A DNA stretch of 64,000 nucleotides from Schmidtea polychroa (Eukaryota): contig CM097886.1 of assembly GCA_044892525.1 (NCBI GenBank), positions 34,410,001 to 34,474,000 of the forward strand, in the 5' to 3' direction. How positions within the stretch are numbered: position 1 is the first letter of the stretch; the number at the start of each line of letters is the position of its first letter. The notes beneath the pieces were generated by a model. The model was not told where the DNA came from. It ran no database searches and saw only the letters and a list, made by a program, of their open reading frames with translations. Positions 1 through 64,000 of the stretch are shown piece after piece. The position numbers and the translations under genes were made by a program.

Positions 1-1
1 T

Positions 2-3000
2 ATAGAAATAATGAAGAGTATTGATTGGAAAACCGACATTGAGCCATTAATTTTATTCATGAAAAAGCAGACTGACTTTAATGATAAGCAGTTAGCTGAA
101 ATATTTTCATCTTGTCCTCGAATTTTCCGTGTAAGCTTTAGATTAGTCTACCGCATAAAAAACCATTTCCAATCTATTTAGGTATCAAAAGTTGAAATTC
201 AACAGTTATTTGACTATTTAATAAATCGCAAATTGAAAACGTCTGATTTGGTGACAATTTTTCATATAAAACCCTCATTAATAACTTGTAATAAAACTGA
301 AATCGAAAAACAATTTGAAGAACTGGAGGAATCAATGGGTCTAACAAGTTACTCTTATTTGTATTATTATTACGTGATTGGCTTTTTATGACTAGAATCG
401 GAAATGAATCATTTGATTTATAAGTACCCCGCTATTTTGATGGAGAATATTCATAAATTAAAAGTAAAATAACAATAAAATAAAAGGGAGATAAAAATAA
501 ATCTCTATTATATTTTAGGCCAATATAAAAAATTTGAGAATAGGACACGGATTTTCAGAAGTGGAATTGAGAAAAATCATCATTGGTTCGCCAGAAATAT
601 TGCTGCAAAGTAAGACTCTGGTTATCCGTAATAAATGAGCTGATTCCGATAAACTGATTTTTGAAACCATTATTATTTCAATTTTTTACTTCGATTTTCT
701 CTTCCAATTTTTCTCCAAAATATTCTTTAAATTCACCAGTCAGTTCGATGTTGTTTCCAATTCATAGGCTTTATTATTGGGCCTCAACTTTAGCTGATTC
801 TTCAAATTGATGAGATGAATTTTTAACATCCAAATCTTAATATTTTTCTACTCACTAACTTTTAATAGTTAAACGAAATGTTAAGGGGATTCTTTATTCT
901 AATTCGCTGAGAAAAGTAATGCAGGAGATATCGTCTGTTTTACTGTACTTGATACTTTATATTATTTTGAATGTTTAATATGTAATTTAATTATGTGGAC
1001 AATGACAAATTCACTATTTATACTGTTTATTTTTGTTGGATTTTTAACGTTAAAATTTTGTTTTCTCTCCGGATTCCTTCTGTTTCTTCCACAAGAAAAC
1101 TTTCAGCAATATATTTGAAACTTTTTTTTATAACTATATTATTTCCCCGTTCTAATTTGNNNNNNNNNNNNNNNNNNNNNNNNNNNNNNNNNNNNNNNNN
1201 NNNNNNNNNNNNNNNNNNNNNNNNNNNNNNNNNNNNNNNNNNNNNNNNNNNNNNNNNNNNNNNNNNNNNNNNNNNNNNNNNNNNNNNNNNNNNNNNNNNN
1301 NTATTTATTATTATTTATGATTTTTATNNNNNNNNNNNNNNNNNNNNNNNNNNNNNNNNNNNNNNNNNNNNNNNNNNNNNNNNNNNNNNNNNNNNNNNNN
1401 NNNNNNNNNNNNNNNNNNNNNNNNNNNNNNNNNNNNNNNNNNNNNNNNNNNNNNNNNNNNNNNNNNNNNNNNNNNNNNNNNNNNNNNNNNNNNNNNNNNN
1501 NNNNNNNNNNNNNNNNNNNNNNNNNNNNNNNNNNNNNNNNNNNNNNNNNNNNNNNNNNNNNNNNNNNNNNNNNNNNNNNNNNNNNNNNNNNNNNNNNNNN
1601 NNNNNNNNNNNNNAGACTATAAATCAGTAATATATCGATGTTTGTTGATACTCACGAATTTTCGGCACTGCCTTTTTCAAGTGAATTTCATTTGATTATC
1701 TTGAGCGCCACAAATAAAGCAAGCTATATAAAGAGAAACTGACACAAATTGAGAGATAAAATTTAGACGACAAATTAGACAGAGTCGGACGAAACGTTAT
1801 TGGAAAAAAGATTTGTGAAGAGTAATTGTAAAGAAAATAATTGTGAAGAATAATTGTTGGAGAAGATTTGAAGAAAAAAATTAGTTTAAAAATTAAACGT
1901 ATTGAGTATTTGAATAAAGTTGTGAAGAATGTCAAAGAAAACAACCAGCTGAAAGTCCCAGTTGATAAGCCAATCAGTAATTAGTGATCTTTCAATCCAG
2001 TGTTATACACAAGTGCTATTTCTCACTTAGCATTTTATTCTCACCAAGCAGAGTGTTGAATTGATTGTCAGTGTAAAGTGAAAGTTATTTATGATTATCA
2101 ATAAAGATTTCTGTTGTCAAGTGTTATTTGTGGATCAGTCAAAGACACGTTTGGAGTCAAAGAAACAATTCATTAAATTTAAATTTTATCACCAACCCAC
2201 TAACCCAACAAGGTTCTCAAGCGATCACTACTGTGGTATTGAAATAAAATTTTTTGCAACGGAGATGCGACTCATCGCAGAAAACTTCACCAAACATCTC
2301 AAGCTGTGTTAATGCGAAAGTAGGCCTTTTTGAAAACTCCCGTCAATTTATATTCTCTCGACCATTTTTATTATTGCTCAATAAATAGCCTTTTTGGAAA
2401 TGAATGAAAAAGTTATTTCTGATCACCGTGTATAGTTTAACCGTTACGCTGCTGAAATGGTTGAAGAGACATACTACGCGTCAATTTATTGACTCTCCGC
2501 AGTCTAACGATTAACTTATATTACAGAACACTAAATGAAAAATATAATATCATATAATATTTCAGTAACCTAACTCAACGACTTTAAATCAGGCTTGACA
2601 TTTTCATTATTACAATTATACATTACTATTTATGTTTTGTTACTATTTTTTATTTATTGCTTATTTAACTTTTAAATATAAATTATTTAAACATAATTTT
2701 TTCCTTTCATGTCAAATATTAAAAATTATTGATCGGATCACTTAGATCACAAAGTATTTTAAAATTTAAACAATTTTTGAATAAATTGTGTAGAAATTGA
2801 GACTGTCAATCAAAACTTTATTTTCCTGAATCGAACACTCAACATTTCTTATGAGGATATTGCTAACAGTTCAAAAGCACTTGCACTGGGTCGATCAAAA
2901 CTGATCGAAAGAGTTAAATATTTGATCTCCTTGAATAAATATCCAATTATTTCTAATGAGTATATAAAAGTTGTATATTTTATTAGGATATTAAGTTTTT

Positions 3001-3119
3001 CGTTTAGGCCTTCACATATTTATATAAATTCAATTGCAGAGGGGACCGATTTGGAATTTATTAAAAACATAGCTCTCACTTCGATTTCTGAATTCAGAGC
3101 ATTCATAAAAACATTGTAA
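2..3119 (+). CDS. MTERF3: Mitochondrial transcription termination factor family protein (MTERF3-like), 5'-partial, spliced
   Basis: Exons approx. <2-130, 182-346, 395-468, 519-609, 2794-2959 and 3008-3119 join with GT..AG introns into mTERF repeats (PLILFMK..QLAEIFSSCPRIF; LIYKYPAILM; GFSEVELRKIIIGSPEILL). The C-terminus SEFRAFIKTL* resembles the metazoan MTERF3 end (FLKTL*). Confidence 0.75.
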
Positions 3120-3249
3120 AATTTTTAAATAAATAATCATTGACTGTATTTTTGAGTTTTTAATTTTCCTCGAACAATTATAAATGTTTGAAAAACTGAT
3201 TTTTTTCTTAAGGAATTCTTATTTCTCACTTTCAACTTCTGGTACATGT

Positions 3250-3568
3250 TGTGACCCGTCAAAATAGCCCCGACAAAGCATTTATTATTGAAATAAAGCT
3301 ATTGGAGTTGTTAACATTTATTATTTATGCAATAAAAAATTAAATGGTCAGATTGTAAGCAACTCTGTGAAGATATTCAAGACATTCTGTGTCATCGTCA
3401 GTTTGAACTAGATTACTGAGACGTCGATTCAGTCGTACGTATTTAGCCTTCGATGCTTCCGGTTGTCTTTTGCCAGCCCGGAAACGGGCTATTTCAATCT
3501 CTACTTTATCCTGTTCTTTTCGAAACTGTCCAATGAGTTGTTTTGTCGGGCTATTTTGACGGGGTACC
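3250..3568 (-). mobile_element. Small non-autonomous Mutator-like (MULE) element with transposase C-terminal fragment
   Basis: About 24-bp near-perfect inverted repeats (3254-3277 vs about 3542-3565), flanked by a 9-bp direct repeat GGTACATGT (3241-3249, 3569-3577). Internal reading LIGQFRKEQ..KYVRLNRRLSNLV..YLHRVAYNL resembles the C-terminus of animal MULE transposases. Confidence 0.65.
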
Positions 3569-3935
3569 GGTACATGTATGTTCAATTAAAATCAAATCTC
3601 TTCTTATAGATCTTATAGATCTTAAAATTTTATTTTTTGATTGTTTCACTGCAGAGGTCGTTTTGTGAAAATTGCACAGCTAACCAATTAATTAAAACTG
3701 ATAGTAGGTGCTGACGATAATTAGTCACATAATTTTTTAATAATTTTGGAATTTCGTCTATTTTTTTTGCTAAAACACACTTCCACATACATAATATTAA
3801 TAGAATAATATATTAATAGCCAAATGGTTTAGGATTTTTATTTGGTACCATTTGGAGTACTACGTTTGTCACCTTAATTTTCAATATTTCCTAAGGTTCT
3901 TTAGCTTTTTTTATTAATTTTGGTGATTATCCCTT

Positions 3936-6900
3936 TGCTGGGGTAGTGCTCGATTGACCTCAACTCATTTACGCACCTGTCTAGGAGATGAGTGTCCATT
4001 CATTTACGCTAAGTGTGCTTACGTCAATCCGGAGCAAGACCCCGCACAACTTGTATTCCAACATAGCACCCGTGAATTACTCCACGTTGGAAATGTGCTA
4101 TGCCGGCGAGACACCAGTAAGCAGGTGAGCCCCTACCTTAGGACTACTCCTTACTGAGGCCTCGACTTCCTTTTTCTGACGGCCGATGGAAGGGCTTACG
4201 TCTGATCACTCCACCATTTCCTTCCCCACCTGACACCGAGTTGTATACAGATTGTCTAAGGCTTTTCGAACTAAAGTTTGCGCCTGGGTTGTAAAAACTA
4301 CTCTGCACCTTTATAATGGCTAATCAAACAAAACTAACAATAAGAAATGACGAAAATTCCTTTATTCTACTATCATAGTGCGTTATACAGTTAAAACTAC
4401 AGGACTAATATAAATCAAGGGAAGACGGTTTACGAGAACATATAAGTCAGAATCGTTCAATTTACTAAACATGATCGATGTAGTTGCATTGGATCGAGAT
4501 CTTTACTTTTCCCATTCTGCGTCGGCTAACAGCTCCTCCAGCTCGAAGAATTCGGAGGCATTCTCCTCCCAAGTTACACCAGCGGCGGAGATGATTCGCC
4601 CTGGGATCCCTACGGTTAAATCGATCGTTACAGGGGGATCGTTCGAAGTACTGGAGAGCTCGGCGGATAGTCCACTTTGTTTGGCGATTGCTCGTTCGCG
4701 CTGACGCTTTTTACGCTCAGCTCTGGACAACTGTCGACGCTTGGGTTTTGGAACAATCAGGGTGTTTGATAGGACGACAGAAGAAGATGCGGTCGATGGT
4801 AACCCTTTCTGGGCTCCAATGGGAGACACTACGGCTGGCCTGGGAGAGAGGTCGGCCTCTACGCATTCCCGGCAGGGCTTCTTGGCTGAAGATGACGAAT
4901 TTGAAGGAAGTTCATGATGGACGGGGAAGAGGTCGTCCGCTCCATTGATGGGTATACTCACTATCTTCCTAGTCGCTGCCGCTTGAACGTAGACCTTGTG
5001 TAGAGCCTCGGACTGTTCTTTGATAAGACTGCGTTGGGCCCTACTCTCGCTGATTAAGGCGTCGCGACAGTGCTCGCTTCGGTACAATTTCTTTTGTACC
5101 TCCTTCATTTGTACTGGACTAAACCACGTACCTTCCAGATGGTCGATCGCCTTCTTGTATCTACCGATCTGGGCCTGTAAATCCCTGATTATAGTATTTT
5201 TATCTGAGCAGGAGAAGCAGGGTTTGAGGGATGATCTCGAGTTGGGCAACATTTCTTCGGTAGCTAAAATGAAGACAGGATAATGTTGATTAAACGAAAA
5301 TTTACTACATTCACTAATCCATCAACGTGGCGGCATTCCTTATCAAGGGCCTGACCATCCCCCCATTACACCCACGGGCCAAGGACTTTACGAAGAAAGG
5401 GGACGGAAGAGTTAAAATGACTGTCAGCAAAATTCAGTTGGATCGATGTTACATCCGCAAATAACCGGTGTTTGGGCATTAGTAAATCTATCTCCCTTCC
5501 CTTTATTGCGACCACGATAATTATAGCGTCGAGTTAGGTAACTTAACAATACGAGAGTGTAGTCTACATGTGACTTCGTCATCATCTGGATAATTTGGAC
5601 AGATCAGATATGGAGGAGTAATAACTTGATTAAAGATTCGTACATCTAATCCTAATTACAATATTTAAGTTTGCTCTAATTCAGCATATTTGTGATTATA
5701 ACAAATTAGAAATCGAATGTACATTGCCCATCTGATTAGTTACACTATTAATACTCTCTACCAGTTTGATAACTATTCTGGTTATGTGAGACATCAAATG
5801 CGGACCGTCTGCTGTATGTATTATCAGTGACTGATGCGATATTCAGATTATTAATCGATGTTGGATTTACTATGTCCGGGTGATGGGAGTCGATTCTATC
5901 GTTACTGGTGATTAAATTGTGCATTCACCCTGACTGTGCAATCTACGTGAGTATTCTACCGGCTATCTCATATGTTAGCGTGAATTTATGCAGGTGTTTC
6001 TACTCGTAAGTGATTATCTAATCCTAATCATGATGTACGTGTAGTCAGATTGTGCTTGCTCGTTGTACGCATTCGTGCTCTATGTTAGTCACTGAACTTG
6101 AAATCTGTATTTCTGTTGGGATTTAATCATTTAGTGTTGATATAATCTACTGGCTAATTCCCATTGCACGTGGAATATGGAATTCTATATTATGTTGCAT
6201 TTCCCGCCTTCAGGTTCGGATATCTCACTCAGTGGATGTATTTTATCAATTAACTCAAAGAAACCTCATCTTGGTGACGTCCAACAAAGGTAATTTCCTG
6301 AAAATACTTGTCGGGTTTCTACTACCAATCATCCGGAATGGCATTATTTAATAAAAACTAAAAATCCTTTGTGGAATTTCATTTTTAATTAACCACGTCT
6401 TATGACTTTATTTTGTGCATTTAATAGGTTATGAGTCGGAGGTCTCTTACCGATTGGCTTTCAGGCTACGGTGATCAGAAATCTGGACAGAACTAACTAA
6501 TTTTTATAAGAAAATCAAATGTCCTTCGAGATGTTTTTGCATTAAATCAGGTGACTAGAAATTTTCAGTTATATGCCTACACCAATTTGTGACCTCAGAG
6601 TGAGTCTATCAATGTTCTAGTTGTTTCGTTTAAAACGGGAATTGAACGAATTTTTGGTAGCAAGACAATTTACCGCGAGATGTTAAAGCGTCGACTAATG
6701 CGAATTTACGATTTGGACTAATTCATAATGTCAAATGAACTTTTTAACGCATAGCGTTGAGGAAAGATAAGTTTTCTTAGTAGGAATTGCAGTCATCTCA
6801 GTCATTGTCTATCATGGCCACATTCATTGTTTAGAGTCTGAAACCGGTCTCACTTCACACCTGACTATTTGCCTATAATAATTTAAGTCCTTCAGCGACG

Positions 6901-7842
6901 GACCCGTGAGGAAGCCCCCACATTCCGGCCCACGTCAGCTGCGTGATTGAAGAAGTCTGTACCCACCGGCTGAGCTCCCGAAGGCTCCTCACACCATGGT
7001 ACAGGTTTCCTCAACTCCACGTTACTCAACCATAATTTTCATATAAATTCCATAAAATCGAAATCATCATGCATAGTTATCTATCATAAAAGGGTTTAAA
7101 TTTCATCACTAAAAATACTTAATTATTAATATATGAGACCAAATGGAGAGAACATTAAAATTTTATTAAAATTATGATAATAAACATTATTACTATTAAC
7201 CTCCATGAGAACATTTACTTAAATTCATAATAAGAATACATCCTTACTTTATTCTTTATCGATCTGTGATCTCGAAAGGCTGAGTCGAAAAGCTGAATTC
7301 GGTATTTGCACTGAGTTGAAAATCTAATTGTCCCTGATAGTCGCTTAGGTTGTACGTCGGTGATCGTCTGTAATGGTTGGGTGTTGATCTGTAATGGTGT
7401 TTGTTAAACAGTAAATTTTAAATTATGAGCTTACCTGTAATGGTGTTTGTTAAACAGTAATTATATTGAATTTGCTGTTTGCTTATATAGGAATTTTTTG
7501 TTTATGCGGACCAATCAAAATTGAGTACCGCTTTAACTTTTAAATTAATTTGTTTTTCTTATTTCTTTGGTTGTTTTTCCTTATTTTTCTTTATTTTAAT
7601 ATATTTTTTTTTGTTTCTTAAATTCCTCATTATTTGTTGCATTTTTCGTCATTTTATTCCTTATCTTATTACCTTATTTTAATTTTTCTATTTTTTATTT
7701 TTTGTTTTAATCTTAATATTTTACGTTATTGTTTTCTTTTGTCTCTTGATTTATTTATTTTAGCACTTTGTGGTCTTATTTTATTTGTTCGTGTCTTATC
7801 TGTCCTAAATTTGACGATTATGCTTTTCGACTCAGCCCAACA
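3936..7842 (-). repeat. 3' LTR (3,907 bp)
   Basis: Minus strand begins TGTTGGG and ends CCCCAGCA. Matches 29541-33447 except substitutions seen at 4284/29889 and 7442/33047. Confidence 0.96.
4503..5252 (-). CDS. LTR-encoded ORF, 249 aa (3' LTR copy), unknown function
   Basis: Open frame with CxxC (CFSC), coiled coil, second CxxC (CREC), basic NLS-like PKPKRR..RKKRQRER and acidic-aromatic C-terminus. Acceptor-like TTCATTTTAG 11 nt before the ATG; AATAAA at 4366-4361 followed by a GT-rich tract. Confidence 0.7.
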   Translation of the reverse strand: MLPNSRSSLKPCFSCSDKNTIIRDLQAQIGRYKKAIDHLEGTWFSPVQMKEVQKKLYRSEHCRDALISESRAQRSLIKEQSEALHKVYVQAAATRKIVSIPINGADDLFPVHHELPSNSSSSAKKPCRECVEADLSPRPAVVSPIGAQKGLPSTASSSVVLSNTLIVPKPKRRQLSRAERKKRQRERAIAKQSGLSAELSSTSNDPPVTIDLTVGIPGRIISAAGVTWEENASEFFELEELLADAEWEK

Positions 7843-8115
7843 AATCACTCGGGGACCCGATAAAATTGCGTCCCGCAATTACATACTTGAGCTATTCTTA
7901 CTTTCTCATAAAAAGATAAACACATTCATAAAAAGATAACATAGTGATTAACAAAATTATAAACATCAATAGAATTTTATTAATAAGATATAGGTCAAAT
8001 CAAGACCAAGCAGGCATCACTTATGGTGATGGTTTATATACACAGAAGTTCACACCAGTTAATGTTTTACAGTTCACACTAGATAATGTTTTAAATCAGT
8101 ACTGGCATTGTTTTA

Positions 8116-8760
8116 TTACTCTGCTGACTCTGACTGGGGTTGTTGGTACATTTTAGGCTCGATGTTGTAGTAGGCCGGACGACTGGTTGAGGGTTTGGGA
8201 GATTCTTGGTTGGTTAATCTGAGTGGACTTGTATTTTGAGTGATGTTGGAAAGTTCGACCGAATTTTTCTGGGTAGCCTTGGATTTCGGTTGTTGGCATT
8301 TTTTCTTGAATTCGAGGATTTCTAAGAAGGTTATTAGACATAATAGGCTTGTTTCGGCGATCACCACATATAGAAGGTAGTGGGTGTCGCCTTGTTCTGG
8401 GGATTTTTCGATTTTTTCAGGTTCGGAATTTTCCTGTCGTATTTGCACTTCTAGTTGATCTAGGTGATGGATTTGTTCTATCATCACCTTATTTATTTTT
8501 CTACACAGGAGGTTTCCTTGGCACATTACTCGGATATTGTCCATGTAGGTTCGGGTTGAACGGATGTTGTCTATGATTTTGCTCTTTACCATGGTATGGC
8601 ATCTCGGTTTAGGTGATTCGGATTGGGTTTTCGAGTTCTTTCTTCGGTGATCTCGGAGGCTATCTATTTGGGGGTTACTCTGTGGCTTGCTCATCAGATT
8701 GTTAGCCAGTATTATCAAGGTGATTGTCACTCCCCACCGCATTATACTGTTATACATCAA
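8116..8760 (-). CDS. Element accessory ORF, predicted type I membrane protein (about 208-214 aa)
   Basis: N-terminal hydrophobic MRWGVTITLIILANNLMS, internal TM-like YLLYVVIAETSLLCLITFLEIL, polar tail. AATAAA overlaps the stop. Confidence 0.65.
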   Translation of the reverse strand: MMYNSIMRWGVTITLIILANNLMSKPQSNPQIDSLRDHRRKNSKTQSESPKPRCHTMVKSKIIDNIRSTRTYMDNIRVMCQGNLLCRKINKVMIEQIHHLDQLEVQIRQENSEPEKIEKSPEQGDTHYLLYVVIAETSLLCLITFLEILEFKKKCQQPKSKATQKNSVELSNITQNTSPLRLTNQESPKPSTSRPAYYNIEPKMYQQPQSESAE

Positions 8761-8796
8761 ACATTTAATTTATTTACAATTGTCGACGTTCTTTTG

Positions 8797-9498
8797 TTAA
8801 TCGTCTTTCTTTTGGGGGTCGTTTTCGGTGATTCTCATTAGGATGGTCTCTGCCTTAATGACCCGATGTCTTAATTCCGGCATCATCTCTAATTGCCGAT
8901 CTTTTTCACGGGCTTCCCGTTTTAGGTGTCTTATCTCCTTTTTTAGTTTGCTTATTTCTTCTCGTTTCTTGTCAAGATTTCTTTTTAACTCGATTTTTAG
9001 GAAATCTTGTTCGTTCTCCTGTGGAGGGTTTCGTTGTTGTTGTTGTCTCTCAATTTCTTTGTATTTGCGAATCCATTTCTTCATTCCTTCACTTTCTTGT
9101 TGACTTTCTTGCAATTGTTTCTCTAGTTCCTCTATGGTTGCTTGCCGTTCTCGCGCCTCAGTCTTCCAATAATCGCTAATCACTTCGTCTGCCTTTCTAC
9201 TGGCCCTTTCTTGCCATAATTCTTCCGCAATCTTCTCCCAATTTCTTCCTCGTTTTCGTTGTTCTTGCAGCCATTCGTTTTCCCCTTCTGTTTCTCTTTT
9301 TACTTCCCCTAGCACTCTGCATTCTTTCTTTAGTATCTTTATTATTTATCGATCTTCTATGTATTTGTTTACCAGTCTCTCGTTTTCGCACTTTTCTTCT
9401 CGCAACTCTGCTTCTAGCGTTTGTGTTTCTGTTGTTTCTGTTACAATTTCTCCTTCTTCCTCGTCGCTCGTGATTTCTATCATTTCCTCGATTTTCAT
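8797..9498 (-). pseudogene. Element coiled-coil ORF interrupted by one in-frame TAA (9346-9348)
   Basis: ORFs 9346..9552 and 8797..9315 are in the same frame, separated only by TAA and 10 sense codons (IIKILKKECR). E/K/R/Q-rich throughout. Confidence 0.6.
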
Positions 9499-9673
9499 AT
9501 CTATAATATGTACAGTTAATGGTGCGCTATAGTGCGACTTATACGTATACATTTATATAAAATTTAATAGTTTGGGTTACAGTCCCTTGGATACTTTTAC
9601 AATACTTAAATTTTTTTTTTGTTTGTTTGGGATATACGTCCCGGTTTTTTGTTTTTTATCTTTTTATCCACCC

Positions 9674-10729
9674 TTATACGAAGGTTTCCTCCTGGCCTAC
9701 ATAACCTTCATCACTATCGACCGCGGGATGTAACTGTATCGCAATAGGGTCGTATGGTAGGTAATATTGGGGAATTTGAGCTCTCAACTCATTAATTTCG
9801 TCTCTTAGAGCTCGAGTGATGTTCAGCTCTTCGTCGAGCAGGTAGGTGAGGTACCTTGTCTCTTCGTCTTTCATCTCTATTTGTCTATCTAGGGCCTTGA
9901 TTTTCTCGTCGCCTTTCCATTTTTCAATTTCTATTTCCAAGTTTTTGATGTTTTCGGTGTACATTTTCCTTTCGTTTTCTAATTTTCTGTTTTTCCCAGC
10001 TAGGACCATGTTTCTTTGTTCCAGCGATCCTTGTAATCCATTAAGGTCTCTTTTCATCTCTTCTACCTGATTTACTAATTCCACAACCCGTCCTGCTTGT
10101 TGGGTTATCATCTCTTCCATTGCGGCATTCTCGTGCTCTCTTATGTCGCATTTTATTGCCAAATGTCGCTCAAACTCCATAGCCTTTGTCTGCCAGGTTT
10201 GACTTCGGGCGGCGACCTTTCTCAACCGTTTCAATTCTTCCTTTATTATTAAATTCTCCTCCCATTTACCTTGTTCGCTTTCATATCCGAGTCTCATGGG
10301 CATTTCTTTCATCTCTTTTTTCATTTCACTGTTTTGTCTTTTCCATTTTCTCGCTTCTGCCACTAAGTGCATCATTTTCCTTCCTTCTATTTGCTTTTCC
10401 GCTTCGCGCTTGGTGTTCTCATCGGTAAGTCTCTTTCTCGCTTCCTGCACTAGCTGCTTTAAGTAGTGGCTGTGCGCTTCTTGGCGGGTATTTTCTAGTG
10501 ACGCCCATTTTGATGCTCTTTTGCATGCTTCTGCTTCCGCTCTTAAGTTGTGTATTAACCATTGGTATTGACTATTCTCATCCTCTCTAGCTTCTTCGAT
10601 GTGATTTCGGGTGAGATTAGTTAGTTGGAACATTACTTTGTTCCATTTTTTGTTATGTTCTCGGGGAATTTGTGTCTTGTTGACATTGGTTGGGGCTATC
10701 GCAGTTTCGGTTATTTTCTCTTGTGTCAT
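9674..10729 (-). CDS. Element accessory ORF, 351-aa coiled-coil protein
   Basis: Long E/K/R/M-rich helical ORF with the same purine-rich strand bias as the polyprotein. TTTAG|AG immediately before the ATG. Confidence 0.75.
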   Translation of the reverse strand: MTQEKITETAIAPTNVNKTQIPREHNKKWNKVMFQLTNLTRNHIEEAREDENSQYQWLIHNLRAEAEACKRASKWASLENTRQEAHSHYLKQLVQEARKRLTDENTKREAEKQIEGRKMMHLVAEARKWKRQNSEMKKEMKEMPMRLGYESEQGKWEENLIIKEELKRLRKVAARSQTWQTKAMEFERHLAIKCDIREHENAAMEEMITQQAGRVVELVNQVEEMKRDLNGLQGSLEQRNMVLAGKNRKLENERKMYTENIKNLEIEIEKWKGDEKIKALDRQIEMKDEETRYLTYLLDEELNITRALRDEINELRAQIPQYYLPYDPIAIQLHPAVDSDEGYVGQEETFV

Positions 10730-10923
10730 CTCTAAATCATAGACATCGATTAATCTTTTTATTATGAAAAAGGAATTTATTCATTATTTACTATTTCTTT
10801 GGAAATTTTCGCATCATTTTTGGGTTTTCGTATTTAGGGTTTTTCATACTATTATTATATAATATTTTATTGGTTATATACACCGATATATACAGATTAT
10901 TATATACAACATTATTCGATGGG

Positions 10924-12312
10924 TTACTCCGTTCTACCCTTTCCTTCCCTTCGTACTGTCATTTTTATATGTATTGTGTCATTTTTCGTCATCTCTTCCA
11001 CCTTTTGCTGCAAGATGAACGTAGGTGCCCCTGATGCTGCTCCTTCTTCCTCCATAGGTCGCCGGTAACACAGCTGGGTTCCCGTTGTTTTAAAGCTTTG
11101 TTCGTGGACGCTTTGGTCGTTCATCATTGTGATATCGATTTTTGCCTGGAATGGCCATTCTATTACCTCGTCATATTCCCCTTTACATAATAGGAAAAAT
11201 ATCGAAAAATGCGTATTCAATCCGGTTCCATCTCCGTTGGGATATATCCTCATTTTCATCTTGTACCCATTTTTCCAAGAATGGAATGCAGGACTTGTTA
11301 TCCTTGTCTCTTCTCCGGTTTTTGCTTTTCGTATTCTTTCTTTTACTCCCGTTATTTTCCATATGTAGGGTGCTGTTGGTATTACTTCATTTAGATTTAT
11401 TTCCCGTATTTTCTGATGTAGTTCCTTGGCCTGATTATTACTGATTTCCATTCGGTTCATTTGCATCTTTATGTTTGCTCGGGCTTCTTCGAACGCTTCC
11501 CTTTCTTCTAGTAGTTCTTTGACTAACACTTTCAACGATGCTATCTCTATCTCCATTTGTTTTACTTTCTCCTCGCTTTCTTGTAACGCAGTCGACCACA
11601 TTTCTGCGTGGGTTGAAGCATTTTCTACTAAATGATGTGGTAACTCCCCTCGGTGTAGTAGTTTCTGACAACCCCATTTACCTAGTACACATGTCATTCT
11701 TTTCTTTTCACATTCCCTTAGATGCTGTGCCACCTTTATTATTTCCCCTTGGTTACATCCGTTTGGGCATTCCCCACTGAACTCTGCACATACTCTCTCC
11801 TCTTGGATATTGTGATGTTTGAGGGTGAGATTTTTCCACGTATCTATTTCTCCACAATGTTCACATCTTTCCAATCTCTCTTCACACTGCCTTTGATGCT
11901 CTTTTTCTTCGCTTGCTCGAATGGTTTTATGGCACCTTTCACACTGGCCAATTCTGTACATACATTCTCCCATATGTTGCACTACTTTCCATATTATTCC
12001 TTTCCATTCGCATGGGGTATTTTTACATCCCAGATTGGTGTTTAACATGTCTTTCACTGCGGCTTTATCCTCGTTAGTGTCTTCTAAACTCGATATTAGT
12101 GTCTCTTTACACACCGGGCACCACTGTGGTCTATTCTTTATTGCTTCACTGATACATTCTTTACATACTCTGCATCCACATTGGGTTTGGTGAGGTTCCT
12201 TTAACAACTTTTCACAGATTCCGCACATAACATGTTTGTGTGTTCGGATCGTTGTAGATTTTCTGACTTGTTCGACAATCTCTCTGAACTCTTCTCTTTG
12301 TCGTTTATCCAT
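10924..12312 (-). CDS. TRAF-like protein (RING - TRAF zinc fingers - coiled coil - MATH), intronless, element-borne
   Basis: RING CGICEKLLKEPHQTQCGCRVCKEC..CPVC; C/H zinc fingers; MATH motifs YIWKI, SPAF, GYKMKMRIYPNGDG, HFSIFFLLCKGEYDEVIEWPF. Confidence 0.93.
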   Translation of the reverse strand: MDKRQREEFREIVEQVRKSTTIRTHKHVMCGICEKLLKEPHQTQCGCRVCKECISEAIKNRPQWCPVCKETLISSLEDTNEDKAAVKDMLNTNLGCKNTPCEWKGIIWKVVQHMGECMYRIGQCERCHKTIRASEEKEHQRQCEERLERCEHCGEIDTWKNLTLKHHNIQEERVCAEFSGECPNGCNQGEIIKVAQHLRECEKKRMTCVLGKWGCQKLLHRGELPHHLVENASTHAEMWSTALQESEEKVKQMEIEIASLKVLVKELLEEREAFEEARANIKMQMNRMEISNNQAKELHQKIREINLNEVIPTAPYIWKITGVKERIRKAKTGEETRITSPAFHSWKNGYKMKMRIYPNGDGTGLNTHFSIFFLLCKGEYDEVIEWPFQAKIDITMMNDQSVHEQSFKTTGTQLCYRRPMEEEGAASGAPTFILQQKVEEMTKNDTIHIKMTVRREGKGRTE

Positions 12313-12397
12313 TCTATAATTATATATACATATAGTTCTTATCGATACAGGTTCGATATTTTATTTACAATTATTTACATTTTAAGCTAGGTTTGGT

Positions 12398-12781
12398 TTA
12401 GGGTTCGGAAGAGTCGGCTTCGTGTCCGCTCTCCTCTCTATTCATTAGCCATTCCGACCAGTCTTCTATTTCCGTCTGTTCTGCTTCCTCCATCATTCTG
12501 TCTAGCTCGATTTCCTGTCTACGGCTATATTGGGTTATCCTCTCTATCTCTCTTTGCATTTGTTCGATTTTCAACCTCTGGTCTTCAATTATCTTCAAAT
12601 AACTAAATCCTCTATTCATACTCTCGATTAGGTTTCTGTGCATCGTCAATCCTTGTTCTTGCAAATTGGACACTAATTGTGCTAATACGGCACATTGTTG
12701 CTTCCATAATTCTTCAGTTACTGTATTGTGGTTCATTTCGTTATTTCCTTGATCCATTCTTAATTTATATACACTTTTCAA
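12398..12781 (-). CDS. Element accessory ORF, about 120-aa coiled-coil/acidic protein (likely ATG at 12757)
   Basis: Open frame MDQGNNEM..EQMQREIERITQ..; ORF-track start is a TTG. Confidence 0.6.
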   Translation of the reverse strand: MKSVYKLRMDQGNNEMNHNTVTEELWKQQCAVLAQLVSNLQEQGLTMHRNLIESMNRGFSYLKIIEDQRLKIEQMQREIERITQYSRRQEIELDRMMEEAEQTEIEDWSEWLMNREESGHEADSSEP

Positions 12782-12917
12782 CTCTTATTTAAATTTAATT
12801 TTATTTTATGATTCCCGTTATTGTATAATATTGATACCGCGCTTATATAAAGATATAGTACTGTTATATACATAAGATATACTTACTTTTTACAATTATA
12901 TACAGTCATATTCCTTT

Positions 12918-13712
12918 CTATATACGTGAGTTTGGAGGGCGCTGAGCGTTCCAGGCCTCCACCCACTGTTCTTGTTTGATATCACTTGGTCGTTTCACTC
13001 GATGTTGGAAATTTCTGATTCGGGTCATCTCTAGTTCTCCGCGATGTCGTTTATCTTTAATTATTTTTATTGTTCCCCCCGTTATGATTAGGAAGGCCCC
13101 TGTTATTATTATCCCACTGATCCACATCATCTGCTTCACGCTTATACTCTCTGGTTTTTCCTTGTTTGTTAATGTTACTATTGCTTCTGTACTTTTCTCG
13201 TTCCCTCTTTTGCCATTCCCTTTCATCATCTCTCGTATTCTTGCTATTTCCTCGTTCATACCCTCCTTTGCCATCTTTTGTATTTTTTCCATCTCTTCCT
13301 CCGAAACATAGTTGTCCTGAGCTTCCTCGCCGGTTTTCTTGTGCTTTCCTCCTTCGTCCTTTTCGTCGTGGTTTTTCCTTTTCTTTCCTCTTTTCCCCGG
13401 GTATCGTCGGCATTCTCTTTTTGATTCGTTCCTCCAGATACAAACCGTGTATTCTTTCGGCGGCTGCTGCTGCGTCACATATTGATGGCATCTCTCACCT
13501 GGTCCTAATCTTGAAATACAGACTTTGTGCTCTTTTCTAGGTTGGAGCTGCGTTATTATTACTTCACCACCTTTTCCTAGGTGTACCTCTTTTCCTTTAA
13601 CGTTCGTTATTCTCTTCCCGTCTCGATTTCGGTATGCTTCTTGTATTCTTACTTCTGTTATTGGTTCTGTGTCCTCATTTATCAGTACTAGTTTCTGATA
13701 CGCTCTAGACAT
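12918..13712 (-). CDS. Element accessory ORF, 264 aa, basic/charged with C-terminal TM segment
   Basis: ATG overlaps the polyprotein stop (ATGTCTAG). TM-like MMWISGIIITGAFLIITGGTIKII. Confidence 0.7.
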   Translation of the reverse strand: MSRAYQKLVLINEDTEPITEVRIQEAYRNRDGKRITNVKGKEVHLGKGGEVIITQLQPRKEHKVCISRLGPGERCHQYVTQQQPPKEYTVCIWRNESKRECRRYPGKRGKKRKNHDEKDEGGKHKKTGEEAQDNYVSEEEMEKIQKMAKEGMNEEIARIREMMKGNGKRGNEKSTEAIVTLTNKEKPESISVKQMMWISGIIITGAFLIITGGTIKIIKDKRHRGELEMTRIRNFQHRVKRPSDIKQEQWVEAWNAQRPPNSRI

Positions 13713-16700
13713 GCATCTTCCTAGTATGCACCTTTCCTTTAAGTCCCATTCTTCCTTTAAATCCCAACTGCTCTTGTGCTTGCTTTTTCTTTTCTTGTTT
13801 TAGTTCATCCTCTTTGCCATCTTGATTCTCCGCTTCTTTGGTTTCTTTTATCGTTCTCGTCCCTCCATGAGCTGTTACTAACTCTATCATGGTAAGCATA
13901 ATTATCATTAATATCATATTTGTCTCTATTTCTTTGTTAGTGAAAGGTAGGCATACCCTCTGTTTTCCATTATTCGGTTTTTCCTCCTCTTTGGTCTTGG
14001 TTCCCGGGCTGTTTCCCTCTCTTTTCGTATCCAACTCCTTGTTTTCCGGTTTATCCTCTTCCGGTTCTCTTTTCCCTTTATCCTCTTTTCGGCCTTTTCC
14101 GTCATTGTCATCGTGTTTATCTCCCCCGCTGTCGTTTAAAATGTCGTCCTCGACATTTATATCGTCCAATAATCTGCGATATGCTGTTAGCACTCTGTTT
14201 TTTGCTAATTTTGCTTCGAATTCAAATTCTTTTCTACCCGTTGCAGCATGTCTCTTTCTATTCCATTCTTTAACTAACTCTCTCAATTGAATACGACGAT
14301 GTTTCCCAATTCGTTGTTGCTCGCTCTTATTTTGCGTGAATTTGAGGTCTTCTCTGTTTAGTACTATTAAAATAATTTTTGGTGTCCCCCCTTTAGTTAA
14401 TGTATTCTTTACCATCGCGTTTTCTCCGTTTTCGTAGAATTCGTTTATATTTATCGCATATTTATTACTTTGTGGTATTCTCCATGTTACTAATAATTTC
14501 ATTGCTTCTAGATTTTTCCGTACCGTATTCCATTGGAATTGAGATGTGTTTTTGCACATATTTTCAATTTCTTCCTTTGTCGCATTTTTGCAAATAAATC
14601 TGATCATTTCCAAGTTTGGCTGTATGGTTGCCCAGTCCAATGTGGAGTTCCCTTCGTTTGATTTTTCGTCTAGTCTCGATCCTGATTGATGTAGGATGTG
14701 GAGTGTTTTTGGGTGTATTTTCGTTATAGCTGCATACATCATGGCGGTTTCGCCTTGTTCATTTTTCGTGTTGGTTTCCTCGCCCATCTCCCTAAGGATT
14801 CTCATGATCGTTATTGCTCTATTCTCTTTTGCAGATAGTATTGCTTGTTGTAGAGGTGTTCTGGAATCCTTTGTCGTCATCGCAAATGCTCGAGGCAAGA
14901 AGGTTTTGATTTTCTCGATATCTAAACCCGTGGTTTGATCTCTTGCGTATGTGTGTACGGCTTTTATTATTTTTGACAATATTATTTCGTCGGACAGCTC
15001 TAGCATTTCCTCGAAGAATACTTCTTTTGCTTTGCATATTATTGCCTCTTGATCTATACTCATTGATTTGGTTTCGATGACGTTGTTTGTGACCGTCGAC
15101 TTTGGTTCCCTTGATTTCCCATACCTTATTTTCGTTTTCTTTCCGTTTGGATTATTGATTCGTTCCTCTGCTGTAAGTATTTGGATAATATCCAGGTAAT
15201 TCTCGTGGAGGTTATTCATTGTGTCCATCATATATAACACACTTACCGTTTCCCAATATTTATTTCGTACTTGGTTAGTAAATTGGAATATTGATTTTTC
15301 GAATGTGTCGATTCGCTTTTTTGCTAACTGTTCATCTTTATGATTTGTGAATTTTATCCCTCGTTCTAGTAATTGATTCGGAATTTCGAATAAATGATGT
15401 CCTTTCATAGCTTCTCTCATCAGCGTGTTCTCTCCTCTCGTGAACGCTTCGTTTACGTTGATCATATAATCATTTTTAATTGGATTTCTCCATGTAATTA
15501 ATATTCCGGTAATTGTTGTCAGTTTTTCTTTGGTCGCTGTTAGTAATCCACCATACATGTTTCCGACTTCTTGATTGTCCTCATATGATAGTAACTCCAT
15601 CAACGATGTGAACGCTTCGGTACTTTTCCCTTCGATAGCATGATGTAGTGCGTTTTTCCGCTCGCGATCTTGTGTAGTTATTTTTGATCCAGTATCAAGT
15701 AATGCGGTTATGATGTCTTTTGTTTTGCCTCTGTTTGCTGCTATCATTAATGGTGTGTAACCTTGGGTATTTTCTTGTTCTGTTGATCGCTTGCAGTCGT
15801 GAAATGCTTCTATTGTTTCTAGTATTTGCTCGTTGTTACCTACTTTCATGAGTTTGTGTAATGGTGTGTCTCCGTAATGATCTGTTATTGTAAATAATAT
15901 TGGCCATTGGCTTTTGACTACTCGCAATAATGGGTGTGTTCTCTCTCTGTTTGCATAATTTTCGATCATCGTCAATAATCCTCCTAATATTTCGAAATCT
16001 AATCGATCTTTTGCCCATCCGGGTAATTTTATCTTTACCTCTCGTACGATTTTTTCGGCTTCCGATGGTTGTATGCCCAATCGTCCAGTGATCGGTTCTG
16101 CGAGTTGTTGCATCATGTTCATTCTGTAGGTTTGCGAACGTGTGGTTAATGTACGGCCTTCTGGATGACTGGTGGCTGTTTTCGGAATTGGTTTGCATCG
16201 TGCCACGTTTACGTATATTGGCCTGGTGAATGGATTATTTATCAATTTCACTCTAACGTTGGTTTCGCCTACAAATAGGATCTCATATGGCCCTTTTCCG
16301 TTCCGTTGTAATTTTCTTGTGGTTCCGGGAATTAATTCTGGGGTCTCGATCATCACCCAATCACCTGTTTGAAACGTATGTTGCTTCACGTTTTTCTTTC
16401 GATCGTGTAAATCTTTATAACTTTCCTGGTAGAACTTGATATTTAATCCCGCAGTTTCCCAAATTTCTTGCATTCTTTCCTTGAATTTCGTAACATAATC
16501 GTCGATCTCCATATACTGCGATATCGGTGGTTGGTATTCCAGGTCCATTGGCATGTTACATTCTCTTCCGTACATTAATTTGAATGGGCTCATTTTCGTT
16601 GATGCGTGAATCGACATTCTGTATGCCATAAGACATAGGTTTATATATTCGTCCCAATCTCGTTGGTGACGGTCGACGTAGTTTGATAACATTTGTATAA

Positions 16701-19700
16701 GTGTTCCATTAAATCTTTCCGTCATCCCATTGGTTTGAGGATGATACGGTGATGTTCTCAATTTTGCGATTTTGAAGTAATTTGTTACTTCGCTCATTAT
16801 CTCACTCATAAAATTAGTTCCCTGATCGGTTAAGATTTGTTTTGGTGTTCCATATCGGCAACATATTTCTTCTACCAAAATTTTTGCGATTGTTTTAGCT
16901 TTTTGGTCTGGCATCGCGAATGCTTCTGGAAATTTCGTGAGAAAGTCTGTAATCACTAAAATATAAACGTTTCCTCTATCCGATTCCGGTAATGGACCAA
17001 CTACGTCCATTGATATCATTGTCATTGGTTCTATTGGTACTGGCATTGGCGTTAAAGGTGCTTTCCATTTCGATCCAGTATTCTTCCTGGTCGCACAAGT
17101 TAGACAATTTTTTACCCATTCGGTTACATCTTCAGTTAACGTAGGCCAAAAATATTTCTGTTTCATTCTTGCTAACGTCTTTTTCGATGACATATGTCCT
17201 CCCAATCTCCCATCGTGATATTGCGTTAGTAACTCTTTTCGTCGGTTTTCCGGTATACACATTAATCGTTTTTCCCCATCCATTATCAGCAACCAATCTT
17301 TCTCTATAATATATCGGTGTCGGTGTTTATCCATATGTTCTTTTAATTTTTGGTCTTTCGCATATACATCCGTCTTTCCGGTTTTTACATAATCGATAAT
17401 TTGTTTTAATTCCGCGTCCTCTTGTTGGTCCTTTCGCAATTGACAGAAATCCAAATCTTCCGCTACTATTAAGCATATGCGTTGCATTTCTGAATCCACC
17501 AAATCTGGAAAAATAAATCTTGACATACAATCGGCGTTGGCATTTGCTCTTCCTGCTTTGAATTTTATAAATGGGGAGTATTCTTGCAATTGCATGGCCC
17601 ATCTCATCAGTCTACTGGACGCTTCTTTATGTTGCCCTAACCACACTAATGGTTGATGATCTGTGGTTATACATATCTCATGTCCCCATAACAAATATCG
17701 AAAATGTTTGATTGCCTGTATTATAGCCAATGCTTCTCGTTCTGTTACTGAATAGTTCTTCTCGTGCTTTTTGAATGTTCGACTGTAGTATCCAATTACT
17801 CTTTCTTTACCTTCGTCGTCTAATTGTCCCAGAATCGCGCCTGCCGCGTACCCGCTTGCATCCGTTGCCAATAGAAATGGCTTCTTGAAATCTGGGTGTA
17901 CCAGTATTGGTGCTTCGATTAGTTTGTCTCTCAGCGTTTCGAACGCCTGTTGTTGTTCTTTTTCCCAAATGAACGAAATGTCTTTCTTTACTAATTCCTG
18001 GATTGGTTTTGCAATTCCTGCATAATTTTTGATAAATTTGCGATAGTATCCGCATAATCCTAGAAATTCCTGAACTTGGGTGACAGTTTTCGGTGCTGGA
18101 CATGTTTTTATTTTCTCAATGTTTCTTGGATCTGGCTCCTTTCCTTTAGCTGACACTATGTGTCCCAGAAACGTGACTTTTTCCTTTGCCCAATCGCATT
18201 TTGAGGGTTTGAGCTTGAGTTTCCATTGTCTTAATCGAATAAATACATTTCGGATATCTTCCAGATGTTGTTCAAATGTCGCTGAATAGATTAGTAAATC
18301 ATCAATATATACCATACATTGTTTGATTCCGTGAGTGACAAAGTTCATACACCTTTGAAATGATGCTGGTGCGTTAGTCAGTCCGAATGGCATTTTCCTG
18401 AACTGATATAGATCTCGTCCCAACGTGAAGGCGGTCTTCTCTTTGTCCTCATCCTTGACTTTAATCTGCCAGTATCCACTTTTTAGGTCTAAAGAAGTAA
18501 AATATGCTGTCCCTTGCAACATGAGTAACATTTCATTAATGTCTGGCAATGGATAGGTATCTCTCTTGGTTACTGCGTTTAATTTTCGATAATCGATACA
18601 GAATCGTTGGGTGCCATCTTTCTTTTTCACCATGACCACTGGGAATTGCCAAGGTGAGCAACTCGGTTCGATTACTTTTGCGTCTAGCATCTTTTGTACT
18701 TCTGCTTCGGCTATTTCTTTTTGCATTTCTGCTAGCTTGTATGGTCTTAATGCAATTGGAGTTTCATCTATGAGGGGTATTGCATGTAGGGTAACATCGC
18801 ATGTACCCAAATCTAAATCTGAGATGGCGAATATATCTTTATATTCTACCAACAATCGGTGCAATTTTTTCTTTTCATCATTCGTCAACAACATACTATC
18901 TATTGTCCATAATTCATCATCTTTGATCATCTCGTTGGTCACTTTCGGTAATTCTATGTCCATCAATGGGGTCAATCTTCCCAATTTTTCGTTCTCGTAA
19001 ATGATTTTGTCTTCCTCTTCGAAATTCGTGATGTTGAGCGGTATCACTCCTTCTTGGTTTATTGTGATTATTTCTCTTGCGAGGGGTAATTCTCGTCGCT
19101 TTTCGAATGATTTGCTTGGTTCAAAGATAACTTCTCCTTCCATACCCGTATCCACCTTTATCTGACAAATCATCTGTGATTTTGCTGGTACCACAATTTT
19201 CTCTGGACATCTAATTATGGCATTCATTTTGCATATTCTGCCTGTTTTGTCTTTTAAACACATGGTTGTTAAATCGATCACCACTTCTTTTAATAATTCC
19301 GGCATCAGGTCCGTTCCGATTATGCATGGTACGCTAAGTTTTGGTATTACTGCCAAATACGTTTCAATTTCGTTGTCCTGGTATCTCAATGTAGTCCACC
19401 ATCTTCCGACCACGTCTACTGTTTCTTTACTACATGCTATGATGTGAATTGTTGTTGATTCGATATCTTTCCAGTGCTTACTGGGGATTTGATTAATCGC
19501 TATCACTGATACATTAGCTCCTGTGTCTATCATAGCATTGGTTTCTTTACCATTGATTTGAATCATGACTGTTACTGCTGGACCTCCAGGTAAACTCATC
19601 GCTGCTATTGTTCTTACGTCATCTGCTTGATCTACACTTTTGGTACGTCGTGTTGGCATATAATGCATACCGGGTTGACTCGGTAATTGCGGATACATGT

Positions 19701-22700
19701 TTTGTGTCATGGTCAAAGCTGCTTGCGGTCCCACGATATCGGGCGATATATAGCTTCCATTGGCGATCCAGGTATTTGTCTTTTCCTTTTCCCAATATGG
19801 TGCCGTTTCCACTGGTTTTTCGTTTGGGTTTCTGTTTGGATATAGACATTTATCGTTCCCGTTATCATCGTCGTCACTATCGCTGTTAGATGATTGGCTT
19901 CTAAATCGGTCCAAGAATTTTGGCTTATTCTTTTTCAATTGTCGTCTTGTTGCTTCGTCGTACATTACTTTCCGGAATCGTCTGCCTACTTCCTCGTCGG
20001 TTCCTTTAATCTTTGTTAGTATTTTGATCAATCGCTTTATCCGATGGATGTCTTTTGAGTGACCATGTAATACCATGGTTTTTGCTAAAAATGGTAAAAA
20101 GCCTACTATCATTTTCCAGTTGACTTTCTTTTCCCGCTTGTATATATCAAAACAAGCTAACATTTGTGTTAGTATTACTCTGACTATCTGAATTATGAGT
20201 ATGATCCCTAATATCCCGGCCATCATTTGTCCAAAAACTAAGAATCTTCCCCACATTGCTTTCATCATGTTTGACGTAGCTTGTTGAAAATGGTCTGGCG
20301 ATAATAGCAGTTCGTAATTCGGGCCTGATTGATAATTTGTTCCCCCAGTTATTGTAACCATATTTGACAAAATGGATTCTCGTCTGGCTGGGAAGAGTAC
20401 GTTAAGTCGTGCTGTTTCTAGATCTTCTGGGGAATACATTCCACCGTTTGACACGTCTATAGGTTTGAAATCCAGCTCTGTGGCGAGTTCTATTAATCCA
20501 AATTTCTTGGGCTCCTCGGATATGGTTTTTCCCGGTAACATCATCCATTTCCCATCGGGTCTTTCATACAAAGGTCCGTATGCATTAGAACAGTTAAAGA
20601 GATTTGGGTAGAAACCCACTGGATTCATAATTCTCGTGACTGGTTGGACGAATCGATTTTGTCCTTTATAACGGATTTCTAATTCATTTGCACATCTCTT
20701 TTCGGGTAGTATGGATTTTTCTGGCATTCGTGCATACGTCTTGGTACACTGGTATGTGTACATTACTTCTCCTACCATTCTACCAAAATGTCCGTCTGGT
20801 AGTGGGAGTGATGGCATCGTGTTATCTGGGTGCGTTATCGCAATAGCTAGCTTTGTTTTCAGTATTTCTTTATTCAATGAACAATCGTTTTGTATCAGAT
20901 CGTAATATACTTTTTGTAAGGTCGTTTGCCCGCGATGAAATAGAAAATCCATTTTATTATTTGCATATAAGTATAGTTTTACGTCCTCCGTTGCTATCTT
21001 TCCCACTGCTCTATCGATTATTTGTCTCGACATATAGATACCTGCGTAATTGGTTTTATATACTATACTGTCACATTTGGTGGTTTCTTTCTCTTTGATA
21101 AATCTCATACCTAGATCTGGATCGTCTGTGATTAATGCTGTTGGTGTCTTCTGCGTTGAAAGTCTCTTTTCTCTGGGAGATGGTGGCATTGGTTTTCCAT
21201 TTCGCATTCTCACTCTGTCGTTTCCATCCTCGTCGTTCTCGTTCTCATAAATTTCTCCTTTTACTTCATTGAACAAAGCACTTTTTAACAGTTGGAGTCG
21301 GCATTTTTGGGTATTAGCTTCATAGATTATAGTTGATACTCCTGTCCTGCATACGTTTTCTGTAGCTCTACATGCTGGGTTGGTCTTCATTTGATAATTA
21401 TTTGCGTCAAATTGCGCTTCGTATTCTTTTAATTCAACCGTATAAGACTCGATCACTACTACTCCCGATATTACCTCGCCTCGGATCGTATACGTACCTC
21501 CGTTACATGACCCATCTGATGATTTTACTTTTCCGGATACGTAAACACTTTCGGTTTTAATCATTCCAGTTTGTCCGTGAATCGTCACTCCGTTATGCAT
21601 TTTTAACGCTCCGGTTCTAAATAGCTCTTTACAGTCCTCTCGTTGTATTGATACGATTTCTTTATCCAGACCGGGTAGTATAAGAGTCGAATACGAATAT
21701 TGTCCACAGTAATATGCGAGTACCTTTTTTGATACTACGCATTCCCTTGCTTGCGTTCTGATGAAATCTGATTCTTGATATACATGGTAGGTAACTTTTG
21801 TTCTTACTATGTCTAATTTGTTGGGTGATGCTTGTCTGCATTCTTCTATGTCTCTCAATGAGTATTTATCCCTCATTATCATATTATCACAATCGTAGAT
21901 GGTAAAACCTGTTGCTCCACTTGTGCACAACATCCATATCATCATAGTCATCATTAACGAATTTATCGATGCTTTTCGGCTTGCTGGGTCTTTCATGGGT
22001 AGTTCCCATTCTAGTTCATTCAGCAACTTCTTCAATCTAACTTGCATCGACCTTTCTTGCTCATTTTTTCGTGGTGCTTGTATAAGTCTTTTCCATCCTC
22101 CGGCACGAATAATGTGTGGTTCAATAGTGTTTTCTATGACTGAAACTGTCATTTCCACGTGATTTGCAAACTGTTTATTTGGTATTTTCCTCGCAGCTAG
22201 TCCCATCAAATTATACATCAAATACGTGATTACCACTAGATGATGTTCGTCATCATTTGCATTTGTCGTGAGCTGTTCAATCACTCTCTTCGTTTCATCC
22301 CAATCCGTTTTGGTGGTTTTCGTTTTCTCTTTGATTAACTTTGGGATTGTCCCCGAAACGATGTGCCATAATTGTCTAGCTTCCGTACTGGCTACTTTCC
22401 GTTGCCACAAACGTCTAAGTTGTGGGTTTGTTATTATTAACATATCTTTGATCAATTCTCGTATCCATTTTTCTCCTCTTTCGATCGTTGGTTGGGCTTC
22501 CTTTAGATCCCATACTATTTTATCCAATTTTTCTAATCGAACTTGCCCTTGTTCTTGCTTTAATTGTTCCTTGGTTTTGAACTCAGACTTTTCTCCTTGT
22601 TTCTTAGGTCTTCCTTTTGCCCGTTTTTCCATCATCGTTCCGGCTTCTCTGGTATTTTCGTAATTCGGATTTCTTTCGTTATCCGTTCTGGGTAATGAGC

Positions 22701-25700
22701 TATCGTTATTTCTTAGCCACTCATTCCATTCATCTATTATTTTATCGGTTTGACCTTCTGATGTTACTTTCGTTGGTTCTCTTTGCTTCTGGAATTGTTC
22801 ATCCGTTTCGGTTTCCGTAGTGTTGTCGATGATTTCTTTGATGTTTAGTTTCGTTGGTTGTTGATAACTCGTTGATGGCTGGTTATTAGTCCATAGTTCA
22901 GCTCCTGTCGGCCATCTCACTAATAGCGGTGATCTTTCTCCTGGTTCATCATCGCTGTCTTCGAGGATAATCTCTTCGACTTCTTCAGTTTCATTGGATT
23001 TACTTGGTGCTTTGTTCGGACTTGGAGTACTCAAGCTGCCTTTTGTTGGTTTATTAATTTTGCTTTTCCTTTTCAACGGTTTTCCCAACGTTTCCGCCAT
23101 TGTTAACACATTCGTCTCTTCCAATCTCATGGGTGTTATTCCGACGTCTGCATTATCGTCTAGTGATTTTCCGAATAGTTGCAGATGGAATGGAGTTTCA
23201 TATGCTAATTTCTTTTTTAATTCTCTAATCTTTGTTGTTGGATGCACCTCTAGTTCCTTGATGCTCTTGTCCGGATACTTGATTCGGATGTGATACCTCT
23301 CCTGAGTGTCTTGTGCCCATTCCTGATTTCTCCATTTTCGAATAATTTGTTCTAGCTGTTCTGGATACAATTCATTATATTGCCGGTATTCCTCTATTGC
23401 CTTTGCCGTTCCTCTCAGATTGTGGATGTTCTCTGATGTCTTTAAGATGATGTTAGCCAACGCTACTACTTGGCGTTTTTGATTTTTCGCTCCCATTGCT
23501 AAGATATCGCCTAATTGTTTATATCTTTCTTTCTCTTCTCGTTCTCTTGCTTCCGTCGCTTCCTCGCCGTCCATATCAGCATATTCACGTTCCTTTTTCC
23601 TCATTGCATGAATATGTCTCGCTTCATTTTCGCTTTCTGATGTGACATCCGTCTCGCCTTCGTCATCTGATGTCTGTTCCCTTGCTTCCTCTTCATATTC
23701 TGGAGGTTCCTCTTCTTCTTCCTCCGATTCACTTTCTGTTTCACCAATGTCTGTTTCTACGAAGATTCCTTTCCGGATTTCCCATTCCTTATTTTCTGTA
23801 TTCCACACTCTTTCCCATGGGGTTCGTCTGCAGGATCTGGTACTTAGTTTTGTGATTTTTCCTTGTAATTCCTTTTCTTTTAACCATTGTTGGTGGATTT
23901 CGATTATTTCTGTAGATTTTTGATATAACGTTTTCATCCGGTCTCGTATTTCTTTTTGATATGTTACATCTCTTGTTCGAAATTCATCCATTGGTACTAT
24001 CCTGATTATCTGATGATTGTCCCACATACCCATTTCGCTTAACGAGGTGTCGTCTTCCGCTCGTAATATTATTTTATCGTACATCATGACTACATCATCT
24101 ACCATACCATCACCACTTTCGCTACGTACCTTTTCCGTTATCTCTTGGTTTATCTTTGATACCAAGTCATCCACTGTACTCTGATTGCTCATTTTTATTC
24201 GTCGTTTTTCTTCGTTCGGTAACCATATGGTTATTTCCAACCTCTGTGGCTGGGTTTCTTTTAACCTTCCATATTTGTGGATCAAATTTATGGTTCTCCA
24301 ATCACTCATTCGGAGCATTTCTGTATCTCGCAACCGGCTCATTAGTTCGTACATGGCTGGGGCTCGCCTGGTGATGAGTAAATCCCAGTTGTCTTCTACT
24401 TGTTCTTGAATTTGTTTGATCAGCTTATCCAGGTTTCGTCTCAGAGTACATTGTTTTATTTGTTCTAATTTCAATTTGATATTAAAATCATATTCTGCCT
24501 TGGCATCTTTAGCCCAATCGTAAAGGTTGGCTGGTTGTTTTTCTTTATGCAACTTCAGTATTTGCGTTTCTCCTGGCCATATTAGTGCATCTACTAAGTG
24601 CATATCTGGTTTGATCTGTTCTCCTTGGTATTGATACAGATATTCTTTCTTTCTCGAACTTCCCAAATGTTCTCGTATCCAATCGAAAAGTTCGTCGGTG
24701 ACTGTACTTTTGATCCACATTCTTTCAAGTCCTCTGCTCGTTCCGATTTTTATTACATACCGCGTGGTATCGGCCTGCTTCATTTTTTCCATATACTTTT
24801 TTATAATTGATTTTTCCTCGTTTGGTATTAGATCTTTCTCGTTTCTTTCCAATTTCATCACTTTTTGTACGAATCGTCTGAATGGTATTATATCGATGAA
24901 CTCTTGATTCCTCACTACTACTGGGAGTATTTCAGCTACTTGTTTTATCGCTTCCTCCCTCTCTTTTCTCAACTTTATTTCGATATCCTCGTCTTCACTT
25001 TCGCTGGTTATCTCGCTTTCGCCTTCTTCCTCTTTGATTTCCCCTTTTGGAGGTTCGCTTATTTCATTTAGCTGTAGTATTTCTCCACCCAAACTACTTA
25101 CATAGTCTTCTTCTTCGTCTGACGATGCTACATCTTTTGTCCTTTTCATCATATTGATTTGCAAATTTCTTATCCTTGGTACTCTCTTTAGTTTCTTTCT
25201 TTCGAATATCGTTGTTTCTTCTGATTCTAATTCTTGTAGCATTTGGTGGTTTAGTTGACTGGTTTGTTCCTTGCTCTTGTTATTTTCGTCTTCTGTCTCA
25301 GTTTTCGCTTTATTATGTTCTTTTTCGATTTTATCTTTTATCTTTTTCCAGAATATTTTCTGAATTCTCTGGTTTCCTTTTAAAATCGTGGTTGAATTCT
25401 CTGTTTTCATTTCCGTTGTTGTTTCTTTTACCTTTTCTGGTTCCGTCCTGGGTACTACCCTTGGGTTTTTCCCGTAATTGTAGCAATACTGGCTCTTCAT
25501 GTCTTTTACTAACTTCATCATATTTATTCGCAATGGTTGTTCTTGTCGTTGTTGGTTGCGTTCTTGTTTTATCCTCTCTTCCTCGGCCTGTAGTCTTTGC
25601 CATTCTTGTACATGTTGATGCACTTCATAATTGTTGAGATTTTCGGTACTCCTCATCATACGTATGTTCTGGGTTTGTTGTGGTGCTGGTTCTTGTCTTG

Positions 25701-26757
25701 GTCTCATCATTTGTTGCATCATCTGTTTCATCTGCGAGATTTCCTGCATAACGTTCATTTGTTTTCCTTCGCTAGGGTTACTTTGTCGTTGCGGATTCGC
25801 CATATAATTATTATTTCGCTGTGGTGGTCGTTGTTGTTGGCCCCTTTCTCGGCAATCTCTGGAGATGTGACCTGGCTGACCACAGTTAAAACAACCTCTC
25901 AATTGGCATACATTTTCGGTATGTCCACGCCGTCCGCAACAATTACAATTTGAATTTCTATAACAATCTCTGTCCCAGTGTCCTGGTTTACCGCATGTTC
26001 GGCACTGCTTGTTATCGTTCATATTTCGTCGATTACTAAAATTGTTCTCATTATTCAGGTTGTTACGATTACCATTATTCCCATTTGATCGTCCTTGTGG
26101 TGGTTTGAAAATTTGATGCGCTCCTGGTATAAATTGATTCATTTTTGGTTCCTGGTTGTTATTATCTCCATTATCCGTTTTTACTTTGGCTGTCGCTATC
26201 CTCCCATCCTCTTGCATGATGTTCATTTGTGCTGGGAGGTGGAGTTCGCACCTCGTAGCCCAATCTATGGCCTCCTCTAACGTTGTACACATCTGACAGC
26301 CTACAGATGCTCTTACTTCTTCTCGGCGTAATCCCTCTATGAAATAGCCGATCAAATTTTCTTCTGGCAATTTCCCATTCATTGCTTTCTTTGCCAATCT
26401 CCGCAATTCGCTGGCATATAACGTGATGGATTCATTTGCTCTTTGTTTCCTATTTGCTAGTTCGCCGAGTGCTTGATTTATTGGTTTGCTAGCTCCGAAA
26501 GTTTTCTTCAGGAATGTTTTGATATCGTCCCATTTATCTAATTTCGTATTTCTTTCTTTAGCCTCTAAATACACTTCTAATGCGCTATCGCACAAAAACA
26601 ACGGCATCCTTTTACTAACTGCTTCGGATGTCCATCCGCACACATCGATATAAACTTCGAAGTTGGTTATGAACGTTGCTAACTTGTTTGCATTTCCGTT
26701 GAACGGTTCTCCTCTGAACTTCTCTTTATACTCGTCGGTTTTTACGACATTCGTCAT
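13705..26757 (-). CDS. 4,350-aa Gag-(Ubl)3-Bcl2-like-Env-PR-RT-RH-INT-ankyrin polyprotein
   Basis: Single uninterrupted frame. CCHC knuckles 25852-26004; protease DTG at 19527-19519; RT YIDD at about 18309-18298; RNase H TDASG / TDHQPL; integrase HHCC plus MDVVGP / TDQGTNF / TERFN; ankyrin TPLH/TPLM motifs. Confidence 0.96.
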   Translation of the reverse strand: MTNVVKTDEYKEKFRGEPFNGNANKLATFITNFEVYIDVCGWTSEAVSKRMPLFLCDSALEVYLEAKERNTKLDKWDDIKTFLKKTFGASKPINQALGELANRKQRANESITLYASELRRLAKKAMNGKLPEENLIGYFIEGLRREEVRASVGCQMCTTLEEAIDWATRCELHLPAQMNIMQEDGRIATAKVKTDNGDNNNQEPKMNQFIPGAHQIFKPPQGRSNGNNGNRNNLNNENNFSNRRNMNDNKQCRTCGKPGHWDRDCYRNSNCNCCGRRGHTENVCQLRGCFNCGQPGHISRDCRERGQQQRPPQRNNNYMANPQRQSNPSEGKQMNVMQEISQMKQMMQQMMRPRQEPAPQQTQNIRMMRSTENLNNYEVHQHVQEWQRLQAEEERIKQERNQQRQEQPLRINMMKLVKDMKSQYCYNYGKNPRVVPRTEPEKVKETTTEMKTENSTTILKGNQRIQKIFWKKIKDKIEKEHNKAKTETEDENNKSKEQTSQLNHQMLQELESEETTIFERKKLKRVPRIRNLQINMMKRTKDVASSDEEEDYVSSLGGEILQLNEISEPPKGEIKEEEGESEITSESEDEDIEIKLRKEREEAIKQVAEILPVVVRNQEFIDIIPFRRFVQKVMKLERNEKDLIPNEEKSIIKKYMEKMKQADTTRYVIKIGTSRGLERMWIKSTVTDELFDWIREHLGSSRKKEYLYQYQGEQIKPDMHLVDALIWPGETQILKLHKEKQPANLYDWAKDAKAEYDFNIKLKLEQIKQCTLRRNLDKLIKQIQEQVEDNWDLLITRRAPAMYELMSRLRDTEMLRMSDWRTINLIHKYGRLKETQPQRLEITIWLPNEEKRRIKMSNQSTVDDLVSKINQEITEKVRSESGDGMVDDVVMMYDKIILRAEDDTSLSEMGMWDNHQIIRIVPMDEFRTRDVTYQKEIRDRMKTLYQKSTEIIEIHQQWLKEKELQGKITKLSTRSCRRTPWERVWNTENKEWEIRKGIFVETDIGETESESEEEEEEPPEYEEEAREQTSDDEGETDVTSESENEARHIHAMRKKEREYADMDGEEATEAREREEKERYKQLGDILAMGAKNQKRQVVALANIILKTSENIHNLRGTAKAIEEYRQYNELYPEQLEQIIRKWRNQEWAQDTQERYHIRIKYPDKSIKELEVHPTTKIRELKKKLAYETPFHLQLFGKSLDDNADVGITPMRLEETNVLTMAETLGKPLKRKSKINKPTKGSLSTPSPNKAPSKSNETEEVEEIILEDSDDEPGERSPLLVRWPTGAELWTNNQPSTSYQQPTKLNIKEIIDNTTETETDEQFQKQREPTKVTSEGQTDKIIDEWNEWLRNNDSSLPRTDNERNPNYENTREAGTMMEKRAKGRPKKQGEKSEFKTKEQLKQEQGQVRLEKLDKIVWDLKEAQPTIERGEKWIRELIKDMLIITNPQLRRLWQRKVASTEARQLWHIVSGTIPKLIKEKTKTTKTDWDETKRVIEQLTTNANDDEHHLVVITYLMYNLMGLAARKIPNKQFANHVEMTVSVIENTIEPHIIRAGGWKRLIQAPRKNEQERSMQVRLKKLLNELEWELPMKDPASRKASINSLMMTMMIWMLCTSGATGFTIYDCDNMIMRDKYSLRDIEECRQASPNKLDIVRTKVTYHVYQESDFIRTQARECVVSKKVLAYYCGQYSYSTLILPGLDKEIVSIQREDCKELFRTGALKMHNGVTIHGQTGMIKTESVYVSGKVKSSDGSCNGGTYTIRGEVISGVVVIESYTVELKEYEAQFDANNYQMKTNPACRATENVCRTGVSTIIYEANTQKCRLQLLKSALFNEVKGEIYENENDEDGNDRVRMRNGKPMPPSPREKRLSTQKTPTALITDDPDLGMRFIKEKETTKCDSIVYKTNYAGIYMSRQIIDRAVGKIATEDVKLYLYANNKMDFLFHRGQTTLQKVYYDLIQNDCSLNKEILKTKLAIAITHPDNTMPSLPLPDGHFGRMVGEVMYTYQCTKTYARMPEKSILPEKRCANELEIRYKGQNRFVQPVTRIMNPVGFYPNLFNCSNAYGPLYERPDGKWMMLPGKTISEEPKKFGLIELATELDFKPIDVSNGGMYSPEDLETARLNVLFPARRESILSNMVTITGGTNYQSGPNYELLLSPDHFQQATSNMMKAMWGRFLVFGQMMAGILGIILIIQIVRVILTQMLACFDIYKREKKVNWKMIVGFLPFLAKTMVLHGHSKDIHRIKRLIKILTKIKGTDEEVGRRFRKVMYDEATRRQLKKNKPKFLDRFRSQSSNSDSDDDDNGNDKCLYPNRNPNEKPVETAPYWEKEKTNTWIANGSYISPDIVGPQAALTMTQNMYPQLPSQPGMHYMPTRRTKSVDQADDVRTIAAMSLPGGPAVTVMIQINGKETNAMIDTGANVSVIAINQIPSKHWKDIESTTIHIIACSKETVDVVGRWWTTLRYQDNEIETYLAVIPKLSVPCIIGTDLMPELLKEVVIDLTTMCLKDKTGRICKMNAIIRCPEKIVVPAKSQMICQIKVDTGMEGEVIFEPSKSFEKRRELPLAREIITINQEGVIPLNITNFEEEDKIIYENEKLGRLTPLMDIELPKVTNEMIKDDELWTIDSMLLTNDEKKKLHRLLVEYKDIFAISDLDLGTCDVTLHAIPLIDETPIALRPYKLAEMQKEIAEAEVQKMLDAKVIEPSCSPWQFPVVMVKKKDGTQRFCIDYRKLNAVTKRDTYPLPDINEMLLMLQGTAYFTSLDLKSGYWQIKVKDEDKEKTAFTLGRDLYQFRKMPFGLTNAPASFQRCMNFVTHGIKQCMVYIDDLLIYSATFEQHLEDIRNVFIRLRQWKLKLKPSKCDWAKEKVTFLGHIVSAKGKEPDPRNIEKIKTCPAPKTVTQVQEFLGLCGYYRKFIKNYAGIAKPIQELVKKDISFIWEKEQQQAFETLRDKLIEAPILVHPDFKKPFLLATDASGYAAGAILGQLDDEGKERVIGYYSRTFKKHEKNYSVTEREALAIIQAIKHFRYLLWGHEICITTDHQPLVWLGQHKEASSRLMRWAMQLQEYSPFIKFKAGRANANADCMSRFIFPDLVDSEMQRICLIVAEDLDFCQLRKDQQEDAELKQIIDYVKTGKTDVYAKDQKLKEHMDKHRHRYIIEKDWLLIMDGEKRLMCIPENRRKELLTQYHDGRLGGHMSSKKTLARMKQKYFWPTLTEDVTEWVKNCLTCATRKNTGSKWKAPLTPMPVPIEPMTMISMDVVGPLPESDRGNVYILVITDFLTKFPEAFAMPDQKAKTIAKILVEEICCRYGTPKQILTDQGTNFMSEIMSEVTNYFKIAKLRTSPYHPQTNGMTERFNGTLIQMLSNYVDRHQRDWDEYINLCLMAYRMSIHASTKMSPFKLMYGRECNMPMDLEYQPPISQYMEIDDYVTKFKERMQEIWETAGLNIKFYQESYKDLHDRKKNVKQHTFQTGDWVMIETPELIPGTTRKLQRNGKGPYEILFVGETNVRVKLINNPFTRPIYVNVARCKPIPKTATSHPEGRTLTTRSQTYRMNMMQQLAEPITGRLGIQPSEAEKIVREVKIKLPGWAKDRLDFEILGGLLTMIENYANRERTHPLLRVVKSQWPILFTITDHYGDTPLHKLMKVGNNEQILETIEAFHDCKRSTEQENTQGYTPLMIAANRGKTKDIITALLDTGSKITTQDRERKNALHHAIEGKSTEAFTSLMELLSYEDNQEVGNMYGGLLTATKEKLTTITGILITWRNPIKNDYMINVNEAFTRGENTLMREAMKGHHLFEIPNQLLERGIKFTNHKDEQLAKKRIDTFEKSIFQFTNQVRNKYWETVSVLYMMDTMNNLHENYLDIIQILTAEERINNPNGKKTKIRYGKSREPKSTVTNNVIETKSMSIDQEAIICKAKEVFFEEMLELSDEIILSKIIKAVHTYARDQTTGLDIEKIKTFLPRAFAMTTKDSRTPLQQAILSAKENRAITIMRILREMGEETNTKNEQGETAMMYAAITKIHPKTLHILHQSGSRLDEKSNEGNSTLDWATIQPNLEMIRFICKNATKEEIENMCKNTSQFQWNTVRKNLEAMKLLVTWRIPQSNKYAININEFYENGENAMVKNTLTKGGTPKIILIVLNREDLKFTQNKSEQQRIGKHRRIQLRELVKEWNRKRHAATGRKEFEFEAKLAKNRVLTAYRRLLDDINVEDDILNDSGGDKHDDNDGKGRKEDKGKREPEEDKPENKELDTKREGNSPGTKTKEEEKPNNGKQRVCLPFTNKEIETNMILMIIMLTMIELVTAHGGTRTIKETKEAENQDGKEDELKQEKKKQAQEQLGFKGRMGLKGKVHTRKMHV
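14580..15880 (-). other. Ankyrin-repeat domains (two blocks) at the polyprotein C-terminus
   Basis: GDTPLHKLM, GYTPLMIAA, KNALHHAI; SRTPLQQAI, GETAMMYAA, GNSTLDWAT. Confidence 0.88.
16190..17240 (-). other. Integrase domain (HHCC, DDE core, GPY/F-like)
   Basis: YHDGRLGGH..CLTC; SMDVVGPL; ILTDQGTNF; PQTNGMTERFN; GKGPYEI. Confidence 0.95.
17500..18800 (-). other. Reverse transcriptase and RNase H domains
   Basis: SPWQFPVVMVKKKDG..FCIDYRKLN; LDLKSGYWQI; MPFGLTNAPASFQR; YIDD; LATDASGYAAGAILGQ; EREALAI. Confidence 0.97.
19230..19580 (-). other. Aspartic protease domain
   Basis: NAMIDTGANVSVI and a downstream IIGTDL motif. Confidence 0.93.
20060..21960 (-). other. Envelope glycoprotein domain (chuvirus/Jingchuvirales-type) with signal peptide and TM anchor
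   Basis: Signal-like LMMTMMIWMLCTSGATG then FTIYDC..YSLRDIEEC; YCGQYS; CNGGTY; NNKMDFL; NDCSLNKEIL; GEVMYTYQC; CANELEI..FVQPVTRI; TM FLVFGQMMAGILGIILIIQIVRVIL. Confidence 0.82.
22078..22521 (-). other. Bcl-2-like domain (BH2-like motif)
   Basis: IEPHIIRAGGWKRL aligns by eye to Bcl-xL BH2 LEPWIQENGGWDTF, with Bcl-2-like helix spacing upstream. BH1 NWGR is not conserved. Confidence 0.55.
23098..24762 (-). other. Three ubiquitin-like domains (about 24547-24762, 23992-24243, 23098-23298)
   Basis: Beta-grasp pattern, clearest in RYHIRIKYPDKSIKELEVHPTTKIRELKKKL..LQLFGKSLDDN. Confidence 0.6.
25852..26757 (-). other. Gag capsid-like region and three CCHC zinc knuckles
   Basis: FNG..FITNFE..W..; QRANESITLYASELRRLA; CRTCGKPGHWDRDC, CNCCGRRGHTENVC, CFNCGQPGHISRDC. 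Confidence 0.92.
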
Positions 26758-28071
26758 GATTGGTGTTCTAGATTCGTCTGTTTCTTTTAAATTGTCTAAC
26801 GATGTGACTAAACTTTGGGCTGATAATTCCTCGGTTGATGTTGCTAAACTGTTAGTTATGTCGGACAGACTTTCTCTGCTTCGAGATCGACTAGGGGTGT
26901 ATCCGAGATTTTCTTGGTCAAATATAGGTACTTGATTAGTTCTTCTTGATCCTTGTGATATTCCTCTTTGATGTTTAATAGATCGTCCTCTTTTGAGTTG
27001 TTGTAATTCGTCTCCTGAAAATAATACGTCTCCTGGCTTACTTGAAGATCTAAGATTGGGTTTATCCGTGATTCCTTTCTTACGCTTCTTGGTAATTAGC
27101 GGCTACTGAATCGGACGAGTTCGGATCTGATTGCGTTTCTAGTCCTTGGCAGATGGCTGCTAATACTATGAGGTTGAATATATCGGTGATTCGTTCGAAG
27201 TTGGAGATGTCGCTATCTGTATCTTCTTCCGTTCTGGAGTCTTCCGGTTGCTGTGTCTCTCGGTGCGGGTTCTGAATGGGTTTATTCTTGGTCGGTTGCT
27301 GGTTACTTCGAATTCCTTTTGTGCAGGTTCTGGATTGGCTTGATTGGCTGGCTTGAGTTGATATCTAAAATGAAAAAATGATCTCGTGTTGCATCTGCTT
27401 ACACGACTTCATCATTCTTTCTGCAAAATTCAAACACAGACACCTTTTAGGTTCTGTTTATGCTTCCCCTATTTTTTATGCAATTACTTCCGCGGGTTAT
27501 AATCTCCCATCAGCCCGAATTTTTCGTCGATTTTAAATTATCTATATGGGGTAGTAACAATTATCTATCGAGTCGCAATAATTATCTATTTTTTATCACT
27601 TATAATATGAATAGGTCGTTGTCGGTCACTACTTATTACCCCCCTTTCATTTTCCTAATCCCTTTGCGCTGTGGTCGCTATTTTACTTTTCATATTTACT
27701 ATTATTCGCTCGGTTCTACTCTGGAACCAATAAAATGCATTTTCCCGATTTAACCAAAAACAAAATATTTCGTGGGGTTTCTCTACTTCACTGGGATCCC
27801 TTTAATTAGTTAGTTACTTTCCTCTTTACTCATTATCATCATTTCACCTATTCTTTGTTTTCCATTATCTCTTTAATTCATTTCCTTCTTCCCCTTCCTT
27901 TTTCATTATAATCCTATCCTCCTTTCCACGAGCTCGTTTATTTCTTCTCTAAACTCAAATTTTCGTAATTACATTCAATTTGCTTCTAGCTAGCTTTAAT
28001 ATTCCATTTCACTATTAATTTACATATTATCTCATTGTAGCTTGACTGCTATCTCTCGCTTTTCTAGGCCT

Positions 28072-28257
28072 TTACGACTGGCTGGCACTATTCAACAGCT
28101 CAATCTTCTTCCTTCTGACCGGTTGGACTATTCAACAACTCGATCTTACGACTGGCTGGCACTATTCAACAGCTCAATCTTCTTCCTTCTGACCGGTTGG
28201 ACTATTCAACAACTCGATCTTACGACTGGCTGGCACTATTCAACAGCTCAATCTTCT
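28072..28257. repeat. Tandem repeat, 74-bp unit x about 2.5, in the element 5' internal region
   Basis: TTACGACTGGCTGGCAC.. recurs at 28072, 28146 and 28220; each unit holds two related CTATTCAACA-based subunits. Confidence 0.95.
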
Positions 28258-28812
28258 AATATTCCCCACTCTGCATGCTTCTACTTCTCTTTTCCTCTTT
28301 TACCCTGAATTATTATTTTCTCTGTCTCTACTTTTAATTTGTCGACTTGATCTTTACCGCTTGAGAGTGTTTCCCCTTTCCCCCCTTGCTCAAAACGCAC
28401 GACGATCGCGATGATCCATTTCCACATTGGCATGGTGATCAGTCATGTCGTAAAAACTTCTCATCATATGCGATGGTACCCCGCCCTACGCTCCTCACTT
28501 GGGTTGATCGGTTACCCCCTCCCAATGGGTTGCTTTGATGATAGGACGTACCGCCCGAAGGTGGCTCATTTTGTACTCTTATATCCTATATTGGGACTAA
28601 TTCCACGTTAAATTTATTTTTCTCCATTTGATCTCACAAAAAAAAAATATAATTAACCGAGATAAAATATTCAATTCACAACACAACTTTTATTAATCAT
28701 GAAACTAAGACTAAACATTAATGCTACTTTACACTTAAAATTACATACATTCATCTTTAACCGTCATTATTGATCCGATACACATACACATTAATACATC
28801 TTTTTAGTCCTT

Positions 28813-29298
28813 TTAATCACCGTAATAAACCATATGGGTTTCTTTTATCTCATGTTTGCATATGGTACATCGTTTCAGGTCTTGTGCGCATTCTTCACAA
28901 TGACTGAGGTGTCCACAAGGCAAGAACAGTACGCGAATAGGACGAAGTTTACAAGCAAGGCAAGTTCGTAATAGGGTCAGTTTTTCGTGTATTTTTCGCT
29001 CGATTGTATCTGATATGGTACTTAATGGATCTTTTATACGTTGATAATCAAGATTTAATGTTGGGTGGTTCAATCTCTCTTGATACCATTGATACACGGT
29101 TTCAGGGTTTATCTTCCCCTCTGGGTGACTTAGTCCTGCGGCTAATAACATGTGGTTGGGGACGACTGGTGTTTGCCCGATTGCTTGGAGTAGTATGATG
29201 TTAATTCTTTCTCTCTTTTGTGTCAGCGTTTTAAGGGAGTCATCCTCGATGTTTACGAAGTTGCTTAGTTGTTGTATCTGGTCCACGAATTCCGTCAT
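28813..29298 (-). CDS. 161-aa protein with C-terminal IAP/MDM2-type RING finger, element-borne, upstream of gag
   Basis: CLACKLRPIRVLFLPCGHLSHCEECAQDLKRCTICKHEI at the C-terminus; no BIR seen. TTTTTTTTAG|ACATG start context; AATAAA plus GT-rich tract near 28690. Confidence 0.85.
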   Translation of the reverse strand: MTEFVDQIQQLSNFVNIEDDSLKTLTQKRERINIILLQAIGQTPVVPNHMLLAAGLSHPEGKINPETVYQWYQERLNHPTLNLDYQRIKDPLSTISDTIERKIHEKLTLLRTCLACKLRPIRVLFLPCGHLSHCEECAQDLKRCTICKHEIKETHMVYYGD

Positions 29299-30107
29299 GT
29301 CTAAAAAAAATGTTTTAGTCTTACATAACTAATTAGTGGTTGTTTCATCAAACCCTTTCCTTTTAAATCGTTATAATTTATTTTATTTTTATCTTATTTC
29401 CCCCTTATTAAATTTACTTTAGTTATACATTTAATTTTATCATAATTTCATAATAAGACTCGATAAGCATTAGACAATTTGCGCTCGTCAATCCATTGAC
29501 ATCGATCCTCTCGGTGAGTTCACATTGCCCCCAAAAATCATGCTGGGGTAGTGCTCGATTGACCTCAACTCATTTACGCACCTGTCTAGGAGATGAGTGT
29601 CCATTCATTTACGCTAAGTGTGCTTACGTCAATCCGGAGCAAGACCCCGCACAACTTGTATTCCAACATAGCACCCGTGAATTACTCCACGTTGGAAATG
29701 TGCTATGCCGGCGAGACACCAGTAAGCAGGTGAGCCCCTACCTTAGGACTACTCCTTACTGAGGCCTCGACTTCCTTTTTCTGACGGCCGATGGAAGGGC
29801 TTACGTCTGATCACTCCACCATTTCCTTCCCCACCTGACACCGAGTTGTATACAGATTGTCTAAGGCTTTTCGAACTAAAGTTTGCGCTTGGGTTGTAAA
29901 AACTACTCTGCACCTTTATAATGGCTAATCAAACAAAACTAACAATAAGAAATGACGAAAATTCCTTTATTCTACTATCATAGTGCGTTATACAGTTAAA
30001 ACTACAGGACTAATATAAATCAAGGGAAGACGGTTTACGAGAACATATAAGTCAGAATCGTTCAATTTACTAAACATGATCGATGTAGTTGCATTGGATC
30101 GAGATCT

Positions 30108-30857
30108 TTACTTTTCCCATTCTGCGTCGGCTAACAGCTCCTCCAGCTCGAAGAATTCGGAGGCATTCTCCTCCCAAGTTACACCAGCGGCGGAGATGAT
30201 TCGCCCTGGGATCCCTACGGTTAAATCGATCGTTACAGGGGGATCGTTCGAAGTACTGGAGAGCTCGGCGGATAGTCCACTTTGTTTGGCGATTGCTCGT
30301 TCGCGCTGACGCTTTTTACGCTCAGCTCTGGACAACTGTCGACGCTTGGGTTTTGGAACAATCAGGGTGTTTGATAGGACGACAGAAGAAGATGCGGTCG
30401 ATGGTAACCCTTTCTGGGCTCCAATGGGAGACACTACGGCTGGCCTGGGAGAGAGGTCGGCCTCTACGCATTCCCGGCAGGGCTTCTTGGCTGAAGATGA
30501 CGAATTTGAAGGAAGTTCATGATGGACGGGGAAGAGGTCGTCCGCTCCATTGATGGGTATACTCACTATCTTCCTAGTCGCTGCCGCTTGAACGTAGACC
30601 TTGTGTAGAGCCTCGGACTGTTCTTTGATAAGACTGCGTTGGGCCCTACTCTCGCTGATTAAGGCGTCGCGACAGTGCTCGCTTCGGTACAATTTCTTTT
30701 GTACCTCCTTCATTTGTACTGGACTAAACCACGTACCTTCCAGATGGTCGATCGCCTTCTTGTATCTACCGATCTGGGCCTGTAAATCCCTGATTATAGT
30801 ATTTTTATCTGAGCAGGAGAAGCAGGGTTTGAGGGATGATCTCGAGTTGGGCAACAT
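30108..30857 (-). CDS. LTR-encoded ORF, 249 aa (5' LTR copy)
   Basis: Translation identical to 4503..5252. Confidence 0.7.
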   Translation of the reverse strand: MLPNSRSSLKPCFSCSDKNTIIRDLQAQIGRYKKAIDHLEGTWFSPVQMKEVQKKLYRSEHCRDALISESRAQRSLIKEQSEALHKVYVQAAATRKIVSIPINGADDLFPVHHELPSNSSSSAKKPCRECVEADLSPRPAVVSPIGAQKGLPSTASSSVVLSNTLIVPKPKRRQLSRAERKKRQRERAIAKQSGLSAELSSTSNDPPVTIDLTVGIPGRIISAAGVTWEENASEFFELEELLADAEWEK

Positions 30858-33034
30858 TTCTTCGGTAGCTAAAATGAAGACAGGATAATGTTGATTAAAC
30901 GAAAATTTACTACATTCACTAATCCATCAACGTGGCGGCATTCCTTATCAAGGGCCTGACCATCCCCCCATTACACCCACGGGCCAAGGACTTTACGAAG
31001 AAAGGGGACGGAAGAGTTAAAATGACTGTCAGCAAAATTCAGTTGGATCGATGTTACATCCGCAAATAACCGGTGTTTGGGCATTAGTAAATCTATCTCC
31101 CTTCCCTTTATTGCGACCACGATAATTATAGCGTCGAGTTAGGTAACTTAACAATACGAGAGTGTAGTCTACATGTGACTTCGTCATCATCTGGATAATT
31201 TGGACAGATCAGATATGGAGGAGTAATAACTTGATTAAAGATTCGTACATCTAATCCTAATTACAATATTTAAGTTTGCTCTAATTCAGCATATTTGTGA
31301 TTATAACAAATTAGAAATCGAATGTACATTGCCCATCTGATTAGTTACACTATTAATACTCTCTACCAGTTTGATAACTATTCTGGTTATGTGAGACATC
31401 AAATGCGGACCGTCTGCTGTATGTATTATCAGTGACTGATGCGATATTCAGATTATTAATCGATGTTGGATTTACTATGTCCGGGTGATGGGAGTCGATT
31501 CTATCGTTACTGGTGATTAAATTGTGCATTCACCCTGACTGTGCAATCTACGTGAGTATTCTACCGGCTATCTCATATGTTAGCGTGAATTTATGCAGGT
31601 GTTTCTACTCGTAAGTGATTATCTAATCCTAATCATGATGTACGTGTAGTCAGATTGTGCTTGCTCGTTGTACGCATTCGTGCTCTATGTTAGTCACTGA
31701 ACTTGAAATCTGTATTTCTGTTGGGATTTAATCATTTAGTGTTGATATAATCTACTGGCTAATTCCCATTGCACGTGGAATATGGAATTCTATATTATGT
31801 TGCATTTCCCGCCTTCAGGTTCGGATATCTCACTCAGTGGATGTATTTTATCAATTAACTCAAAGAAACCTCATCTTGGTGACGTCCAACAAAGGTAATT
31901 TCCTGAAAATACTTGTCGGGTTTCTACTACCAATCATCCGGAATGGCATTATTTAATAAAAACTAAAAATCCTTTGTGGAATTTCATTTTTAATTAACCA
32001 CGTCTTATGACTTTATTTTGTGCATTTAATAGGTTATGAGTCGGAGGTCTCTTACCGATTGGCTTTCAGGCTACGGTGATCAGAAATCTGGACAGAACTA
32101 ACTAATTTTTATAAGAAAATCAAATGTCCTTCGAGATGTTTTTGCATTAAATCAGGTGACTAGAAATTTTCAGTTATATGCCTACACCAATTTGTGACCT
32201 CAGAGTGAGTCTATCAATGTTCTAGTTGTTTCGTTTAAAACGGGAATTGAACGAATTTTTGGTAGCAAGACAATTTACCGCGAGATGTTAAAGCGTCGAC
32301 TAATGCGAATTTACGATTTGGACTAATTCATAATGTCAAATGAACTTTTTAACGCATAGCGTTGAGGAAAGATAAGTTTTCTTAGTAGGAATTGCAGTCA
32401 TCTCAGTCATTGTCTATCATGGCCACATTCATTGTTTAGAGTCTGAAACCGGTCTCACTTCACACCTGACTATTTGCCTATAATAATTTAAGTCCTTCAG
32501 CGACGGACCCGTGAGGAAGCCCCCACATTCCGGCCCACGTCAGCTGCGTGATTGAAGAAGTCTGTACCCACCGGCTGAGCTCCCGAAGGCTCCTCACACC
32601 ATGGTACAGGTTTCCTCAACTCCACGTTACTCAACCATAATTTTCATATAAATTCCATAAAATCGAAATCATCATGCATAGTTATCTATCATAAAAGGGT
32701 TTAAATTTCATCACTAAAAATACTTAATTATTAATATATGAGACCAAATGGAGAGAACATTAAAATTTTATTAAAATTATGATAATAAACATTATTACTA
32801 TTAACCTCCATGAGAACATTTACTTAAATTCATAATAAGAATACATCCTTACTTTATTCTTTATCGATCTGTGATCTCGAAAGGCTGAGTCGAAAAGCTG
32901 AATTCGGTATTTGCACTGAGTTGAAAATCTAATTGTCCCTGATAGTCGCTTAGGTTGTACGTCGGTGATCGTCTGTAATGGTTGGGTGTTGATCTGTAAT
33001 GGTGTTTGTTAAACAGTAAATTTTAAATTATGAG

Positions 33035-33120
33035 CTTACCTGTAATAGTGTTTGTTAAACAGTAATTATATTGAATTTGCTGTTTGCTTATATAGGAATT
33101 TTTTGTTTATGCGGACCAAT
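33035..33120 (-). promoter_or_regulatory. Candidate LTR promoter: CCAAT (33116-33120, plus strand), TATATAA (33094-33088), start near 33063, donor AG|GTAAG at 33039
   Basis: Motif order and spacing (TATA about 30 nt before the putative start); same motifs at 7430-7515 in the 3' LTR. Confidence 0.5.
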
Positions 33121-34559
33121 CAAAATTGAGTACCGCTTTAACTTTTAAATTAATTTGTTTTTCTTATTTCTTTGGTTGTTTTTCCTTATTTTTCTTTATT
33201 TTAATATATTTTTTTTTGTTTCTTAAATTCCTCATTATTTGTTGCATTTTTCGTCATTTTATTCCTTATCTTATTACCTTATTTTAATTTTTCTATTTTT
33301 TATTTTTTGTTTTAATCTTAATATTTTACGTTATTGTTTTCTTTTGTCTCTTGATTTATTTATTTTAGCACTTTGTGGTCTTATTTTATTTGTTCGTGTC
33401 TTATCTGTCCTAAATTTGACGATTATGCTTTTCGACTCAGCCCAACACCTTCTTATTCGAGTATCCTTACAACATCACATAGTCATCCACTTAGAATCCA
33501 TGATCCTTATCTTTCCTGTCAGGATATGTCTTCAAGGATTCTTGATTATATTTGATACTCAATCCTGATATTGACCACACTTCTTACATTATTTCCTTCT
33601 TTTCGAATAACTAGTTATATTCTTCAAGATATTGTTTCGCTTTAGAATAAAGGCTTTTAGATTCACTGAAATTTTGCTATCTTTCAAATACATAAGGTAA
33701 ATGGGAATTTTTCATGGTGTTGAGTGAACAGAGTTTCGATAAGCGAACAGACTAGATGCACATTCGAGTCTGTTGAAACTAAGTTCACGTATGAAGCTAA
33801 TATTTGCTAAGTTCCCATTGAACCTTTCGGTCAAATCATCAGTCTAGTGTTGTATGGTGACGTATTTAATTTCAATAATGTTTCACAAGAGATTCATAAT
33901 AAAATAGTTTTCTATGTCTATTAATATCTTGGATGATACCGAAATACGATTTGTTCCACTAAAATTTTGGCTATTGTGTCTTCTTTGTGATTTGGAATTG
34001 GTAAAGCTTCCGGTCATTTGATCAGATAATCTCGAAAGAAAACCTTCCTGGTAGGGTTCTTTACCCGTACGCTGTATTACCACGTGTCTTTTCTTTTCAG
34101 TATACAATATTGATGTAATAGAGTTGTAATCTTAAAACTCTTCAATAATTTAGATGCTTCATTTGTGTATCTTAATTTCTATTGTAATGACTTATGATCT
34201 GCCCACTAATTTTTCTAGGAGAGCTACATTCACATCCAAAATGTGTATGCGATCTACTTTTTTAATACTTACATAATATTTACCTACAATGCAATAAATT
34301 CATCACAAAAAAAAAAGCTTAAGAAAATTTTTCACTTTGTTACACCAACCAAAATTAAATTAAACTAAATAAACAAAATTAAATTAAACTAAATAACATT
34401 TTGGAAATGGTGAAATCAAAATTAAAAAATGTTATTTAGTATTACCATAGAAATGGAACACAGAACATGAAAATTGGCAAAAAATTTAAGCATAAAACAG
34501 AAATTTTATATAAAATCTAAATTTATATAAAAAATATTTTTTTTATGAAGATCTACTAA

Positions 34560-34612
34560 AAAATCCTTCGCGATCTACCGGTAGATCGCGATCCACTTTA
34601 TGGGCACCCCTG
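34560..34612 (-). mobile_element. Probable hAT-type MITE end with a 22-bp perfect palindrome
   Basis: CAGGGGTGCCCA terminus; CGCGATCTACCGGTAGATCGCG at 34569-34590. Partner end not found. Confidence 0.4.
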
Positions 34613-36700
34613 GTATAGTAAATAACTATTTTCTGCTATAAGTAATGGCTGAACTTTGAAAAGATGATAACGTCATCGATATACACCATCATATAAGGTT
34701 CATCCATCAACATGATTTTCATCGCATGTTGAAAAGTTGATTGGGTTCATTTTAATCCAAAAGTTCATATTTACGTAATAATTGATTAATTTTGATGTTT
34801 TCCCTTTTCGTATGAGCTTTACTTTGTGCATTTTAATAATCGACGTCTAGATTCTTTTAATTTTTATACTCTAACATTACTTTTTCGTTTTCATAAGTTG
34901 AACTACTTTTCTCACTCTTGTATATGTAAACGATTTTAAGGGTTTGTTGTCCACCTATTTAATCTAATCTGGATTCTTCCATTTCTGATTGGACAAAGTG
35001 GTAGCAAATACGTTGGCAAACAACCAAAATCGATATAAATACGGACTGAAAATTCATTTTTTGAACTTGTTAACTAGTTAACTTATTAAACAGTTTAAAA
35101 TATAAAACTGAACTTGCTCTCGTTTTTTGGCTATTTATGAATTTTATGGTAATTTTTATGTGTAAATTAATTTATTAGCGAATAAATTTAACGTTTTATT
35201 TCATTTATTTTGTTCTTTTTATTGTTTATTTCTTATAAACTTAATCATGTTTTAGAGAGACAGCACAAAAATCAGCTTATTCCGATCAGTTAGATGTGAC
35301 GGAAAACCCAAGAAATCTTAAATTAGACCTCTTCGGTGTTTGAGAAGCATTCAGTGAGGTTTTTAATAAACTCATTGGTAGAAGGCCGAGCGGTGTCAAG
35401 GGGTATAAGTATGCGAGCTTTTTGAGCCATGCTTTACCATAGTCTGGCAGGTTGGGTCTTCGCTTTGTGCTCAGAATGGTTCGACAATTATTACGAATAG
35501 AGTAGAGGGTACAGATCTGTTTACCTGAGGCTCGATCAGTGAAATTGGAGAACACGCTTGGGTAGAAAACTGGGACGATACGAGCGTCTACCCAACGGAG
35601 GACACCCTGCGATGACCCATTCACGACACAATGTCTCGAGTGCGGCAAGTGTTGTGTAATGAGGTAGGAAAAGTAAATTTAAATCGCGCGTAAAGCTTAA
35701 ATTAAAGACTGTCTCGAGGAGTTAGCAAGTATGATTCCACATAGTTCAGAATTAGAAATAAGGGCAAATCTCTGATCACATGTTTTGAAAAGATCACTGA
35801 ATAACATCAATTATTGTCGAAAATCTAGGACAACCTTTTATAAAATGGGAAATAAGGGTTGATCCTGCACAAAATTTCCGAAAGTAACATTGAATGACAT
35901 CAAGTAATAAGGAACATAACTAATCGATTAAGGATGGTGTCGTAAGACATTCATTCGGAAGTCCTTAACTCGAAAATGAAAAGGTAATGAGTAGTAGTTC
36001 TAGCGATGAAGCTCACCTGCTCATTGATTTTCAGCCAGTGTACATTTCCAACATAGTTGTTGACATGGGTACACAGATGTTAAAATGTAAAATAATCATG
36101 AAGACATTTAGGGAAAAGTCGATACCAGAGCTTTAAGCTACCCTAAAACACTGTTAATGATACACCCATTAAGCGCAAACAAGCTTTAAACTCTTATTAC
36201 GCTTCACATGATAAGGAAAATGTAGTTGTATCTAATAACTCTTTAACTAAACTCAACTTCCCTTCAAGAATTCATTCAAAAAATCCGGTTTTACAAAATC
36301 CCAGATATCCTACCTTCAATGTGAGGGATTTGATGCTTCGTTGTTCCTGTAGATAGTCACTTTTCAACAATATCATCCACTTGACACGGGATGAGAGTCA
36401 CTCGAGACGGTTGTCAAGTAATTTGACTTATATTTCTTTGTCAGATTTAGTAGTTAAGGCTATCATAAAGTCAACCTACTTTGTTGACCATCTTTCTCAA
36501 CAATATAAAGATAAAAATATTGTTCCAAAATTTGACGTAACGCTAACGAAATGTTTCACAATGTTTTACAAATCAAAATCAAATTATTTTCATTTTCAAT
36601 TAATTATTTATTGACCAATAGAATTTTAATATAATTATAAAAATTAATTTTTTACTTTAATATAAATAATTATAATTTTATAAATTAAAACTGATCAACT

Positions 36701-38173
36701 ATGGCAAACGAGAAAAGCTGTGTTATGTGTAAAGAATTGATAAAAGAAAAAAATTTAGAGAAAAATCAATCTAAATTTTGTCGTGAATGCAACATATTTT
36801 TTACTGAAAACGATAAAAAAAAATGTGAATCATTTCTGACATACAAACTTAACCCCTTTAAGAAATTTCTTTCAAAGAAACATAAGAAACTATTAATTAC
36901 AGAAAAAATTTGGGAATCCTTTCAAAACATTCTAATAACAACATCTGAAGATGCTAACAAGTCTATTGTTTATTTGATGAAATTCAGACAGGAATTTGAA
37001 ATTCCGTTTCAATCATTTTTAGAAAATGTTCAATTTGATAATAATATTGAAAAATGGTTTTTCCTCGATCAGATAAACAATGATTTTAAAGAACAAAATA
37101 AATTGTTTCAATCAATCATGTTACGTTTTGAAAAAAGAATGAATATACTTTTTGAATACACAGCAAAATTTATAAAATATTTGAAAAAGCAAGTAAAAAT
37201 TGCAATTTATAAACAGTCGGAATATTTCAAATTATATCTTGCAAGTATCCAGTCGTTATTTTCTTTTCAAAAATACAAAAAATCATTTTTCTTTTCAATT
37301 AAAGAATTTGATAACAAATTAAAAACTTCAGAAACTTCAACTAATGATGACAAATTTGAGTTGTTAACATTTTCTAAAGAATTGCGAAAAATCGACAATA
37401 AATTTCTTGAAGAATTCAAATTTGGAAAATTTATAATCTTTAAATTTTCAGTACTTTTGAGGATTAATTTAAACAAACAAATGTTAAAGATTTCTAAAAG
37501 TCGTTGCATGATTTGTTCGATTCCATTTAAAACAATAAATCATGCACTTTGTGAAGTTTGTCATGAAGGATTATGCACTTTATGCATGACCAACTTTGAG
37601 TTATCAAATAGATTTTGTTTTAATCAATGCCATCTGAGATGCAATTTAATGTGGAATAACAAAGAGCCTCGTTTTAAAAAAATATTGAAAAAAAATATTT
37701 TCAAACAAAAAGAATATAAAAACAGTTTGATTAATTTTAATTTAGAAAAAGTTGAAAATGGATTAGAATTTTTACTGGAGATTATGAAACAATTTCTCAT
37801 TTATAAATCATTTGAAAATACTAATAAAAATACTTTGAAATCTTTAAGAAATATAAATATTGGGAAATCAGAACTTTTGAAAAGTTTTAATTTGAATAGA
37901 TATTTTTATGAAGATTTTATTGAAAGAAAACAATTTGACAAAGTCAATAAATTTTCGAAAAAATATGAGATCAGCAAAAATATGCTAACAGAAGTTATAA
38001 ATTTTTATAATTTTTTTTACAAAGATTTAAAAGATAGATTAAATTTGGTTAAAAATGATTCATATAAGAAAATAATTTGTTCTTTAATATTAAAAATTGA
38101 GTCAATTGAATCAAAATTCCCAGTAAAAAGATTGAAGAACACGATTGATGAATTAAAATTGTTGTTTTACTAA
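36701..38173 (+). CDS. Intronless 490-aa K/F/N-rich protein with Cys-rich zinc-finger-like motifs, unknown function
   Basis: 1,473-nt open frame in very AT-rich DNA; CVMC..CREC at the N-terminus and CMIC..CEVCHEGLCTLC..C..CHLRC internally. Confidence 0.6.
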   Translation: MANEKSCVMCKELIKEKNLEKNQSKFCRECNIFFTENDKKKCESFLTYKLNPFKKFLSKKHKKLLITEKIWESFQNILITTSEDANKSIVYLMKFRQEFEIPFQSFLENVQFDNNIEKWFFLDQINNDFKEQNKLFQSIMLRFEKRMNILFEYTAKFIKYLKKQVKIAIYKQSEYFKLYLASIQSLFSFQKYKKSFFFSIKEFDNKLKTSETSTNDDKFELLTFSKELRKIDNKFLEEFKFGKFIIFKFSVLLRINLNKQMLKISKSRCMICSIPFKTINHALCEVCHEGLCTLCMTNFELSNRFCFNQCHLRCNLMWNNKEPRFKKILKKNIFKQKEYKNSLINFNLEKVENGLEFLLEIMKQFLIYKSFENTNKNTLKSLRNINIGKSELLKSFNLNRYFYEDFIERKQFDKVNKFSKKYEISKNMLTEVINFYNFFYKDLKDRLNLVKNDSYKKIICSLILKIESIESKFPVKRLKNTIDELKLLFY

Positions 38174-38519
38174 ATATAATTTTACTATATTTATTTTATC
38201 ATTTTATAATTTTATTAAAATTTATTAATTACATTATTATGTTTATAACATGTATAATTCTTGTGAAATGAGTTTGAGCGATTTTGTTGATTTGAAAGTG
38301 CTAATATTGATTTTTAAGTGCATGAAAATGTGTCAAGTGTAATTTTTGACTTTAGTCACGTGTTTATTGTTATTCTTAATATGGAAACCATATTTTGTCT
38401 TGATCCTACATGAAAAAGATATGTTCTTTGACAAAAAACAAAATTATTTCTCGTCGATAATAGTTTGTCCTATATGACTTCGACCACTGCTTTGTCTATC
38501 AGTCGAGGAATCTTTAGTC

Positions 38520-38935
38520 CTTACTCCATTTTTAATATTGCTGAACACACTTTCGATGGAGTTTAAAATTGTAACATATGTCTACCAAATATCCAATATT
38601 ATATTTGAATTCCTTTCTTGCACACGAGGCCTGAACATTTTGGAAGTTATTAAATAATTATTTAGGTATCTGGAAATTGTCTTGTTGAAATTTTAACATT
38701 TTGAGTTGTTGCTAAAAAAATTCATTTGGTTTAATGTGGTATAATAATTTCATTCGAATAGTAGAGGGATTTCTGTCCAATAATTGGTGTAATAATTGTT
38801 GGCCGATTGCATGTCTTATCCCGTGGATAAAATTCCAGTCTTCCTAAATTTTATTATGATACTTGTTACTGTGTTTCTTTTAATTCCAAAAATACGGCCT
38901 AGTTCGTAATAATCATGACCATCTTCCATTGCGTC
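38520..38935 (-). mobile_element. Decayed Tc1/IS630-like transposase remnant
   Basis: HTH-like DGHDYYELGRIFGIKRNTVTSIIIKFRKTG and LNSIESVFSNIKNGVR (cf. LNPIE); frameshifted. Confidence 0.55.
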
Positions 38936-39858
38936 AATGATCCTTTCTTATCAGCAATGGTTGTTCTATATAAAGATTTTATAAAATAACTAAAGTTTAA
39001 TGAAAAACTTACACATTTCTATGAATTTCTTGAAATGGAATTCGATTCCGAAGAAGCATCTAAAATATCATCACACATGTTAATATTTAATTGTTTTAAA
39101 TTTGAAAATTTTTAACTTATCAAATGTGAAGAAGCTTAATTAATGTCCCATTGTGTGTCTTTTTATTATAGGAATTTTGTGAACCATTTTTGTATATTTA
39201 TTTATTTTTCTCCCGACAACGATTTGCTCTTTTTATAGTGTAAAATCATAGTTAATGTCACAAAGCTAATTCAGTGTCAGTTCGGGTTATGACATACACA
39301 CATTTGTTCACGAAGGTAGCCAGGATTTCAGCTGGGGCGGGGCGCAAAGTTATTAATAATTATATTAAAATGATTATTAAACGTCTTACTACATAAAATA
39401 GAATATTTTTTTGCAATTCAAAACTAACACAAGTAAATGTGCCAAATACGGATAAGTGGGTGGTTTGCAAACGTATTCGAGCACAACAATGCATGTAACT
39501 GGTACTCATCTATGACCAACAAACTACGGGAATAGCTAGCGTAAGTATGGGTTTGAAGACTTAACTAAATATATACATTGTTTTTTTATTCTCCTAACAA
39601 AACTAAAATAAAAGTTTTATATTAAAATATTTCATCCTAATTTATATTAGATAATCTATAATTTATTTGGGGATGGGGCAAGTGCCCCCTAGCTAAACCA
39701 CTGCATTTATTATATGGAAGCTAATATTTATATTATGAAATTCTAAATCAATGTGATTTAGATGATTATCAATTGCTGGTTGGTGTATAAATTCTGAATT
39801 CATAATTTTTTGTGATTACTATTTATAAAAAAAAATTTCGATTAATATATCGTAAATA

Positions 39859-40607
39859 TTACAAATAAGAACCAAGATTGTCAGCTAATTTTAAAATATC
39901 CTTCATTTCATTTTTAGTAAAAATTCCACTTTTAATTAACCCCTCTATTAATTGAGATTTCGCTTTACCGGAGAATTGATTGCGTAAAAAGATGGGTAAT
40001 CCACGTTTGTTGTCATTCCATATGTAACACGGAACTCTAACAATTCCAAGAGTTTCACTTCCATAATGTTCTGCCAACAAAGCATTATTTTCAGCTGCAA
40101 TAAATTCAGAAATTGAAATTTCTTTTATGTAAAAATGAAGAATAATTTTTAAAGAATGGTTTATATAAGAAATTAAATGATCCTTTTCTTCAAATTCTTT
40201 TAGAAATTTCATATTTATTTCTTCTTTGAATTCTCTATTTAACCCATCAACTACTGTTTTATCGCTTTTATCAATTAAACCTCCAGTGAATCCAAGAGTG
40301 CCATCAAATCTCATTTGCATCATAACTGCAGCTCGTGTAGGATATTGATCAAATAAAATACTCGAATCATTTGCATATATCATTCCATGAGCAGCACATT
40401 TATAACAATCATAGATTTCATTAGAAGTTTCATTTAAAGCAATTGTTTGAAATCCGTCCTTATCTTTTTCACTATAAAGATGATCATCCTCGCTAAAAAT
40501 TTAAGAATGATATAATAACTGCAGTATATTATTTAAATATTAAAATGATTAGTATTATAATTTAAATTTTCAAATTAAAATTACTTTAAATCATTTTCAT
40601 TCAACAT
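39859..40607 (-). CDS. NUDT16: U8 snoRNA-decapping Nudix hydrolase (NUDT16-like)
   Basis: Exons 40607-40585 and 40492-39859. MQMRFDGTLGFTGG signature, Nudix box NREFKEE, and EHYGSETLGIVRVP. Confidence 0.9.
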
Positions 40608-42279
40608 AATTTAAAAATATTTGTAGTAAAACTGGAATTATTTATTTATTCATTAATTTTAAATAAAAATATAATTTTATTCAGTTCATTTATAAAATGA
40701 ATTAAAACAAAGACATTTTATTTTTACAATGTATAGTTTAAATACTATTTGCTTAATTTTGTATATCTCAATATAAAAATTTTTTTTTAATTCAATTTTT
40801 CAATCACTTGAAATTATTATATTAATTACAAAATGCTATTAAAATATTATTTTATTGTACTGATTGGTATATTTGTCCAAAGACTTTTGGATTCATAGGT
40901 GGATATTTCATATTTTTAATTTAATTTATGTGTTTTGCTAAAATTACATATTTTTAAAACACTTTGATTGTAGAATTCAAAATAGAATACCACTATAAAT
41001 AACAAGTCATTTAAATTTTTAAAATAAATAATAAATTGTTGACGATACAGCGTTATCAACCGAGAATAAAGAATGAGAATAAAACCCCTTAAGCCCAATC
41101 CGTCTGTTTCTTTTTCTGAACGGTCACTTTTATTATCTTTATTTCGATATTTCTTTCACTATGATTTATTAAATCCATTATAATTTAGATAGTCATTTAT
41201 TAAGAATTAAATAATACAAATTAAAATCAAAATAACATTAAACGACATTACATTAGCGTTTTCCTCACAGGAGTTTGGTGTTTAAATTTTGATTTCATTA
41301 TGAGAAATAACAATTTGGTATCCACGCAAGTTCTGAGTTAATTCAATTATTAACTTACCAACCCTCAAATTGTAAGTTCTGATCCCTATTTAATCTAGAT
41401 ATGACTGTTCTTTAAATAGTTGATTTGCATGTTGAATCTTGCGCATCTCTACAGGTTTTAATCACTTTATATTTGTTTGAAACAACGAAGTTTCAATCTC
41501 TTAAGTCATTTTAGTAGGACGCATCTTTCGTTTTTAAGTTGCATTACATCAATTTCAAAATTTTCCATCTTTTCCACTAATAATTAAAAAAGCTACATTT
41601 CATATATTTAGAAACTTTTTGATTATATAATAATTTTATTAATTAATCTTGAAAAAATTGTTCGGGAATAGGCTACAGCCGTATTCACTGACAATTGTGC
41701 CCAATTTATTTTAATTCCCCTTTCCGATTCAAGAATAATTAAACATACATTTTTTCTATCAATAGCAAGTAGTTAGTGTACATCTGGAGTACGACTATCC
41801 GGTGTAACCCGGTGTGATTTCAAGGGAACAATTTTCTCACTTATTGACATTTTGAGTGAACATTTTATATTGTAATTTATAAACTTAAAATTGGAGAAAA
41901 TTAAATCTTCACTATTCTTGCAAATCCGAAACTTTATTAAGGTGGAAGTAGATTAAATTTCGAAAGATCGTTTTGATTAGAATCGAAATTGTACAGATGT
42001 TGGAAAAATCAATAAATTACTGACCTGATTTTCAGCTTCGAACTAAATATTTTTCAAAAAAATTATCAAAAGAATTTAATATACAAAATTTCAATACCAT
42101 TCTACATTTTAAAATATCTTTTCTTTTCTTATTTTAATATTTTATATTAACAAAAAACATTTAAAATTATAAATTATGTATATAAATTTATTAATAAACA
42201 CTGTAAAATACTCCAAAATTCTAATATTAAAATATTTTTCAAAGCTTACGGTACTTATATAGGCTGATATACTAGAAGT

Positions 42280-42990
42280 GAGAATCATTTTATAAATGTG
42301 GTCACCTTAAACCTCGGAGTCTATCCTAAACCTATAAAATGATCGTAATGTAACTGAAGTAACGGTGCAACAGAAAGATTCTCAAATACCATCATGACAC
42401 CTCTCTGATAGACCATAATGATAGACCATAATAATCTTTTGTTGTTTAATCCACTCAATTCTTCTAAACTTGCCTTTTTACATATTTCTAGAAGAATCTT
42501 CTGTAATAATTGTATATCCCTAAAATGGTTCTCAGATTTTTAACACAATTTGAACGTTCAAATGATTTATTGACTTCAGACTTTGAAGGGTCTATTCTAA
42601 GATTTGCATTTCCAATGTTTTTGAGAACCTCATTTAAGATGTCATAATGATAATCAATCGTCTATGAATACCAAAATATCATCTAAATAGTGCACTGCAT
42701 ATCTCATACTCATTAATACTTTTCTCATTAAATCATGGAACGTACCTGGCGCTGCTTCTATTTTAAGTGGCATTCTATTAAAGAAATATTGACTTGACTT
42801 TGACTCTTCTTTTAGTTTTATCTCATAATGTAGCCTCTCTGTTTAATTCAGTATTACGTACGCCTTCCTTTCTGTTACTGGGTTTAATAGTCTAAAATCA
42901 AGGTATAATCTGATATCTTGTTTTTATTTTTTCTAAGCACATATTAATGGAGTGCTCCAATTACAATGCATATGGACACTAGGGTAATAA
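42280..42990 (-). mobile_element. Decayed Ty3/gypsy reverse transcriptase fragment
   Basis: DIRLYLDFRLLNPVT, APGTF and YLDDILVF with stops and frameshifts. Confidence 0.7.
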
Positions 42991-43399
42991 CTATTATCAT
43001 AATTTTTCGTAACGAAACCGATACCCCTTACATCCGAAGAATAATGGTATGCAGATGACAGTAGCAACATTAATTTCTTGAAAAATTGAAAAAAGTTCCA
43101 CCACCTTTTTATTTTTATTTTTCACATATTGCGCAGTTTGACTACCGGTTTCCAGTTCACACTGATTTTTTATATTTTTCTATCTTCTTCTGAATGCAAA
43201 CCGAAATACCAAAAAGCAAGCACTACAACAGCGGGTTTACTAGTACTGAAAAACAACATTTTTACACATACAGCACATGACGTTCTTGCAACCATTGCTG
43301 AACAGGGTCATGATGTGCTGGTTCTAAGTCAGGCGGGTGTCTGCAAACGATTAATCTCTGAAGGACAAAAAATGAAAACCAAATTTGTTCAAAAACTTC

Positions 43400-44140
43400 A
43401 CAGCAAAGATCCGTATTGTCTCCAGTTTTGATGTAACTGCAAGGGGAAGAATATCAAGTAGTTCTGTTAAAAAATATGACAACTGAAATCAAACTAGGTA
43501 TTCTTAAATGTGAGAGTGGTTCTGCCGCGGCCATTCACAAGGAACTACATCAGCTAATTGATGAGATACGATGATTGGAAAAATATTTGCATGATAATCT
43601 GCGACACGGCGGCAGTAAATACTGGTCGTTTGCACGAGATAGTAAAGCTCATACAGGATGATGTCTTGAGCAAGGGCTTTCAGAAGCAACAATATATTGG
43701 CTGTCAGCACCATGTACTCGACCTCCTTCTGAAGTATGTCATGAATTTTCTTATTCAAGAGCCAACGAGCAGACCAGAACTCAACTATTCCTTCATTGAC
43801 AAATTAACAGAAAACTATGTCACTCTTCAGGCTGATTACCGCCTCATTGCGACAGATGATATTAACACAGGCGAGAACCCTGGATGGCAAGATGATTTTA
43901 AATTCTTATATGAACTATGTTAGGCATATCGTCATTACAAAGCAACTTCACATTGGCCTCGAATCAGCTCGAAAAAACTCCCAAATTTACACCAGGTAAG
44001 ATGGAACTCACGTGCGATATATGCTGTTTTAGAATTATTTCTTATACCAGAGTGGCGCTGCATACTCGCTCCAGCACGCAACTTCATCTACAACGAATGG
44101 GCAAATGCTTAGTTCCATTCGCAACATTACAATAAAGCGT
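43400..44140 (+). mobile_element. Fragmented hAT-like transposase
   Basis: MIICDTAAVNTGR, YIGCQHHVLDLLL (CxxH) and RWNSRAIYA in shifted frames. Confidence 0.65.
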
Positions 44141-44341
44141 CCTTCGATGAACTGTTTACCTCACTCAACAATATAAAATGCTCAATGATATATGAATATT
44201 CATATATGAAACAAAATTTACAAAATTTATAAAAATTACCAATTTATTCAGTATTTTCACAATCACTCTTATTTCAAGCATACTAATAATTATTAAATAT
44301 TCGGTCAAATTTTATTTAAATAGATTTCAAAATCCTGTCTA

Positions 44342-44706
44342 GTACTTCCGTGTTATCTTACCCCCAAAAATTAAATTATAAAATACAATTCAAATAACAA
44401 TATAAAAAATGAGAGAATACATTATTGATGACGTTATTGAACATTATTGAACATGAATTTATTAAGGCTTTCTGTGATTTATGTGATTATGTGAGTTTAT
44501 GTGGCGCAAACGTGTTCTAAGCAAATGTGCCGATGTGTTCGACACTACTCTCAACGACATTGTGGTTTTCTGGCCACCTGGATGACCATTTACAAACTCT
44601 TTACAAACATTTGCTGAGTTTGTAACTGTGATTTAGAAAATAAATATAATAATTATATGTGTTCTTTTTTAATTTAATTTTTGGGGGTAAGATAACACGG
44701 AAGTAC
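44342..44706. mobile_element. MITE with perfect 37-bp terminal inverted repeats
   Basis: GTACTTCCGTGTTATCTTACCCCCAAAAATTAAATTA at 44342 and its reverse complement ending at 44706. Confidence 0.8.
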
Positions 44707-45590
44707 CTCCTGCCGGTATTAATTTTCACTGCTATAGTAAATCGGAATACAAAGGAAATACCTAATTAATTTGGGAGTATTACAATTTTCAAATTAAATC
44801 TACAGAATAAAAAGATATTTTCAGGGTTTCCTTCGATATTTTTATTCACTTAAAATTCATGAAGTCTTAAAAATGATATAAAAATTGTGAATTAGGAAAT
44901 TCAAAAAGGGCAGGTTACAAAATGGCGGATTTCAAAACGATAGAATATAAAATAGCAACTGCGTTATTGGTCCCAATAAACATTAGGTCTCTCATTGATA
45001 TATAATTATATTTTGCTTCTGAATAGTTGAAAACAATTTTTGAACTTACTTTTTAAAATTTTAAATTAATTCTATTTTTAAAAAATCAAAAAAAAGATTA
45101 GAATTATGATTAATGGGATCCGGATAAAACACCGAAACAAAAAATAATAATAATAAAATGAATAACATATAAATAAAATTAAAGTAATAGTGATATAGTA
45201 AAAAATGTTTTTTCGAAGAAAGAAAACATTTAATAAATTTCAATTAACAATAAAATGTTTTAATAAACAAAACATTTTTGGTGTAATATGATAGAAAAAG
45301 TTTGAGCTCAAAATTTAAATTAGATCAAAATAAAAATTAATTAAGCGAAAATGTAAATATGCTTTTAATATATTTAGAAATTAATAAGAGTCAATCTTTT
45401 CAATTAATTAGAAAATGAATAAAGAACGCGAGATCAGGAAATTGTCAGTTTTAGTAATGGGTATCCACTTCATTTCAATTTTTTTCATAACAAATTCATT
45501 TCAAATAAAATATATCTTTAATTCTCTCGAATCAAAGAAAAATGTTCAATTAAAATAAAAACAGTTCAAATCAGAAAATAATGATTTGTT

Positions 45591-48500
45591 TTAAAATCCG
45601 ATGTTTGCTAAATCAACAACTTTGTTATCAGATTTTTGGGATTTTTTATTGGTAAAGTATTCTTTCAATTTTTTGAGTGAAATATTTTTTGCCAAAATCG
45701 TATCATAAAACAAAGTCCCTGCTACGGAACCTAAAATAGGACCAACGTAGTAGATCTAAAAAATAAAAATAATACATAAAACTTTTATATTTTGATTAAA
45801 TTAAAACAAATAATATTTCAGCAAAAATAATAAATTCTTTAAAAATATCAAAGTAAATTTATTAAGTTTGTAAAACCTTCAAAAGTATTTTATTTGAGTG
45901 GTTGAATAAATTTGTTATAGCTGCAGGAGGATGATGTCTAATATAAATTTATACAAAATTACTTCGGTAATGTCATCCAAATAAATACATACATTTTAAA
46001 TAATTTTCACGCCATTTACTATGTCAATTTATTTCAAGATAATGAATTTTCTAAGAGTTCATTAAAATTTATAACTTCAAAATTATTTTTACTAAAAATA
46101 ACAATATTTAAAACCATCTTTAAAAATTTGTTTGCTGGAAAATACACCACATTTTCATTTAATTTTTATTTTAATTATTCCAAATGGCTAACTTTTTATT
46201 TTATATTGGTAATAATTTTTTCACTTTTCTATTCTGATATTGTTTTTTCTATAATTAAAAACAAATTTGAAGATATTCCCTCAAAATATTGTCTATTATA
46301 TACAATAGTATCTCCACTTTTAATTATGTTTAAATTAATTATATATAATAATAATTATTTAATAATTATTTAAAACTATTGAAAAAACAGGAAAAGAAAT
46401 ACGCTATTTCCAAAAAATTAGAGTGATGGATAGTACATACACTCGCGAACCTAACTATCCCATTCTTCAGAGTTCTCCGATAGCGATGCTAGGACCATGT
46501 CCTTAAATTCTTGTGCATACTTATAATATTGAAGCTTGTTGGGTTACTGCCAAGAAAATGTTTAAAGTAATTAATGGTACAGCAAGAAAACATTTACAAA
46601 GCTATCTTGAAGGGTATATGTGTAGATATTTGTATACATAACATGTGTTAGGTACTCGTGCTTTTAACAATAACAAAGATTTTAGAAACAATGAACACTA
46701 CAAAAACCTTAGATTGATGTGCTGCGTATTTGAGCTGCCATAATTCATGTTTTGTGACTTGTTTTCCATGAAGCAATTTACAGATAATCGACAGTAAAAA
46801 GATGAGCACCACGCTGAGCCTCACCCGCGGTCGCTATCTATGTTAGGACTACCTTCAGACATGCACACTTTAAAATAAATAAAATAAAATTAATATTTAT
46901 TAAGGAATTAAAATTACAAAACAAAACCTATTTGTTCAATAATTGCTGTAAGCACGGCCGACCCAAGGGGCAGGCAGTACAGTGGATTGCGTGGGGTGCT
47001 AGATCTTTTGGGGCGATGTGATACCAAATAAAGACGCAATATTCACTGAAAATTATCTAACAATATTGTTAAAAAACAATATTATTTGCCGCACTGATGC
47101 GCTGACATAAGCGATTAGCAGTAAAACAATAAAAACATGCATACATTATTTTTATTTGATGCGAATAATTATTAAAATTATATAACTATTATGTACATAT
47201 AATTAAGAAGATTAAAAACGCATTGAACATGGCGATGGTTGATGGTTTTTTCAATAAATTATTATTATTTAAACCGCTCGATGGTTCATCATCATGGTAT
47301 TTTAGGTGGATGAACGATCGTGCTGTCGAACCATAAAATGTCGAACAATCGAAATTTATTTGTATCACCTACTTGTTAACAGAACTGTAATAAACGCTTA
47401 AAAATTAGAGAAATTTGAGCGCAATTTTAAGTCAATGATCACAAAACAATGAAATTTTTCAAAACATCGAAGTTACCAATATGGAAATATAATATATTGC
47501 ATATAACCATCAATTGTTTCTTTACTTAAGGATTAATTTATTCAGTATAATCATAAAGGCAAAGTATTTTGAGGGCCATATAATGATGGAACGGACCATA
47601 ATACGAACTGGTACCAAAATATGCTGGATAAATAATAAGTTTATTCTAGCACGAATTTAAATCTGGAAATAAGTAAGATATATTTATTTCATCTTTTGTG
47701 AGGTTTCCAAAGTCAAACTAAGTTAAGAATTTAACGAATATTCATTCAAAATTGCAAAACAAATTTGTTCTTAAATTTCAATGGAAAAGGTTTTTTCTGT
47801 GTTTTCTTTAAAACATATATTTTTATATTATAAGAATTGTTTTTCAAATTCCACCACTGAATTCTTTTCCATNNNNNNNNNNNNNNNNNNNNNNNNNNNN
47901 NNNNNNNNNNNNNNNNNNNNNNNNNNNNNNNNNNNNNNNNNNNNNNNNNNNNNNNNNNNNNNNNNNNNNNNNNNNNNNNNNNNNNNNNNNNNNNNNNNNN
48001 NNNNNNNNNNNNNNNATAATATTACTTACCCATATATGATTTGTCTTTTTGTAGTAAATAGCTGGACCAAAACTTCGAGCTGGATTCATGCTTGCACCTG
48101 AAATTTCCTTCTAAAATATAAATAAAATGTTCTTATTAAATTTAATACTACTTACAAATCCAATATGAAAAACAAAAACAGTAACACCAACAGCAACTCC
48201 TAGCATAACCCCGTTGTAAATTTCACTGTTTAAATTATTTTTAACAGTGAAAATAATCAAAACCAGAATAAAAGTCAAAATTCCTTCTATTAAAACGGCA
48301 CATGAATTGGCTATATTAGGCTCATTCACCGTATTATCAAAAGAATGGTTAGTTAGAACATTAATTAAAATTGTTCCAGAAATTGAGCCACAATGTTGAG
48401 CCATGACATAGAAAATGAAACGAATCAAATGAATCCTGTGGCTAATAAAATGAGCCATAGAAATAGCAGGATTTAAATGACATCCTCCCCTTTCACTAAA

Positions 48501-48683
48501 AACTGTTATCAATCCGATTAAAATTAAACCAAAAGTTGAGCCTGCATTGAAAGATTCATGGCTATTCATAAAAGTGGAACTTCCAATAAATAACAAAAGG
48601 AAAGTTCCTAGGAATTCAGCGAAAACATCTACATAAAGCACTGGATCTTTAATTTCATTTAAAATATTTGTAAAAGTTCCCAT
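45591..48683 (-). CDS. Aquaporin / major intrinsic protein (about 257 aa)
   Basis: Exons 48683-48156, 48110-48030 and 45755-45591 join in phase. AEFLGTF, GGCHLNPAIS, GASMNPARSFGPA and YVGPILG motifs. Confidence 0.9.
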
Positions 48684-51091
48684 TTTATCAGTAATAAAAA
48701 CACGAAATTCAAAATTTGTATATCAAAAAATCCTATTCTACATTTGATTTGTCGCGCAATATCCTCTAATCAAATTTCAATTAATTGAAAACTCAATTAT
48801 AGTGTTGTTTTCTGTCTGTGAAGTGTTTTCGGCAGAGTTAAATATTTCGGATGATTTTTCGGAATAGTTTAAAATGAATTTAAGTCAAAAATAATTAAAA
48901 TTAAAAATTAGTTTTTTAATTAAAACTAGTTAAAAGAATTTATTATTATTATTCTTTTTAAATTTTAAATTCTTTGAATAAATATTTTAAAGTGAGTTGT
49001 TAGAATGATTTAAATTTAAGTCGTAAATAATTAAGAATAAAAATAAGTTTTTAATTGTAAAATATAACTTTAAATAAAAAATTAATTTGATTTAATTGTT
49101 AATATTAAATTCTTCTGATAAATTGTTTTGAGATTGTCTAAATATTAAACAATATTGTGATGATTAATACAATTTGGAATAAGAGTTTAATTACTGAAAA
49201 TATTTTTCAAAGCAATTTAGAAAATGTTCTAGTGACATCTAACACTGTCAGTAGATCAATATTTTTTATTTATTTAACAGGAATTTTTTTAATTTATTGA
49301 TCTAAATTTATTTTTAGTTCAATTATTAAATTGATAAAAATGCTAGTCAGGAACACTACATATTTTGTTTTCATATCAAAATTTACTTTCTTGTAATTAT
49401 AAAAATTGTCATTTGAAAATAACAGAAAAAATACAAAGGTTTTCGAAATAAAGTAATTTGTAAATAATATGTAAATTTTTCTGTGTAATTTTGTGTAATA
49501 TTTTCGAGTGTAATTCTGTCATTATACCTGTTGGGTTTTTTATTTGAAGTCGGTTCTTTCTCTGACTCCTCGTGTTCTTATTCAGCCAAATAACTCAAGC
49601 CCAACACAGAATAATTCTTATTTAATCTTTATCACAATTACACTTTGTCACTATTTGCACCCTTCTCTCTAGATAATCTTCACTCGATAAGGTAGAAAAC
49701 CCAATGGGCAATCACCTAATCGAAGCAGATAAAAGTTAAAAGGCTTTTCAAAATAATCACCAATATGGAAACAACAAATGGAGAATGATAAGTTCGCAAA
49801 CTGTGTAAGTAAGATCAAATAAGTATCTGAAATATGAAACATTTCTGCGCCCGGGAACTGAAGCAAGAAAGTGCAATGTACTTAGCCGAACCACCAGAAA
49901 ATCAAATCCAGCAACGTTCATATTTAGTATTTCGACAGCAGATGTCAATCACACATACCCTGAGGAAATCATTGAATTTCAACATAGCCAATTCAACTGC
50001 AACTCTTTAGAACAACAGTGCTATCATCGTTTTGGTATCACCAAATTGTAGTGAATTCTGTTGTTACTGAGAAACCTCTTGAAATACCCATGCCATTTTT
50101 ACAATGTATTTTTGCGAGCAATCCTTTTTGCAGAAGATATACATAAAATGAAAAAAGGAACAGACTTTGTTGCAAAAATGATATAAGAGATGCATTTACC
50201 AAGGTGAAAACGCGGATTTTGTAACCTTTCTCTGGAAAGCAATAGCAAATGTTTTTTTTGTTTGTTATAAATATTCATTGAATTATGTTTTTGTTTTATA
50301 TGATATTCATATTTTGTTGGTTTTGTTTTTTGAGCACAGTAATTTTTGTGAAACTGATGCATGGCTCATTTTCGGTGCTAATAAAGTATTTACCTATGTT
50401 TTGTATTTGAAAAAATCATATTTTACTTTTCCAATTACGGAGAGTTCGTTGAATGCACTTGTGAAATTTCCAGGATTCATTACCTTCAATAAGGTTAAGA
50501 ACCACTGCTTTAGATTCAATGGTTATAAAAATAATTTTTTTCCTGTGCAAAATTTCCAACTTTAAATTACATTTCGAAAATTAATAGCGTTAGTTGATAA
50601 ATGCCTTGAAAGTGGTCCATTTAATTATTGTTTTCTCAACATGGTTTTATTCTTTTTTCTTTCTCATTTGCAAACGGACATTGACTCCTAGTTACACAAG
50701 GGCATGGATAATACATAAGTTCCTACTATAGTAACTAAGAAAAAGTATGTATTACTTGATAAACATGACAATGATTTAATTATTAAAAAACGATTATAAA
50801 ACATACATTTTACGATATATTTCGACAGTTTTCATGTTATCATTTGGTAGAAGGGGGAAAAATATAGATAAATATATAAATTTTTAAAAATTATTAGTGT
50901 TCATTAAATCTAGAATATCTTTAGATTTCTCTATCTACTTGAGCCCAAAAAGTATATTAAATAAACATGTTATTTTTAATAGTAAACAATTAAGATCATG
51001 GCATTTATTTAAAGTTTCCAAGCATATTAGTCTAACATAAATACAGAAAAATTATACAAATTATACTTTAAACTATCATAGTAAATGAAAT

Positions 51092-54000
51092 TCAAGTTCC
51101 TTTTCTTGGTTCCATAATTATTTCCGTATCTATGACACCCTTTTTATCATTGTGATCTTTGTAAACGTAATCTTTTGGAGTTTTTAACCACGCAATGACA
51201 TACAGAATACATGCTAAATAAAATAAAAGCTAACAATTATTTTCAATTAAACATACTATTTGTAAGATGTATTTATAAATATTAATATATTCGGATATTT
51301 GTGGTATGTTGAAATTGTATAATTACATTGCTCGAAATACTATTTATATTAAATTAAATTCTCCACATATATTATATCGGAAAAACAATTTATGAATAAA
51401 GGTAAATCTTATTCTAATATAGCGCTACCATGCCGATGCTGCAATTTATTCGACCGCCTGAAACATTTGAATTTTGCAATGACATGGAAATATTTATTGA
51501 AGATAGATTTGTTAGTAATTTTATTACCAAGACTTCTAATATTTTATAAATAAAAATGAACTGAAGGTCGATCATTCCTCTCCTACGAGCCGTTAGTAAA
51601 TTATCCGGCTGTTAATCTTAATCAAATAGTTTTTTCATCATCAAACCATACATTATGCAAACATATTCAATAATCTTATATGTAATAGAATATGGATTCG
51701 CCTTACAAAACATAAAAATTTCACAGTGTTGCACAAATTAAATTGTACAAATGATTTCAATATGTAATTTTAGTTTTCTGGACAACCTTAGAAGTAAAGA
51801 TTACTTTATGCGGCCGTTTGTTAAAAATCTTTCAGCTAATCGCTGATTATAACACTTAATTTACCAAATATATGTGTGTATATCAGAGATTAATTATATT
51901 GAAATAAAATTTTACCATAACTTTTACTTTTATTCGACAACATTTTTTGTATTAATGTTATCTGAAAATTAACTTTGTTTTGAAATGACTATTTATCTTT
52001 GTAGATTTAATATTTCAAAAATAAATTTGTTTAAATAATGGCTTAAATTAATCGATTTATAAATTTGATGAGAATTGATATTTAATAATTATGTTGGGTT
52101 TTTGCTAATTCAAGTCGGTAACCTCTGACTCCTCCTGTCCTTTTAATCAAAACAATAAACTACCCAACGTATATTTGAATCGCAACAATATTTTTCTCAC
52201 CAATAAATAATCAATAACCAAAATTCAAGTTTGACCGATTCTCCGCTCGGTGTTGATGAGTTGACAAAAGATAATATTCACCTTTTTATTTCTTAGTTTC
52301 TCTTGACCAATGTTTTCCTTTTCAATTTGATTTGATTCCTTTCCACTTTTTACGCATCTCCTATTCTATATTTTCTTTTTCCCTATTCTCCTTAATTCGT
52401 CTTTTCCTTTTCCTAAATAATTTTCTTCTAACACTAGCTGAGGCAAAATGCCGATTATTTTGAATTTCTACTTTGCTTTTATACTGGAATAATCGGCTTT
52501 TGACCTGATTGCTCCTATCTGACAATGGTTTGGCAACCGGTTCCTTGAACGTTGTTTGAACGATATCATGATTAATTGGCTCCATTTGATACTCCTTCGT
52601 AATAGTCCAAAACTTTGTTTGTCTCCATTAATCATGATGTCATGATAATGGCCTTCCGAGATTCTCATTTTGTTTACTTTTCATGCTAATCGAGCAAGGG
52701 TTTCCTTCATCTCTTGGGTTCTCCATTGGCTCGGGTTTCCATTAGCTCGGGTTTTCTATTAGCCAATTAATTAATTAATGATTTTCAGTTTTAACATATT
52801 CAAATGCTTTTCGACCAATTTCTAACAATTTCCTGATCTTGTTCACCATTAGCTCATCTATACTTGTCCCGTTTTCCAATTCAATTTCGATAACTTTACA
52901 ATTTATTGATTTTTTCGGATTTCCAGATTCTCGCCTTTTGCAACTGCTTTTTGCCATTTCCTAATACTGCTTCCATCATACTTTCCTTTACTATCAATTC
53001 TGTGCATGATTACGCTTTTATTTGTCTTTTTCCTTCAACCTACATTTTATTTAAATTTTCAACCTAAATTTATTTTAATTTACTGACCTCAAGTAAGATC
53101 TTAGTAAATCTTAGAGGATAAAATATGCTTAAGAACTTATTGAAAAACAAAGATGTTATTGCTTTTTTAATTTGAAAAATTTTAGAATAAAAATATCGCA
53201 CAAGCAAAATTTTTAAATTAATTATTTCATTCCTGATAGTTAAAACAATAAAATCAGATATGATAATACCTGGTATTTGAAGAACAAATGCAACACTCAA
53301 TATAAGGTGCCTCATTTTATTATTATCATATATCAAGCAATGTGATTTTCCTCCAAACCTATTCGTATTTCTTCGCAAGCACGCTGTATCAAGGACCATA
53401 CCAGCCAATGGAGGCAAAACAAGTCCTAAAAACGATTAAAATATATTTAAAAAAATTATTTGTCTATACCACAAATTCCAAATAGAAAACTGATTATGGA
53501 CAAATTAACAGCTTTTGTCTTAGGATTTGTTAACCTAATGAATGTATTATATAAATTTCTTTTTCAAACTCATTTTTTAAATTTTTTAATTAAATTGAAA
53601 ATAACATTGATTTGATTAATTTTTAAATAAATTATAAAAAATTTAAGAAAATTATATTCATATTTTTTTGGTTTAAATCAGATTTACCAAAAGAAAAGTT
53701 GTNNNNNNNNNNNNNNNNNNNNNNNNNNNNNNNNNNNNNNNNNNNNNNNNNNNNNNNNNNNNNNNNNNNNNNNNNNNNNNNNNNNNNNNNNNNNNNNNNN
53801 NNNNNNNNNNNNNNNNNNNNNNNNNNNNNNNNNNNNNNNNNNNNNNNNNNGTGTTTGATTTTACACGATCCCTTCTTTTCTAAGGTTTTATTTTGTCGTA
53901 ACAATTTTTCGTAATTTTTTTCTTGTTACATTCGCAACTAGTGTTATGAGGAATTCCTCAAATCATATAACTGTGGTTAACTTTGTTTTATTAAATTAAC

Positions 54001-57000
54001 TTTGGTTTGGTTTTTACACGAAATATTTTAAGACGTATTGTATCTATCAGGTAAAAAACAGAATTTGGTGTATACATTCATTAATAAGTAAATTTTAGCA
54101 GGTTTAATTAACAATCTTGTAAAAACAAGTTTTAATCTTGATTGATTGCAAATAAATTTTTAACACAAATTAAAAAAGGCTAGAATTGCTTTAATATAAA
54201 TATATGATATTTTAAATTTGTTACTATTTTGATTTAGTATTGTTTAAAAAAAGATTTGGCTAATCGTTTCAAGAAGTATGGAAGTTATCGAGAAGGTCTT
54301 GTTACCAGTCCAAATTTAGACGTTGCCATATTAAAAAGAATAAATATTAATCAAAATAATTTATGAAGCCATTTAATTTATATATAAAGATGCAAAAACA
54401 CTNNNNNNNNNNNNNNNNNNNNNNNNNNNNNNNNNNNNNNNNNNNNNNNNNNNNNNNNNNNNNNNNNNNNNNNNNNNNNNNNNNNNNNNNNNNNNNNNNN
54501 NNNNNNNNNNNNNNNNNNNNNNNNNNNNNNNNNNNNNNNNNNNNNNNNNNNNNNNNNNNNNNNNNNNNNNNNNNNNNNNNNNNNNNNNNNNNNNNNNNNN
54601 NNNNNNNNNNNATAAACAAATTATAAAATGATCCACCTCATCAATACTTGTGTTATTTGTACAGAGGCAATGGATCCAACGATTCTGATCACAACGAAAG
54701 CCACCAAAAATCCGTAAACTGATACGCACATTTTTTCACAAAATCCTTTTGTCGCAAATAAGGAATTTTGACAACCACAATTTCCATAGAACTAAATAAT
54801 ATTATAAATAAATAATTATAAAGGTTTACGCTTTCGTTCAGTTGTTTCGTACAACCAGCAATACAAGGTGAAAAGTAAGTAGACGAATTAAAACAAACGG
54901 GCTCCAGTTTAGTAATTTGACAATTACATTTATCCGAACACATTGAGAACCTATAAAATATTTTTGTTATATATTTTTGACAATCAAAAGCTAAATGTAT
55001 TTTAACCCAATTTATCCTAGTGTGACCAATTGGTTAGTCAAATAAAACATAAAAAGTACACCTTCTTGAAATGTGCCCAATTAACATCCCTTACAGGTCA
55101 AACCCTTAAAGTTATCTTTTAAATAATCAGCAACCGTTACTTCTAGAAACTCTTTAAGTAAAATAAAAATTTTTCACTAAAATTAAAAAATCCATACATT
55201 TTAACAAAAATATATTTGATACAAAACATGTTAACGTTTTGTTAATTACTGTTACTGTAATTCCCAAATAAGGATTAGTATATTTTACTGTTCTAATTTT
55301 AAAAGTTAAGTGCAAAAAATATATTAATATTAAAAATCTTGAAGGTAATCGGTTGACAAAATGGGATGTTTCTTATGACTATTAATCAAAGTGTTTATCC
55401 CTATTGTTCTACTTACACGGACACTTTAGTTGAAATTTAATTATTAATCCTTTAATAGTCACAATCTGCTAATTCACAAATCATTAGCCACAATAGATTT
55501 AGCATTCATGTAAGCTACCCTCTGATAAGCATCTGTTTGAATATCCGTACTTTTTCCTTAATTAACTCTCTTTTGATATTTACAGACAAATACTACGCAT
55601 TTTTAATTTTTTCGACGCACAAATGAAGAGTTAGGATCATATTTCCGTCACCAAAACAGATAATCATAAACTTTTTCCAATTTAAATGAATAACTTTTTA
55701 ATGACTTTGGTTTAATTTTCACAAGACATTTTTTGGTTTTTAATCTTGCGTAATTTTTCTCCGTGACTAGAATGTGAATTGCCGGATATTTTCATTTTTT
55801 CTCGAATTTCGTGTAAGAATTTTAATCGCCTTTAATCCTAAACATACCAATTTTTGATCCTTGAATTGCTAAAAATAATTTTTATTTCTTTATTTTGTGA
55901 TGAATGATAGATAAAATATATTTTAATTAATTAGTTTGTATGTTAACATATTTATCTCCTAGGGACTTTCCTTTGATTCTAAAACCATTTATATGCATTT
56001 ATATTTTCAATCGTCATTGGTTTACAATTTAATTAATTACTTTATGATTAATTTTTATTGATTCACGACAGCTTTCATGTGCCCTTTTAATTTCTGATAA
56101 TTTCTTTTAATCCAATATATTAACACCCCAAATAATATATAAAAAATTTATACTATGATGTTTTATCCGGACCAGAAGAATGAATTTACTGAAATTAATC
56201 TTTTTTTATTGGGAATACACAATGAAAACTTTAACCAATAAGAAAATGGATTACGCAAATATGTGGATTAAACCAATCCGAAATTAGTTGGCTTTACCGT
56301 ATTTACATAAAATATGATTAGTTTTGCATTCTAATTAAAGTTTCCCAACCCTTTCTTCCAATTTTAATATTTTGCAAACTATGATGCATTGCTTTTATGA
56401 AAAGTTTAACAATAAATAGCTATAACTCACTTTGATTGTTCGGACAATCCACTTATTTCAGTCGATGGACAAGTGAAAACAAATAAAATGGGAAACATTA
56501 ATGCTGCAATAACATTTACTATTGCATGATATCTATTCATCTTTCTCATTGTTGTTTTGTACAAATGTGATGTGATTCCACTGGTACTTGAACTAATAAC
56601 ACTTGATCCAGATAAACAAATTGCTTTAAGAAATATCAAGTATGTTTTAAATAATAAATAATTCTTACCACTCATAACGTTTGTCATACTCGTTGACACT
56701 CGAAAATGATATTCGAGATATTTTGTAAAGAATGTCAATAAACAAACAAAACTTATTATTTCAAAGATCGTTCCAGCTATTAAGCTTGAAAATATTACAT
56801 TTTTAAACGCATACCTTATAATCCGAAACATTTCTAAAAATAAAAGACTCCAAAACAAAATAACTGCAATAGCATTAAACTTAAATTATATTCTGTTTTC
56901 CAAAGTGATATTCAATACGATTTCTAATGACAGACTAGTTTAGAACTTATTTGATTATTATAGGTACAATGTTAGAAACTCTATCTAAAACAGAGACTTG

Positions 57001-60000
57001 GTTATCAGACAATGGGATTTGATTACTCCGCCACCAAGTGTCATCAAATATTAATCGGTTTTTTCAAATGTCTAAATACATTTAATATCTTACAAACTAG
57101 GCATATGAGAAACACACATAATCCCTGTGTTACTAAATAAGTGTAAACACAGTCAAAGTAGGCAATGGTATCTTATGACGGTAAGAGATTAAATGAAAAT
57201 AAATGATTTTTGGTTTCCGGATGACTATTCTTTTTTGTATGCCATAGCAAACTTTTACTATCTTTAAACATATTTGAATATGAGTTGATAATACACTTAG
57301 TTTGTAAGATAAAAATATATTTAAAAAGAGGAGTACAACATTTGAGTTTCTTGATTCAGTCTAGTAACGGAGGGGCTGGGTTCGATCCAGTATAGTGTCG
57401 AGTTTCTTTTATTGTACCGATGAAAGCCAAATAAGCTCAAAACTAGTTTGTTATTAAATATCGTCTTAAATATCATTTTGAAACTTTATTTGATCACTGT
57501 GGTTATAAATCAACACTTACCTTTGATTTCATGGAAGAAAAATACTTTACTGGCCTCTTTATTTTCAATTCTATCAGCCTGTTTTGTTTGATTTTGCATG
57601 TTTATATTTCCATTAATAGGTAGTTCTGTTTTTGGTAGAAATTCAGTATATTGTTCATTTCCATCTTTAATTGAATTGTGTTTTTTTGCTTTCAGCAAAA
57701 GCATAAATGGTGCTGGTATTAAAACACAAAACCCTTTTTTAATAATAAAGTGAGGTGTCAATAAATGTTATAATTACCCAGTATCAACCATCCGATCCAC
57801 CACGCTCCAATCCATTTTATGTCTTTCTGGCCAGGTGCATATTGACTGACCATAATCTGTAAACTTTCATGATATTTTAAAAGATGTGATCCAAGTAAAA
57901 ATCCAAACACTGGAGCACAAGTTCTCATTGCATATAAAATTCCTTGTTAAAAATTAAAAGTTATTTTTTATTATATATCCTTAAGTGAATACCATAAAAA
58001 ACTGAAATTTTGATTTTGGTAATACGTATAAATATGTTTCCTCAGAATTATTTATAAAGGATCTTATCAGAGCCGTGCCAAGTTACATTGGCGTCAGGGT
58101 ACCAGGTTAAAGTTGTCGCCACTAATAGCCTAAATTTATTTTAGTTTAAGGATTTTAAGGATTTTTTTAGTTTTAAGGATTCATCGAACTTTTGCCCAGG
58201 GTCATAGTTTTATAACATCCTGGCGACACAAACTAAACGGACAAGATCCTTTGAAGCCTGGTCATAATAATATCAATCATAGTTTTATATTTGTAGGACC
58301 AACGCTTGCAAATTAATATCGTAACATTAACAATGTATTTATTTACGTACATAAATATATAATATGCTTGCAAATCTTACCTATTTAATTAATAAGCACT
58401 TAGTTTAAACAATCATGAATGTAATTAAGGTCAGTCAATAAGTATTTCTTCAATAAACTATTTTCCACTGCCGTCCCAAGACGTGCCTGACACCCTCACA
58501 TAGCGCGCCCTGGGTCTTATTTGCATCCTTATTATAACCCTTAGTTAAATTAAGAAAACATCAAATTCTCAAAGGTCTTGTACATGAGTCATAGTAAATG
58601 AAAACTATCATCTAAACCTTGCTTACTTTAAAGGTCCTTTTCACATAGATTCTTTATCATTAAATTACAAGAAAATCTATTTAATCTTCGTTACGAAATT
58701 TTCTTTTAAGAGAAACGAGATACTATGTATTTTTGGGTTGGGGTTAATATAAAATTATAAATTAAATTAAATTAAAAAAGAATAAGTAAAGGGGAAAATG
58801 TTGGAAAATTGATGAAAACTTTCTGTGAGAATTTGATAATAAATAAATAAATTTTTATCAATTACATTTAATATTTTAAAATATATTTTTTCAAAAAAGT
58901 GCCAAATTAATTGTCAATTGATTAAGTCAACAGTTGGAATCAGATTTTTATATCAGTTTATATAATGAAGATCCTTACAAATGAGAGATAAATTTATCAA
59001 GGGTTTTGTCAATCACTAAGTTTTATCATTTAAAGGTCAATTTAAAATCACTTTTAATTAAATGAATTTTGGAGACATTTTTACTGATTATTTGAGTGAC
59101 AAGATTATTTTAAGTACGTTTATTGATTGGTATATATCATATATTAAAAAATAATAAATACTTAATTTTGTTANNNNNNNNNNNNNNNNNNNNNNNNNNN
59201 NNNNNNNNNNNNNNNNNNNNNNNNNNNNNNNNNNNNNNNNNNNNNNNNNNNNNNNNNNNNNNNNNNNNNNNNNNNNNNNNNNNNNNNNNNNNNNNNNNNN
59301 NNNNNNNNNNNNNNNNNNNNNNNNNNNNNNNNNNNNNNNNNNNNNCTGTTCAATTGCTATAATATTATTTGGAATAGTAAATTTTAATAAAAAGTAAAGA
59401 ACTATACTTTTTTAAGAATTTTATTATTTTTTCAAAATTAATTCACTTAAAGGAATAAATATTAATCGATTTATAGTCAGCGGTCTCAAATGGGAACAAT
59501 TAGAAATAATTACATATCTTACAGAATATTTTCAAATGGGCGCCAAAAATGCGCACAATTGAGAAATTTTTAACTTTTTTAAATTTAATATGTATTTCAC
59601 AGGTGTTATAGCCTATAGATTCTCTTGTAGATTTAATACATTGTTTATAAAGTCTGTGTCGTCTGCTATAAGTTGATATCTAATGAAAAAAAGATTTTAT
59701 GCCAAATATATTCATTCAGATATATATAAATATATTTTTTTTTATAAAAAAAATCATTATTAATTATTGGAAAAATAGTTTTAAGAAATGTTTAAAAATT
59801 GAACAATCAATATTTCTAGAATTCCAAATAAAAATGCAATAATAGTTAAATAAAAACAATAAATTATTGAACTGACTTTAAGTCATTTATCCAACTACAA
59901 TTTATATATTATATTATATTATTATATTATTATATTATTATATTATATTATATTATATTATATTTAACATTGGCCCATTGGCCTAAAAAGTTAAACTATT

Positions 60001-60624
60001 GAGAAATTTAACTTTATCAAATGTAAAAAATTATGAAAAAAATATTTTACCAATATATATGCCACTTTTTGTTGAACCTGTCATATCATCTATAAAACTT
60101 ATTCCTAAACTCCAAAACGGTGTCGATGCTACTCCATTGATAATTCCAGCAATCATTAAAACAAACATTCCTAGGGATTTTTCATGGGGACTAACTTCGC
60201 CATTTTGTTTGTCAATAGTGTTGACACGAAGCGTTTCTGTTGAATAATTTAAACAAAGTCCCTTTTGATCAGTAGTGTTAGCCCCTTGTAAAGATTTGGC
60301 ATCAAATTTTGAACCGAAAATAAAGTATGGCAATGAATATGTCATGCAGCTCAACCACAATCCAATTGAACTTAAACACAACATTACAGGCTGTCTTTGC
60401 TTCTTTGAACCGAAATATGCCACAAAAATGACAGACGTCAAATAACCAATATCATTTGCTCCGAGAAGTGCTCCCATTTCCATCGAGTTAAACTCAAATC
60501 TCTTTTCTATGGTAGTCAGAATCGCACTGATATATGTAACTGTCGCTCCTGAAAAGATCGAAAAAAATGCCATTACGACTATGGCAATTTTGGGATTTGT
60601 TATTTGAAATTTGGACAATGCCAT
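51092..60624 (-). CDS. Organic anion transporting polypeptide (SLCO/OATP family), multi-exon
   Basis: TIEKRF..GANDIG, PVMLC, ISFIDD, WIGAWW, Kazal-like CSDKCNC..EPVC..YFSPCIAGC, and DTAC..HCLIYD. Exons include 60624-60051, 57942-57778, 57733-57521 and a final exon 51213-51092; one exon probably lies in an N gap. Confidence 0.88.
59903..59964. repeat. (TTATA)n microsatellite
   Basis: About 12 tandem pentamers. Confidence 0.9.
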
Positions 60625-61559
60625 GGTCAGAACTTGGATTGTAAATAAGTGATGTTTTTTATTAAACTAGTTTTATTAAATTGTTGACCTTCATATTCAC
60701 TACCTGACATGAAAATGAATAGATTAAATTGTTACAAATAATTAAAATGAAAGGTACAATTAACATTTAATTATGTTTTTTTACTTAGTACAATTTGATT
60801 TTGTGAAATAAATAAATTTTGTTAATAGTCGAATTAATTTTCATATCACATGTTAGGAATGTAATAAACAAACCACTTCTCAAACCGACACCGATTTTAT
60901 GTCAAAAATCCAGATAATTATATCTTAACTTTGTTGGGTTAATAGTCAAACAAGAACACATTTATTTATCGAATGGTACACCAATACCTCAATTTGCGTC
61001 CATAATCAGTTCGGCACAAAACCTACGCAAACTGAAGAAGCATTTCTTATGTATTTTTCAGGTGAAATACTATTTGGATTTCAATTTCGAATTTTTATTT
61101 TAATTGTTTTACAATATTATTTTTTCGATATTTCATTAAAATTACTGAGAATTATGAACTAATGCAAACTTACAAATATAAACGTAATGAAATGTGAAAC
61201 AATTTAAACACAAACTGAAAACTGAGTGTCAGAATAATCTGCTACACAAGGTGAGGTGTTAATGTAATCTTATTTTACGCATTCTCCAGGATCATGGGTG
61301 TAGCTATGGAGAATAAGGAACATACCTCCCCCCAAATAAATTATAGATTATCAAATATAAATTAGGGATGAAATATTTGAATAAAACCTTTATTTTGGTT
61401 TTGTTTATGAGAATTGTATTAGAATAAAAAAACTAAAGAAAATGGACGAAGAACTTCACAATTTTAATAACCTAATTGATCAAAAAGATATTGATTGTAA
61501 CAAAAAAACTGCTTGATATGAGGTTAAGCTGTGGTACAAAAATTTTGAAGAAATTAAAA

Positions 61560-61790
61560 TAAAACTGACTACTGCTGTAGATACATTAGCAATATGGGAT
61601 CAAAATTTTTATAAAAATATTTATATTGTTCTCACAATATTTGCTACTTTGCCGGTATCAACTTGTACAGCAGAGCGTTCTTTTTCATCACTTAAATACC
61701 TGAAGTCATATTTAAGAAATACCATGGATGAAAAAAGTTAAACGGTTTGGCTTTTTTATATATTCATCAAGACATTAAAAGAAGTCTGGG
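61560..61790 (+). mobile_element. hAT transposase C-terminal dimerisation-domain remnant
   Basis: IFATLPVSTCTAERSFSSLKYLKSYLRNTM. Confidence 0.75.
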
Positions 61791-64000
61791 TGAAATATTT
61801 TCTGAATTAATGAAGAGACAAAGATGAACTAATATTATATTGTAATATATTCTGTAATATACATTGTTAATAATTAATAATAAATTTGTTAATTATCTTA
61901 AAATATTTTTTTCTATTTTTCCGTTTCAACTTTTAACATTGCTCGATGAATTGCAATAATTAATAATCCCCCCCCCCCAAAAAAAACTCGTTTATAAAAT
62001 TTTATTTGTATTTCTCTAGTTTTCTTGAGTTTTTTTGAGTTTTCTTTCACTTATTTTTTGTGTATCTGAACGCTATTTATGGATTCTTTTTATAGCTTTA
62101 GGATATTTTAAATGTTTGTCGATGGGACTAAATCTTGATCTGACTCCTCGTGTTCAGCAATCAAAGAAATAGAACTCAAATTCCAACAAAATCTTTATTT
62201 TCAAATTGCATAAACATTGTTATGTATTACAATAGCTGGGTAAAATGGTATCACCATAATAAATAAGTCAAAACACTCTTCTGAATCGTTCTCGTTCATC
62301 GTCTTTAATCCATTCTGATAAATTTAACTGTTTTCGCTTTATTTAATATGTTAAGTTTAATATAATTTTTCCATCTTCAACTAACTTATTCTTTCCGTAT
62401 TTGCTAGCTGATTATATAGTATTTCGGTGATCATTAATCTTTGCCTCGTCCGGCTGAAGAATAAGTTGATGATTCTCCTAATTACCGGCAACACATACAT
62501 CTGACAATTAACAGGGTATATTGAATAAGTTATTATCTTATCTTGGTTTTAGTCAACCCATTGATCTGACAATCAATTGGGTATCCTTTGATTAATGATT
62601 TTTGTTGAAACTTAATTAATTTAATTTTGGGCTTCTGACTCTTCTATAGACCTCTGATCAATTTGAAATTATTTTGTTCGTCTCCAGAATTTTATTTATC
62701 ACTTTTAACTCCCGAAAAATATTGATTTTTACTTTTTCCAAATTTTTAATTGATTTCGATAATTTGTGAAATTTTACATTTTTATTCCGCCTCTTTTGTA
62801 TGACCCCAACAATACAAAAATCATAATAATTACTATATAATATAAAACTAAAAAAACATTCCGTCTTATTTAAATATGCTTTTCCAATTATCTCAAGTAT
62901 TGATAACTAGTTTGAATATTATACTGTTTATTATATATATTTTTCTTTATATTTTTAAATATTTTTATTCTTTTGTATCATTTTTTATAATTTCTTTCCA
63001 ACAGATAAATTACTTTTTTAAACTTCATTATTTATTTATTTTATCCCAATTAAATAAATAATTTTTAATTTTTATAAATAATTAAACATACATGGCAATG
63101 ATTTAATTATAAGATAACGCCAATCAAACATTCTTTTCACGATACATTTCGACAGTTTTCCTGTCATCATCAGGTGGGATATAAAAACTATGTAAATTAT
63201 GAATTTTAAACAAATTTATTAATTTTATAAAAACTTTTTTATTTAATAAAAATATTTAATTATTTTTAAAATTTATAATTAAATTAATATATTATTTTTA
63301 AAAAATTTCTAAACATTCAAAATTTAATTTAATAATTTAAAAATTTTTTTATTAATTATTTAATTTAACACAACAATCAATACATACAATATACAAGAAA
63401 AAAATTATTTAAAAACATTTAAAATACAAGTATTCACTGCATTCTGCACATTAATTTTTAGATTCAATGACTTTATCAACAACGCCTCACAAATCACATG
63501 TTCCAATAATTATCAAAACTTTTTAATAAAATTTTAAAATCAGACATACCTATTTTTATCTTACAGCCTTCGGTCTACAATTATTAATTTTTATATTTAA
63601 TAATCTTATATTTTATTTAATTTAATCCCTAAAAAGTCAAAGAAATTGTTTGACAGAATAATAGTGTTATTTTCGATTAAAATTGAACAATAAAGTTTAT
63701 TAAAAATACAATGCTCTTCTCTTAAAAACTGCTTTTTCAATAAATTCCAATTATTCAAACAACAATAATTTTTTCACAATAATTACAAACAGTTTACTGA
63801 AATTGTGAAATTTGAAACACTCGACATATTGAAATTGGTCATGATAGATATGGGATGATTGAGTAAATATACTAATCAACCAAAAAGAAATTATTAATTA
63901 TATTTTTTTAGTATTTCGTTGGACATTTTCAGAATATTATCTTAAAAATACTTACACTTAAAATAGACGCAACCTAACGTCTTTTCGTCCATGCAGTCTT

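Follow-up and report, generated by a model that had tools for sequence, protein, structure and literature searches.

A recently integrated, structurally intact giant retroelement, probably of the Burro type, with a predicted class III fusion glycoprotein within its polyprotein

Giant elements of the Burro/GYPSM1 type have been described from dugesiid planarians (PMC6431247). They carry a giant ORF1, Gag (with three CCHC knuckles in S. mediterranea), RING, Ubi2/SUMO-like and BCL2-like modules, a protease, reverse transcriptase, RNase H and integrase (PR-RT-RH-IN) series, and ankyrin repeats. Their env lies in frame between BCL2 and PR and matches the glycoproteins of arthropod and fish mononegaviruses, and MATH_TRAF_C is located either inside ORF1 or in an accessory ORF of its own. 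The accessory modules of Burro elements move between ORF1 and separate ORFs, and ORF1 measures 4,873 aa in S. mediterranea Burro-1 and 5,140 aa in the D. tigrina element (PMC6431247). In Schmidtea, the genomes have an A/T content of >70%, and Burro elements of >30 kb are abundant (PMC11410931). GAG-ENV-POL elements with a gB-type (HSV/gB) ENV have been reported in Platyhelminthes, Nematoda, and Bryozoa (PMC13524379; Sacco et al. 2022, as cited there).

The window, i.e., the whole stretch of 64,000 nucleotides that was analyzed and to which all positions refer, contains a retroelement of 29,512 bp (3936–33447), delimited by an LTR pair, a target-site duplication and coding on one strand. The minus strand is the sense strand of the element, and all LTRs, ORFs and protein domains given below lie on it; the right-hand LTR is thus the 5′ LTR (29541–33447) and the left-hand one the 3′ LTR (3936–7842). 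Both are 3,907 bp long, have TG...CA termini with a terminal inverted repeat of 6/7, and differ in self-BLAST by two transitions and no gaps (99.95% identity over 3,907 bp). The element is bordered by CCTT on the left (3932–3935) and right (33448–33451), a 4-bp match with a chance probability of about 0.002 in DNA of ~25% GC. Between the LTRs is an internal region of 21,698 bp, and the candidate primer-binding and polypurine sites beside the LTRs are not classical and were not matched to a tRNA. The leader contains, between the RING ORF and gag, a 74-bp tandem repeat of 2.5 copies that are 100% identical (28072–28257). The sense strand is strongly and uniformly A-rich, with an AT skew of −0.25 to −0.44 over 8–28 kb that ends at the LTRs, as expected for one transcription unit. 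The original prediction of a recently inserted, 29.5-kb gypsy-type element with near-identical LTRs of ~3.9 kb, a 4-bp duplication and an uninterrupted 13-kb polyprotein agrees with these measurements and with the reading frame described below.

Repeats of 3.9 kb that are nearly identical pose a problem for assembly, and the accessory genes resemble host genes; both points would suit an LTR duplicated during assembly or a composite of two solo LTRs or nested elements around unrelated host genes (TRAF, RING, ankyrin). Such an origin is, however, highly improbable. The matching 4-bp duplication argues for one integration event; the two LTRs show two real differences, where a collapsed or duplicated assembly is expected to give none; all ORFs lie on one strand under one compositional signature ending exactly at the LTRs; no N runs occur inside the element; and the ankyrin repeats share the reading frame of the integrase. 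The evidence supports a single, complete, very recently integrated and structurally intact copy of an LTR retroelement. Every component that an autonomous LTR retroelement requires in its sequence is present, and the sequence is compatible with an element that is possibly active.

ORF1 (13705–26757) spans 13,053 nt and encodes a Gag–linker–Env–Pol–ankyrin polyprotein of 4,350 aa with no internal stops and no frameshifts. Its N-terminal part consists of a Gag capsid-like domain (Retrotrans_gag, Pfam E 1e-9; aa 52–145, 26323–26604) and three CCHC zinc knuckles (aa 252–302, 25852–26004), identified by Pfam zf-CCHC and motif count. These are followed by an unassigned, charged, Cys-poor linker of ~1,200 aa (aa 303–1500, 22258–25851), where the signals were limited to weak ubiquitin-like/beta-grasp hints near aa 834–879 and 1156–1191, and by a weak Bcl-2-like match (aa 1507–1555, 22093–22239). 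The latter scored E 0.02 with Pfam Bcl-2, under the curated cut-off; its predicted fold is of low confidence and Bcl-xL was matched only at E 0.6. After a signal-like segment and Env with its transmembrane (TM) anchor, domain and motif searches located an aspartic protease with a DTGA motif (aa 2397–2488, 19294–19569), a reverse transcriptase with a YIDD motif (aa 2710–2868, 18154–18630), an RNase H (aa 2931–3060, 17578–17967; domain search), and an integrase with an H2C2 zinc domain (HHCC) and an rve core (aa 3168–3357, 16687–17256). This PR-RT-RH-IN order is that of a gypsy-type element, and the best Pol match in the protein collections searched is 33–48% identical. Fused after the integrase are two blocks of ankyrin repeats (aa ~3618–4066, 14560–15906; Pfam Ank_2 E 1e-19 on the piece, with PDB ankyrin matches), and a hydrophobic segment is present near the C-terminus (aa 4277–4298, 13864–13929).

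Env (aa 1600–2240, 20038–21960) was assigned to the Monjiviricetes_fusion family (Pfam E 5e-70), and its AF2 model (pLDDT 84.9) matched herpesvirus gB in Foldseek at E 3e-14. Chu-related, chu-like and xinmovirus glycoproteins were matched at E 1e-38 to 1e-30, with a value of 2e-38 for those of chu-like viruses. Together, these results place Env among the class III (gB-fold) fusion glycoproteins, and its nearest counterparts are the glycoproteins of invertebrate RNA viruses of the chu-like and mononegaviral kinds. A Met-rich, hydrophobic, signal-peptide-like segment (aa 1602–1618, 21904–21954) lies directly ahead of the ectodomain, a TM anchor is located at aa 2171–2205 (20143–20247), and a disordered loop contains a dibasic REKR site. 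HMMER retrieved 1,064 Env relatives, of which the best (~40% identity) themselves lie within long Gag-Env-Pol or Env-Pol ORFs. An alignment of 65 sequences has 10 invariant columns, six of them Cys, and eight further Cys columns conserved at ≥90%. The viral-style gene content of the original prediction is supported by this envelope gene and by the host-like accessory genes.

The polyprotein itself would bring Env to the ER, its internal hydrophobic segment acting as a signal sequence. The Gag–linker part would stay in the cytosol, freed by signal peptidase, while the Env ectodomain would enter the lumen and there could be cleaved at its dibasic loop site by a protease of the furin type. The Env anchor would then stop transfer and leave PR-RT-RH-IN and ankyrin on the cytosolic side, membrane-tethered until PR cleavage. 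Such a layout of signal and stop-transfer segments is used by the polyproteins of some positive-strand RNA viruses. We infer this threading from sequence features: in all 11 close Env relatives checked, most within longer polyprotein ORFs, the N-terminus of the mature Env is closely preceded by a hydrophobic segment and followed by a TM segment, and Pol follows Env in frame for up to 2,346 residues in close relatives.

A sub-genomic env mRNA would fit the same sequence. Env of this same element might, as in retroviruses, be translated without threading from a spliced or internally initiated message starting at the Met cluster ahead of the signal-like segment. This route agrees with retroviruses and Drosophila errantiviruses, in which env is as a rule expressed from sub-genomic mRNAs; the Met codons lie immediately upstream of the hydrophobic segment here, and a Met occurs ≤45 residues upstream in 10 of the 11 close relatives. 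However, because Env lacks its own stop, translation of such a message would continue into PR-RT-IN, and the internal region, read in the sense direction, contains no strong pyrimidine tract as a possible splice acceptor. Moreover, the in-frame fusion is kept across relatives only ~25–40% identical, which suggests that the fusion itself is used. We therefore regard the sub-genomic route as possible but rather doubtful, and threading is retained as the proposed mechanism.

About nine extra ORFs had been anticipated, which is roughly right: seven internal sense ORFs (161, 264, 127, 462, 351, 172 and 214 aa) and one ORF of 249 aa per LTR were found. The leader ORF (161 aa, 28813–29298) ends in a cIAP/XIAP-type RING without a BIR (zf-C3HC4_3, Pfam E 4e-12; PDB BIRC3/BIRC2 RING E 4e-11). 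Downstream of ORF1, whose stop its ATG overlaps by 8 nt, is an ORF of 264 aa (12918–13712) with a basic/acidic N-terminal part and one TM segment, followed by an E/Q-rich ORF of 127 aa, or 119 from the first ATG (12398–12781). The next ORF (462 aa, 10924–12312) encodes a full-length TRAF with RING, TRAF zinc fingers, coiled coil and MATH/TRAF-C (Pfam MATH E 2e-26, plus RING). It matched TRAF1/2/3 TRAF-C (E 4e-28) and TRAF6/5 RING-ZnF (E 1e-13) in the PDB, and its best match in the protein collections searched is 36% identical. Further along are an E/K/R-rich, coiled-coil-like ORF of 351 aa without any match found (9674–10729), a coiled-coil-like ORF of 172 aa from GTG or 95 from the first ATG (8797–9315), and an ORF of 214 aa (8116–8760) that has a hydrophobic segment at its N-terminus as well as one TM segment. 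The LTR ORF, found by an open-frame scan in the 5′ LTR (30108–30857) and as an identical second copy in the 3′ LTR (4503–5252), is GC-rich (52%) and Ser/Ala-rich, is free of both LTR mismatches, and gave no family or PDB match. Besides ORF1, TRAF and RING, five to six ORFs had no match in the searches. The extra ORFs are far longer than chance: sense-strand open frames of 478, 368, 261, 217 and 182 codons in the 3′ region compare with maxima of 155, 115, 97, 90 and 80 in 300 Markov simulations, and the 272-codon LTR open frame with a simulated maximum of 181.

The original prediction had brought in Burro for size comparison only and had raised the possibility of an undescribed domain set. The latter is not supported, as the whole architecture fits the published description of Burro/GYPSM1 from dugesiid planarians (PMC6431247), and the element matches a known kind rather than a new one. 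About ten points of order and content agree. As in S. mediterranea Burro (Arkhipova & Yushenova 2019, PMC6431247), this is a gypsy-type element of ~30 kb whose internal region is long and whose huge ORF1 opens with Gag and its three CCHC knuckles. A mononegavirus-like env, preceded by ubiquitin-like and BCL2-like motifs, lies between gag and pol in the same frame; PR-RT-RH-IN and then ankyrin come after it, MATH/TRAF and RING modules are present, and the host DNA is AT-rich. The flanks here have 22–29% GC and contain animal genes (Nudt16-like, aquaporin, OATP), which fits a planarian host. With the Dugesia (Girardia) tigrina element (PMC6431247), it shares MATH/TRAF in an accessory ORF and Gag-Env-Pol in a single frame, but that element has two CCHC knuckles, a midasin-like region and an upstream TRAF ORF, compared with three knuckles, no midasin-like match and a downstream TRAF ORF here. 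The probable membership in Burro rests on architecture, compared through published descriptions rather than by sequence identity.

Several observations run against this identity, and some of them would favor a separate, undescribed lineage, possibly from a non-dugesiid host, that became Burro-like by convergent capture of similar host modules. ORF1 (4,350 aa) is shorter than both published ones, the full-length TRAF gene lies downstream of pol rather than in ORF1 or upstream (PMC6431247), BIR and dUTPase-like domains were not found in the element by Pfam hmmscan, SMC matches were absent with the tools used here, and the Bcl-2-like match is below threshold. In the collections searched, no close relative of its proteins was found (Pol 33–48%, Env ~40%, TRAF 36%), and eight proteins of the window, looked up by exact match, gave no hit. 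Yet planarian genome proteins are apparently absent from those collections, so close matches would not be expected, and modules shift between ORF1 and separate ORFs in Burro (PMC6431247). Convergence would also have to reproduce the ten or so points of agreement, including the three knuckles and the otherwise unique in-frame position of env, and is considered unlikely. The best explanation of the whole, held with high confidence, is a recent, complete Burro-type giant Ty3/gypsy copy (Metaviridae, errantivirus-like) in a dugesiid-planarian-like host.

Other systems resemble it in part. The errantiviruses of PMC13524379 combine a Ty3/gypsy Pol with an Env of class III gB fold that is encoded between gag and pol, and they are reported as multiple copies that are young and intact. 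Their GAG, ENV and POL, however, were searched as separate ORFs with ENV-POL gaps allowed, whereas here all share a single frame in an element several times as large; neither Burro nor a Bcl-2 module is mentioned in the text of PMC13524379. The closest Env proteins (26–39% identity, BLASTP) belong to single-ORF Gag-Env-Pol or Env-Pol elements from metagenome assemblies (P0017, P0020, P0022 and P0029; loci L001–L004). Those have homologous Gag and Pol, an embedded Env with signal-like segment and TM anchor, and Pol in frame after it, but lack the 1,200-aa linker, ankyrin tail and TRAF/RING genes, with ORFs of 2,300–3,200 aa. Chuvirus-like glycoproteins have also been captured by BEL/Pao elements of mosquitoes and gypsy elements of arthropods (Dezordi et al. 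2020, as cited in PMC13524379). These cases share the Env structural class, a similar source (Jingchuvirales/Monjiviricetes) and an LTR retroelement captor; as cited there, they differ in retroelement superfamily or host, have Env as a separate ORF and are not giant. Plant Ogre elements are likewise large with very long LTRs, but their size comes mostly from the LTRs, and they have no env and no TRAF, RING or ankyrin (PMC6431247).

Replication would follow the ordinary LTR cycle, in which the 5′ LTR drives transcription, Gag particles house reverse transcription, and insertion by integrase creates the 4-bp duplication. TRAF, the IAP-type RING, ankyrin, and possibly the Bcl-2-like and ubiquitin-like modules may represent captured host-type signaling parts. 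Collectively, they would plausibly interfere with ubiquitin, NF-κB, and cell-death signaling in the expressing cell, an interference by captured modules that the literature on Burro already suggests.

Comparison of the window with itself reveals one long repeat pair, at positions 3936–7842 and 29541–33447. The two copies are 3,907 bp each, have the termini TG...CA, and are separated by two transitions and no gaps, while the 4-bp sequence CCTT is duplicated on both sides of the element. The repeat pair and the shared CCTT thus delimit an LTR retroelement of 29,512 bp with an internal part of 21,698 bp. All long ORFs of this element lie on the minus strand; therefore, the right-hand repeat is the 5′ LTR. 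The near-identical LTRs and 4-bp target-site duplication of the original prediction are reproduced here, and on the basis of this duplication, together with the two LTR differences, an assembly artefact is rejected. The insertion also proves to be young, as had been proposed: the LTR divergence is K = 0.0005 (2 differences in 3,907 bp), and under generic, not planarian-specific, rates between 1e-9 and 1e-8 per site per year, the age would be roughly 25,000 to 250,000 years. Gene conversion between the LTRs would bias this estimate downward.

Strong A-richness is seen on the sense strand from about 8 to 28 kb and is absent from the LTRs and the flanks. Its confinement to the internal region fits a single transcription unit. 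In the sequence adjoining the LTRs (7843–7890 and 29500–29540, minus strand), no classical or clear polypurine run precedes the 3′ LTR; 7 nt separate the 5′ LTR from the first TGG downstream of it. A tRNA scan of the window was empty and gave no tRNA gene to compare with a candidate primer-binding site; an Rfam scan was likewise empty. A bacterial promoter and terminator scan of the LTR, a type not applicable to a eukaryote, gave nothing better than shuffled sequence. A perfect 74-bp tandem repeat of 2.5 copies (28072–28257) occupies part of the 2.8-kb leader that separates gag from the RING ORF, and published Burro maps (Burro/GYPSM1 being the giant gypsy elements of planarians) also draw tandem repeats. 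There are no N runs inside the element; six occur in the window, in the flanks only (1160–1301, 1328–1613, 47873–48015, 53703–53850, 54403–54611, and 59174–59345).

ORF1 (13705–26757, minus strand) comprises 4,350 codons with no stops or frameshifts, as expected for the uninterrupted polyprotein first proposed, and none of the element's genes is broken. The polyprotein opens with a Gag capsid-like domain (Retrotrans_gag, residues 52–145, Pfam), followed by three CCHC knuckles (residues 252–302, Pfam and motif counts). The next approximately 1,200 residues form a charged, Cys-poor stretch with no significant Pfam match. This Gag-Env linker shows sub-threshold Pfam matches to RA_2, ubiquitin, and UBX-like (beta-grasp) families, with E-values of 0.007–0.4, and residues 320–1500 have no match among PDB sequences. 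A weak Bcl-2 match (residues 1507–1555; Pfam E 0.02, with a score of 15.8 bits where the cut-off is 31.4) lies upstream of env, the same position as in Burro. A single-sequence AlphaFold2 model of this Bcl-2-like region is helical but has a pLDDT of 46; Bcl-xL is its best match by TM-score, with a non-significant E-value of 0.6, and a search against PDB sequences gave no match.

A Met-rich hydrophobic segment (residues 1602–1618) stands before Env, a Monjiviricetes_fusion glycoprotein domain (PF24664, residues ~1620–2207, Pfam E 5e-70) that ends in a strong transmembrane (TM) segment (residues 2171–2205). After Env, Pol follows in the order protease (PR), reverse transcriptase (RT), RNase H (RH), and integrase (IN), with Pfam E-values of 1e-10 to 6e-39. 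The protease carries DTGA, the RT YIDD, and the integrase HHCC and rve, and Pfam identifies both RT_RNaseH and Integrase_H2C2 domains. Judged from these domains, the arrangement is that of Ty3/gypsy elements (Metaviridae), in agreement with the gypsy-type assignment made originally; a retrovirus proper is ruled out, since the Pol domains are of the gypsy type. Two ankyrin-repeat blocks, matched in both Pfam and the PDB, follow the integrase, and the last hydrophobic segment of ORF1 comes after them. Pfam detected neither BIR nor MATH inside ORF1, and BIR in none of the element's ORFs. Word-based protein searches with the whole ORF1, the Env piece, and the TRAF ORF returned only pol-level or distant matches and no close copy, and in a metagenome scan with PR-RT-IN the relatives were at most 48% identical.

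The Env was modeled with AlphaFold2 from a 65-sequence alignment of natural relatives. The model has a mean pLDDT of 84.9 and contains a central helix of 48 residues. A Foldseek search against the PDB matched many structures of herpesvirus glycoprotein B (gB) with a probability of 1.00 and a best E-value of 3e-14, whereas the Env piece had no match among PDB sequences. Among predicted viral structures, it matched glycoproteins of invertebrate negative-strand RNA viruses (chu-related, chu-like, xinmo-, and qin-related), with E-values between 1e-38 and 1e-30. On the strength of these fold matches, the modeled Env is a class III fusion glycoprotein (gB/rhabdovirus G/chuvirus G fold) with a C-terminal TM anchor. 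A class I F-type Env is ruled out, as the fold search gives class III. Of the Cys columns in the 65-sequence alignment, six show no variation and another eight reach at least 90% conservation. A dibasic REKR site is located in the sole long low-confidence loop of the ectodomain.

An exhaustive HMMER search yielded 1,064 Env relatives. The best of them (26–39% identity by BLASTP), from metagenome assemblies and one NCBI assembly, sit inside long retroelement ORFs with the layout Env-PR-RT-RH-IN or Gag-Env-PR(-RT-RH-IN). Many others are free-standing proteins of about 650 residues with 20–27% identity. The element and its best relatives have Gag, Env, and Pol in common, whereas the linker, the ankyrin tail, and the accessory genes are absent from the loci of the latter; no LTR pairs were found on the relatives' contigs. 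The closest Env-Pol relative, P0017 (ENA ERZ25039515 contig_60956, locus L001), has after pol an ORF of 691 residues with an RNase_T (3′-5′ exonuclease) domain (L001 9547–11622); this related element carries another kind of accessory gene.

The extra ORFs that had been noticed are also present: besides ORF1, the internal region contains seven sense ORFs, one before gag and six after pol, and each LTR carries one of 249 codons. Their lengths are far above those in first-order Markov simulations of the same regions. The largest (10924–12312, minus strand) encodes a full-length TRAF of 462 residues with the complete architecture: an N-terminal RING, TRAF zinc fingers, a coiled coil, and a C-terminal MATH/TRAF-C domain. 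In the PDB, the RING and zinc fingers (residues 23–159) match TRAF6/5, and the coiled coil and MATH/TRAF-C (residues 245–453) match TRAF1/2/3 with an E-value of 4e-28. The 161-residue leader ORF ends in a cIAP/XIAP-type RING without BIR. Together with the class III Env in ORF1 and the ankyrin repeats, these add-ons bear out the virus-like gene content proposed at the outset. The ORFs of 264 and 214 residues contain TM segments, and those of 127, 351, and 172 residues are rich in E, K, R, and Q and coiled-coil-like; none of these five, nor the LTR ORF, has a family or PDB match. The LTR ORF, present in identical copies (30108–30857 and 4503–5252, minus strand), has a GC content of 52%, much above that of the rest of the element, and encodes a Ser/Ala-rich protein with a basic patch. 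The accessory ORFs show no paralogy with ORF1 and no homologues in the related loci. The ATG of the 264-residue ORF overlaps the stop codon of ORF1 by 8 nt (13705–13712, minus strand), and in this frame a further 29 codons upstream of that ATG are free of stops; this overlap could permit coupled translation or frameshifting.

The complete set of parts for an LTR replication cycle is present and unbroken, and the element would, on these parts, replicate by the ordinary cycle. How Env is produced from the middle of ORF1 is a separate matter. One possibility is a sub-genomic env message that begins at the Met cluster; no strong pyrimidine tract, the mark of a splice acceptor, is present on the sense strand of the internal region. 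The other is that Env is delivered from the polyprotein itself. Eleven close relatives were checked, the majority lying within longer polyprotein ORFs; in every one, a hydrophobic segment directly precedes the N-terminus of mature Env and a TM anchor follows, with up to 2,346 Pol residues in frame after the TM. Because of this conserved signal-like segment and anchor, the in-frame Pol, and the lack of a strong pyrimidine tract, we favor, with moderate confidence, delivery from the polyprotein. An internal signal sequence and a stop-transfer anchor would then place the Env ectodomain in the ER lumen, and Gag-linker and Pol would stay in the cytosol, to be freed by signal peptidase and the element's own protease. 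Such internal-signal/stop-transfer expression of polyproteins is known from positive-strand RNA viruses; we know of no retroelement for which it has been shown. The TRAF, IAP-type RING, and ankyrin modules, with the possible Bcl-2-like and ubiquitin-like ones, would plausibly act on ubiquitin, NF-κB, and cell-death signaling in the expressing cell, an action previously proposed in the literature.

To our knowledge, no LTR retroelements larger than Burro are known. Arkhipova and Yushenova (PMC6431247) summarize Burro/GYPSM1 from Schmidtea mediterranea together with a Burro-like Dugesia tigrina element; the elements they describe exceed 30 kb and have internal regions of up to 25 kb. The present element is alike in its total length of 29,512 bp (about 30 kb) and its internal part of 21,698 bp (more than 20 kb). 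The ORF1 of Burro has 4,873 or 5,140 residues and begins with Gag and CCHC knuckles, numbering three or two, with three in S. mediterranea (PMC6431247); here, too, a giant ORF1 of 4,350 residues opens with Gag and three knuckles. The Burro env lies in frame between gag and pol, which was called the ‘first case’, and matches arthropod and fish mononegavirus glycoproteins (PMC6431247); the same position and relationship are observed here. A gB-type Env and the order GAG-ENV-POL were also reported for Platyhelminthes in a 2026 survey (PMC13524379). Further Burro motifs are RING, SMC-like, MATH_TRAF_C, BIR, and ankyrin, as well as Ubi2/SUMO-like and BCL2-like ones (PMC6431247). The two ankyrin blocks after the integrase are shared, and the Burro MATH/TRAF-C module, either within ORF1 or as an accessory ORF (PMC6431247), corresponds to the 462-residue TRAF ORF. 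For the Burro RING and BIR, there is here a cIAP-type RING in the leader ORF, with BIR not detected. A dUTPase-like region was placed between PR and RT of Burro by HHpred (PMC6431247); hmmscan, which is less sensitive, gave no dUTPase match in Pfam up to an E-value of 5 for residues 2480–2720. Yet, differences are present: ORF1 falls short of both published lengths and the TRAF gene is located downstream, which could mean a different Burro sub-family.

The flanks have a GC content of 22–29%, which fits Schmidtea genomes, with their A/T content of more than 70% and their wealth of Burro elements (PMC11410931). Host genes are present to the right of the element, each on the minus strand: a complete-looking Nudt16-like (U8 snoRNA-decapping type) NUDIX ORF (39859–40383), an aquaporin/MIP exon (48111–48683), and three exons of an OATP-family transporter (53070–53417, 56427–56858, and 60031–60624). 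These genes show that the host is an animal. The flank also contains an unbroken ATG-initiated ORF of 490 codons (36701–38173, plus strand), very unlikely by chance at about 26% GC. Neither Pfam nor the PDB sequences yielded a match for it, and its exact sequence is absent from the protein collection searched; it may represent either a host gene with a single exon or a piece of another mobile element. Queries for exact copies of ten proteins from the window returned no entry.

Collectively, nearly all listed features, the three knuckles included, agree in order and content between the element and the published Burro elements. Since the flanks are those of an AT-rich animal genome and the literature links Schmidtea with Burro, we read it from its sequence as a Burro-type element in a dugesiid-planarian-like genome, the comparison being with the published description of Burro. 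The suggestion that its domain set might be undescribed is thus not supported, as the order and content match those of Burro/GYPSM1 (PMC6431247). The kind is already known and its architecture published, so that the element is at most a further Burro member or sub-family. We consider it rather unlikely, at about one chance in a few, that the element is a Burro sub-family not yet described in detail, marked by a free-standing full-length TRAF, a leader IAP-type RING, and a protein-coding LTR, and that the whole single-frame Gag-Env-Pol clade uses an internal signal sequence and a stop-transfer anchor to insert a class III fusogen, while part of a retroelement polyprotein, into the ER membrane.

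A considerable part of planarian genomes consists of Burro elements, which show expression in specific tissues and are kept in check by PIWI/piRNAs; transcription of BURRO1 is tissue-specific and repressed by SMEDWI-2 (PMC8532177). The present element reveals no new kind; as an unbroken copy with 99.95% identical LTRs, it is a clean reference for annotating the Burro family. It helps to ask how a retroelement handles a 26-kb RNA and how an envelope protein encoded midway through a Gag-Pol polyprotein can be made. A further question that it raises is how captured TRAF, IAP-RING, ankyrin, and possibly Bcl-2 modules affect the cell-death and immune signaling of a highly regenerative animal.

Follow-up and report, generated by a model that had tools for sequence, protein, structure and literature searches.

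Candidate splice signals suggest nested, cis-spliced accessory mRNAs in a Burro-type giant LTR element of Schmidtea polychroa

Planarian genomes harbour Burro elements by the thousand, and an accessory protein that they encode reportedly protects stem cells; Burro is upregulated in piwi-knockdown animals (PMC8532177). In the Burro section of PMC6431247, these elements, also named GYPSM1, are described as giant gypsy-like LTR elements of about 30 kb with many copies; the section is silent on accessory ORF expression, splice signals and PUF sites. The paper on Burro1 B-IAP (Lee et al., Dev Cell 2026), cited in PMC13465017, may cover transcripts. A literature search, mostly at the level of listings, returned no record of PUF sites in LTR elements or of Burro splicing. 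The adenovirus major late unit employs a common tripartite leader of 200 nt, many alternative 3' splice sites and few poly(A) sites. Complex retroviruses, foamy viruses above all, are described in PMC7828637 as combining one LTR promoter and a 5' major donor with several acceptors, suboptimal sites and subgenomic mRNAs. For the translation route of the six to eight separate Burro ORFs, the model proposed here predicts exact junctions and 3' ends.

The window, i.e. the whole stretch of 64,000 nt analysed here (assembly GCA_044892525.1, contig CM097886.1, positions 34,410,001 to 34,474,000 of the forward strand), contains the following element and ORFs:
3936..33447, minus strand: Burro-type giant Ty3/Gypsy LTR element, 29.5 kb, with TG...CA ends and a 4-bp target duplication, AAGG
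29541..33447, minus strand: 5' LTR of 3907 nt, differing from the 3' LTR by 2 mismatches
3936..7842, minus strand: 3' LTR
12918..26757, minus strand: polyprotein gag-env(fusion glycoprotein)-PR-RT-RH-IN-ankyrin, frame split near 13705-13712 in the window's copy
30108..30857, minus strand: LTR-borne ORF, 249 aa, basic stretch, dN/dS 0.06 (dS saturated)
28813..29298, minus strand: RING-finger ORF, 161 aa, PF13920 with E 4e-12, dN/dS 0.14
12398..12757, minus strand: accessory ORF, 119 aa, no known family, dN/dS 0.06
10924..12312, minus strand: TRAF-like ORF (RING, zinc fingers, MATH), 462 aa, PF21355 with E 2e-26, dN/dS 0.14
9674..10729, minus strand: coiled-coil-like ORF, 351 aa, dN/dS 0.08
8797..9498, minus strand: second coiled-coil-like ORF of 233 codons, interrupted in the window's copy by an in-frame stop at codon 51
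8116..8742, minus strand: last accessory ORF, hydrophobic at its N-terminus and in one further stretch (by eye)

The host of the cassette is a Burro-type giant Gypsy element of 29.5 kb, and the cassette is its accessory-gene block. The size is that of the type (29.5 kb, with 3.9-kb LTRs), as are the many copies: the copy search gave 431 first-look candidates, and all of the 40 that were scored reached at least 95%. The order of Pfam matches fits as well, with a single polyprotein, gag with CCHC knuckles, an in-frame env preceding PR-RT-RH-IN, and ankyrin repeats, and Pfam also identified the MATH/TRAF and RING modules that Burro-type elements have. With Burro/GYPSM1 as described in PMC6431247, the element shares the huge polyprotein, gag, a mononegavirus-like fusion glycoprotein placed in frame between gag and pol, ankyrin repeats, accessory ORFs and the TRAF/MATH, RING and coiled-coil (Smc-like) modules; unlike Burro/GYPSM1, the window's family is without a BIR match and has TRAF as a separate 3' ORF. 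The BIR domain, a Burro1 feature, was not found by Pfam among the ten proteins scanned of the window's element, so that the element is Burro-type but not Burro1 itself; a sister family, B, carries the domain. BCL2-like, ubiquitin-like and dUTPase-like motifs, which are of HHpred level in Burro, gave no Pfam match at E 0.05. The LTR-borne protein of 249 aa has no Pfam match, and a homologue search with the 119-aa protein gave none of near length. The accessory ORFs are under strong purifying selection (dN/dS 0.06-0.26), and the second coiled-coil-like ORF is open in 18/20 other copies. The ORF of 264 aa at 13712, counted as a cassette member in the initial annotation, proved to be the tail of the polyprotein, with which it is continuous in 19/20 other copies.

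The minus-strand motifs quoted in that annotation are all present where it had placed them, and the AG that it had noticed shortly before the ATG is found within 4 nt in 5/5 cassette ORFs (P 2e-4, dinucleotide shuffles of spacers) and, with the RING ORF added, in 6/6 (P 5e-5). The last ORF has an in-frame ATG upstream of its own acceptor, at 8757, which is kept in 19/20 copies; when this first ATG is used instead of 8742, the count is 5/6 (P 1e-3). The background is 36% among 530 other ATGs in the element and 6/21 among other long ORFs preceded by AT-rich DNA. The proposed acceptor AG is retained in 100/100 copy-sites and 0/10 AG positions vary, versus 118/537 spacer positions, an invariance that alone is weak evidence because the 20 copies of the window's family are 93-96% alike; base -3 varies only between C and T, at three sites. 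The gap between AG and ATG ranges over 0-11 nt, which a fixed start-codon context would not give, and Kozak context was rejected as the cause of the AG for this reason. Acceptors were scored with a matrix built on 57 myosin introns of the host (5/62 dropped as duplicate gene copies). All eight proposed acceptors rank among the best 61 of the 2043 sense-strand AGs, at host percentiles 28-98, including three weak cassette acceptors at 28-30; two spacers have a better-scoring upstream AG (12861, 10849), and the cassette acceptor ending at 12759 is AAG in 20/20 copies. AT-rich host introns of 41-59 nt, together with the element type and four large chromosomes, would fit a dugesiid planarian as host. 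Upstream of the cassette, the following signals were identified:
33088..33120, minus strand: predicted LTR promoter, ATTGG box at 33120-33116 and TATATAA at 33094-33088
33040..33063, minus strand: predicted common leader exon, about 24 nt, without ATG
33034..33042, minus strand: candidate major splice donor CAG/GTAAGC, intron starting at 33039
32994..33039, minus strand: putative GT-AG mini-intron, 46 nt, its tail copying the leader
30869..30888, minus strand: candidate acceptor of the LTR ORF, 11 nt ahead of ATG 30857
29301..29320, minus strand: candidate acceptor of the RING ORF, YAG 2 nt ahead of ATG in 16/16 copies
27365..27384, minus strand: candidate gag-pol acceptor, the element's best score, rank 1 of 2043 AG

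The promoter layout, an ATTGG box plus TATATAA, is common to four LTR subfamilies, and from the TATA spacing we infer a leader start near 33063. The LTR donor scores above all 57 host donors, AG/GT is located 55-57 nt downstream of the LTR TATA in 18/20 loci, and the donor position is conserved among four LTR subfamilies though the leader sequence differs. The mini-intron has 46 nt; 43/57 host introns are at most 60 nt long. The gag-pol acceptor at 27365 is present in 17/17 loci with gag, and the 607 nt between it and the gag ATG contain no ATG, this interval being ATG-free in 16/17. As expected of a common leader, the strong donor follows closely on the LTR promoter, and every downstream ORF is preceded by a candidate acceptor whose next AUG opens that ORF.

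The spacers were correctly described at the outset as short and AT-rich (54-194 nt, 71-79% AT); those of the cassette and the poly(A) signals are as follows:
12759..12917, minus strand: spacer 1, TGTATATA at 12904 (13 nt past the stop), 12872 and 12773; acceptor AAG ends at 12759
12314..12397, minus strand: spacer 2, TGTAAATA at 12379 (18 nt past the stop) and 12369, TGTATATA at 12330; YAG ends at 12314
10732..10923, minus strand: spacer 3, TGTATATA at 10908 (15 nt past the stop), 10894 and 10882; TAG ends at 10732
9501..9673, minus strand: spacer 4, A-rich tract past the stop, TGTACATA at 9514; YAG ends at 9501
8747..8796, minus strand: spacer 5, TGTAAATA at 8778 (18 nt past the stop); YAG ends at 8747
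29966..29971, minus strand: AATAAA and U-rich downstream element of the LTR ORF, 130-136 nt past the stop in 16/16 copies
28689..28694, minus strand: AATAAA and GU/U-rich downstream element of the RING ORF, 102-119 nt past the stop in 16/16 copies
7976..7981, minus strand: AATAAA and U-rich downstream element, the predicted 3' end common to the cassette mRNAs

The claim that AATAAA follows each stop as a signal could not be upheld: the five cassette spacers hold 6 versus 5.9 expected, with zero between the 351-aa coiled-coil ORF and the second coiled-coil ORF, the count is also at chance in family B, and AATAAA positions vary among copies (7/28) to an extent comparable to other spacer DNA (118/537). 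AATAAA is found 44-55 nt upstream of the AG in 7/11 internal spacers, an interval that was picked afterwards and partly overlaps TGTAAATA, and some internal cleavage could occur there. The T fraction downstream of AATAAA is 0.46-0.58 at the three terminal sites only and 0.16-0.32 at internal sites; at 7976..7981 it is 0.58, and this hexamer lies 108-119 nt ahead of the LTR in 19/19 copies having the LTR start. Convincing poly(A) signals are thus predicted only after three ORFs, the LTR ORF, the RING ORF and the last cassette ORF.

In family B, pol is 79% identical to that of the window's family and five accessory proteins are 25-31% identical; the two cassettes share three short nucleotide matches only. 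In counts of one locus per spacer from 34 stretches, an AG is located 0-3 nt ahead of the ATG in 7/7 ORFs of family B (P 5e-4), although families A (the window's) and B are homologous and therefore not fully independent; two of these acceptors are at host percentiles 4 and 7. The family B LTR has a TATA followed by GTRAG 67-80 nt on in 6/8 loci, in three variants.

The initial survey of the spacers had recorded the AG pattern, which stood, and had missed their strongest signal, TGTAHATA just past the stops; these stop-adjacent Pumilio sites are a new part of the present analysis. The motif occurs 12 times versus 0.78 expected in family A and 7 times versus 0.67 in family B (0/1000 shuffles in each), and 0 times in 13.8 kb of coding DNA. 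In 9/13 cassette trailers its first copy starts 13-18 nt past the stop, a position at which it was found in 0/30 host TRAF trailers, and 9/77 of its core positions vary among copies, versus a background of 22%. With position 5 as the free one, it matches UGUAHAUA on the sense strand and in 3' UTR position. The host PUF repeats read SRFIQ, NYVIQ, CRVIQ, NHVVQ, CRVIQ, NYVIQ, SNVVE and NYVIQ, matching the canonical eight-repeat PUM code. Such Pumilio-type motifs likely recruit a host PUF protein that would control the cassette messages. Two other readings were rejected: a forkhead site, because TGTATATA is as frequent as TGTAAATA and the motif is bound to strand and stop, and a CFIm site of the TGTA type, because the planarian poly(A) sites described in PMC5068929 are without UGUA and the full octamer is enriched. 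The predicted arrangement resembles the RSE in placing a host-protein binding element directly past a stop with a long 3' UTR behind; the RSE, which is bound by PTBP1, comprises 150-400 nt and is located after gag alone, whereas here an 8-nt putative PUF consensus is found past most internal stops.

No sequencing run listed as carrying the element is registered as RNA. Contigs of four presumed RNA runs on 3936-14500 (X1 494 records, X6 120, X7 1, X8 0) cannot show transcript starts, and their uncovered parts are no evidence. They bridge 8644-8864 and 10822-10982 uncut, beyond internal AATAAA; 0/9 joints listed begin at the donor, and no leader or SL was present in the 13 shown of 191 loose ends. 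The variant letters of run X1 fit every sampled copy poorly. Processed leader-ATG genome copies numbered 0 in a search with two leader variants, both differing from the window's leader and from that of subfamily D.

The cassette is probably expressed through nested mRNAs that are cis-spliced to one LTR leader and share a 3' end, rather than as SL-resolved operons. Transcription would begin near 33063, and the donor at 33040 would be joined alternatively to 30869, 29301, 27365 (gag-pol), 12759, 12314, 10732, 9501 or 8747, so that every ORF would become the first AUG of its own mRNA; plain cap scanning would be unable to reach the ORFs, since the spacers hold 1-9 ATGs (1-7 per cassette spacer) and the LTR intron 51. 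This complex-retrovirus-style arm of the initial annotation appears well supported at the level of comparative sequence by the conserved donor, the host-like acceptors and the C/T-only variation at -3. As in the retroviruses of PMC7828637, one LTR promoter and one major donor would serve several, partly suboptimal acceptors and subgenomic mRNAs; unlike them, the element belongs to Ty3/Gypsy and spreads its eight predicted acceptors over 24 kb, the best one being that of gag-pol, with additional poly(A) signals beyond those of the LTR and no evidence for an internal promoter. The gag-pol and cassette mRNAs would share a 3' end, either around 7960 or inside the 3' LTR, which would leave long 3' UTRs on all ORFs but the last. 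A PUF protein bound right beside the terminating ribosome could then set mRNA stability or translation; repression is the textbook PUF role, and shielding from nonsense-mediated decay would be the bolder option.

The other arm of the initial proposal, in which polycistronic RNA would be cut and polyadenylated in each spacer and a host SL trans-spliced to the next AG, is poorly supported, and we consider it unlikely. Planarians do trans-splice (PMC10899757), acceptors alone are unable to separate cis from trans, and AATAAA precedes the AG by 44-55 nt in 7/11 spacers; according to the flatworm data in PMC12582326, SL acceptors often double as cis acceptors and operon spacers are <300 nt long, and the cassette shares with such operons, and with those of the C. 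elegans SL1/SL2 type, same-strand genes <300 nt apart and an acceptor before the ATG. It differs from them in having a cis donor available, and a conserved one, and in lacking convincing poly(A) sites after the individual cistrons, AATAAA being at chance in both families and without a U-rich downstream element. Cleavage 10-30 nt past the hexamer, as given in PMC5068929, would leave only about 15-35 nt to the AG, and the presumed-RNA contigs cross two spacers. The flatworm SLs of PMC12582326 end in AUG, which would be out of frame at 6/6 sites of the window's family; overall, the frame fits in 4/13 cases, as expected by chance.

A separate internal promoter for each accessory ORF, with TGTATATAA as TATA box and the AG as an initiator-like site, is improbable: foamy viruses use an internal promoter (PMC7828637) and TATATAA is present in 4/6 upstream spacers, but it is scattered from -12 to -177 and absent from two spacers, the motif has the variants TGTACATA and TGTAAATA and follows the upstream stop rather than the downstream start, and the C/T-only variation at -3 is left unexplained. 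We give very little weight to termination-reinitiation on unspliced RNA aided by the stop-adjacent motif, which would suit the short spacers, the fixed distance of the motif from the stops and the unspliced contigs over spacers, but would have to pass 1-7 decoy ATGs per cassette spacer and would require neither a host-like YAG at every ATG nor the LTR donor. It is just as hard to believe that the AGs are no longer used, being either left over from captured host exons or due to chance in AT-rich DNA. No RNA junctions are seen in the presumed-RNA contigs, and A tracts past two stops may be poly(A) relics of captured mRNAs; however, the AGs are retained in two families with otherwise unalignable spacers, and ORFs selected as strongly as these (dN/dS 0.06-0.26) need a translation route.

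If common-leader cis-splicing is correct, it would be, to our knowledge, the most elaborate splicing programme in a Ty3/Gypsy element, and the stop-adjacent Pumilio sites would represent a mobile element exploiting a host stem-cell regulator, providing a natural test of whether stop-adjacent PUF proteins repress or protect mRNA. A more speculative reading, possible though doubtful, is that Burro runs an adenovirus-like late programme in an LTR retroelement, in which Pumilio-tagged internal stops license long-3'-UTR mRNAs against nonsense-mediated decay. One 24-nt leader would serve eight alternative acceptors, including that of gag-pol, in three poly(A) groups; nearly every internal stop would be tagged, with an A tract for PABP where the Pumilio site is missing, and accessory-protein output would be tied to the Pumilio level of stem cells. 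The likeness to the adenovirus major late unit lies in a common leader and in alternative 3' splice sites grouped under few poly(A) sites; unlike in that DNA virus, the predicted leader is a single 24-nt exon inside the LTR.

A search for further families with the env profile yielded a smaller element, whose LTRs are 1 kb long and which lacks a 3' cassette, plus a broken third type; 20 stretches from this search were excluded from the cassette counts, their ORFs being kept in the AG background set.

The cassette lies within one long terminal repeat (LTR) element:

33447-3936, minus strand: LTR element containing the studied cassette

The element's LTRs measure 3907 nt, with two differences between them, and the element is flanked by a 4-bp target duplication. 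Its polyprotein encodes, in order, gag, CCHC knuckles, a mononegavirus-like fusion glycoprotein, protease, RT, RNase H, integrase and ankyrin repeats, a layout that agrees with the planarian Burro elements as described in part of PMC6431247; the kind of element is already known. The host is probably a planarian. With 431 candidates, 40 of them scored, the family is abundant; 20 copies were sampled in separate pieces, one with the 3' cassette and another with the 5' part. The only LTR mismatches are window positions 33047 versus 7442 and 29889 versus 4284; one falls in the leader predicted for the 5' LTR, and at this position the 3' LTR agrees instead with the intron-tail repeat described below. 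The sampled pieces (L013-L052) combine near-identical internal regions (93-97% alike) with LTRs of at least four types, which are only 70-85% alike; the swaps occur close to the last two cassette ORFs, a mixing that points to frequent recombination or LTR exchange. A 74-nt unit is repeated in tandem in the 5' untranslated region (28072-28257), with 2.5 copies in the window element and up to about six in others.

The cassette comprises five ORFs, encoding a 119-aa protein, a TRAF-like protein, two coiled-coil-like proteins and a protein with a hydrophobic N-terminus. The ORF at 13712, which the initial annotation had included in the cassette span, is the tail of the polyprotein, with which it is continuous in 19 of the 20 other copies; the ORF at 9498 is interrupted in the window copy and open in 18/20 copies. 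Pooled dN/dS, with the window copy as reference, is 0.06-0.14 for four cassette ORFs and 0.26, from two copies only, for the last, and these low values indicate that the ORFs are translated now or were until recently. All motifs quoted in the initial annotation were found in place, and the proposed proximity of an AG to the start codons withstood shuffling: the ATG has an AG no more than 4 nt away in 5/5 cassette ORFs (P = 2e-4), in 6/6 when the RING ORF is included (P = 5e-5), and in 5/6 when the last ORF is counted from its first ATG (P = 1e-3).

The AG is conserved in 100/100 copy-sites, the only variation in the preceding base being C/T at three sites; this is modest evidence, because the copies are 93-96% alike. 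The second, diverged family (B), located via its BIR domain, provides stronger evidence: it keeps the cassette order of the window's family (A) plus an IAP gene, its proteins are 25-31% identical to those of A, the spacers are unalignable, and an AG lies 0-3 nt upstream of the ATG in 7/7 ORFs (P = 5e-4). In family B (L148:8221-9420; L156:1995-2060), the additional IAP ORF sits between the TRAF and coiled-coil ORFs and is directly followed by a run of about 20 A, which may be the tail of a captured mRNA; the 4791-aa polyprotein frame of this family includes a MATH domain, as in Burro1. The host itself has a large TRAF/MATH family (L191-L220) that forms a cluster on contig C2; in four full-length members without introns, no AG lies within 4 nt of the first in-frame ATG.

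The order ATTGG, TATATAA, short leader and AG|GT is kept in four LTR subfamilies, while the leader letters vary. The donor-to-TATA distance is 55-57 nt in 18/20 loci (GTAAG in 12, GTAAA in three, GTAC in three), the remaining two being stretches without the promoter. The window donor is the sole AG|GTRAG outside coding DNA and scores above all 57 host donors; the host matrix was derived from 62 myosin introns mapped by spliced alignment, of which 57 were kept. In family B, a GTRAG follows the TATA by 67-80 nt in 6/8 loci. Conservation and score together mean that a cis donor is available and under selection. A 46-nt GT-AG mini-intron (33039-32994, minus strand), whose tail repeats the leader, is collapsed to a single copy in 5/19 3' LTRs (L013-L032). 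Two subfamilies have a second GT after the leader repeat; the window's subfamily and one other have none, so that mini-intron removal would consume the donor there.

Scored with the same matrix, the eight proposed acceptors (LTR ORF, RING, gag and the five cassette ORFs) rank 1-61 among the 2043 AGs of the sense strand; on the scale of host acceptors they stand at percentiles 28-98, those of family B at 4-61. The LTR ORF, RING and gag acceptors are strong, with YAG and a pyrimidine-rich tract kept across subfamilies 70-85% alike, and the cassette acceptors score below these three. At least 607 ATG-free bases lie downstream of the gag acceptor in 16/17 copies; in the window, the gag frame is open through part (115 codons upstream) of the 607 ATG-free nt from the best acceptor to the gag ATG (27365-26758).

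The AATAAA that the initial annotation noted after nearly every accessory ORF is at the chance level, six observed against 5.9 expected. T-rich DNA (T 0.46-0.58) lies downstream of the AATAAA that follows the LTR ORF, the RING ORF and the last cassette ORF; their distances are fixed in 16/16, 16/16 and 19/19 copies, respectively; downstream of internal AATAAA, T is 0.16-0.32. Planarian poly(A) sites have the hexamer 10-30 nt upstream of cleavage, U-rich flanks and no UGUA, according to part of PMC5068929. What counts against reading the internal AATAAA as non-signals is their position 44-55 nt upstream of the acceptor in 7/11 internal spacers; several of these belong to TGTAAATAAA. Among the sequencing runs listed as containing the sequence, none is annotated as RNA. 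Contigs of probable RNA runs cover cassette ORFs, and those bridging 8644-8864 (two from X1) and 10822-10982 (X6) continue past two internal AATAAA and, without splicing, through one acceptor, which is compatible with nested mRNAs or genomic RNA and hard to square with efficient cleavage in every spacer.

We consider it probable that a single LTR transcript carries one leader, which would be joined to alternative acceptors, and that the transcripts would form three groups by poly(A) site, with one 3' end common to the cassette mRNAs. Complex retroviruses exemplify this mechanism class (part of PMC7828637). Full-length RNA would have to evade the splice and poly(A) signals, which weak acceptors would aid. 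That the cassette acceptors instead serve the trans-splicing of a spliced leader (SL) is improbable, the SL AUG fitting the frame at 4/13 acceptors, the chance level; it may exist as a minor route, because flatworms use the same acceptor sites for cis- and trans-splicing (part of PMC12582326). Neither a donor joint nor an SL occurs among the nine joints and 13 of the 191 loose ends inspected, in contigs that cannot show transcript starts, and the genome holds no processed leader-ATG copies for two leader variants. We found no literature on Burro splicing or PUF sites; a 2026 Burro1 paper, outside this comparison, may cover transcripts.

The Pumilio-type motif TGTAHATA (PUF site) occurs 12 times in family A spacers (0.78 expected) and seven times in those of family B (0.67 expected), with 0/1000 shuffles reaching such counts; the opposite strands of the spacers have 0 and 1, and 13.8 kb of polyprotein DNA has none. 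On the sense strand of the element, the 3' cassette contains all 12 sites. The first motif begins 13-18 nt past the stop in 9/13 trailers (the DNA after the ORF stop); it occupies that place at 9/11 internal stops, the trailers of the other two start with A-rich tracts, and ORFs having their own poly(A) signal have none near the stop. Position 5 is the variable one, single-mismatch neighbours are rarer, and copies do not differ in the motif's position, which also persists (22 nt) in the diverged variant of spacer 5. Among 30 host TRAF trailers, many from close paralogues, the motif is found at that place in none and within 200 nt in one. Each of the eight repeats encoded by the host PUF gene carries the residues of the canonical recognition code. 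Given motif, position and host code, it is likely that host PUF would bind these stop-adjacent sites. The enrichment is an unreported signal; a stop-adjacent stability element is known (PMC5580461).

In L094 (reverse strand, 8390-9541), an unrelated LTR-like piece carries two ORFs, of which the first is preceded by TTGTAG|A ATG and the other ends at TGTAAATA; it is possibly a third family bearing the same signals. A smaller abundant element (L083-L093) with 1-kb LTRs and a 3334-aa frame encodes a fusion glycoprotein of the same type (36% identical) and lacks the accessory cassette. Outside the window's element, an intronless AT-rich ORF of 490 aa with Cys-rich stretches (36701-38173, plus strand) has no Pfam match, and a pair of 42-nt inverted repeats at 44342-44706, 98% complementary and spaced 281 nt, is likely a MITE.

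Follow-up and report, generated by a model that had tools for sequence, protein, structure and literature searches.

An open reading frame (ORF) of 462 amino acids encoding a full-length TRAF runs from ATG to stop, with no internal stops, at positions 10924..12312 (minus strand) of a 64,000-nucleotide stretch of the Schmidtea polychroa genome (contig CM097886.1; hereafter the window). It is an accessory gene of a 29,512-bp element bounded by two direct repeats of 3907 bp with TG...CA ends and by a duplicated CCTT. The 5' LTR (29541..33447, minus strand) contains a 249-aa ORF at 30108-30857, the 3' LTR lies at 3936..7842 (minus strand), and the 4-bp target-site duplication occupies 3932..3935, with its second copy at 33448-33451. 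Since the LTRs differ at only 2 of 3907 bases, the insertion is very young. The same repeats enclose a 4350-aa gag-env-pol ORF (13705..26757, minus strand), which places the TRAF ORF inside a retroelement, as originally predicted. Inspection of the element by eye recognised neither a primer-binding site nor a polypurine tract.

The polyprotein was annotated using Pfam together with weaker searches. Pfam identified a Retrotrans_gag domain at residues 52-145, followed by CCHC knuckles. A fusion glycoprotein of the Monjiviricetes (mononegavirus-like) type covers residues 1868-2207 (PF24664, E 5e-70) and precedes a protease (2397-2488), reverse transcriptase (RT; 2710-2868), RNase H, integrase (3168-3340) and ankyrin repeats (3642-4054). 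Of the ubiquitin-like and BCL2-like segments expected ahead of env in a Burro-like element, ubiquitin-like sequence was matched weakly (E 0.0098 and 0.07). No sequence match to BCL2 was found in the polyprotein; Bcl-xL recurs among the top Foldseek rows for one segment, at E 0.44 or worse and from a model with a pLDDT of 59. In this copy, a frame change cuts off a 264-aa tail, now a separate frame at 12918..13712 (minus strand), that forms the C-terminus of the polyprotein in other copies; the two are one frame in L109, and frames of 4732 aa are seen in many copies versus 4465 aa here.

Upstream of the polyprotein lies a 161-aa ORF (28813..29298, minus strand) in which Pfam detects a C-terminal RING (zf-C3HC4_3) and no BIR. 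The 3' part of the element is an array of accessory ORFs, all on the minus strand. An ORF of 119 aa with no known family (12398..12757) sits directly upstream of the TRAF and is followed, after the TRAF, by a coiled-coil-like ORF of 351 aa (9674..10729). Next comes a further coiled-coil-like ORF (8797..9498), which an in-frame stop (9346-9348) interrupts in this copy and which scored as intact in 31 of a set of 37 copies selected through their RT. The array ends with a 213-aa ORF (8116..8757) whose hydrophobic N-terminus and second hydrophobic stretch resemble, by eye, those of a membrane protein. Pfam found neither a MATH domain in the polyprotein nor a BIR domain in the window's element.

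Likened to Burro from the published description of its layout, the element is a Burro-like giant of the Ty3/gypsy group. Burro (or GYPSM1) elements are giant gypsy-like LTR retrotransposons of dugesiid planarians (PMC6431247, citing Jurka 2007 and Grohme et al. 2018). According to the accessible part of that review, they have in common with the window's element a length of about 30 kb, long LTRs, one huge Gag-first polyprotein, a mononegavirus-like fusion protein between gag and protease, ankyrin repeats and TRAF/MATH cargo (PMC6431247). For MATH_TRAF_C the review gives two locations, the polyprotein of Burro1 and, in an element from Dugesia tigrina, an accessory ORF lying upstream; its accessible part names this domain only, whereas here a complete RING-zinc finger-coiled coil-MATH gene lies downstream of pol. 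Burro1 proper, as described there, has a MATH inside its polyprotein and also a BIR domain; the window's element has neither, while a second family in the same genome, described below, has both.

The complete TRAF architecture proposed for the ORF was confirmed by Pfam, PDB matches, AlphaFold2 and Foldseek. The RING domain (residues 30-68; 12109..12225, minus strand) scores 21.4 bits against PF00097, just over the cut-off of 21, and alignment assigns it eight cysteine zinc ligands (C30, 33, 45, 47, 50, 53, 65 and 68). Five TRAF-type zinc fingers follow at residues 96-235 (11608..12027, minus strand). The Pfam zf-TRAF profile has no match on this protein, though it does match the TRAF of the second family and the host gene L045; the fingers were recognised by PDB searches, in which residues 23-159 match solved RING-zinc-finger regions of TRAF5 and TRAF6 (E 1e-13 to 3e-10), and from a 22-row alignment displaying five zinc-ligand sets with most ligands invariant. 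AlphaFold2, run on this alignment, predicts with a mean pLDDT of 88 a single long helix at residues 232-304 (11401..11619, minus strand), corresponding to the coiled coil (TRAF-N), with a beta-sandwich after it. The MATH (TRAF-C) domain at residues 316-455 (10948..11367, minus strand) is supported by alignment and by PF21355 (residues 316-453, E 2.4e-26); its best PDB matches are TRAF1, TRAF3 and TRAF2 (E 4e-28 to 2e-26), then TRAF5, TRAF4 and TRAF6. Foldseek with the predicted model likewise returned TRAF3, TRAF1 and TRAF2 at the top (E 3e-18).

Prediction with three chains of residues 232-458 gave a trimer with an ipSAE of 0.75 (best control 0.24), a score that may reflect the predictor's memory, as TRAF trimers are already among the solved structures. 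Contact agreement was at least 78%, pLDDT at least 81, and the three-helix contacts are heptad-spaced. In a eukaryotic benchmark, 17 of 29 solved pairs attained the mark set for this score, whereas no single chain out of 30 did.

The spacer preceding the TRAF (12313..12369, minus strand) contains TGTAAATAAA approximately 47 nt upstream of the start and a YAG 1 nt before the ATG. In a survey of 84 spacers, which included three copies twice and whose copies share descent, an acceptor-like YAG was present 0-3 nt before the ATG in all 80 loci that have a start, and the polyadenylation-like TGTAAATAAA was found 45-50 nt upstream in 79 loci, against a background of 28 of 647 spacer positions. Given the shared descent of the window-family copies, the stronger point is that the second family's TRAF is preceded by the same signals. 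Their arrangement suggests that the TRAF is expressed from a subgenomic RNA by cis- or trans-splicing. A leader would be cis-spliced to the acceptor immediately ahead of the TRAF ATG; alternatively, spliced-leader trans-splicing may follow polyadenylation of the upstream gene. Contigs from four sequencing runs, three of them only presumed to be RNA, were aligned to positions 7900-27800; some extend over parts of the TRAF, and among the alignments listed neither a splice joint nor a leader occurs at its ATG, a result that weighs neither for nor against such splicing. BURRO1 RNA has been described in intestinal cells after smedwi-2 knockdown (PMC8532177).

We then assessed how widely the gene is shared. 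The best 92 of 1942 TRAF candidates in the genome are all 91-100% identical to the query, five of them with a stop, and element flanks surrounded the TRAF in all 30 copies fetched. Every fourth of the best 150 RT matches was also sampled; a TRAF lay within 10 kb of the RT in 36 of 37 such copies (34 intact and 2 broken), with both this sample and the TRAF-matched one picked by best score and so favouring young, intact copies. In the lone exception (L111), a TRAF lies about 17 kb from its RT (L014). Thus the gene is not missing from other members of the family. Gene order is unchanged in further subfamilies at 83% and 70% identity.

The second, distant family is about 67% identical to the window's family in pol and 35% identical in Gag. 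Its TRAF, of 474 aa, is 30% identical to that of the window over 429 aa; a homologue of the 119-aa ORF (31% identity) lies upstream, a BIR-RING IAP directly after, and the homologue of the 351-aa ORF further downstream. A separate MATH domain is also present inside this family's 4791-aa frame. The retention of so divergent a TRAF between the same neighbours, in a family whose Gag has diverged to a similar extent, probably reflects one old capture by the element lineage. Of 3757 candidates in a homologue search with the element TRAF, a single one was a match, and this search turned up no element TRAF from another species.

The evolution of the coding sequence was examined at several depths. For the 30 closest copies, the mean pairwise dN/dS of the TRAF is 0.135 (bootstrap 95% 0.10-0.18), with values by part of 0.10 for the RING, 0.13 for the zinc fingers, 0.30 for the coiled coil and 0.13 for MATH. 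In 32 ungapped RT-chosen copies, the ratio is 0.15 and 0.14 within subfamilies and 0.06 between them, for comparison with 0.005-0.011 for RT; synonymous sites are near saturation at the deeper comparisons. Between subfamilies dN is 0.17 for the TRAF and 0.008 for RT, an approximately 20-fold faster rate. Across 58 distinct intact proteins, 27 zinc-ligand positions were scored (Cys215 was left out), and only 3 of these show an exception, one each. Every domain of the TRAF, including the RING, is under purifying selection, and the neutral decay that would have spoken against a functional gene was not seen, dN/dS being about 0.14. Of 80 distinct loci, 73 gave ungapped copies; 9 of these carry a stop, and pN/pS is 0.59 in pairs less than 0.5% apart and 0.15-0.18 in pairs 0.5-12% apart, pairs that share members and are not independent. 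The high ratio in near-identical pairs and low ratio at greater depth fit selection during replication and decay after insertion. Values near 0.1 are common to the neighbouring accessory ORFs (0.11-0.14) and therefore demonstrate function without showing which function.

To place the gene among host TRAFs, the genome was searched with a distant TRAF and with PF21355. Of the nine long host TRAF2-like frames fetched, eight encode RING through MATH as a single frame (L045, L062, L093, L095, L098, L099 and two in L108), the exception being L110. These eight frames have a GC3 of 0.23-0.36 and lie outside element arrays; a conserved, single-copy, single-frame gene is 71% identical to Dugesia japonica TRAF-2-like A. 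The absence of introns from the element gene had been taken as a sign of RNA-mediated capture, in a region whose genes were said to be intron-rich. That description fits some neighbours (an OATP frame covers only positions 3-176 of a 545-position profile) and fails for the TRAF family. As the host relatives are also single-frame, missing introns are no evidence for RNA-mediated capture, and the intronless state was probably inherited from the host gene family. RNA-mediated capture is the default route for LTR elements and may have been the route here.

The cysteine in place of the usual histidine at the fourth RING ligand (Cys47, in CGCRVC) is present as noted originally, yet it is not special to the element gene. 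The CGC form occurs in 7 of 7 aligned single-frame host genes, in 5 of 5 element rows, in a Dendrocoelum TRAF and in two close relatives. Among outgroup rows, oyster, fish, caecilian and one distant row have CGH, mussel has CGD and a crinoid TRAF3-like protein has CGC; the two TRAF4-like genes of this genome contain introns and keep CGH. With the host clade sharing the substitution and the ligands conserved, both an element novelty and an inactivating change are ruled out.

In a maximum-likelihood tree of 37 rows, the TRAFs of the two element families come together as a single clade (98/96), which lies inside a 19-row triclad clade (100/99) at a position that this tree leaves unsettled. Because the long branches and unusual composition of the element rows may draw them towards each other, their grouping also rests on the gene order and spacer signals that they share. 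A topology that joins the element TRAFs to non-planarian TRAF2/3/5 was rejected (p-AU 0.016), and with it horizontal transfer from another animal's TRAF2/3/5; an arrangement in which all 13 triclad host rows form one clade with the elements outside was not rejected (p-AU 0.29). A MATH-only tree of 35 rows groups the element TRAF MATH domains (96/82), also together with the polyprotein MATH (97/87), and does not recover the triclad clade. Of ten clustered host MATH exons tried, eight could be extracted and none of these falls inside the element clade of the MATH-only tree; an element origin of the host TRAF clusters was thus not seen.

Comparison with host TRAFs therefore places the element gene in a triclad-specific TRAF2-like clade. 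Its assignment to a TRAF2/3/5 type holds in the sense of a TRAF1/2/3-like protein: mammalian TRAF2, TRAF3 and TRAF5 share its architecture and fold and provide best PDB sequence and structure matches, but it is a one-to-one orthologue of none of them, by the same rejected topology. With the planarian TRAF2-like genes (D. japonica TRAF-2-like A, Dendrocoelum 'TRAF-4') it shares domain order, the cysteine fourth RING ligand, a similar insertion in zinc finger 3, a single-frame coding region and the triclad clade; it differs from them in its MATH loops, base use and more than 100 dispersed copies, and is only 26-32% identical to them, the best host match being about 31%. At four-fold sites the TRAF has 55% A and 9% T, close to the polyprotein (53/11) and unlike host TRAF L045 (about 37/30), which points to long residence in the element. 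From these comparisons, the gene was probably taken from the planarian TRAF2-like family.

What the protein does was approached through its MATH surface. The TRAF2 loops SSS and ASGC, positions that we take to be receptor-peptide-binding residues of TRAF2, read SAC and ASGS in host L045 and QLC and ASGA in the element TRAF; in most element copies, R355 is in addition replaced by K and S427 by T. These loops vary between subfamilies and are host-like in the polyprotein MATH of the second family. Weighing this against the selection data, we see about an even chance that the TRAF is a conserved accessory gene, captured once long ago, whose product is a trimeric, retargeted pro-survival adaptor/E3. 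The protein would form the modelled trimer, act as a signalling adaptor and ubiquitin ligase with changed partners, and promote survival of the host cell or dampen its stress signalling. Selection acts on lineages that replicate rather than on individual insertions, so that any benefit would fall to the element. In S. mediterranea, knocking down TRAF-1/2 or TRAF-2A/B by RNAi is reported to increase cell death and to be lethal (PMC7586133, in the accessible part of which transposons and Burro are unmentioned), and Smed-TRAF-2A/B, going by their name and stated orthology to D. japonica TRAF-2A/B, belong to the donor clade. The published cargo of Burro elements is themed on apoptosis control (PMC6431247). 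This host lethality, together with the IAP and BCL2-like cargo of the element class, makes a pro-survival role the best guess. Counting against it, the window's element is without a BIR-containing IAP and its Bcl-2-like segment was only weakly matched; furthermore, the one viral TRAF with data that we found, ORF111L of ISKNV, is reported to bind TRADD and to induce apoptosis (PMC3352826). A review gives TAK1/MKK/p38 as the planarian innate signalling module (PMC7958881). A search of the genome for NF-kB/Rel (PF00554) matched nothing, its controls included, and so carries no weight.

Other readings of the function accommodate part of this evidence. The element TRAF may be a dominant-negative decoy that does not itself signal and that blocks an antiviral or death pathway, either by entering host TRAF2-like trimers through its coiled coil or by tying up their partners. 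The drift of the peptide-binding loops from the host pattern and their variation between subfamilies would fit such a protein, as would a trimer interface that looks intact in the predicted model and the rapid evolution of the TRAF relative to RT. Classical dominant-negative TRAFs, however, lack the RING, whereas here the RING and zinc fingers are constrained as much as MATH; we therefore prefer a functional adaptor/E3 that has acquired new targets and regard the pure decoy as a genuine but minority possibility. Alternatively, the protein might have no part in survival signalling and act in the cycle of the element itself: as an E3 or adaptor for element proteins it could assist Gag or envelope trafficking and budding, or it could target a host silencing factor for destruction. 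The changed groove beside a strongly constrained RING is in keeping with this, as are the element's second RING ORF and its ubiquitin-like segments. The apoptosis theme of the published cargo (PMC6431247) speaks against it; a purely element-directed role is, in our estimation, unlikely.

Two further alternatives concern the history of the gene. Were the TRAF a neutral hitch-hiker, a recently copied host mRNA in decay, then the copies with stops and the raised pN/pS of near-identical pairs would be expected. The dN/dS and pN/pS results refute this, as dN/dS stays at 0.06-0.15 in every deeper comparison, where synonymous sites approach saturation; the TRAF is also kept in two families whose versions have diverged widely, and no close host source was found, so that we find this account scarcely credible. 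The reverse direction, in which the host single-frame, Cys-RING TRAF2-like genes are domesticated element TRAFs and Burro seeded the expansion, draws on the intron-poor state that the host clade shares with the element gene and on the topology with elements as sister to all host rows, which was not rejected. Against it, no host row nests among element rows, whether the 13 tree rows or the 8 further clustered MATH exons, and the host genes are closer to the TRAFs of other animals, have host base use, lie outside element arrays and possess orthologues in Dugesia and Dendrocoelum. This direction is accordingly very improbable.

Extending the preferred reading of a retargeted pro-survival adaptor, Burro elements can be pictured as complex retrovirus-like agents with an operon-like 3' array resolved by polyadenylation and splicing. 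One part of their TRAF toolkit would be the retargeted full-length TRAF, its active all-cysteine RING ubiquitylating new targets; the other, present in the second family, would be the bare, host-like MATH of the polyprotein, accompanied by an adjacent IAP. A TRAF-IAP survival switch would thereby be rebuilt, and the copies would inflate transcript-based counts of a 'planarian TRAF expansion'. We offer this wider scheme as a doubtful one.

The element does not represent a new kind of system, as both Burro TRAF-domain cargo (PMC6431247) and a viral TRAF (PMC3352826) are in print. ISKNV ORF111L and the megalocytivirus TRAFs likewise bring a host-derived RING, coiled coil and MATH into a virus-like agent; ORF111L differs in belonging to a fish DNA virus, in its length of 296 aa and in that the accessible part of the report names no zinc-finger array (PMC3352826). 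We found no published description of a full-length, 3'-placed Burro TRAF that is under selection and can be assigned a host source clade; the ORF may be shown in Grohme 2018 or its supplements, in the Repbase entry or in Fig. 2A of PMC6431247. In PMC11410931 Burro is named a single time and TRAF not at all. Burro elements have been said in print to 'meddle' with apoptosis and with ubiquitination, a remark that now becomes a testable claim on one gene, namely a full-length TRAF under selection in two old families whose host source clade is reported to be needed for survival. The planarian TRAF expansion has been described as 121 MATH domains and 99 transcripts, with no link to Burro made in the accessible part of that study (PMC6109357). 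Hundreds of element copies can contaminate planarian TRAF counts, expression values and RNAi designs; the real host expansion, which consists of clustered genes, is separate from these copies.

When the subfamily of this Burro-like element represented by genomic loci L138-L147 was compared with that of L112-L137, the reverse transcriptases were found to be 98-99% identical, whereas the accessory proteins shared only 66-71% identity. In some copies, identities typical of different subfamilies are mixed along the length of the element, suggesting that recombination has occurred. Additionally, the copy at L046 (G000:C1:210.03 Mb, in the same genome) lacks the 119-aa ORF, and its TRAF reading frame is continuous with the terminal part of the polyprotein frame; this copy is a natural example of accessory cargo shifting into the polyprotein.

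A second, distant Burro-like family was found at L105-L107 (G000:C1:21.53-21.56 Mb) and at L101-L104, with a pol about 67% identical to that of the window element and a Gag 35% identical. Its 4791-aa frame contains a host-like MATH domain, and a full TRAF of 474 aa is present as a separate gene, followed by a 392-aa BIR-RING IAP. The copy spanning L100-L104 is split by an inserted element bearing a 1526-aa frame.

Large clusters of host TRAF-like genes lie on G000:C2, within the approximate intervals 1.5-5.4 Mb and 105-124 Mb (loci L032, L034, L036-L043 and L067-L090). These genes encode a RING, likewise of the Cys type, and a single zinc finger; their coiled-coil region is interrupted by short introns, and the MATH domain has an exon of its own. 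They did not group with the element genes.

Within the spacers of the window element, an AG was observed 1-2 nt 5' of the ATG at the accessory ORFs starting at 29298, 12757, 12312 (the TRAF), 10729 and 9498, with AATAAA or TGTAAATAAA farther 5' at several of these starts. The first ATG of the 213-aa ORF (8757) has no such AG. Background frequencies for YAG were 28/647 at spacer positions and 20/168 at internal ATGs. Contigs from sequencing run X6, which we presume, as a guess, to be RNA, have poly(T) loose ends at 8151 and 24821 (one contig each); these may represent poly(A) sites or internal priming.

Despite the very young age of the window copy, its frame changes at 13700-13800, close to the polyprotein end. 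One accessory ORF is interrupted by an in-frame stop at 9346-9348; the TRAF of the same copy is intact. A 74-bp tandem repeat occupies 28072-28257, in the leader between gag and the 5' LTR. Each LTR contains a 249-aa ORF of high GC content (30108-30857 and 4503-5252) that matches no known family; a homologue with 66% identity resides within an LTR-like stretch at L093.

Elsewhere in the window, four frames are AT-rich and of host type: a 490-aa Cys-containing ORF without a Pfam match (36701-38173, plus strand) and, on the minus strand, a Nudt16-like decapping enzyme (39859-40383), an aquaporin (48111-48683) and an OATP exon (60031-60624).

What the first reader, a model, noticed from the sequence alone, without database searches (positions are those of the whole stretch)
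22078..22521. Bcl-2-like domain inside a retroelement polyprotein
WDETKRVIEQL..HLVVITYLMYNL..IEPHIIRAGGWKRL parallels the Bcl-xL alpha4-BH1-alpha6-BH2 spacing, with a good BH2 and a degenerate BH1, as in divergent viral Bcl-2 proteins. The following Env signal sequence could remain as its C-terminal membrane anchor after signal-peptidase cleavage (inference).
Basis: inference. Interest (0 to 1): 0.82.

Follow-up and report, generated by a model that had tools for sequence, protein, structure and literature searches.

The report
Bcl-2-fold cargo in giant retroelement
A giant virus-like jumping gene carries a much-diverged copy of the cell-death regulator Bcl-2 just ahead of its envelope protein; this cargo is already noted in print for planarian 'Burro' elements, and here it lacks the residues that Bcl-2 uses to grip death-promoting partners, so it likely does a different job.

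Summary
The stretch lies in the 4,465-codon frame of an intact-ended 29.5-kb Gypsy element (gag, cargo, env, pol, ankyrin) with at least 150 close copies. Alone it scores below Pfam's Bcl-2 cut-off (E 0.03). Four further element families in the genome carry the same domain at the same place. A profile made only from element sequences finds only Bcl-2-family chains in the PDB, and a model folded from that alignment matches Bcl-2 folds (best Z 13.4, 136 residues). It is not new: a BCL2-like motif just before env is published for planarian Burro elements (PMC6431247), and this scan found it before on other DNA of this genome. Added here: one apparent capture shared by five families; strong purifying selection, though no stronger than on the flanks; and loss of the BH1 W-G-R in 31 of 31 rows, with Asp or Glu at the Gly position in 30. 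The same change abolishes Bax binding in Bcl-2. The tail-anchor idea is plausible and untested. Most likely it is a membrane-tethered host-modulating scaffold rather than a classical BH3 sink.

The parts
3936..33447 (-). Whole Gypsy-type LTR element, 29,512 bp, Burro-like layout
   Evidence: LTR pair and 4-bp target duplication CCTT
29541..33447 (-). 5' LTR, 3,907 bp
   Evidence: 99.95% identical to the 3' LTR, 2 mismatches
3936..7842 (-). 3' LTR, 3,907 bp
13705..27102 (-). Polyprotein frame, 4,465 codons stop to stop (P0001)
25849..26604 (-). Gag capsid domain and zinc knuckles (aa 167-418)
   Evidence: Pfam Retrotrans_gag E 2e-10, zf-CCHC E 1.9e-7
23185..23289 (-). Possible ubiquitin-like module (aa 1272-1306), weak
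   Evidence: Pfam ubiquitin E 0.8 only; a Ubi2/SUMO-like motif is published before BCL-2 in Burro
22600..22623 (-). AT-hook-like basic motif just before the domain (aa 1494-1501); label from recall
   Evidence: Only G-R-P in the polyprotein; same place in family B, absent in C, D, E
22066..22482 (-). Bcl-2-fold domain (aa 1541-1679)
22240..22251 (-). BH1-equivalent positions, D-D-E-H in place of N-W-G-R (aa 1618-1621)
   Evidence: register; counts
22084..22125 (-). BH2-equivalent; G-G-W kept, first Trp replaced by His (aa 1660-1673)
21967..22065 (-). Spacer between domain and signal (aa 1680-1712)
   Evidence: sequence; nearly no amino-acid change between sub-lineages
21904..21966 (-). Internal signal-like hydrophobic stretch before Env (aa 1713-1733); candidate tail anchor, inferred
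   Evidence: hydropathy and conserved position in five families
20137..21903 (-). Env fusion glycoprotein with transmembrane helix at aa 2293-2311
   Evidence: Pfam Monjiviricetes_fusion E 5.7e-70; hydropathy
16738..19569 (-). Protease, reverse transcriptase, RNase H, integrase (aa 2512-3455)
14596..15834 (-). Ankyrin repeats after integrase
   Evidence: Pfam Ank_2 E 1.3e-16
10924..12360 (-). Accessory TRAF-like ORF (RING to MATH), 478 codons
   Evidence: Pfam TRAF-mep_MATH E 2.5e-26, zf-C3HC4 E 2.5e-4
28813..29328 (-). Accessory RING ORF upstream of gag, 171 codons
   Evidence: Pfam zf-C3HC4_3 E 4.4e-12

Best explanation
The stretch is a Bcl-2-homologous domain, predicted to keep the Bcl-2 helical fold, that sits between the Gag-side cargo and the envelope protein of a Burro-type retroelement polyprotein and likely serves as a membrane-tethered scaffold for modulating host proteins rather than as a classical BH3 sink. 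Steps: (1) shown: homology, position and sharing by five element families; (2) predicted: the fold; (3) inferred: an ancestor of these families captured a host Bcl-2 gene once; (4) inferred: the hydrophobic stretch after the domain threads Env into the ER, signal peptidase cuts after it, and the domain stays on the cytosolic face held by that stretch; (5) inferred: the element's protease frees it from upstream cargo; (6) inferred: because W-G-R of BH1 is gone and the Gly position is acidic, it binds something other than Bax/Bak BH3 helices, as poxvirus A52 and B14 do, together with the element's TRAF, RING and ankyrin cargo. Odds by step: homology and fold about 0.97, tail anchor about 0.6, non-BH3 role about 0.5.
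For: Element-only profiles rank only Bcl-2-family chains in the 60 rows shown (best E 0.0037; 0.00064). Profile against eight non-retroelement Bcl-2 frames of the genome: probability 95.5, E 1.5e-8. 29 of 31 aligned rows match Pfam Bcl-2 at E<=0.1, best 4.5e-7. Model from the element-only alignment, pLDDT 61, pTM 0.61: rows 1-34 of 48,161 chains are all Bcl-2 folds, best Bfl-1 Z 13.4, rmsd 3.0, 136 aligned; first unrelated row Z 6.4; 36 of 36 listed Foldseek rows are Bcl-2 family. The ten element rows form one side of a branch, 99/99. BH1: W 0 of 31, G 0 of 31, R 0 of 31; D or E at the Gly position in 30 of 31. W144A, G145E, R146A and W188A each abolish Bax binding of Bcl-2 (PMC6825947 Table 1). 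Bcl-2 folds without BH3 binding exist in poxviruses (PMC2494871 abstract). dN/dS 0.01-0.03 over the domain against six diverged copies.
Against: Viral Bcl-2 proteins without BH motifs still bind BH3 helices, and M11L does so without the Asp-Arg salt bridge (PMC3847314). The model is closer to BH3-binding proteins (Z 12-13) than to A52 (9.3) or B14 (6.2). Groove shape was not measured and the model is middling (41 of 163 residues under pLDDT 50); no Foldseek row reaches E 0.001. Selection is as strong on the upstream linker (0.03-0.06) and Env (0.02-0.04), so it shows that the polyprotein is kept, not that this domain has its own role. The anchor is weak in this family. The tree has long branches that may join falsely. 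No partner is identified, and TRAF cargo was not looked for in the other four families.
Confidence: 0.45

Rival explanations
1. It is a divergent pro-survival mimic like myxoma M11L or vaccinia F1L: it binds BH3 helices of host Bax/Bak-type proteins through hydrophobic contacts alone and keeps the expressing cell alive.
For: Best structural matches are BH3-binding proteins (Bfl-1, A179L, KsBcl-2, CNP058, BHRF1). BH motifs and the salt bridge are dispensable in some viral members. Burro1 is reported to protect stem cells from apoptosis through its IAP part (PMC13465017 citing Lee et al. 2026). The genome holds a Bak/Bax-like gene with a BH3-like helix (label from recall of the motif).
Against: Acidic residue at the BH1 Gly position in 30 of 31 rows and no W or R, changes that abolish Bax binding in Bcl-2. 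An Env signal would place it at the ER rather than on mitochondria (inference).
Confidence: 0.35
2. The fold has become a structural part of the particle: a membrane-proximal spacer that ties the Gag side of the polyprotein to the Env-bearing membrane, in the manner of a matrix protein.
For: Fixed position directly before the Env signal in five families whose other cargo differs. The spacer and signal are as constrained as the domain.
Against: Gag lies about 1,100 residues upstream, with repeated candidate protease sites between (pattern chosen after looking). GAG-ENV-POL elements of other phyla are described without mention of Bcl-2 in the main text (PMC13524379, 0 occurrences of 'bcl').
Confidence: 0.15
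3. It is a chance helical resemblance or a dead remnant.
For: Sub-threshold Pfam score; the single-sequence model (pLDDT 47) found no Bcl-2 chain among 50 rows; no relatives in the large protein sets.
Against: Held-out profile, PDB profile hits, alignment-based model and dN/dS. 140 of 150 scored copies have no stop in the region (counted by hand).
Confidence: 0.03

Closest known systems
Burro / GYPSM1 giant Gypsy-like elements of planarians (Jurka 2007 and Grohme et al. 2018, both only as described in PMC6431247 section 7)
   Same: About 30 kb, one giant ORF, gag, ubiquitin-like motif, BCL2-like motif, in-frame env like mononegavirus fusion proteins, pol, ankyrin; TRAF/MATH cargo, in a separate accessory ORF as in the Dugesia tigrina element.
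   Different: No BIR domain was found by Pfam in the frames scanned. The TRAF ORF lies downstream of the polyprotein here, upstream in the D. tigrina element. Sequence identity to Burro1-4 could not be tested. The paper gives a motif only: no fold, no BH1 analysis, no function.
Pro-survival Bcl-2 / Bcl-xL / Bfl-1 (Pfam PF00452)
   Same: Helical bundle (Z 12-13.4), register of helices 4-8, G-G-W of BH2 in 31 of 31 rows, hydrophobic C-terminal stretch.
   Different: BH1 W-G-R absent, first BH2 Trp absent in this family, 11-14% identity in the structural matches, embedded in a polyprotein, 45-73 residues from G-G-W to the Env start.
Motif-less viral BH3 binders (myxoma M11L, vaccinia F1L)
   Same: Bcl-2 fold without clear BH motifs (M11L Z 10.0, F1L Z 6.9; PMC3847314).
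   Different: BH3 binding not shown here; carried by a retroelement; not a stand-alone gene.
Poxvirus A52 and B14 (Bcl-2 fold, NF-kB inhibitors without BH3 groove; PMC2494871)
   Same: Bcl-2 scaffold with loss of canonical BH3-binding features (A52 Z 9.3, B14 Z 6.2).
   Different: Groove occlusion not measured here; independent origin; these are analogues, not relatives shown by sequence.
GAG-ENV-POL HSV/gB-type errantiviruses of Platyhelminthes, Nematoda, Bryozoa (PMC13524379)
   Same: Order gag-env-pol with a class III-type Env.
   Different: The main text does not mention Bcl-2 cargo; supplements not read.

Membership tests
Bcl-2 fold family | Helical bundle with Bcl-2 topology | tested here: met
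   Predicted model; rows 1-34 all Bcl-2 folds, best Z 13.4, rmsd 3.0 over 136; 36 of 36 Foldseek rows, E 3.8e-3 or weaker
Bcl-2 fold family | Sequence homology to Bcl-2 proteins | tested here: met
   Element-only profile against PDB E 6.4e-4; profile-profile E 1.5e-8; held-out HMM E 1.5e-9
Pfam PF00452 Bcl-2 | Score at or above 31.4 bits | tested here: not met
   15.2 bits for the window domain; some copies of sister family B pass, e.g. 32.2 bits
Canonical pro-survival Bcl-2 proteins | BH1 N-W-G-R | tested here: not met
   D-D-E-H in 8 of 8 rows of this family; W, G, R in 0 of 31 rows
Canonical pro-survival Bcl-2 proteins | BH2 W-I-x-x-x-G-G-W | tested here: not met
   G-G-W kept in 31 of 31; first Trp is His in this family, Trp in 22 of 23 other rows
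Canonical pro-survival Bcl-2 proteins | Binds BH3 helices and blocks apoptosis | not testable with these tools
   Needs a binding or cell assay
Canonical pro-survival Bcl-2 proteins | C-terminal membrane anchor | tested here: inconclusive
   Hydrophobic stretch at aa 1713-1733, 19-residue mean 1.27; 1.96-2.43 in the four sister families; cleavage and retention untested
A52/B14-type poxvirus modulators (works-like only) | No BH3 groove | not tested
Burro elements | About 30 kb with long LTRs | tested here: met
   29,512 bp, LTRs 3,907 bp
Burro elements | Single ORF gag - BCL2-like - env - pol - ankyrin | tested here: met
Burro elements | MATH/TRAF cargo | tested here: met
   Accessory ORF 10924-12360, E 2.5e-26
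Burro elements | BIR (IAP) domain as in Burro1 | tested here: inconclusive
   No BIR hit in the 11 frames scanned; a RING ORF lies upstream of gag; spliced or short frames not scanned
Burro elements | Sequence kinship with published Burro1-4 | not testable with these tools
   No published Burro sequence was returned by any search

The most novel reading that the evidence does not exclude
A retroelement has turned a captured Bcl-2 into a non-apoptotic signalling modulator, in parallel with poxvirus A52 and B14, and uses the left-over Env signal peptide as its tail anchor, so that one hydrophobic helix both routes Env and tethers a host-manipulating protein to the ER.
Probability: 0.3. Interest if true: 0.6.

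Novelty: new member of a known kind. Interest (0 to 1): 0.3.

Why it matters
The presence of the domain is old news. It matters modestly because Burro1 is reported to aid planarian stem cells through another captured death regulator, and the Bcl-2-like module has, as far as my searches reach, no tested function. The shared loss of the BH1 residues gives a sharp, cheap test of whether a retroelement reuses the Bcl-2 fold as a death blocker or, like poxviruses, for something else.

Tried and rejected
Single-sequence fold: pLDDT 47, no Bcl-2 chain among the 50 rows; uninformative. Searches of the large protein sets found no relative, so all depth came from the window's own genome. The protein atlas did not answer. 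Complex prediction of the domain with a 36-residue BH3-like segment of a host Bak/Bax-like gene gave no verdict (scores 0.01 and 0.00; alignments not used; controls not folded); it is not used either way. Expression: no holder on record as RNA was listed; contigs of three runs only guessed to be RNA and one of unknown kind were laid and cannot show transcription. Viral structure library: no row at E 0.001, best 0.12, top named rows mostly viral Bcl-2 homologues. Donor gene: the tree places the element clade near one host gene (L042) and a Polinton-borne copy only weakly (73/85); no donor is claimed; four of its 21 rows were single exons. Ribosomal L17 and antitermination Q matches were rejected: weak, dependent on the boundaries, not supported by the fold. 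Grohme et al. 2018 and Lee et al. 2026 are not held.

Full report
Setting. The finding lies on the minus strand in a 4,465-codon frame, 13705-27102. Two LTRs of 3,907 bp that differ at two bases (3936-7842, 29541-33447) and a 4-bp target duplication bound a young 29,512-bp element. Pfam reads the frame as Gag and zinc knuckles, a Monjiviricetes-type fusion glycoprotein, protease, reverse transcriptase, RNase H, integrase and ankyrin repeats; a TRAF-like ORF and a RING ORF lie beside it. A search of the own genome scored 150 of 929 candidates, all 93-100% identical over the region.

The observation. The quoted motifs are there. Alone the evidence is thin: Pfam Bcl-2 E 0.033, 15.2 bits against a cut-off of 31.4; no PDB sequence hit; no relative in three searches of large protein sets; a single-sequence model of pLDDT 47 that found no Bcl-2 chain.

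Sister families settle it. Searches of the own genome with Pfam Bcl-2, the Env family and one sister domain (150 of 909, 68 of 2,580 and 150 of 1,505 candidates scored) led to four more gag-env-pol families, here B to E. Each has a domain ending in G-G-W 45 to 73 residues before the Env start. I aligned 31 chosen copies (8 A, 8 B, 5 C, 5 D, 5 E; full-length frames only, shorter broken ones left out). No host Bcl-2 was included. A profile of these rows, and of an earlier 10-row set, ranks only Bcl-2-family chains in the 60 PDB rows shown (best E 6.4e-4 and 3.7e-3). 29 of 31 rows match Pfam Bcl-2 at E 0.1 or better. An HMM from B to E alone finds the window polyprotein at aa 1545-1676, E 1.5e-9, and nowhere else below E 0.1; 33.2 bits against at most 12.5 for shuffles. 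Against eight non-retroelement Bcl-2 frames of the genome the profile-profile probability is 95.5.

Fold. AlphaFold2 on the 31-row alignment gave pLDDT 61 and pTM 0.61, with eight helices, the first poorly predicted. Against 48,161 chains the first 34 rows are all Bcl-2 folds: Bfl-1 Z 13.4, rmsd 3.0 over 136 residues, then A179L, KsBcl-2, CNP058, BHRF1 and Bcl-xL; the first unrelated chain has Z 6.4. The tool warns that helical bundles can reach Z 13 by arrangement alone, so the unbroken run of one family counts for more than the top score. Foldseek lists 36 rows, all Bcl-2 family, none at E 0.001. The domain is aa 1541-1679.

What is kept and lost. In the register of the Bcl-xL and Bcl-2 alignments, N-W-G-R of BH1 reads D-D-E-H in A, mostly N-R-D-K in B, D-R-D-V in C, D-K-E-V in D and N-K-D/E-V in E. 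W, G and R occur in 0 of 31 rows, and the Gly position is Asp or Glu in 30 of 31. G-G-W of BH2 is kept in 31 of 31; its first Trp is kept in 22 of 23 rows of B to E but is His in A. In Bcl-2, W144A, G145A, G145E, R146A and W188A each abolish Bax binding (PMC6825947 Table 1, a compilation citing PMID 8183370; passages read), and the BH1 Arg pairs with the BH3 Asp (PMC6078858, passage). Against over-reading this: M11L, N1L and F1L lack BH motifs, and M11L binds Bak BH3 without the salt bridge (PMC3847314, passages). A52 and B14 keep the fold, lack the groove and inhibit NF-kB instead (PMC2494871, abstract).

Selection and origin. Against six diverged copies of family A, silent sites are near saturation and dN/dS over the domain is 0.01-0.03; the upstream linker gives 0.03-0.06 and Env 0.02-0.04 (10 of 37 copies printed pairwise). 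Pooled over all 37 copies, shared variants give 0.08, 0.11 and 0.05. The domain is kept as protein, but no more than its neighbours. In a 21-row tree the ten element rows form one side of a branch (99/99), which fits one capture; branches are long, the tree is unrooted and the donor is not resolved.

Tail anchor. In all five families a hydrophobic stretch precedes the Env start. Gag upstream and Pol downstream of the Env transmembrane helix (aa 2293-2311) must both be cytosolic, so this stretch most simply acts as an internal signal whose cleavage leaves it on the end of the Bcl-2 domain, as with capsid anchors of flavivirus polyproteins (recalled). This is inference. Family A has the weakest stretch (19-residue mean 1.27), which suits a signal better than a lasting anchor, and further trimming is possible.

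What is known. PMC6431247 (section 7 read whole) describes planarian Burro elements with a BCL2-like motif, credited to Grohme et al. 2018, between a ubiquitin-like motif and an in-frame env, and calls for experiments. PMC13465017 (passages) reports that Lee et al. 2026 showed an anti-apoptotic role for the IAP part of Burro1. Neither primary paper is held, so they or their supplements may already treat this domain. PMC13524379 (passages; supplements not read) describes GAG-ENV-POL elements in Platyhelminthes with no mention of Bcl-2 in the main text. Searches (listings only) showed no paper on the function or BH1 state of the Burro domain. Earlier notes of this scan report the same domain on other DNA of this genome; they gave me two paper leads and are not counted as support.

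Verdict. The domain is real, predicted to have the Bcl-2 fold, and is a further member of a published kind. It fails the tests for a canonical pro-survival Bcl-2 (BH1, first BH2 Trp, Pfam cut-off). I favour a membrane-tethered, non-BH3 host modulator (0.45) over an M11L-like death blocker (0.35) and a structural tether (0.15). Interest 0.3.

Noticed in passing
L046-L060, L067-L069, L087, L090: Two dispersed multi-copy Bcl-2-like genes (one intronless, one apparently two-exon) lie beside protein-primed DNA polymerase, integrase and A32-like ATPase frames, so they are likely Polinton cargo. They keep W at BH1 and one is 44% identical to host gene L042. Bcl2 homologues in such elements are mentioned in PMC8502044 and in earlier notes of this scan.
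   Followed up: partly
L064, L079, L082, L095: Four further gag-env-pol families (longest common frames about 3,053, 3,334, 3,419 and 3,437 codons) carry the same domain before Env; 14-23% identical to the window's domain.
   Followed up: yes
window 12918-13799 and 13705-27102 (-): This copy's polyprotein frame is 4,465 codons, whereas about 59 of 150 scored copies have 4,732 (counted by hand); an overlapping 293-codon frame follows, so this copy appears broken near the end of the polyprotein.
   Followed up: no
P0001 aa 293, 449, 480, 526, 649, 1164, 3661: A short Met-rich motif recurs seven times, several at domain borders (after capsid, after the zinc knuckles, after integrase); candidate sites for the element's protease. 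Shuffles give 0.7 on average, but the pattern was chosen after looking, and it was not found in four sister-family frames.
   Followed up: partly
window 22600-22623 (-); L064 frame aa 707-714: AT-hook-like basic motif just before the Bcl-2 domain in families A and B only.
   Followed up: partly
P0001 aa 1519-1595 against L107, L108: In two close copies the N-terminal half of the domain shows more amino-acid than silent changes (5.5 against 0.5; 7 against 1), while the C-terminal half shows the reverse; counts are small and silent divergence is patchy, as recombination would give.
   Followed up: no
L031-L037: Seven near-identical Bcl-2-like frames with intact N-W-G-R cluster on contig C4.
   Followed up: no
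window 4503-5321 and 30108-30926 (-): A 272-codon frame inside each LTR, no Pfam match.
   Followed up: no
window 8116-8769, 8797-9345, 9674-10780, 12398-12784 (-): Further accessory frames, mostly coiled-coil-like; one has signal-like and transmembrane-like stretches; no firm Pfam match for the three scanned.
   Followed up: no
window 28072-28293: 74-bp tandem repeat, about 2.5 copies, between the RING ORF and gag.
   Followed up: no
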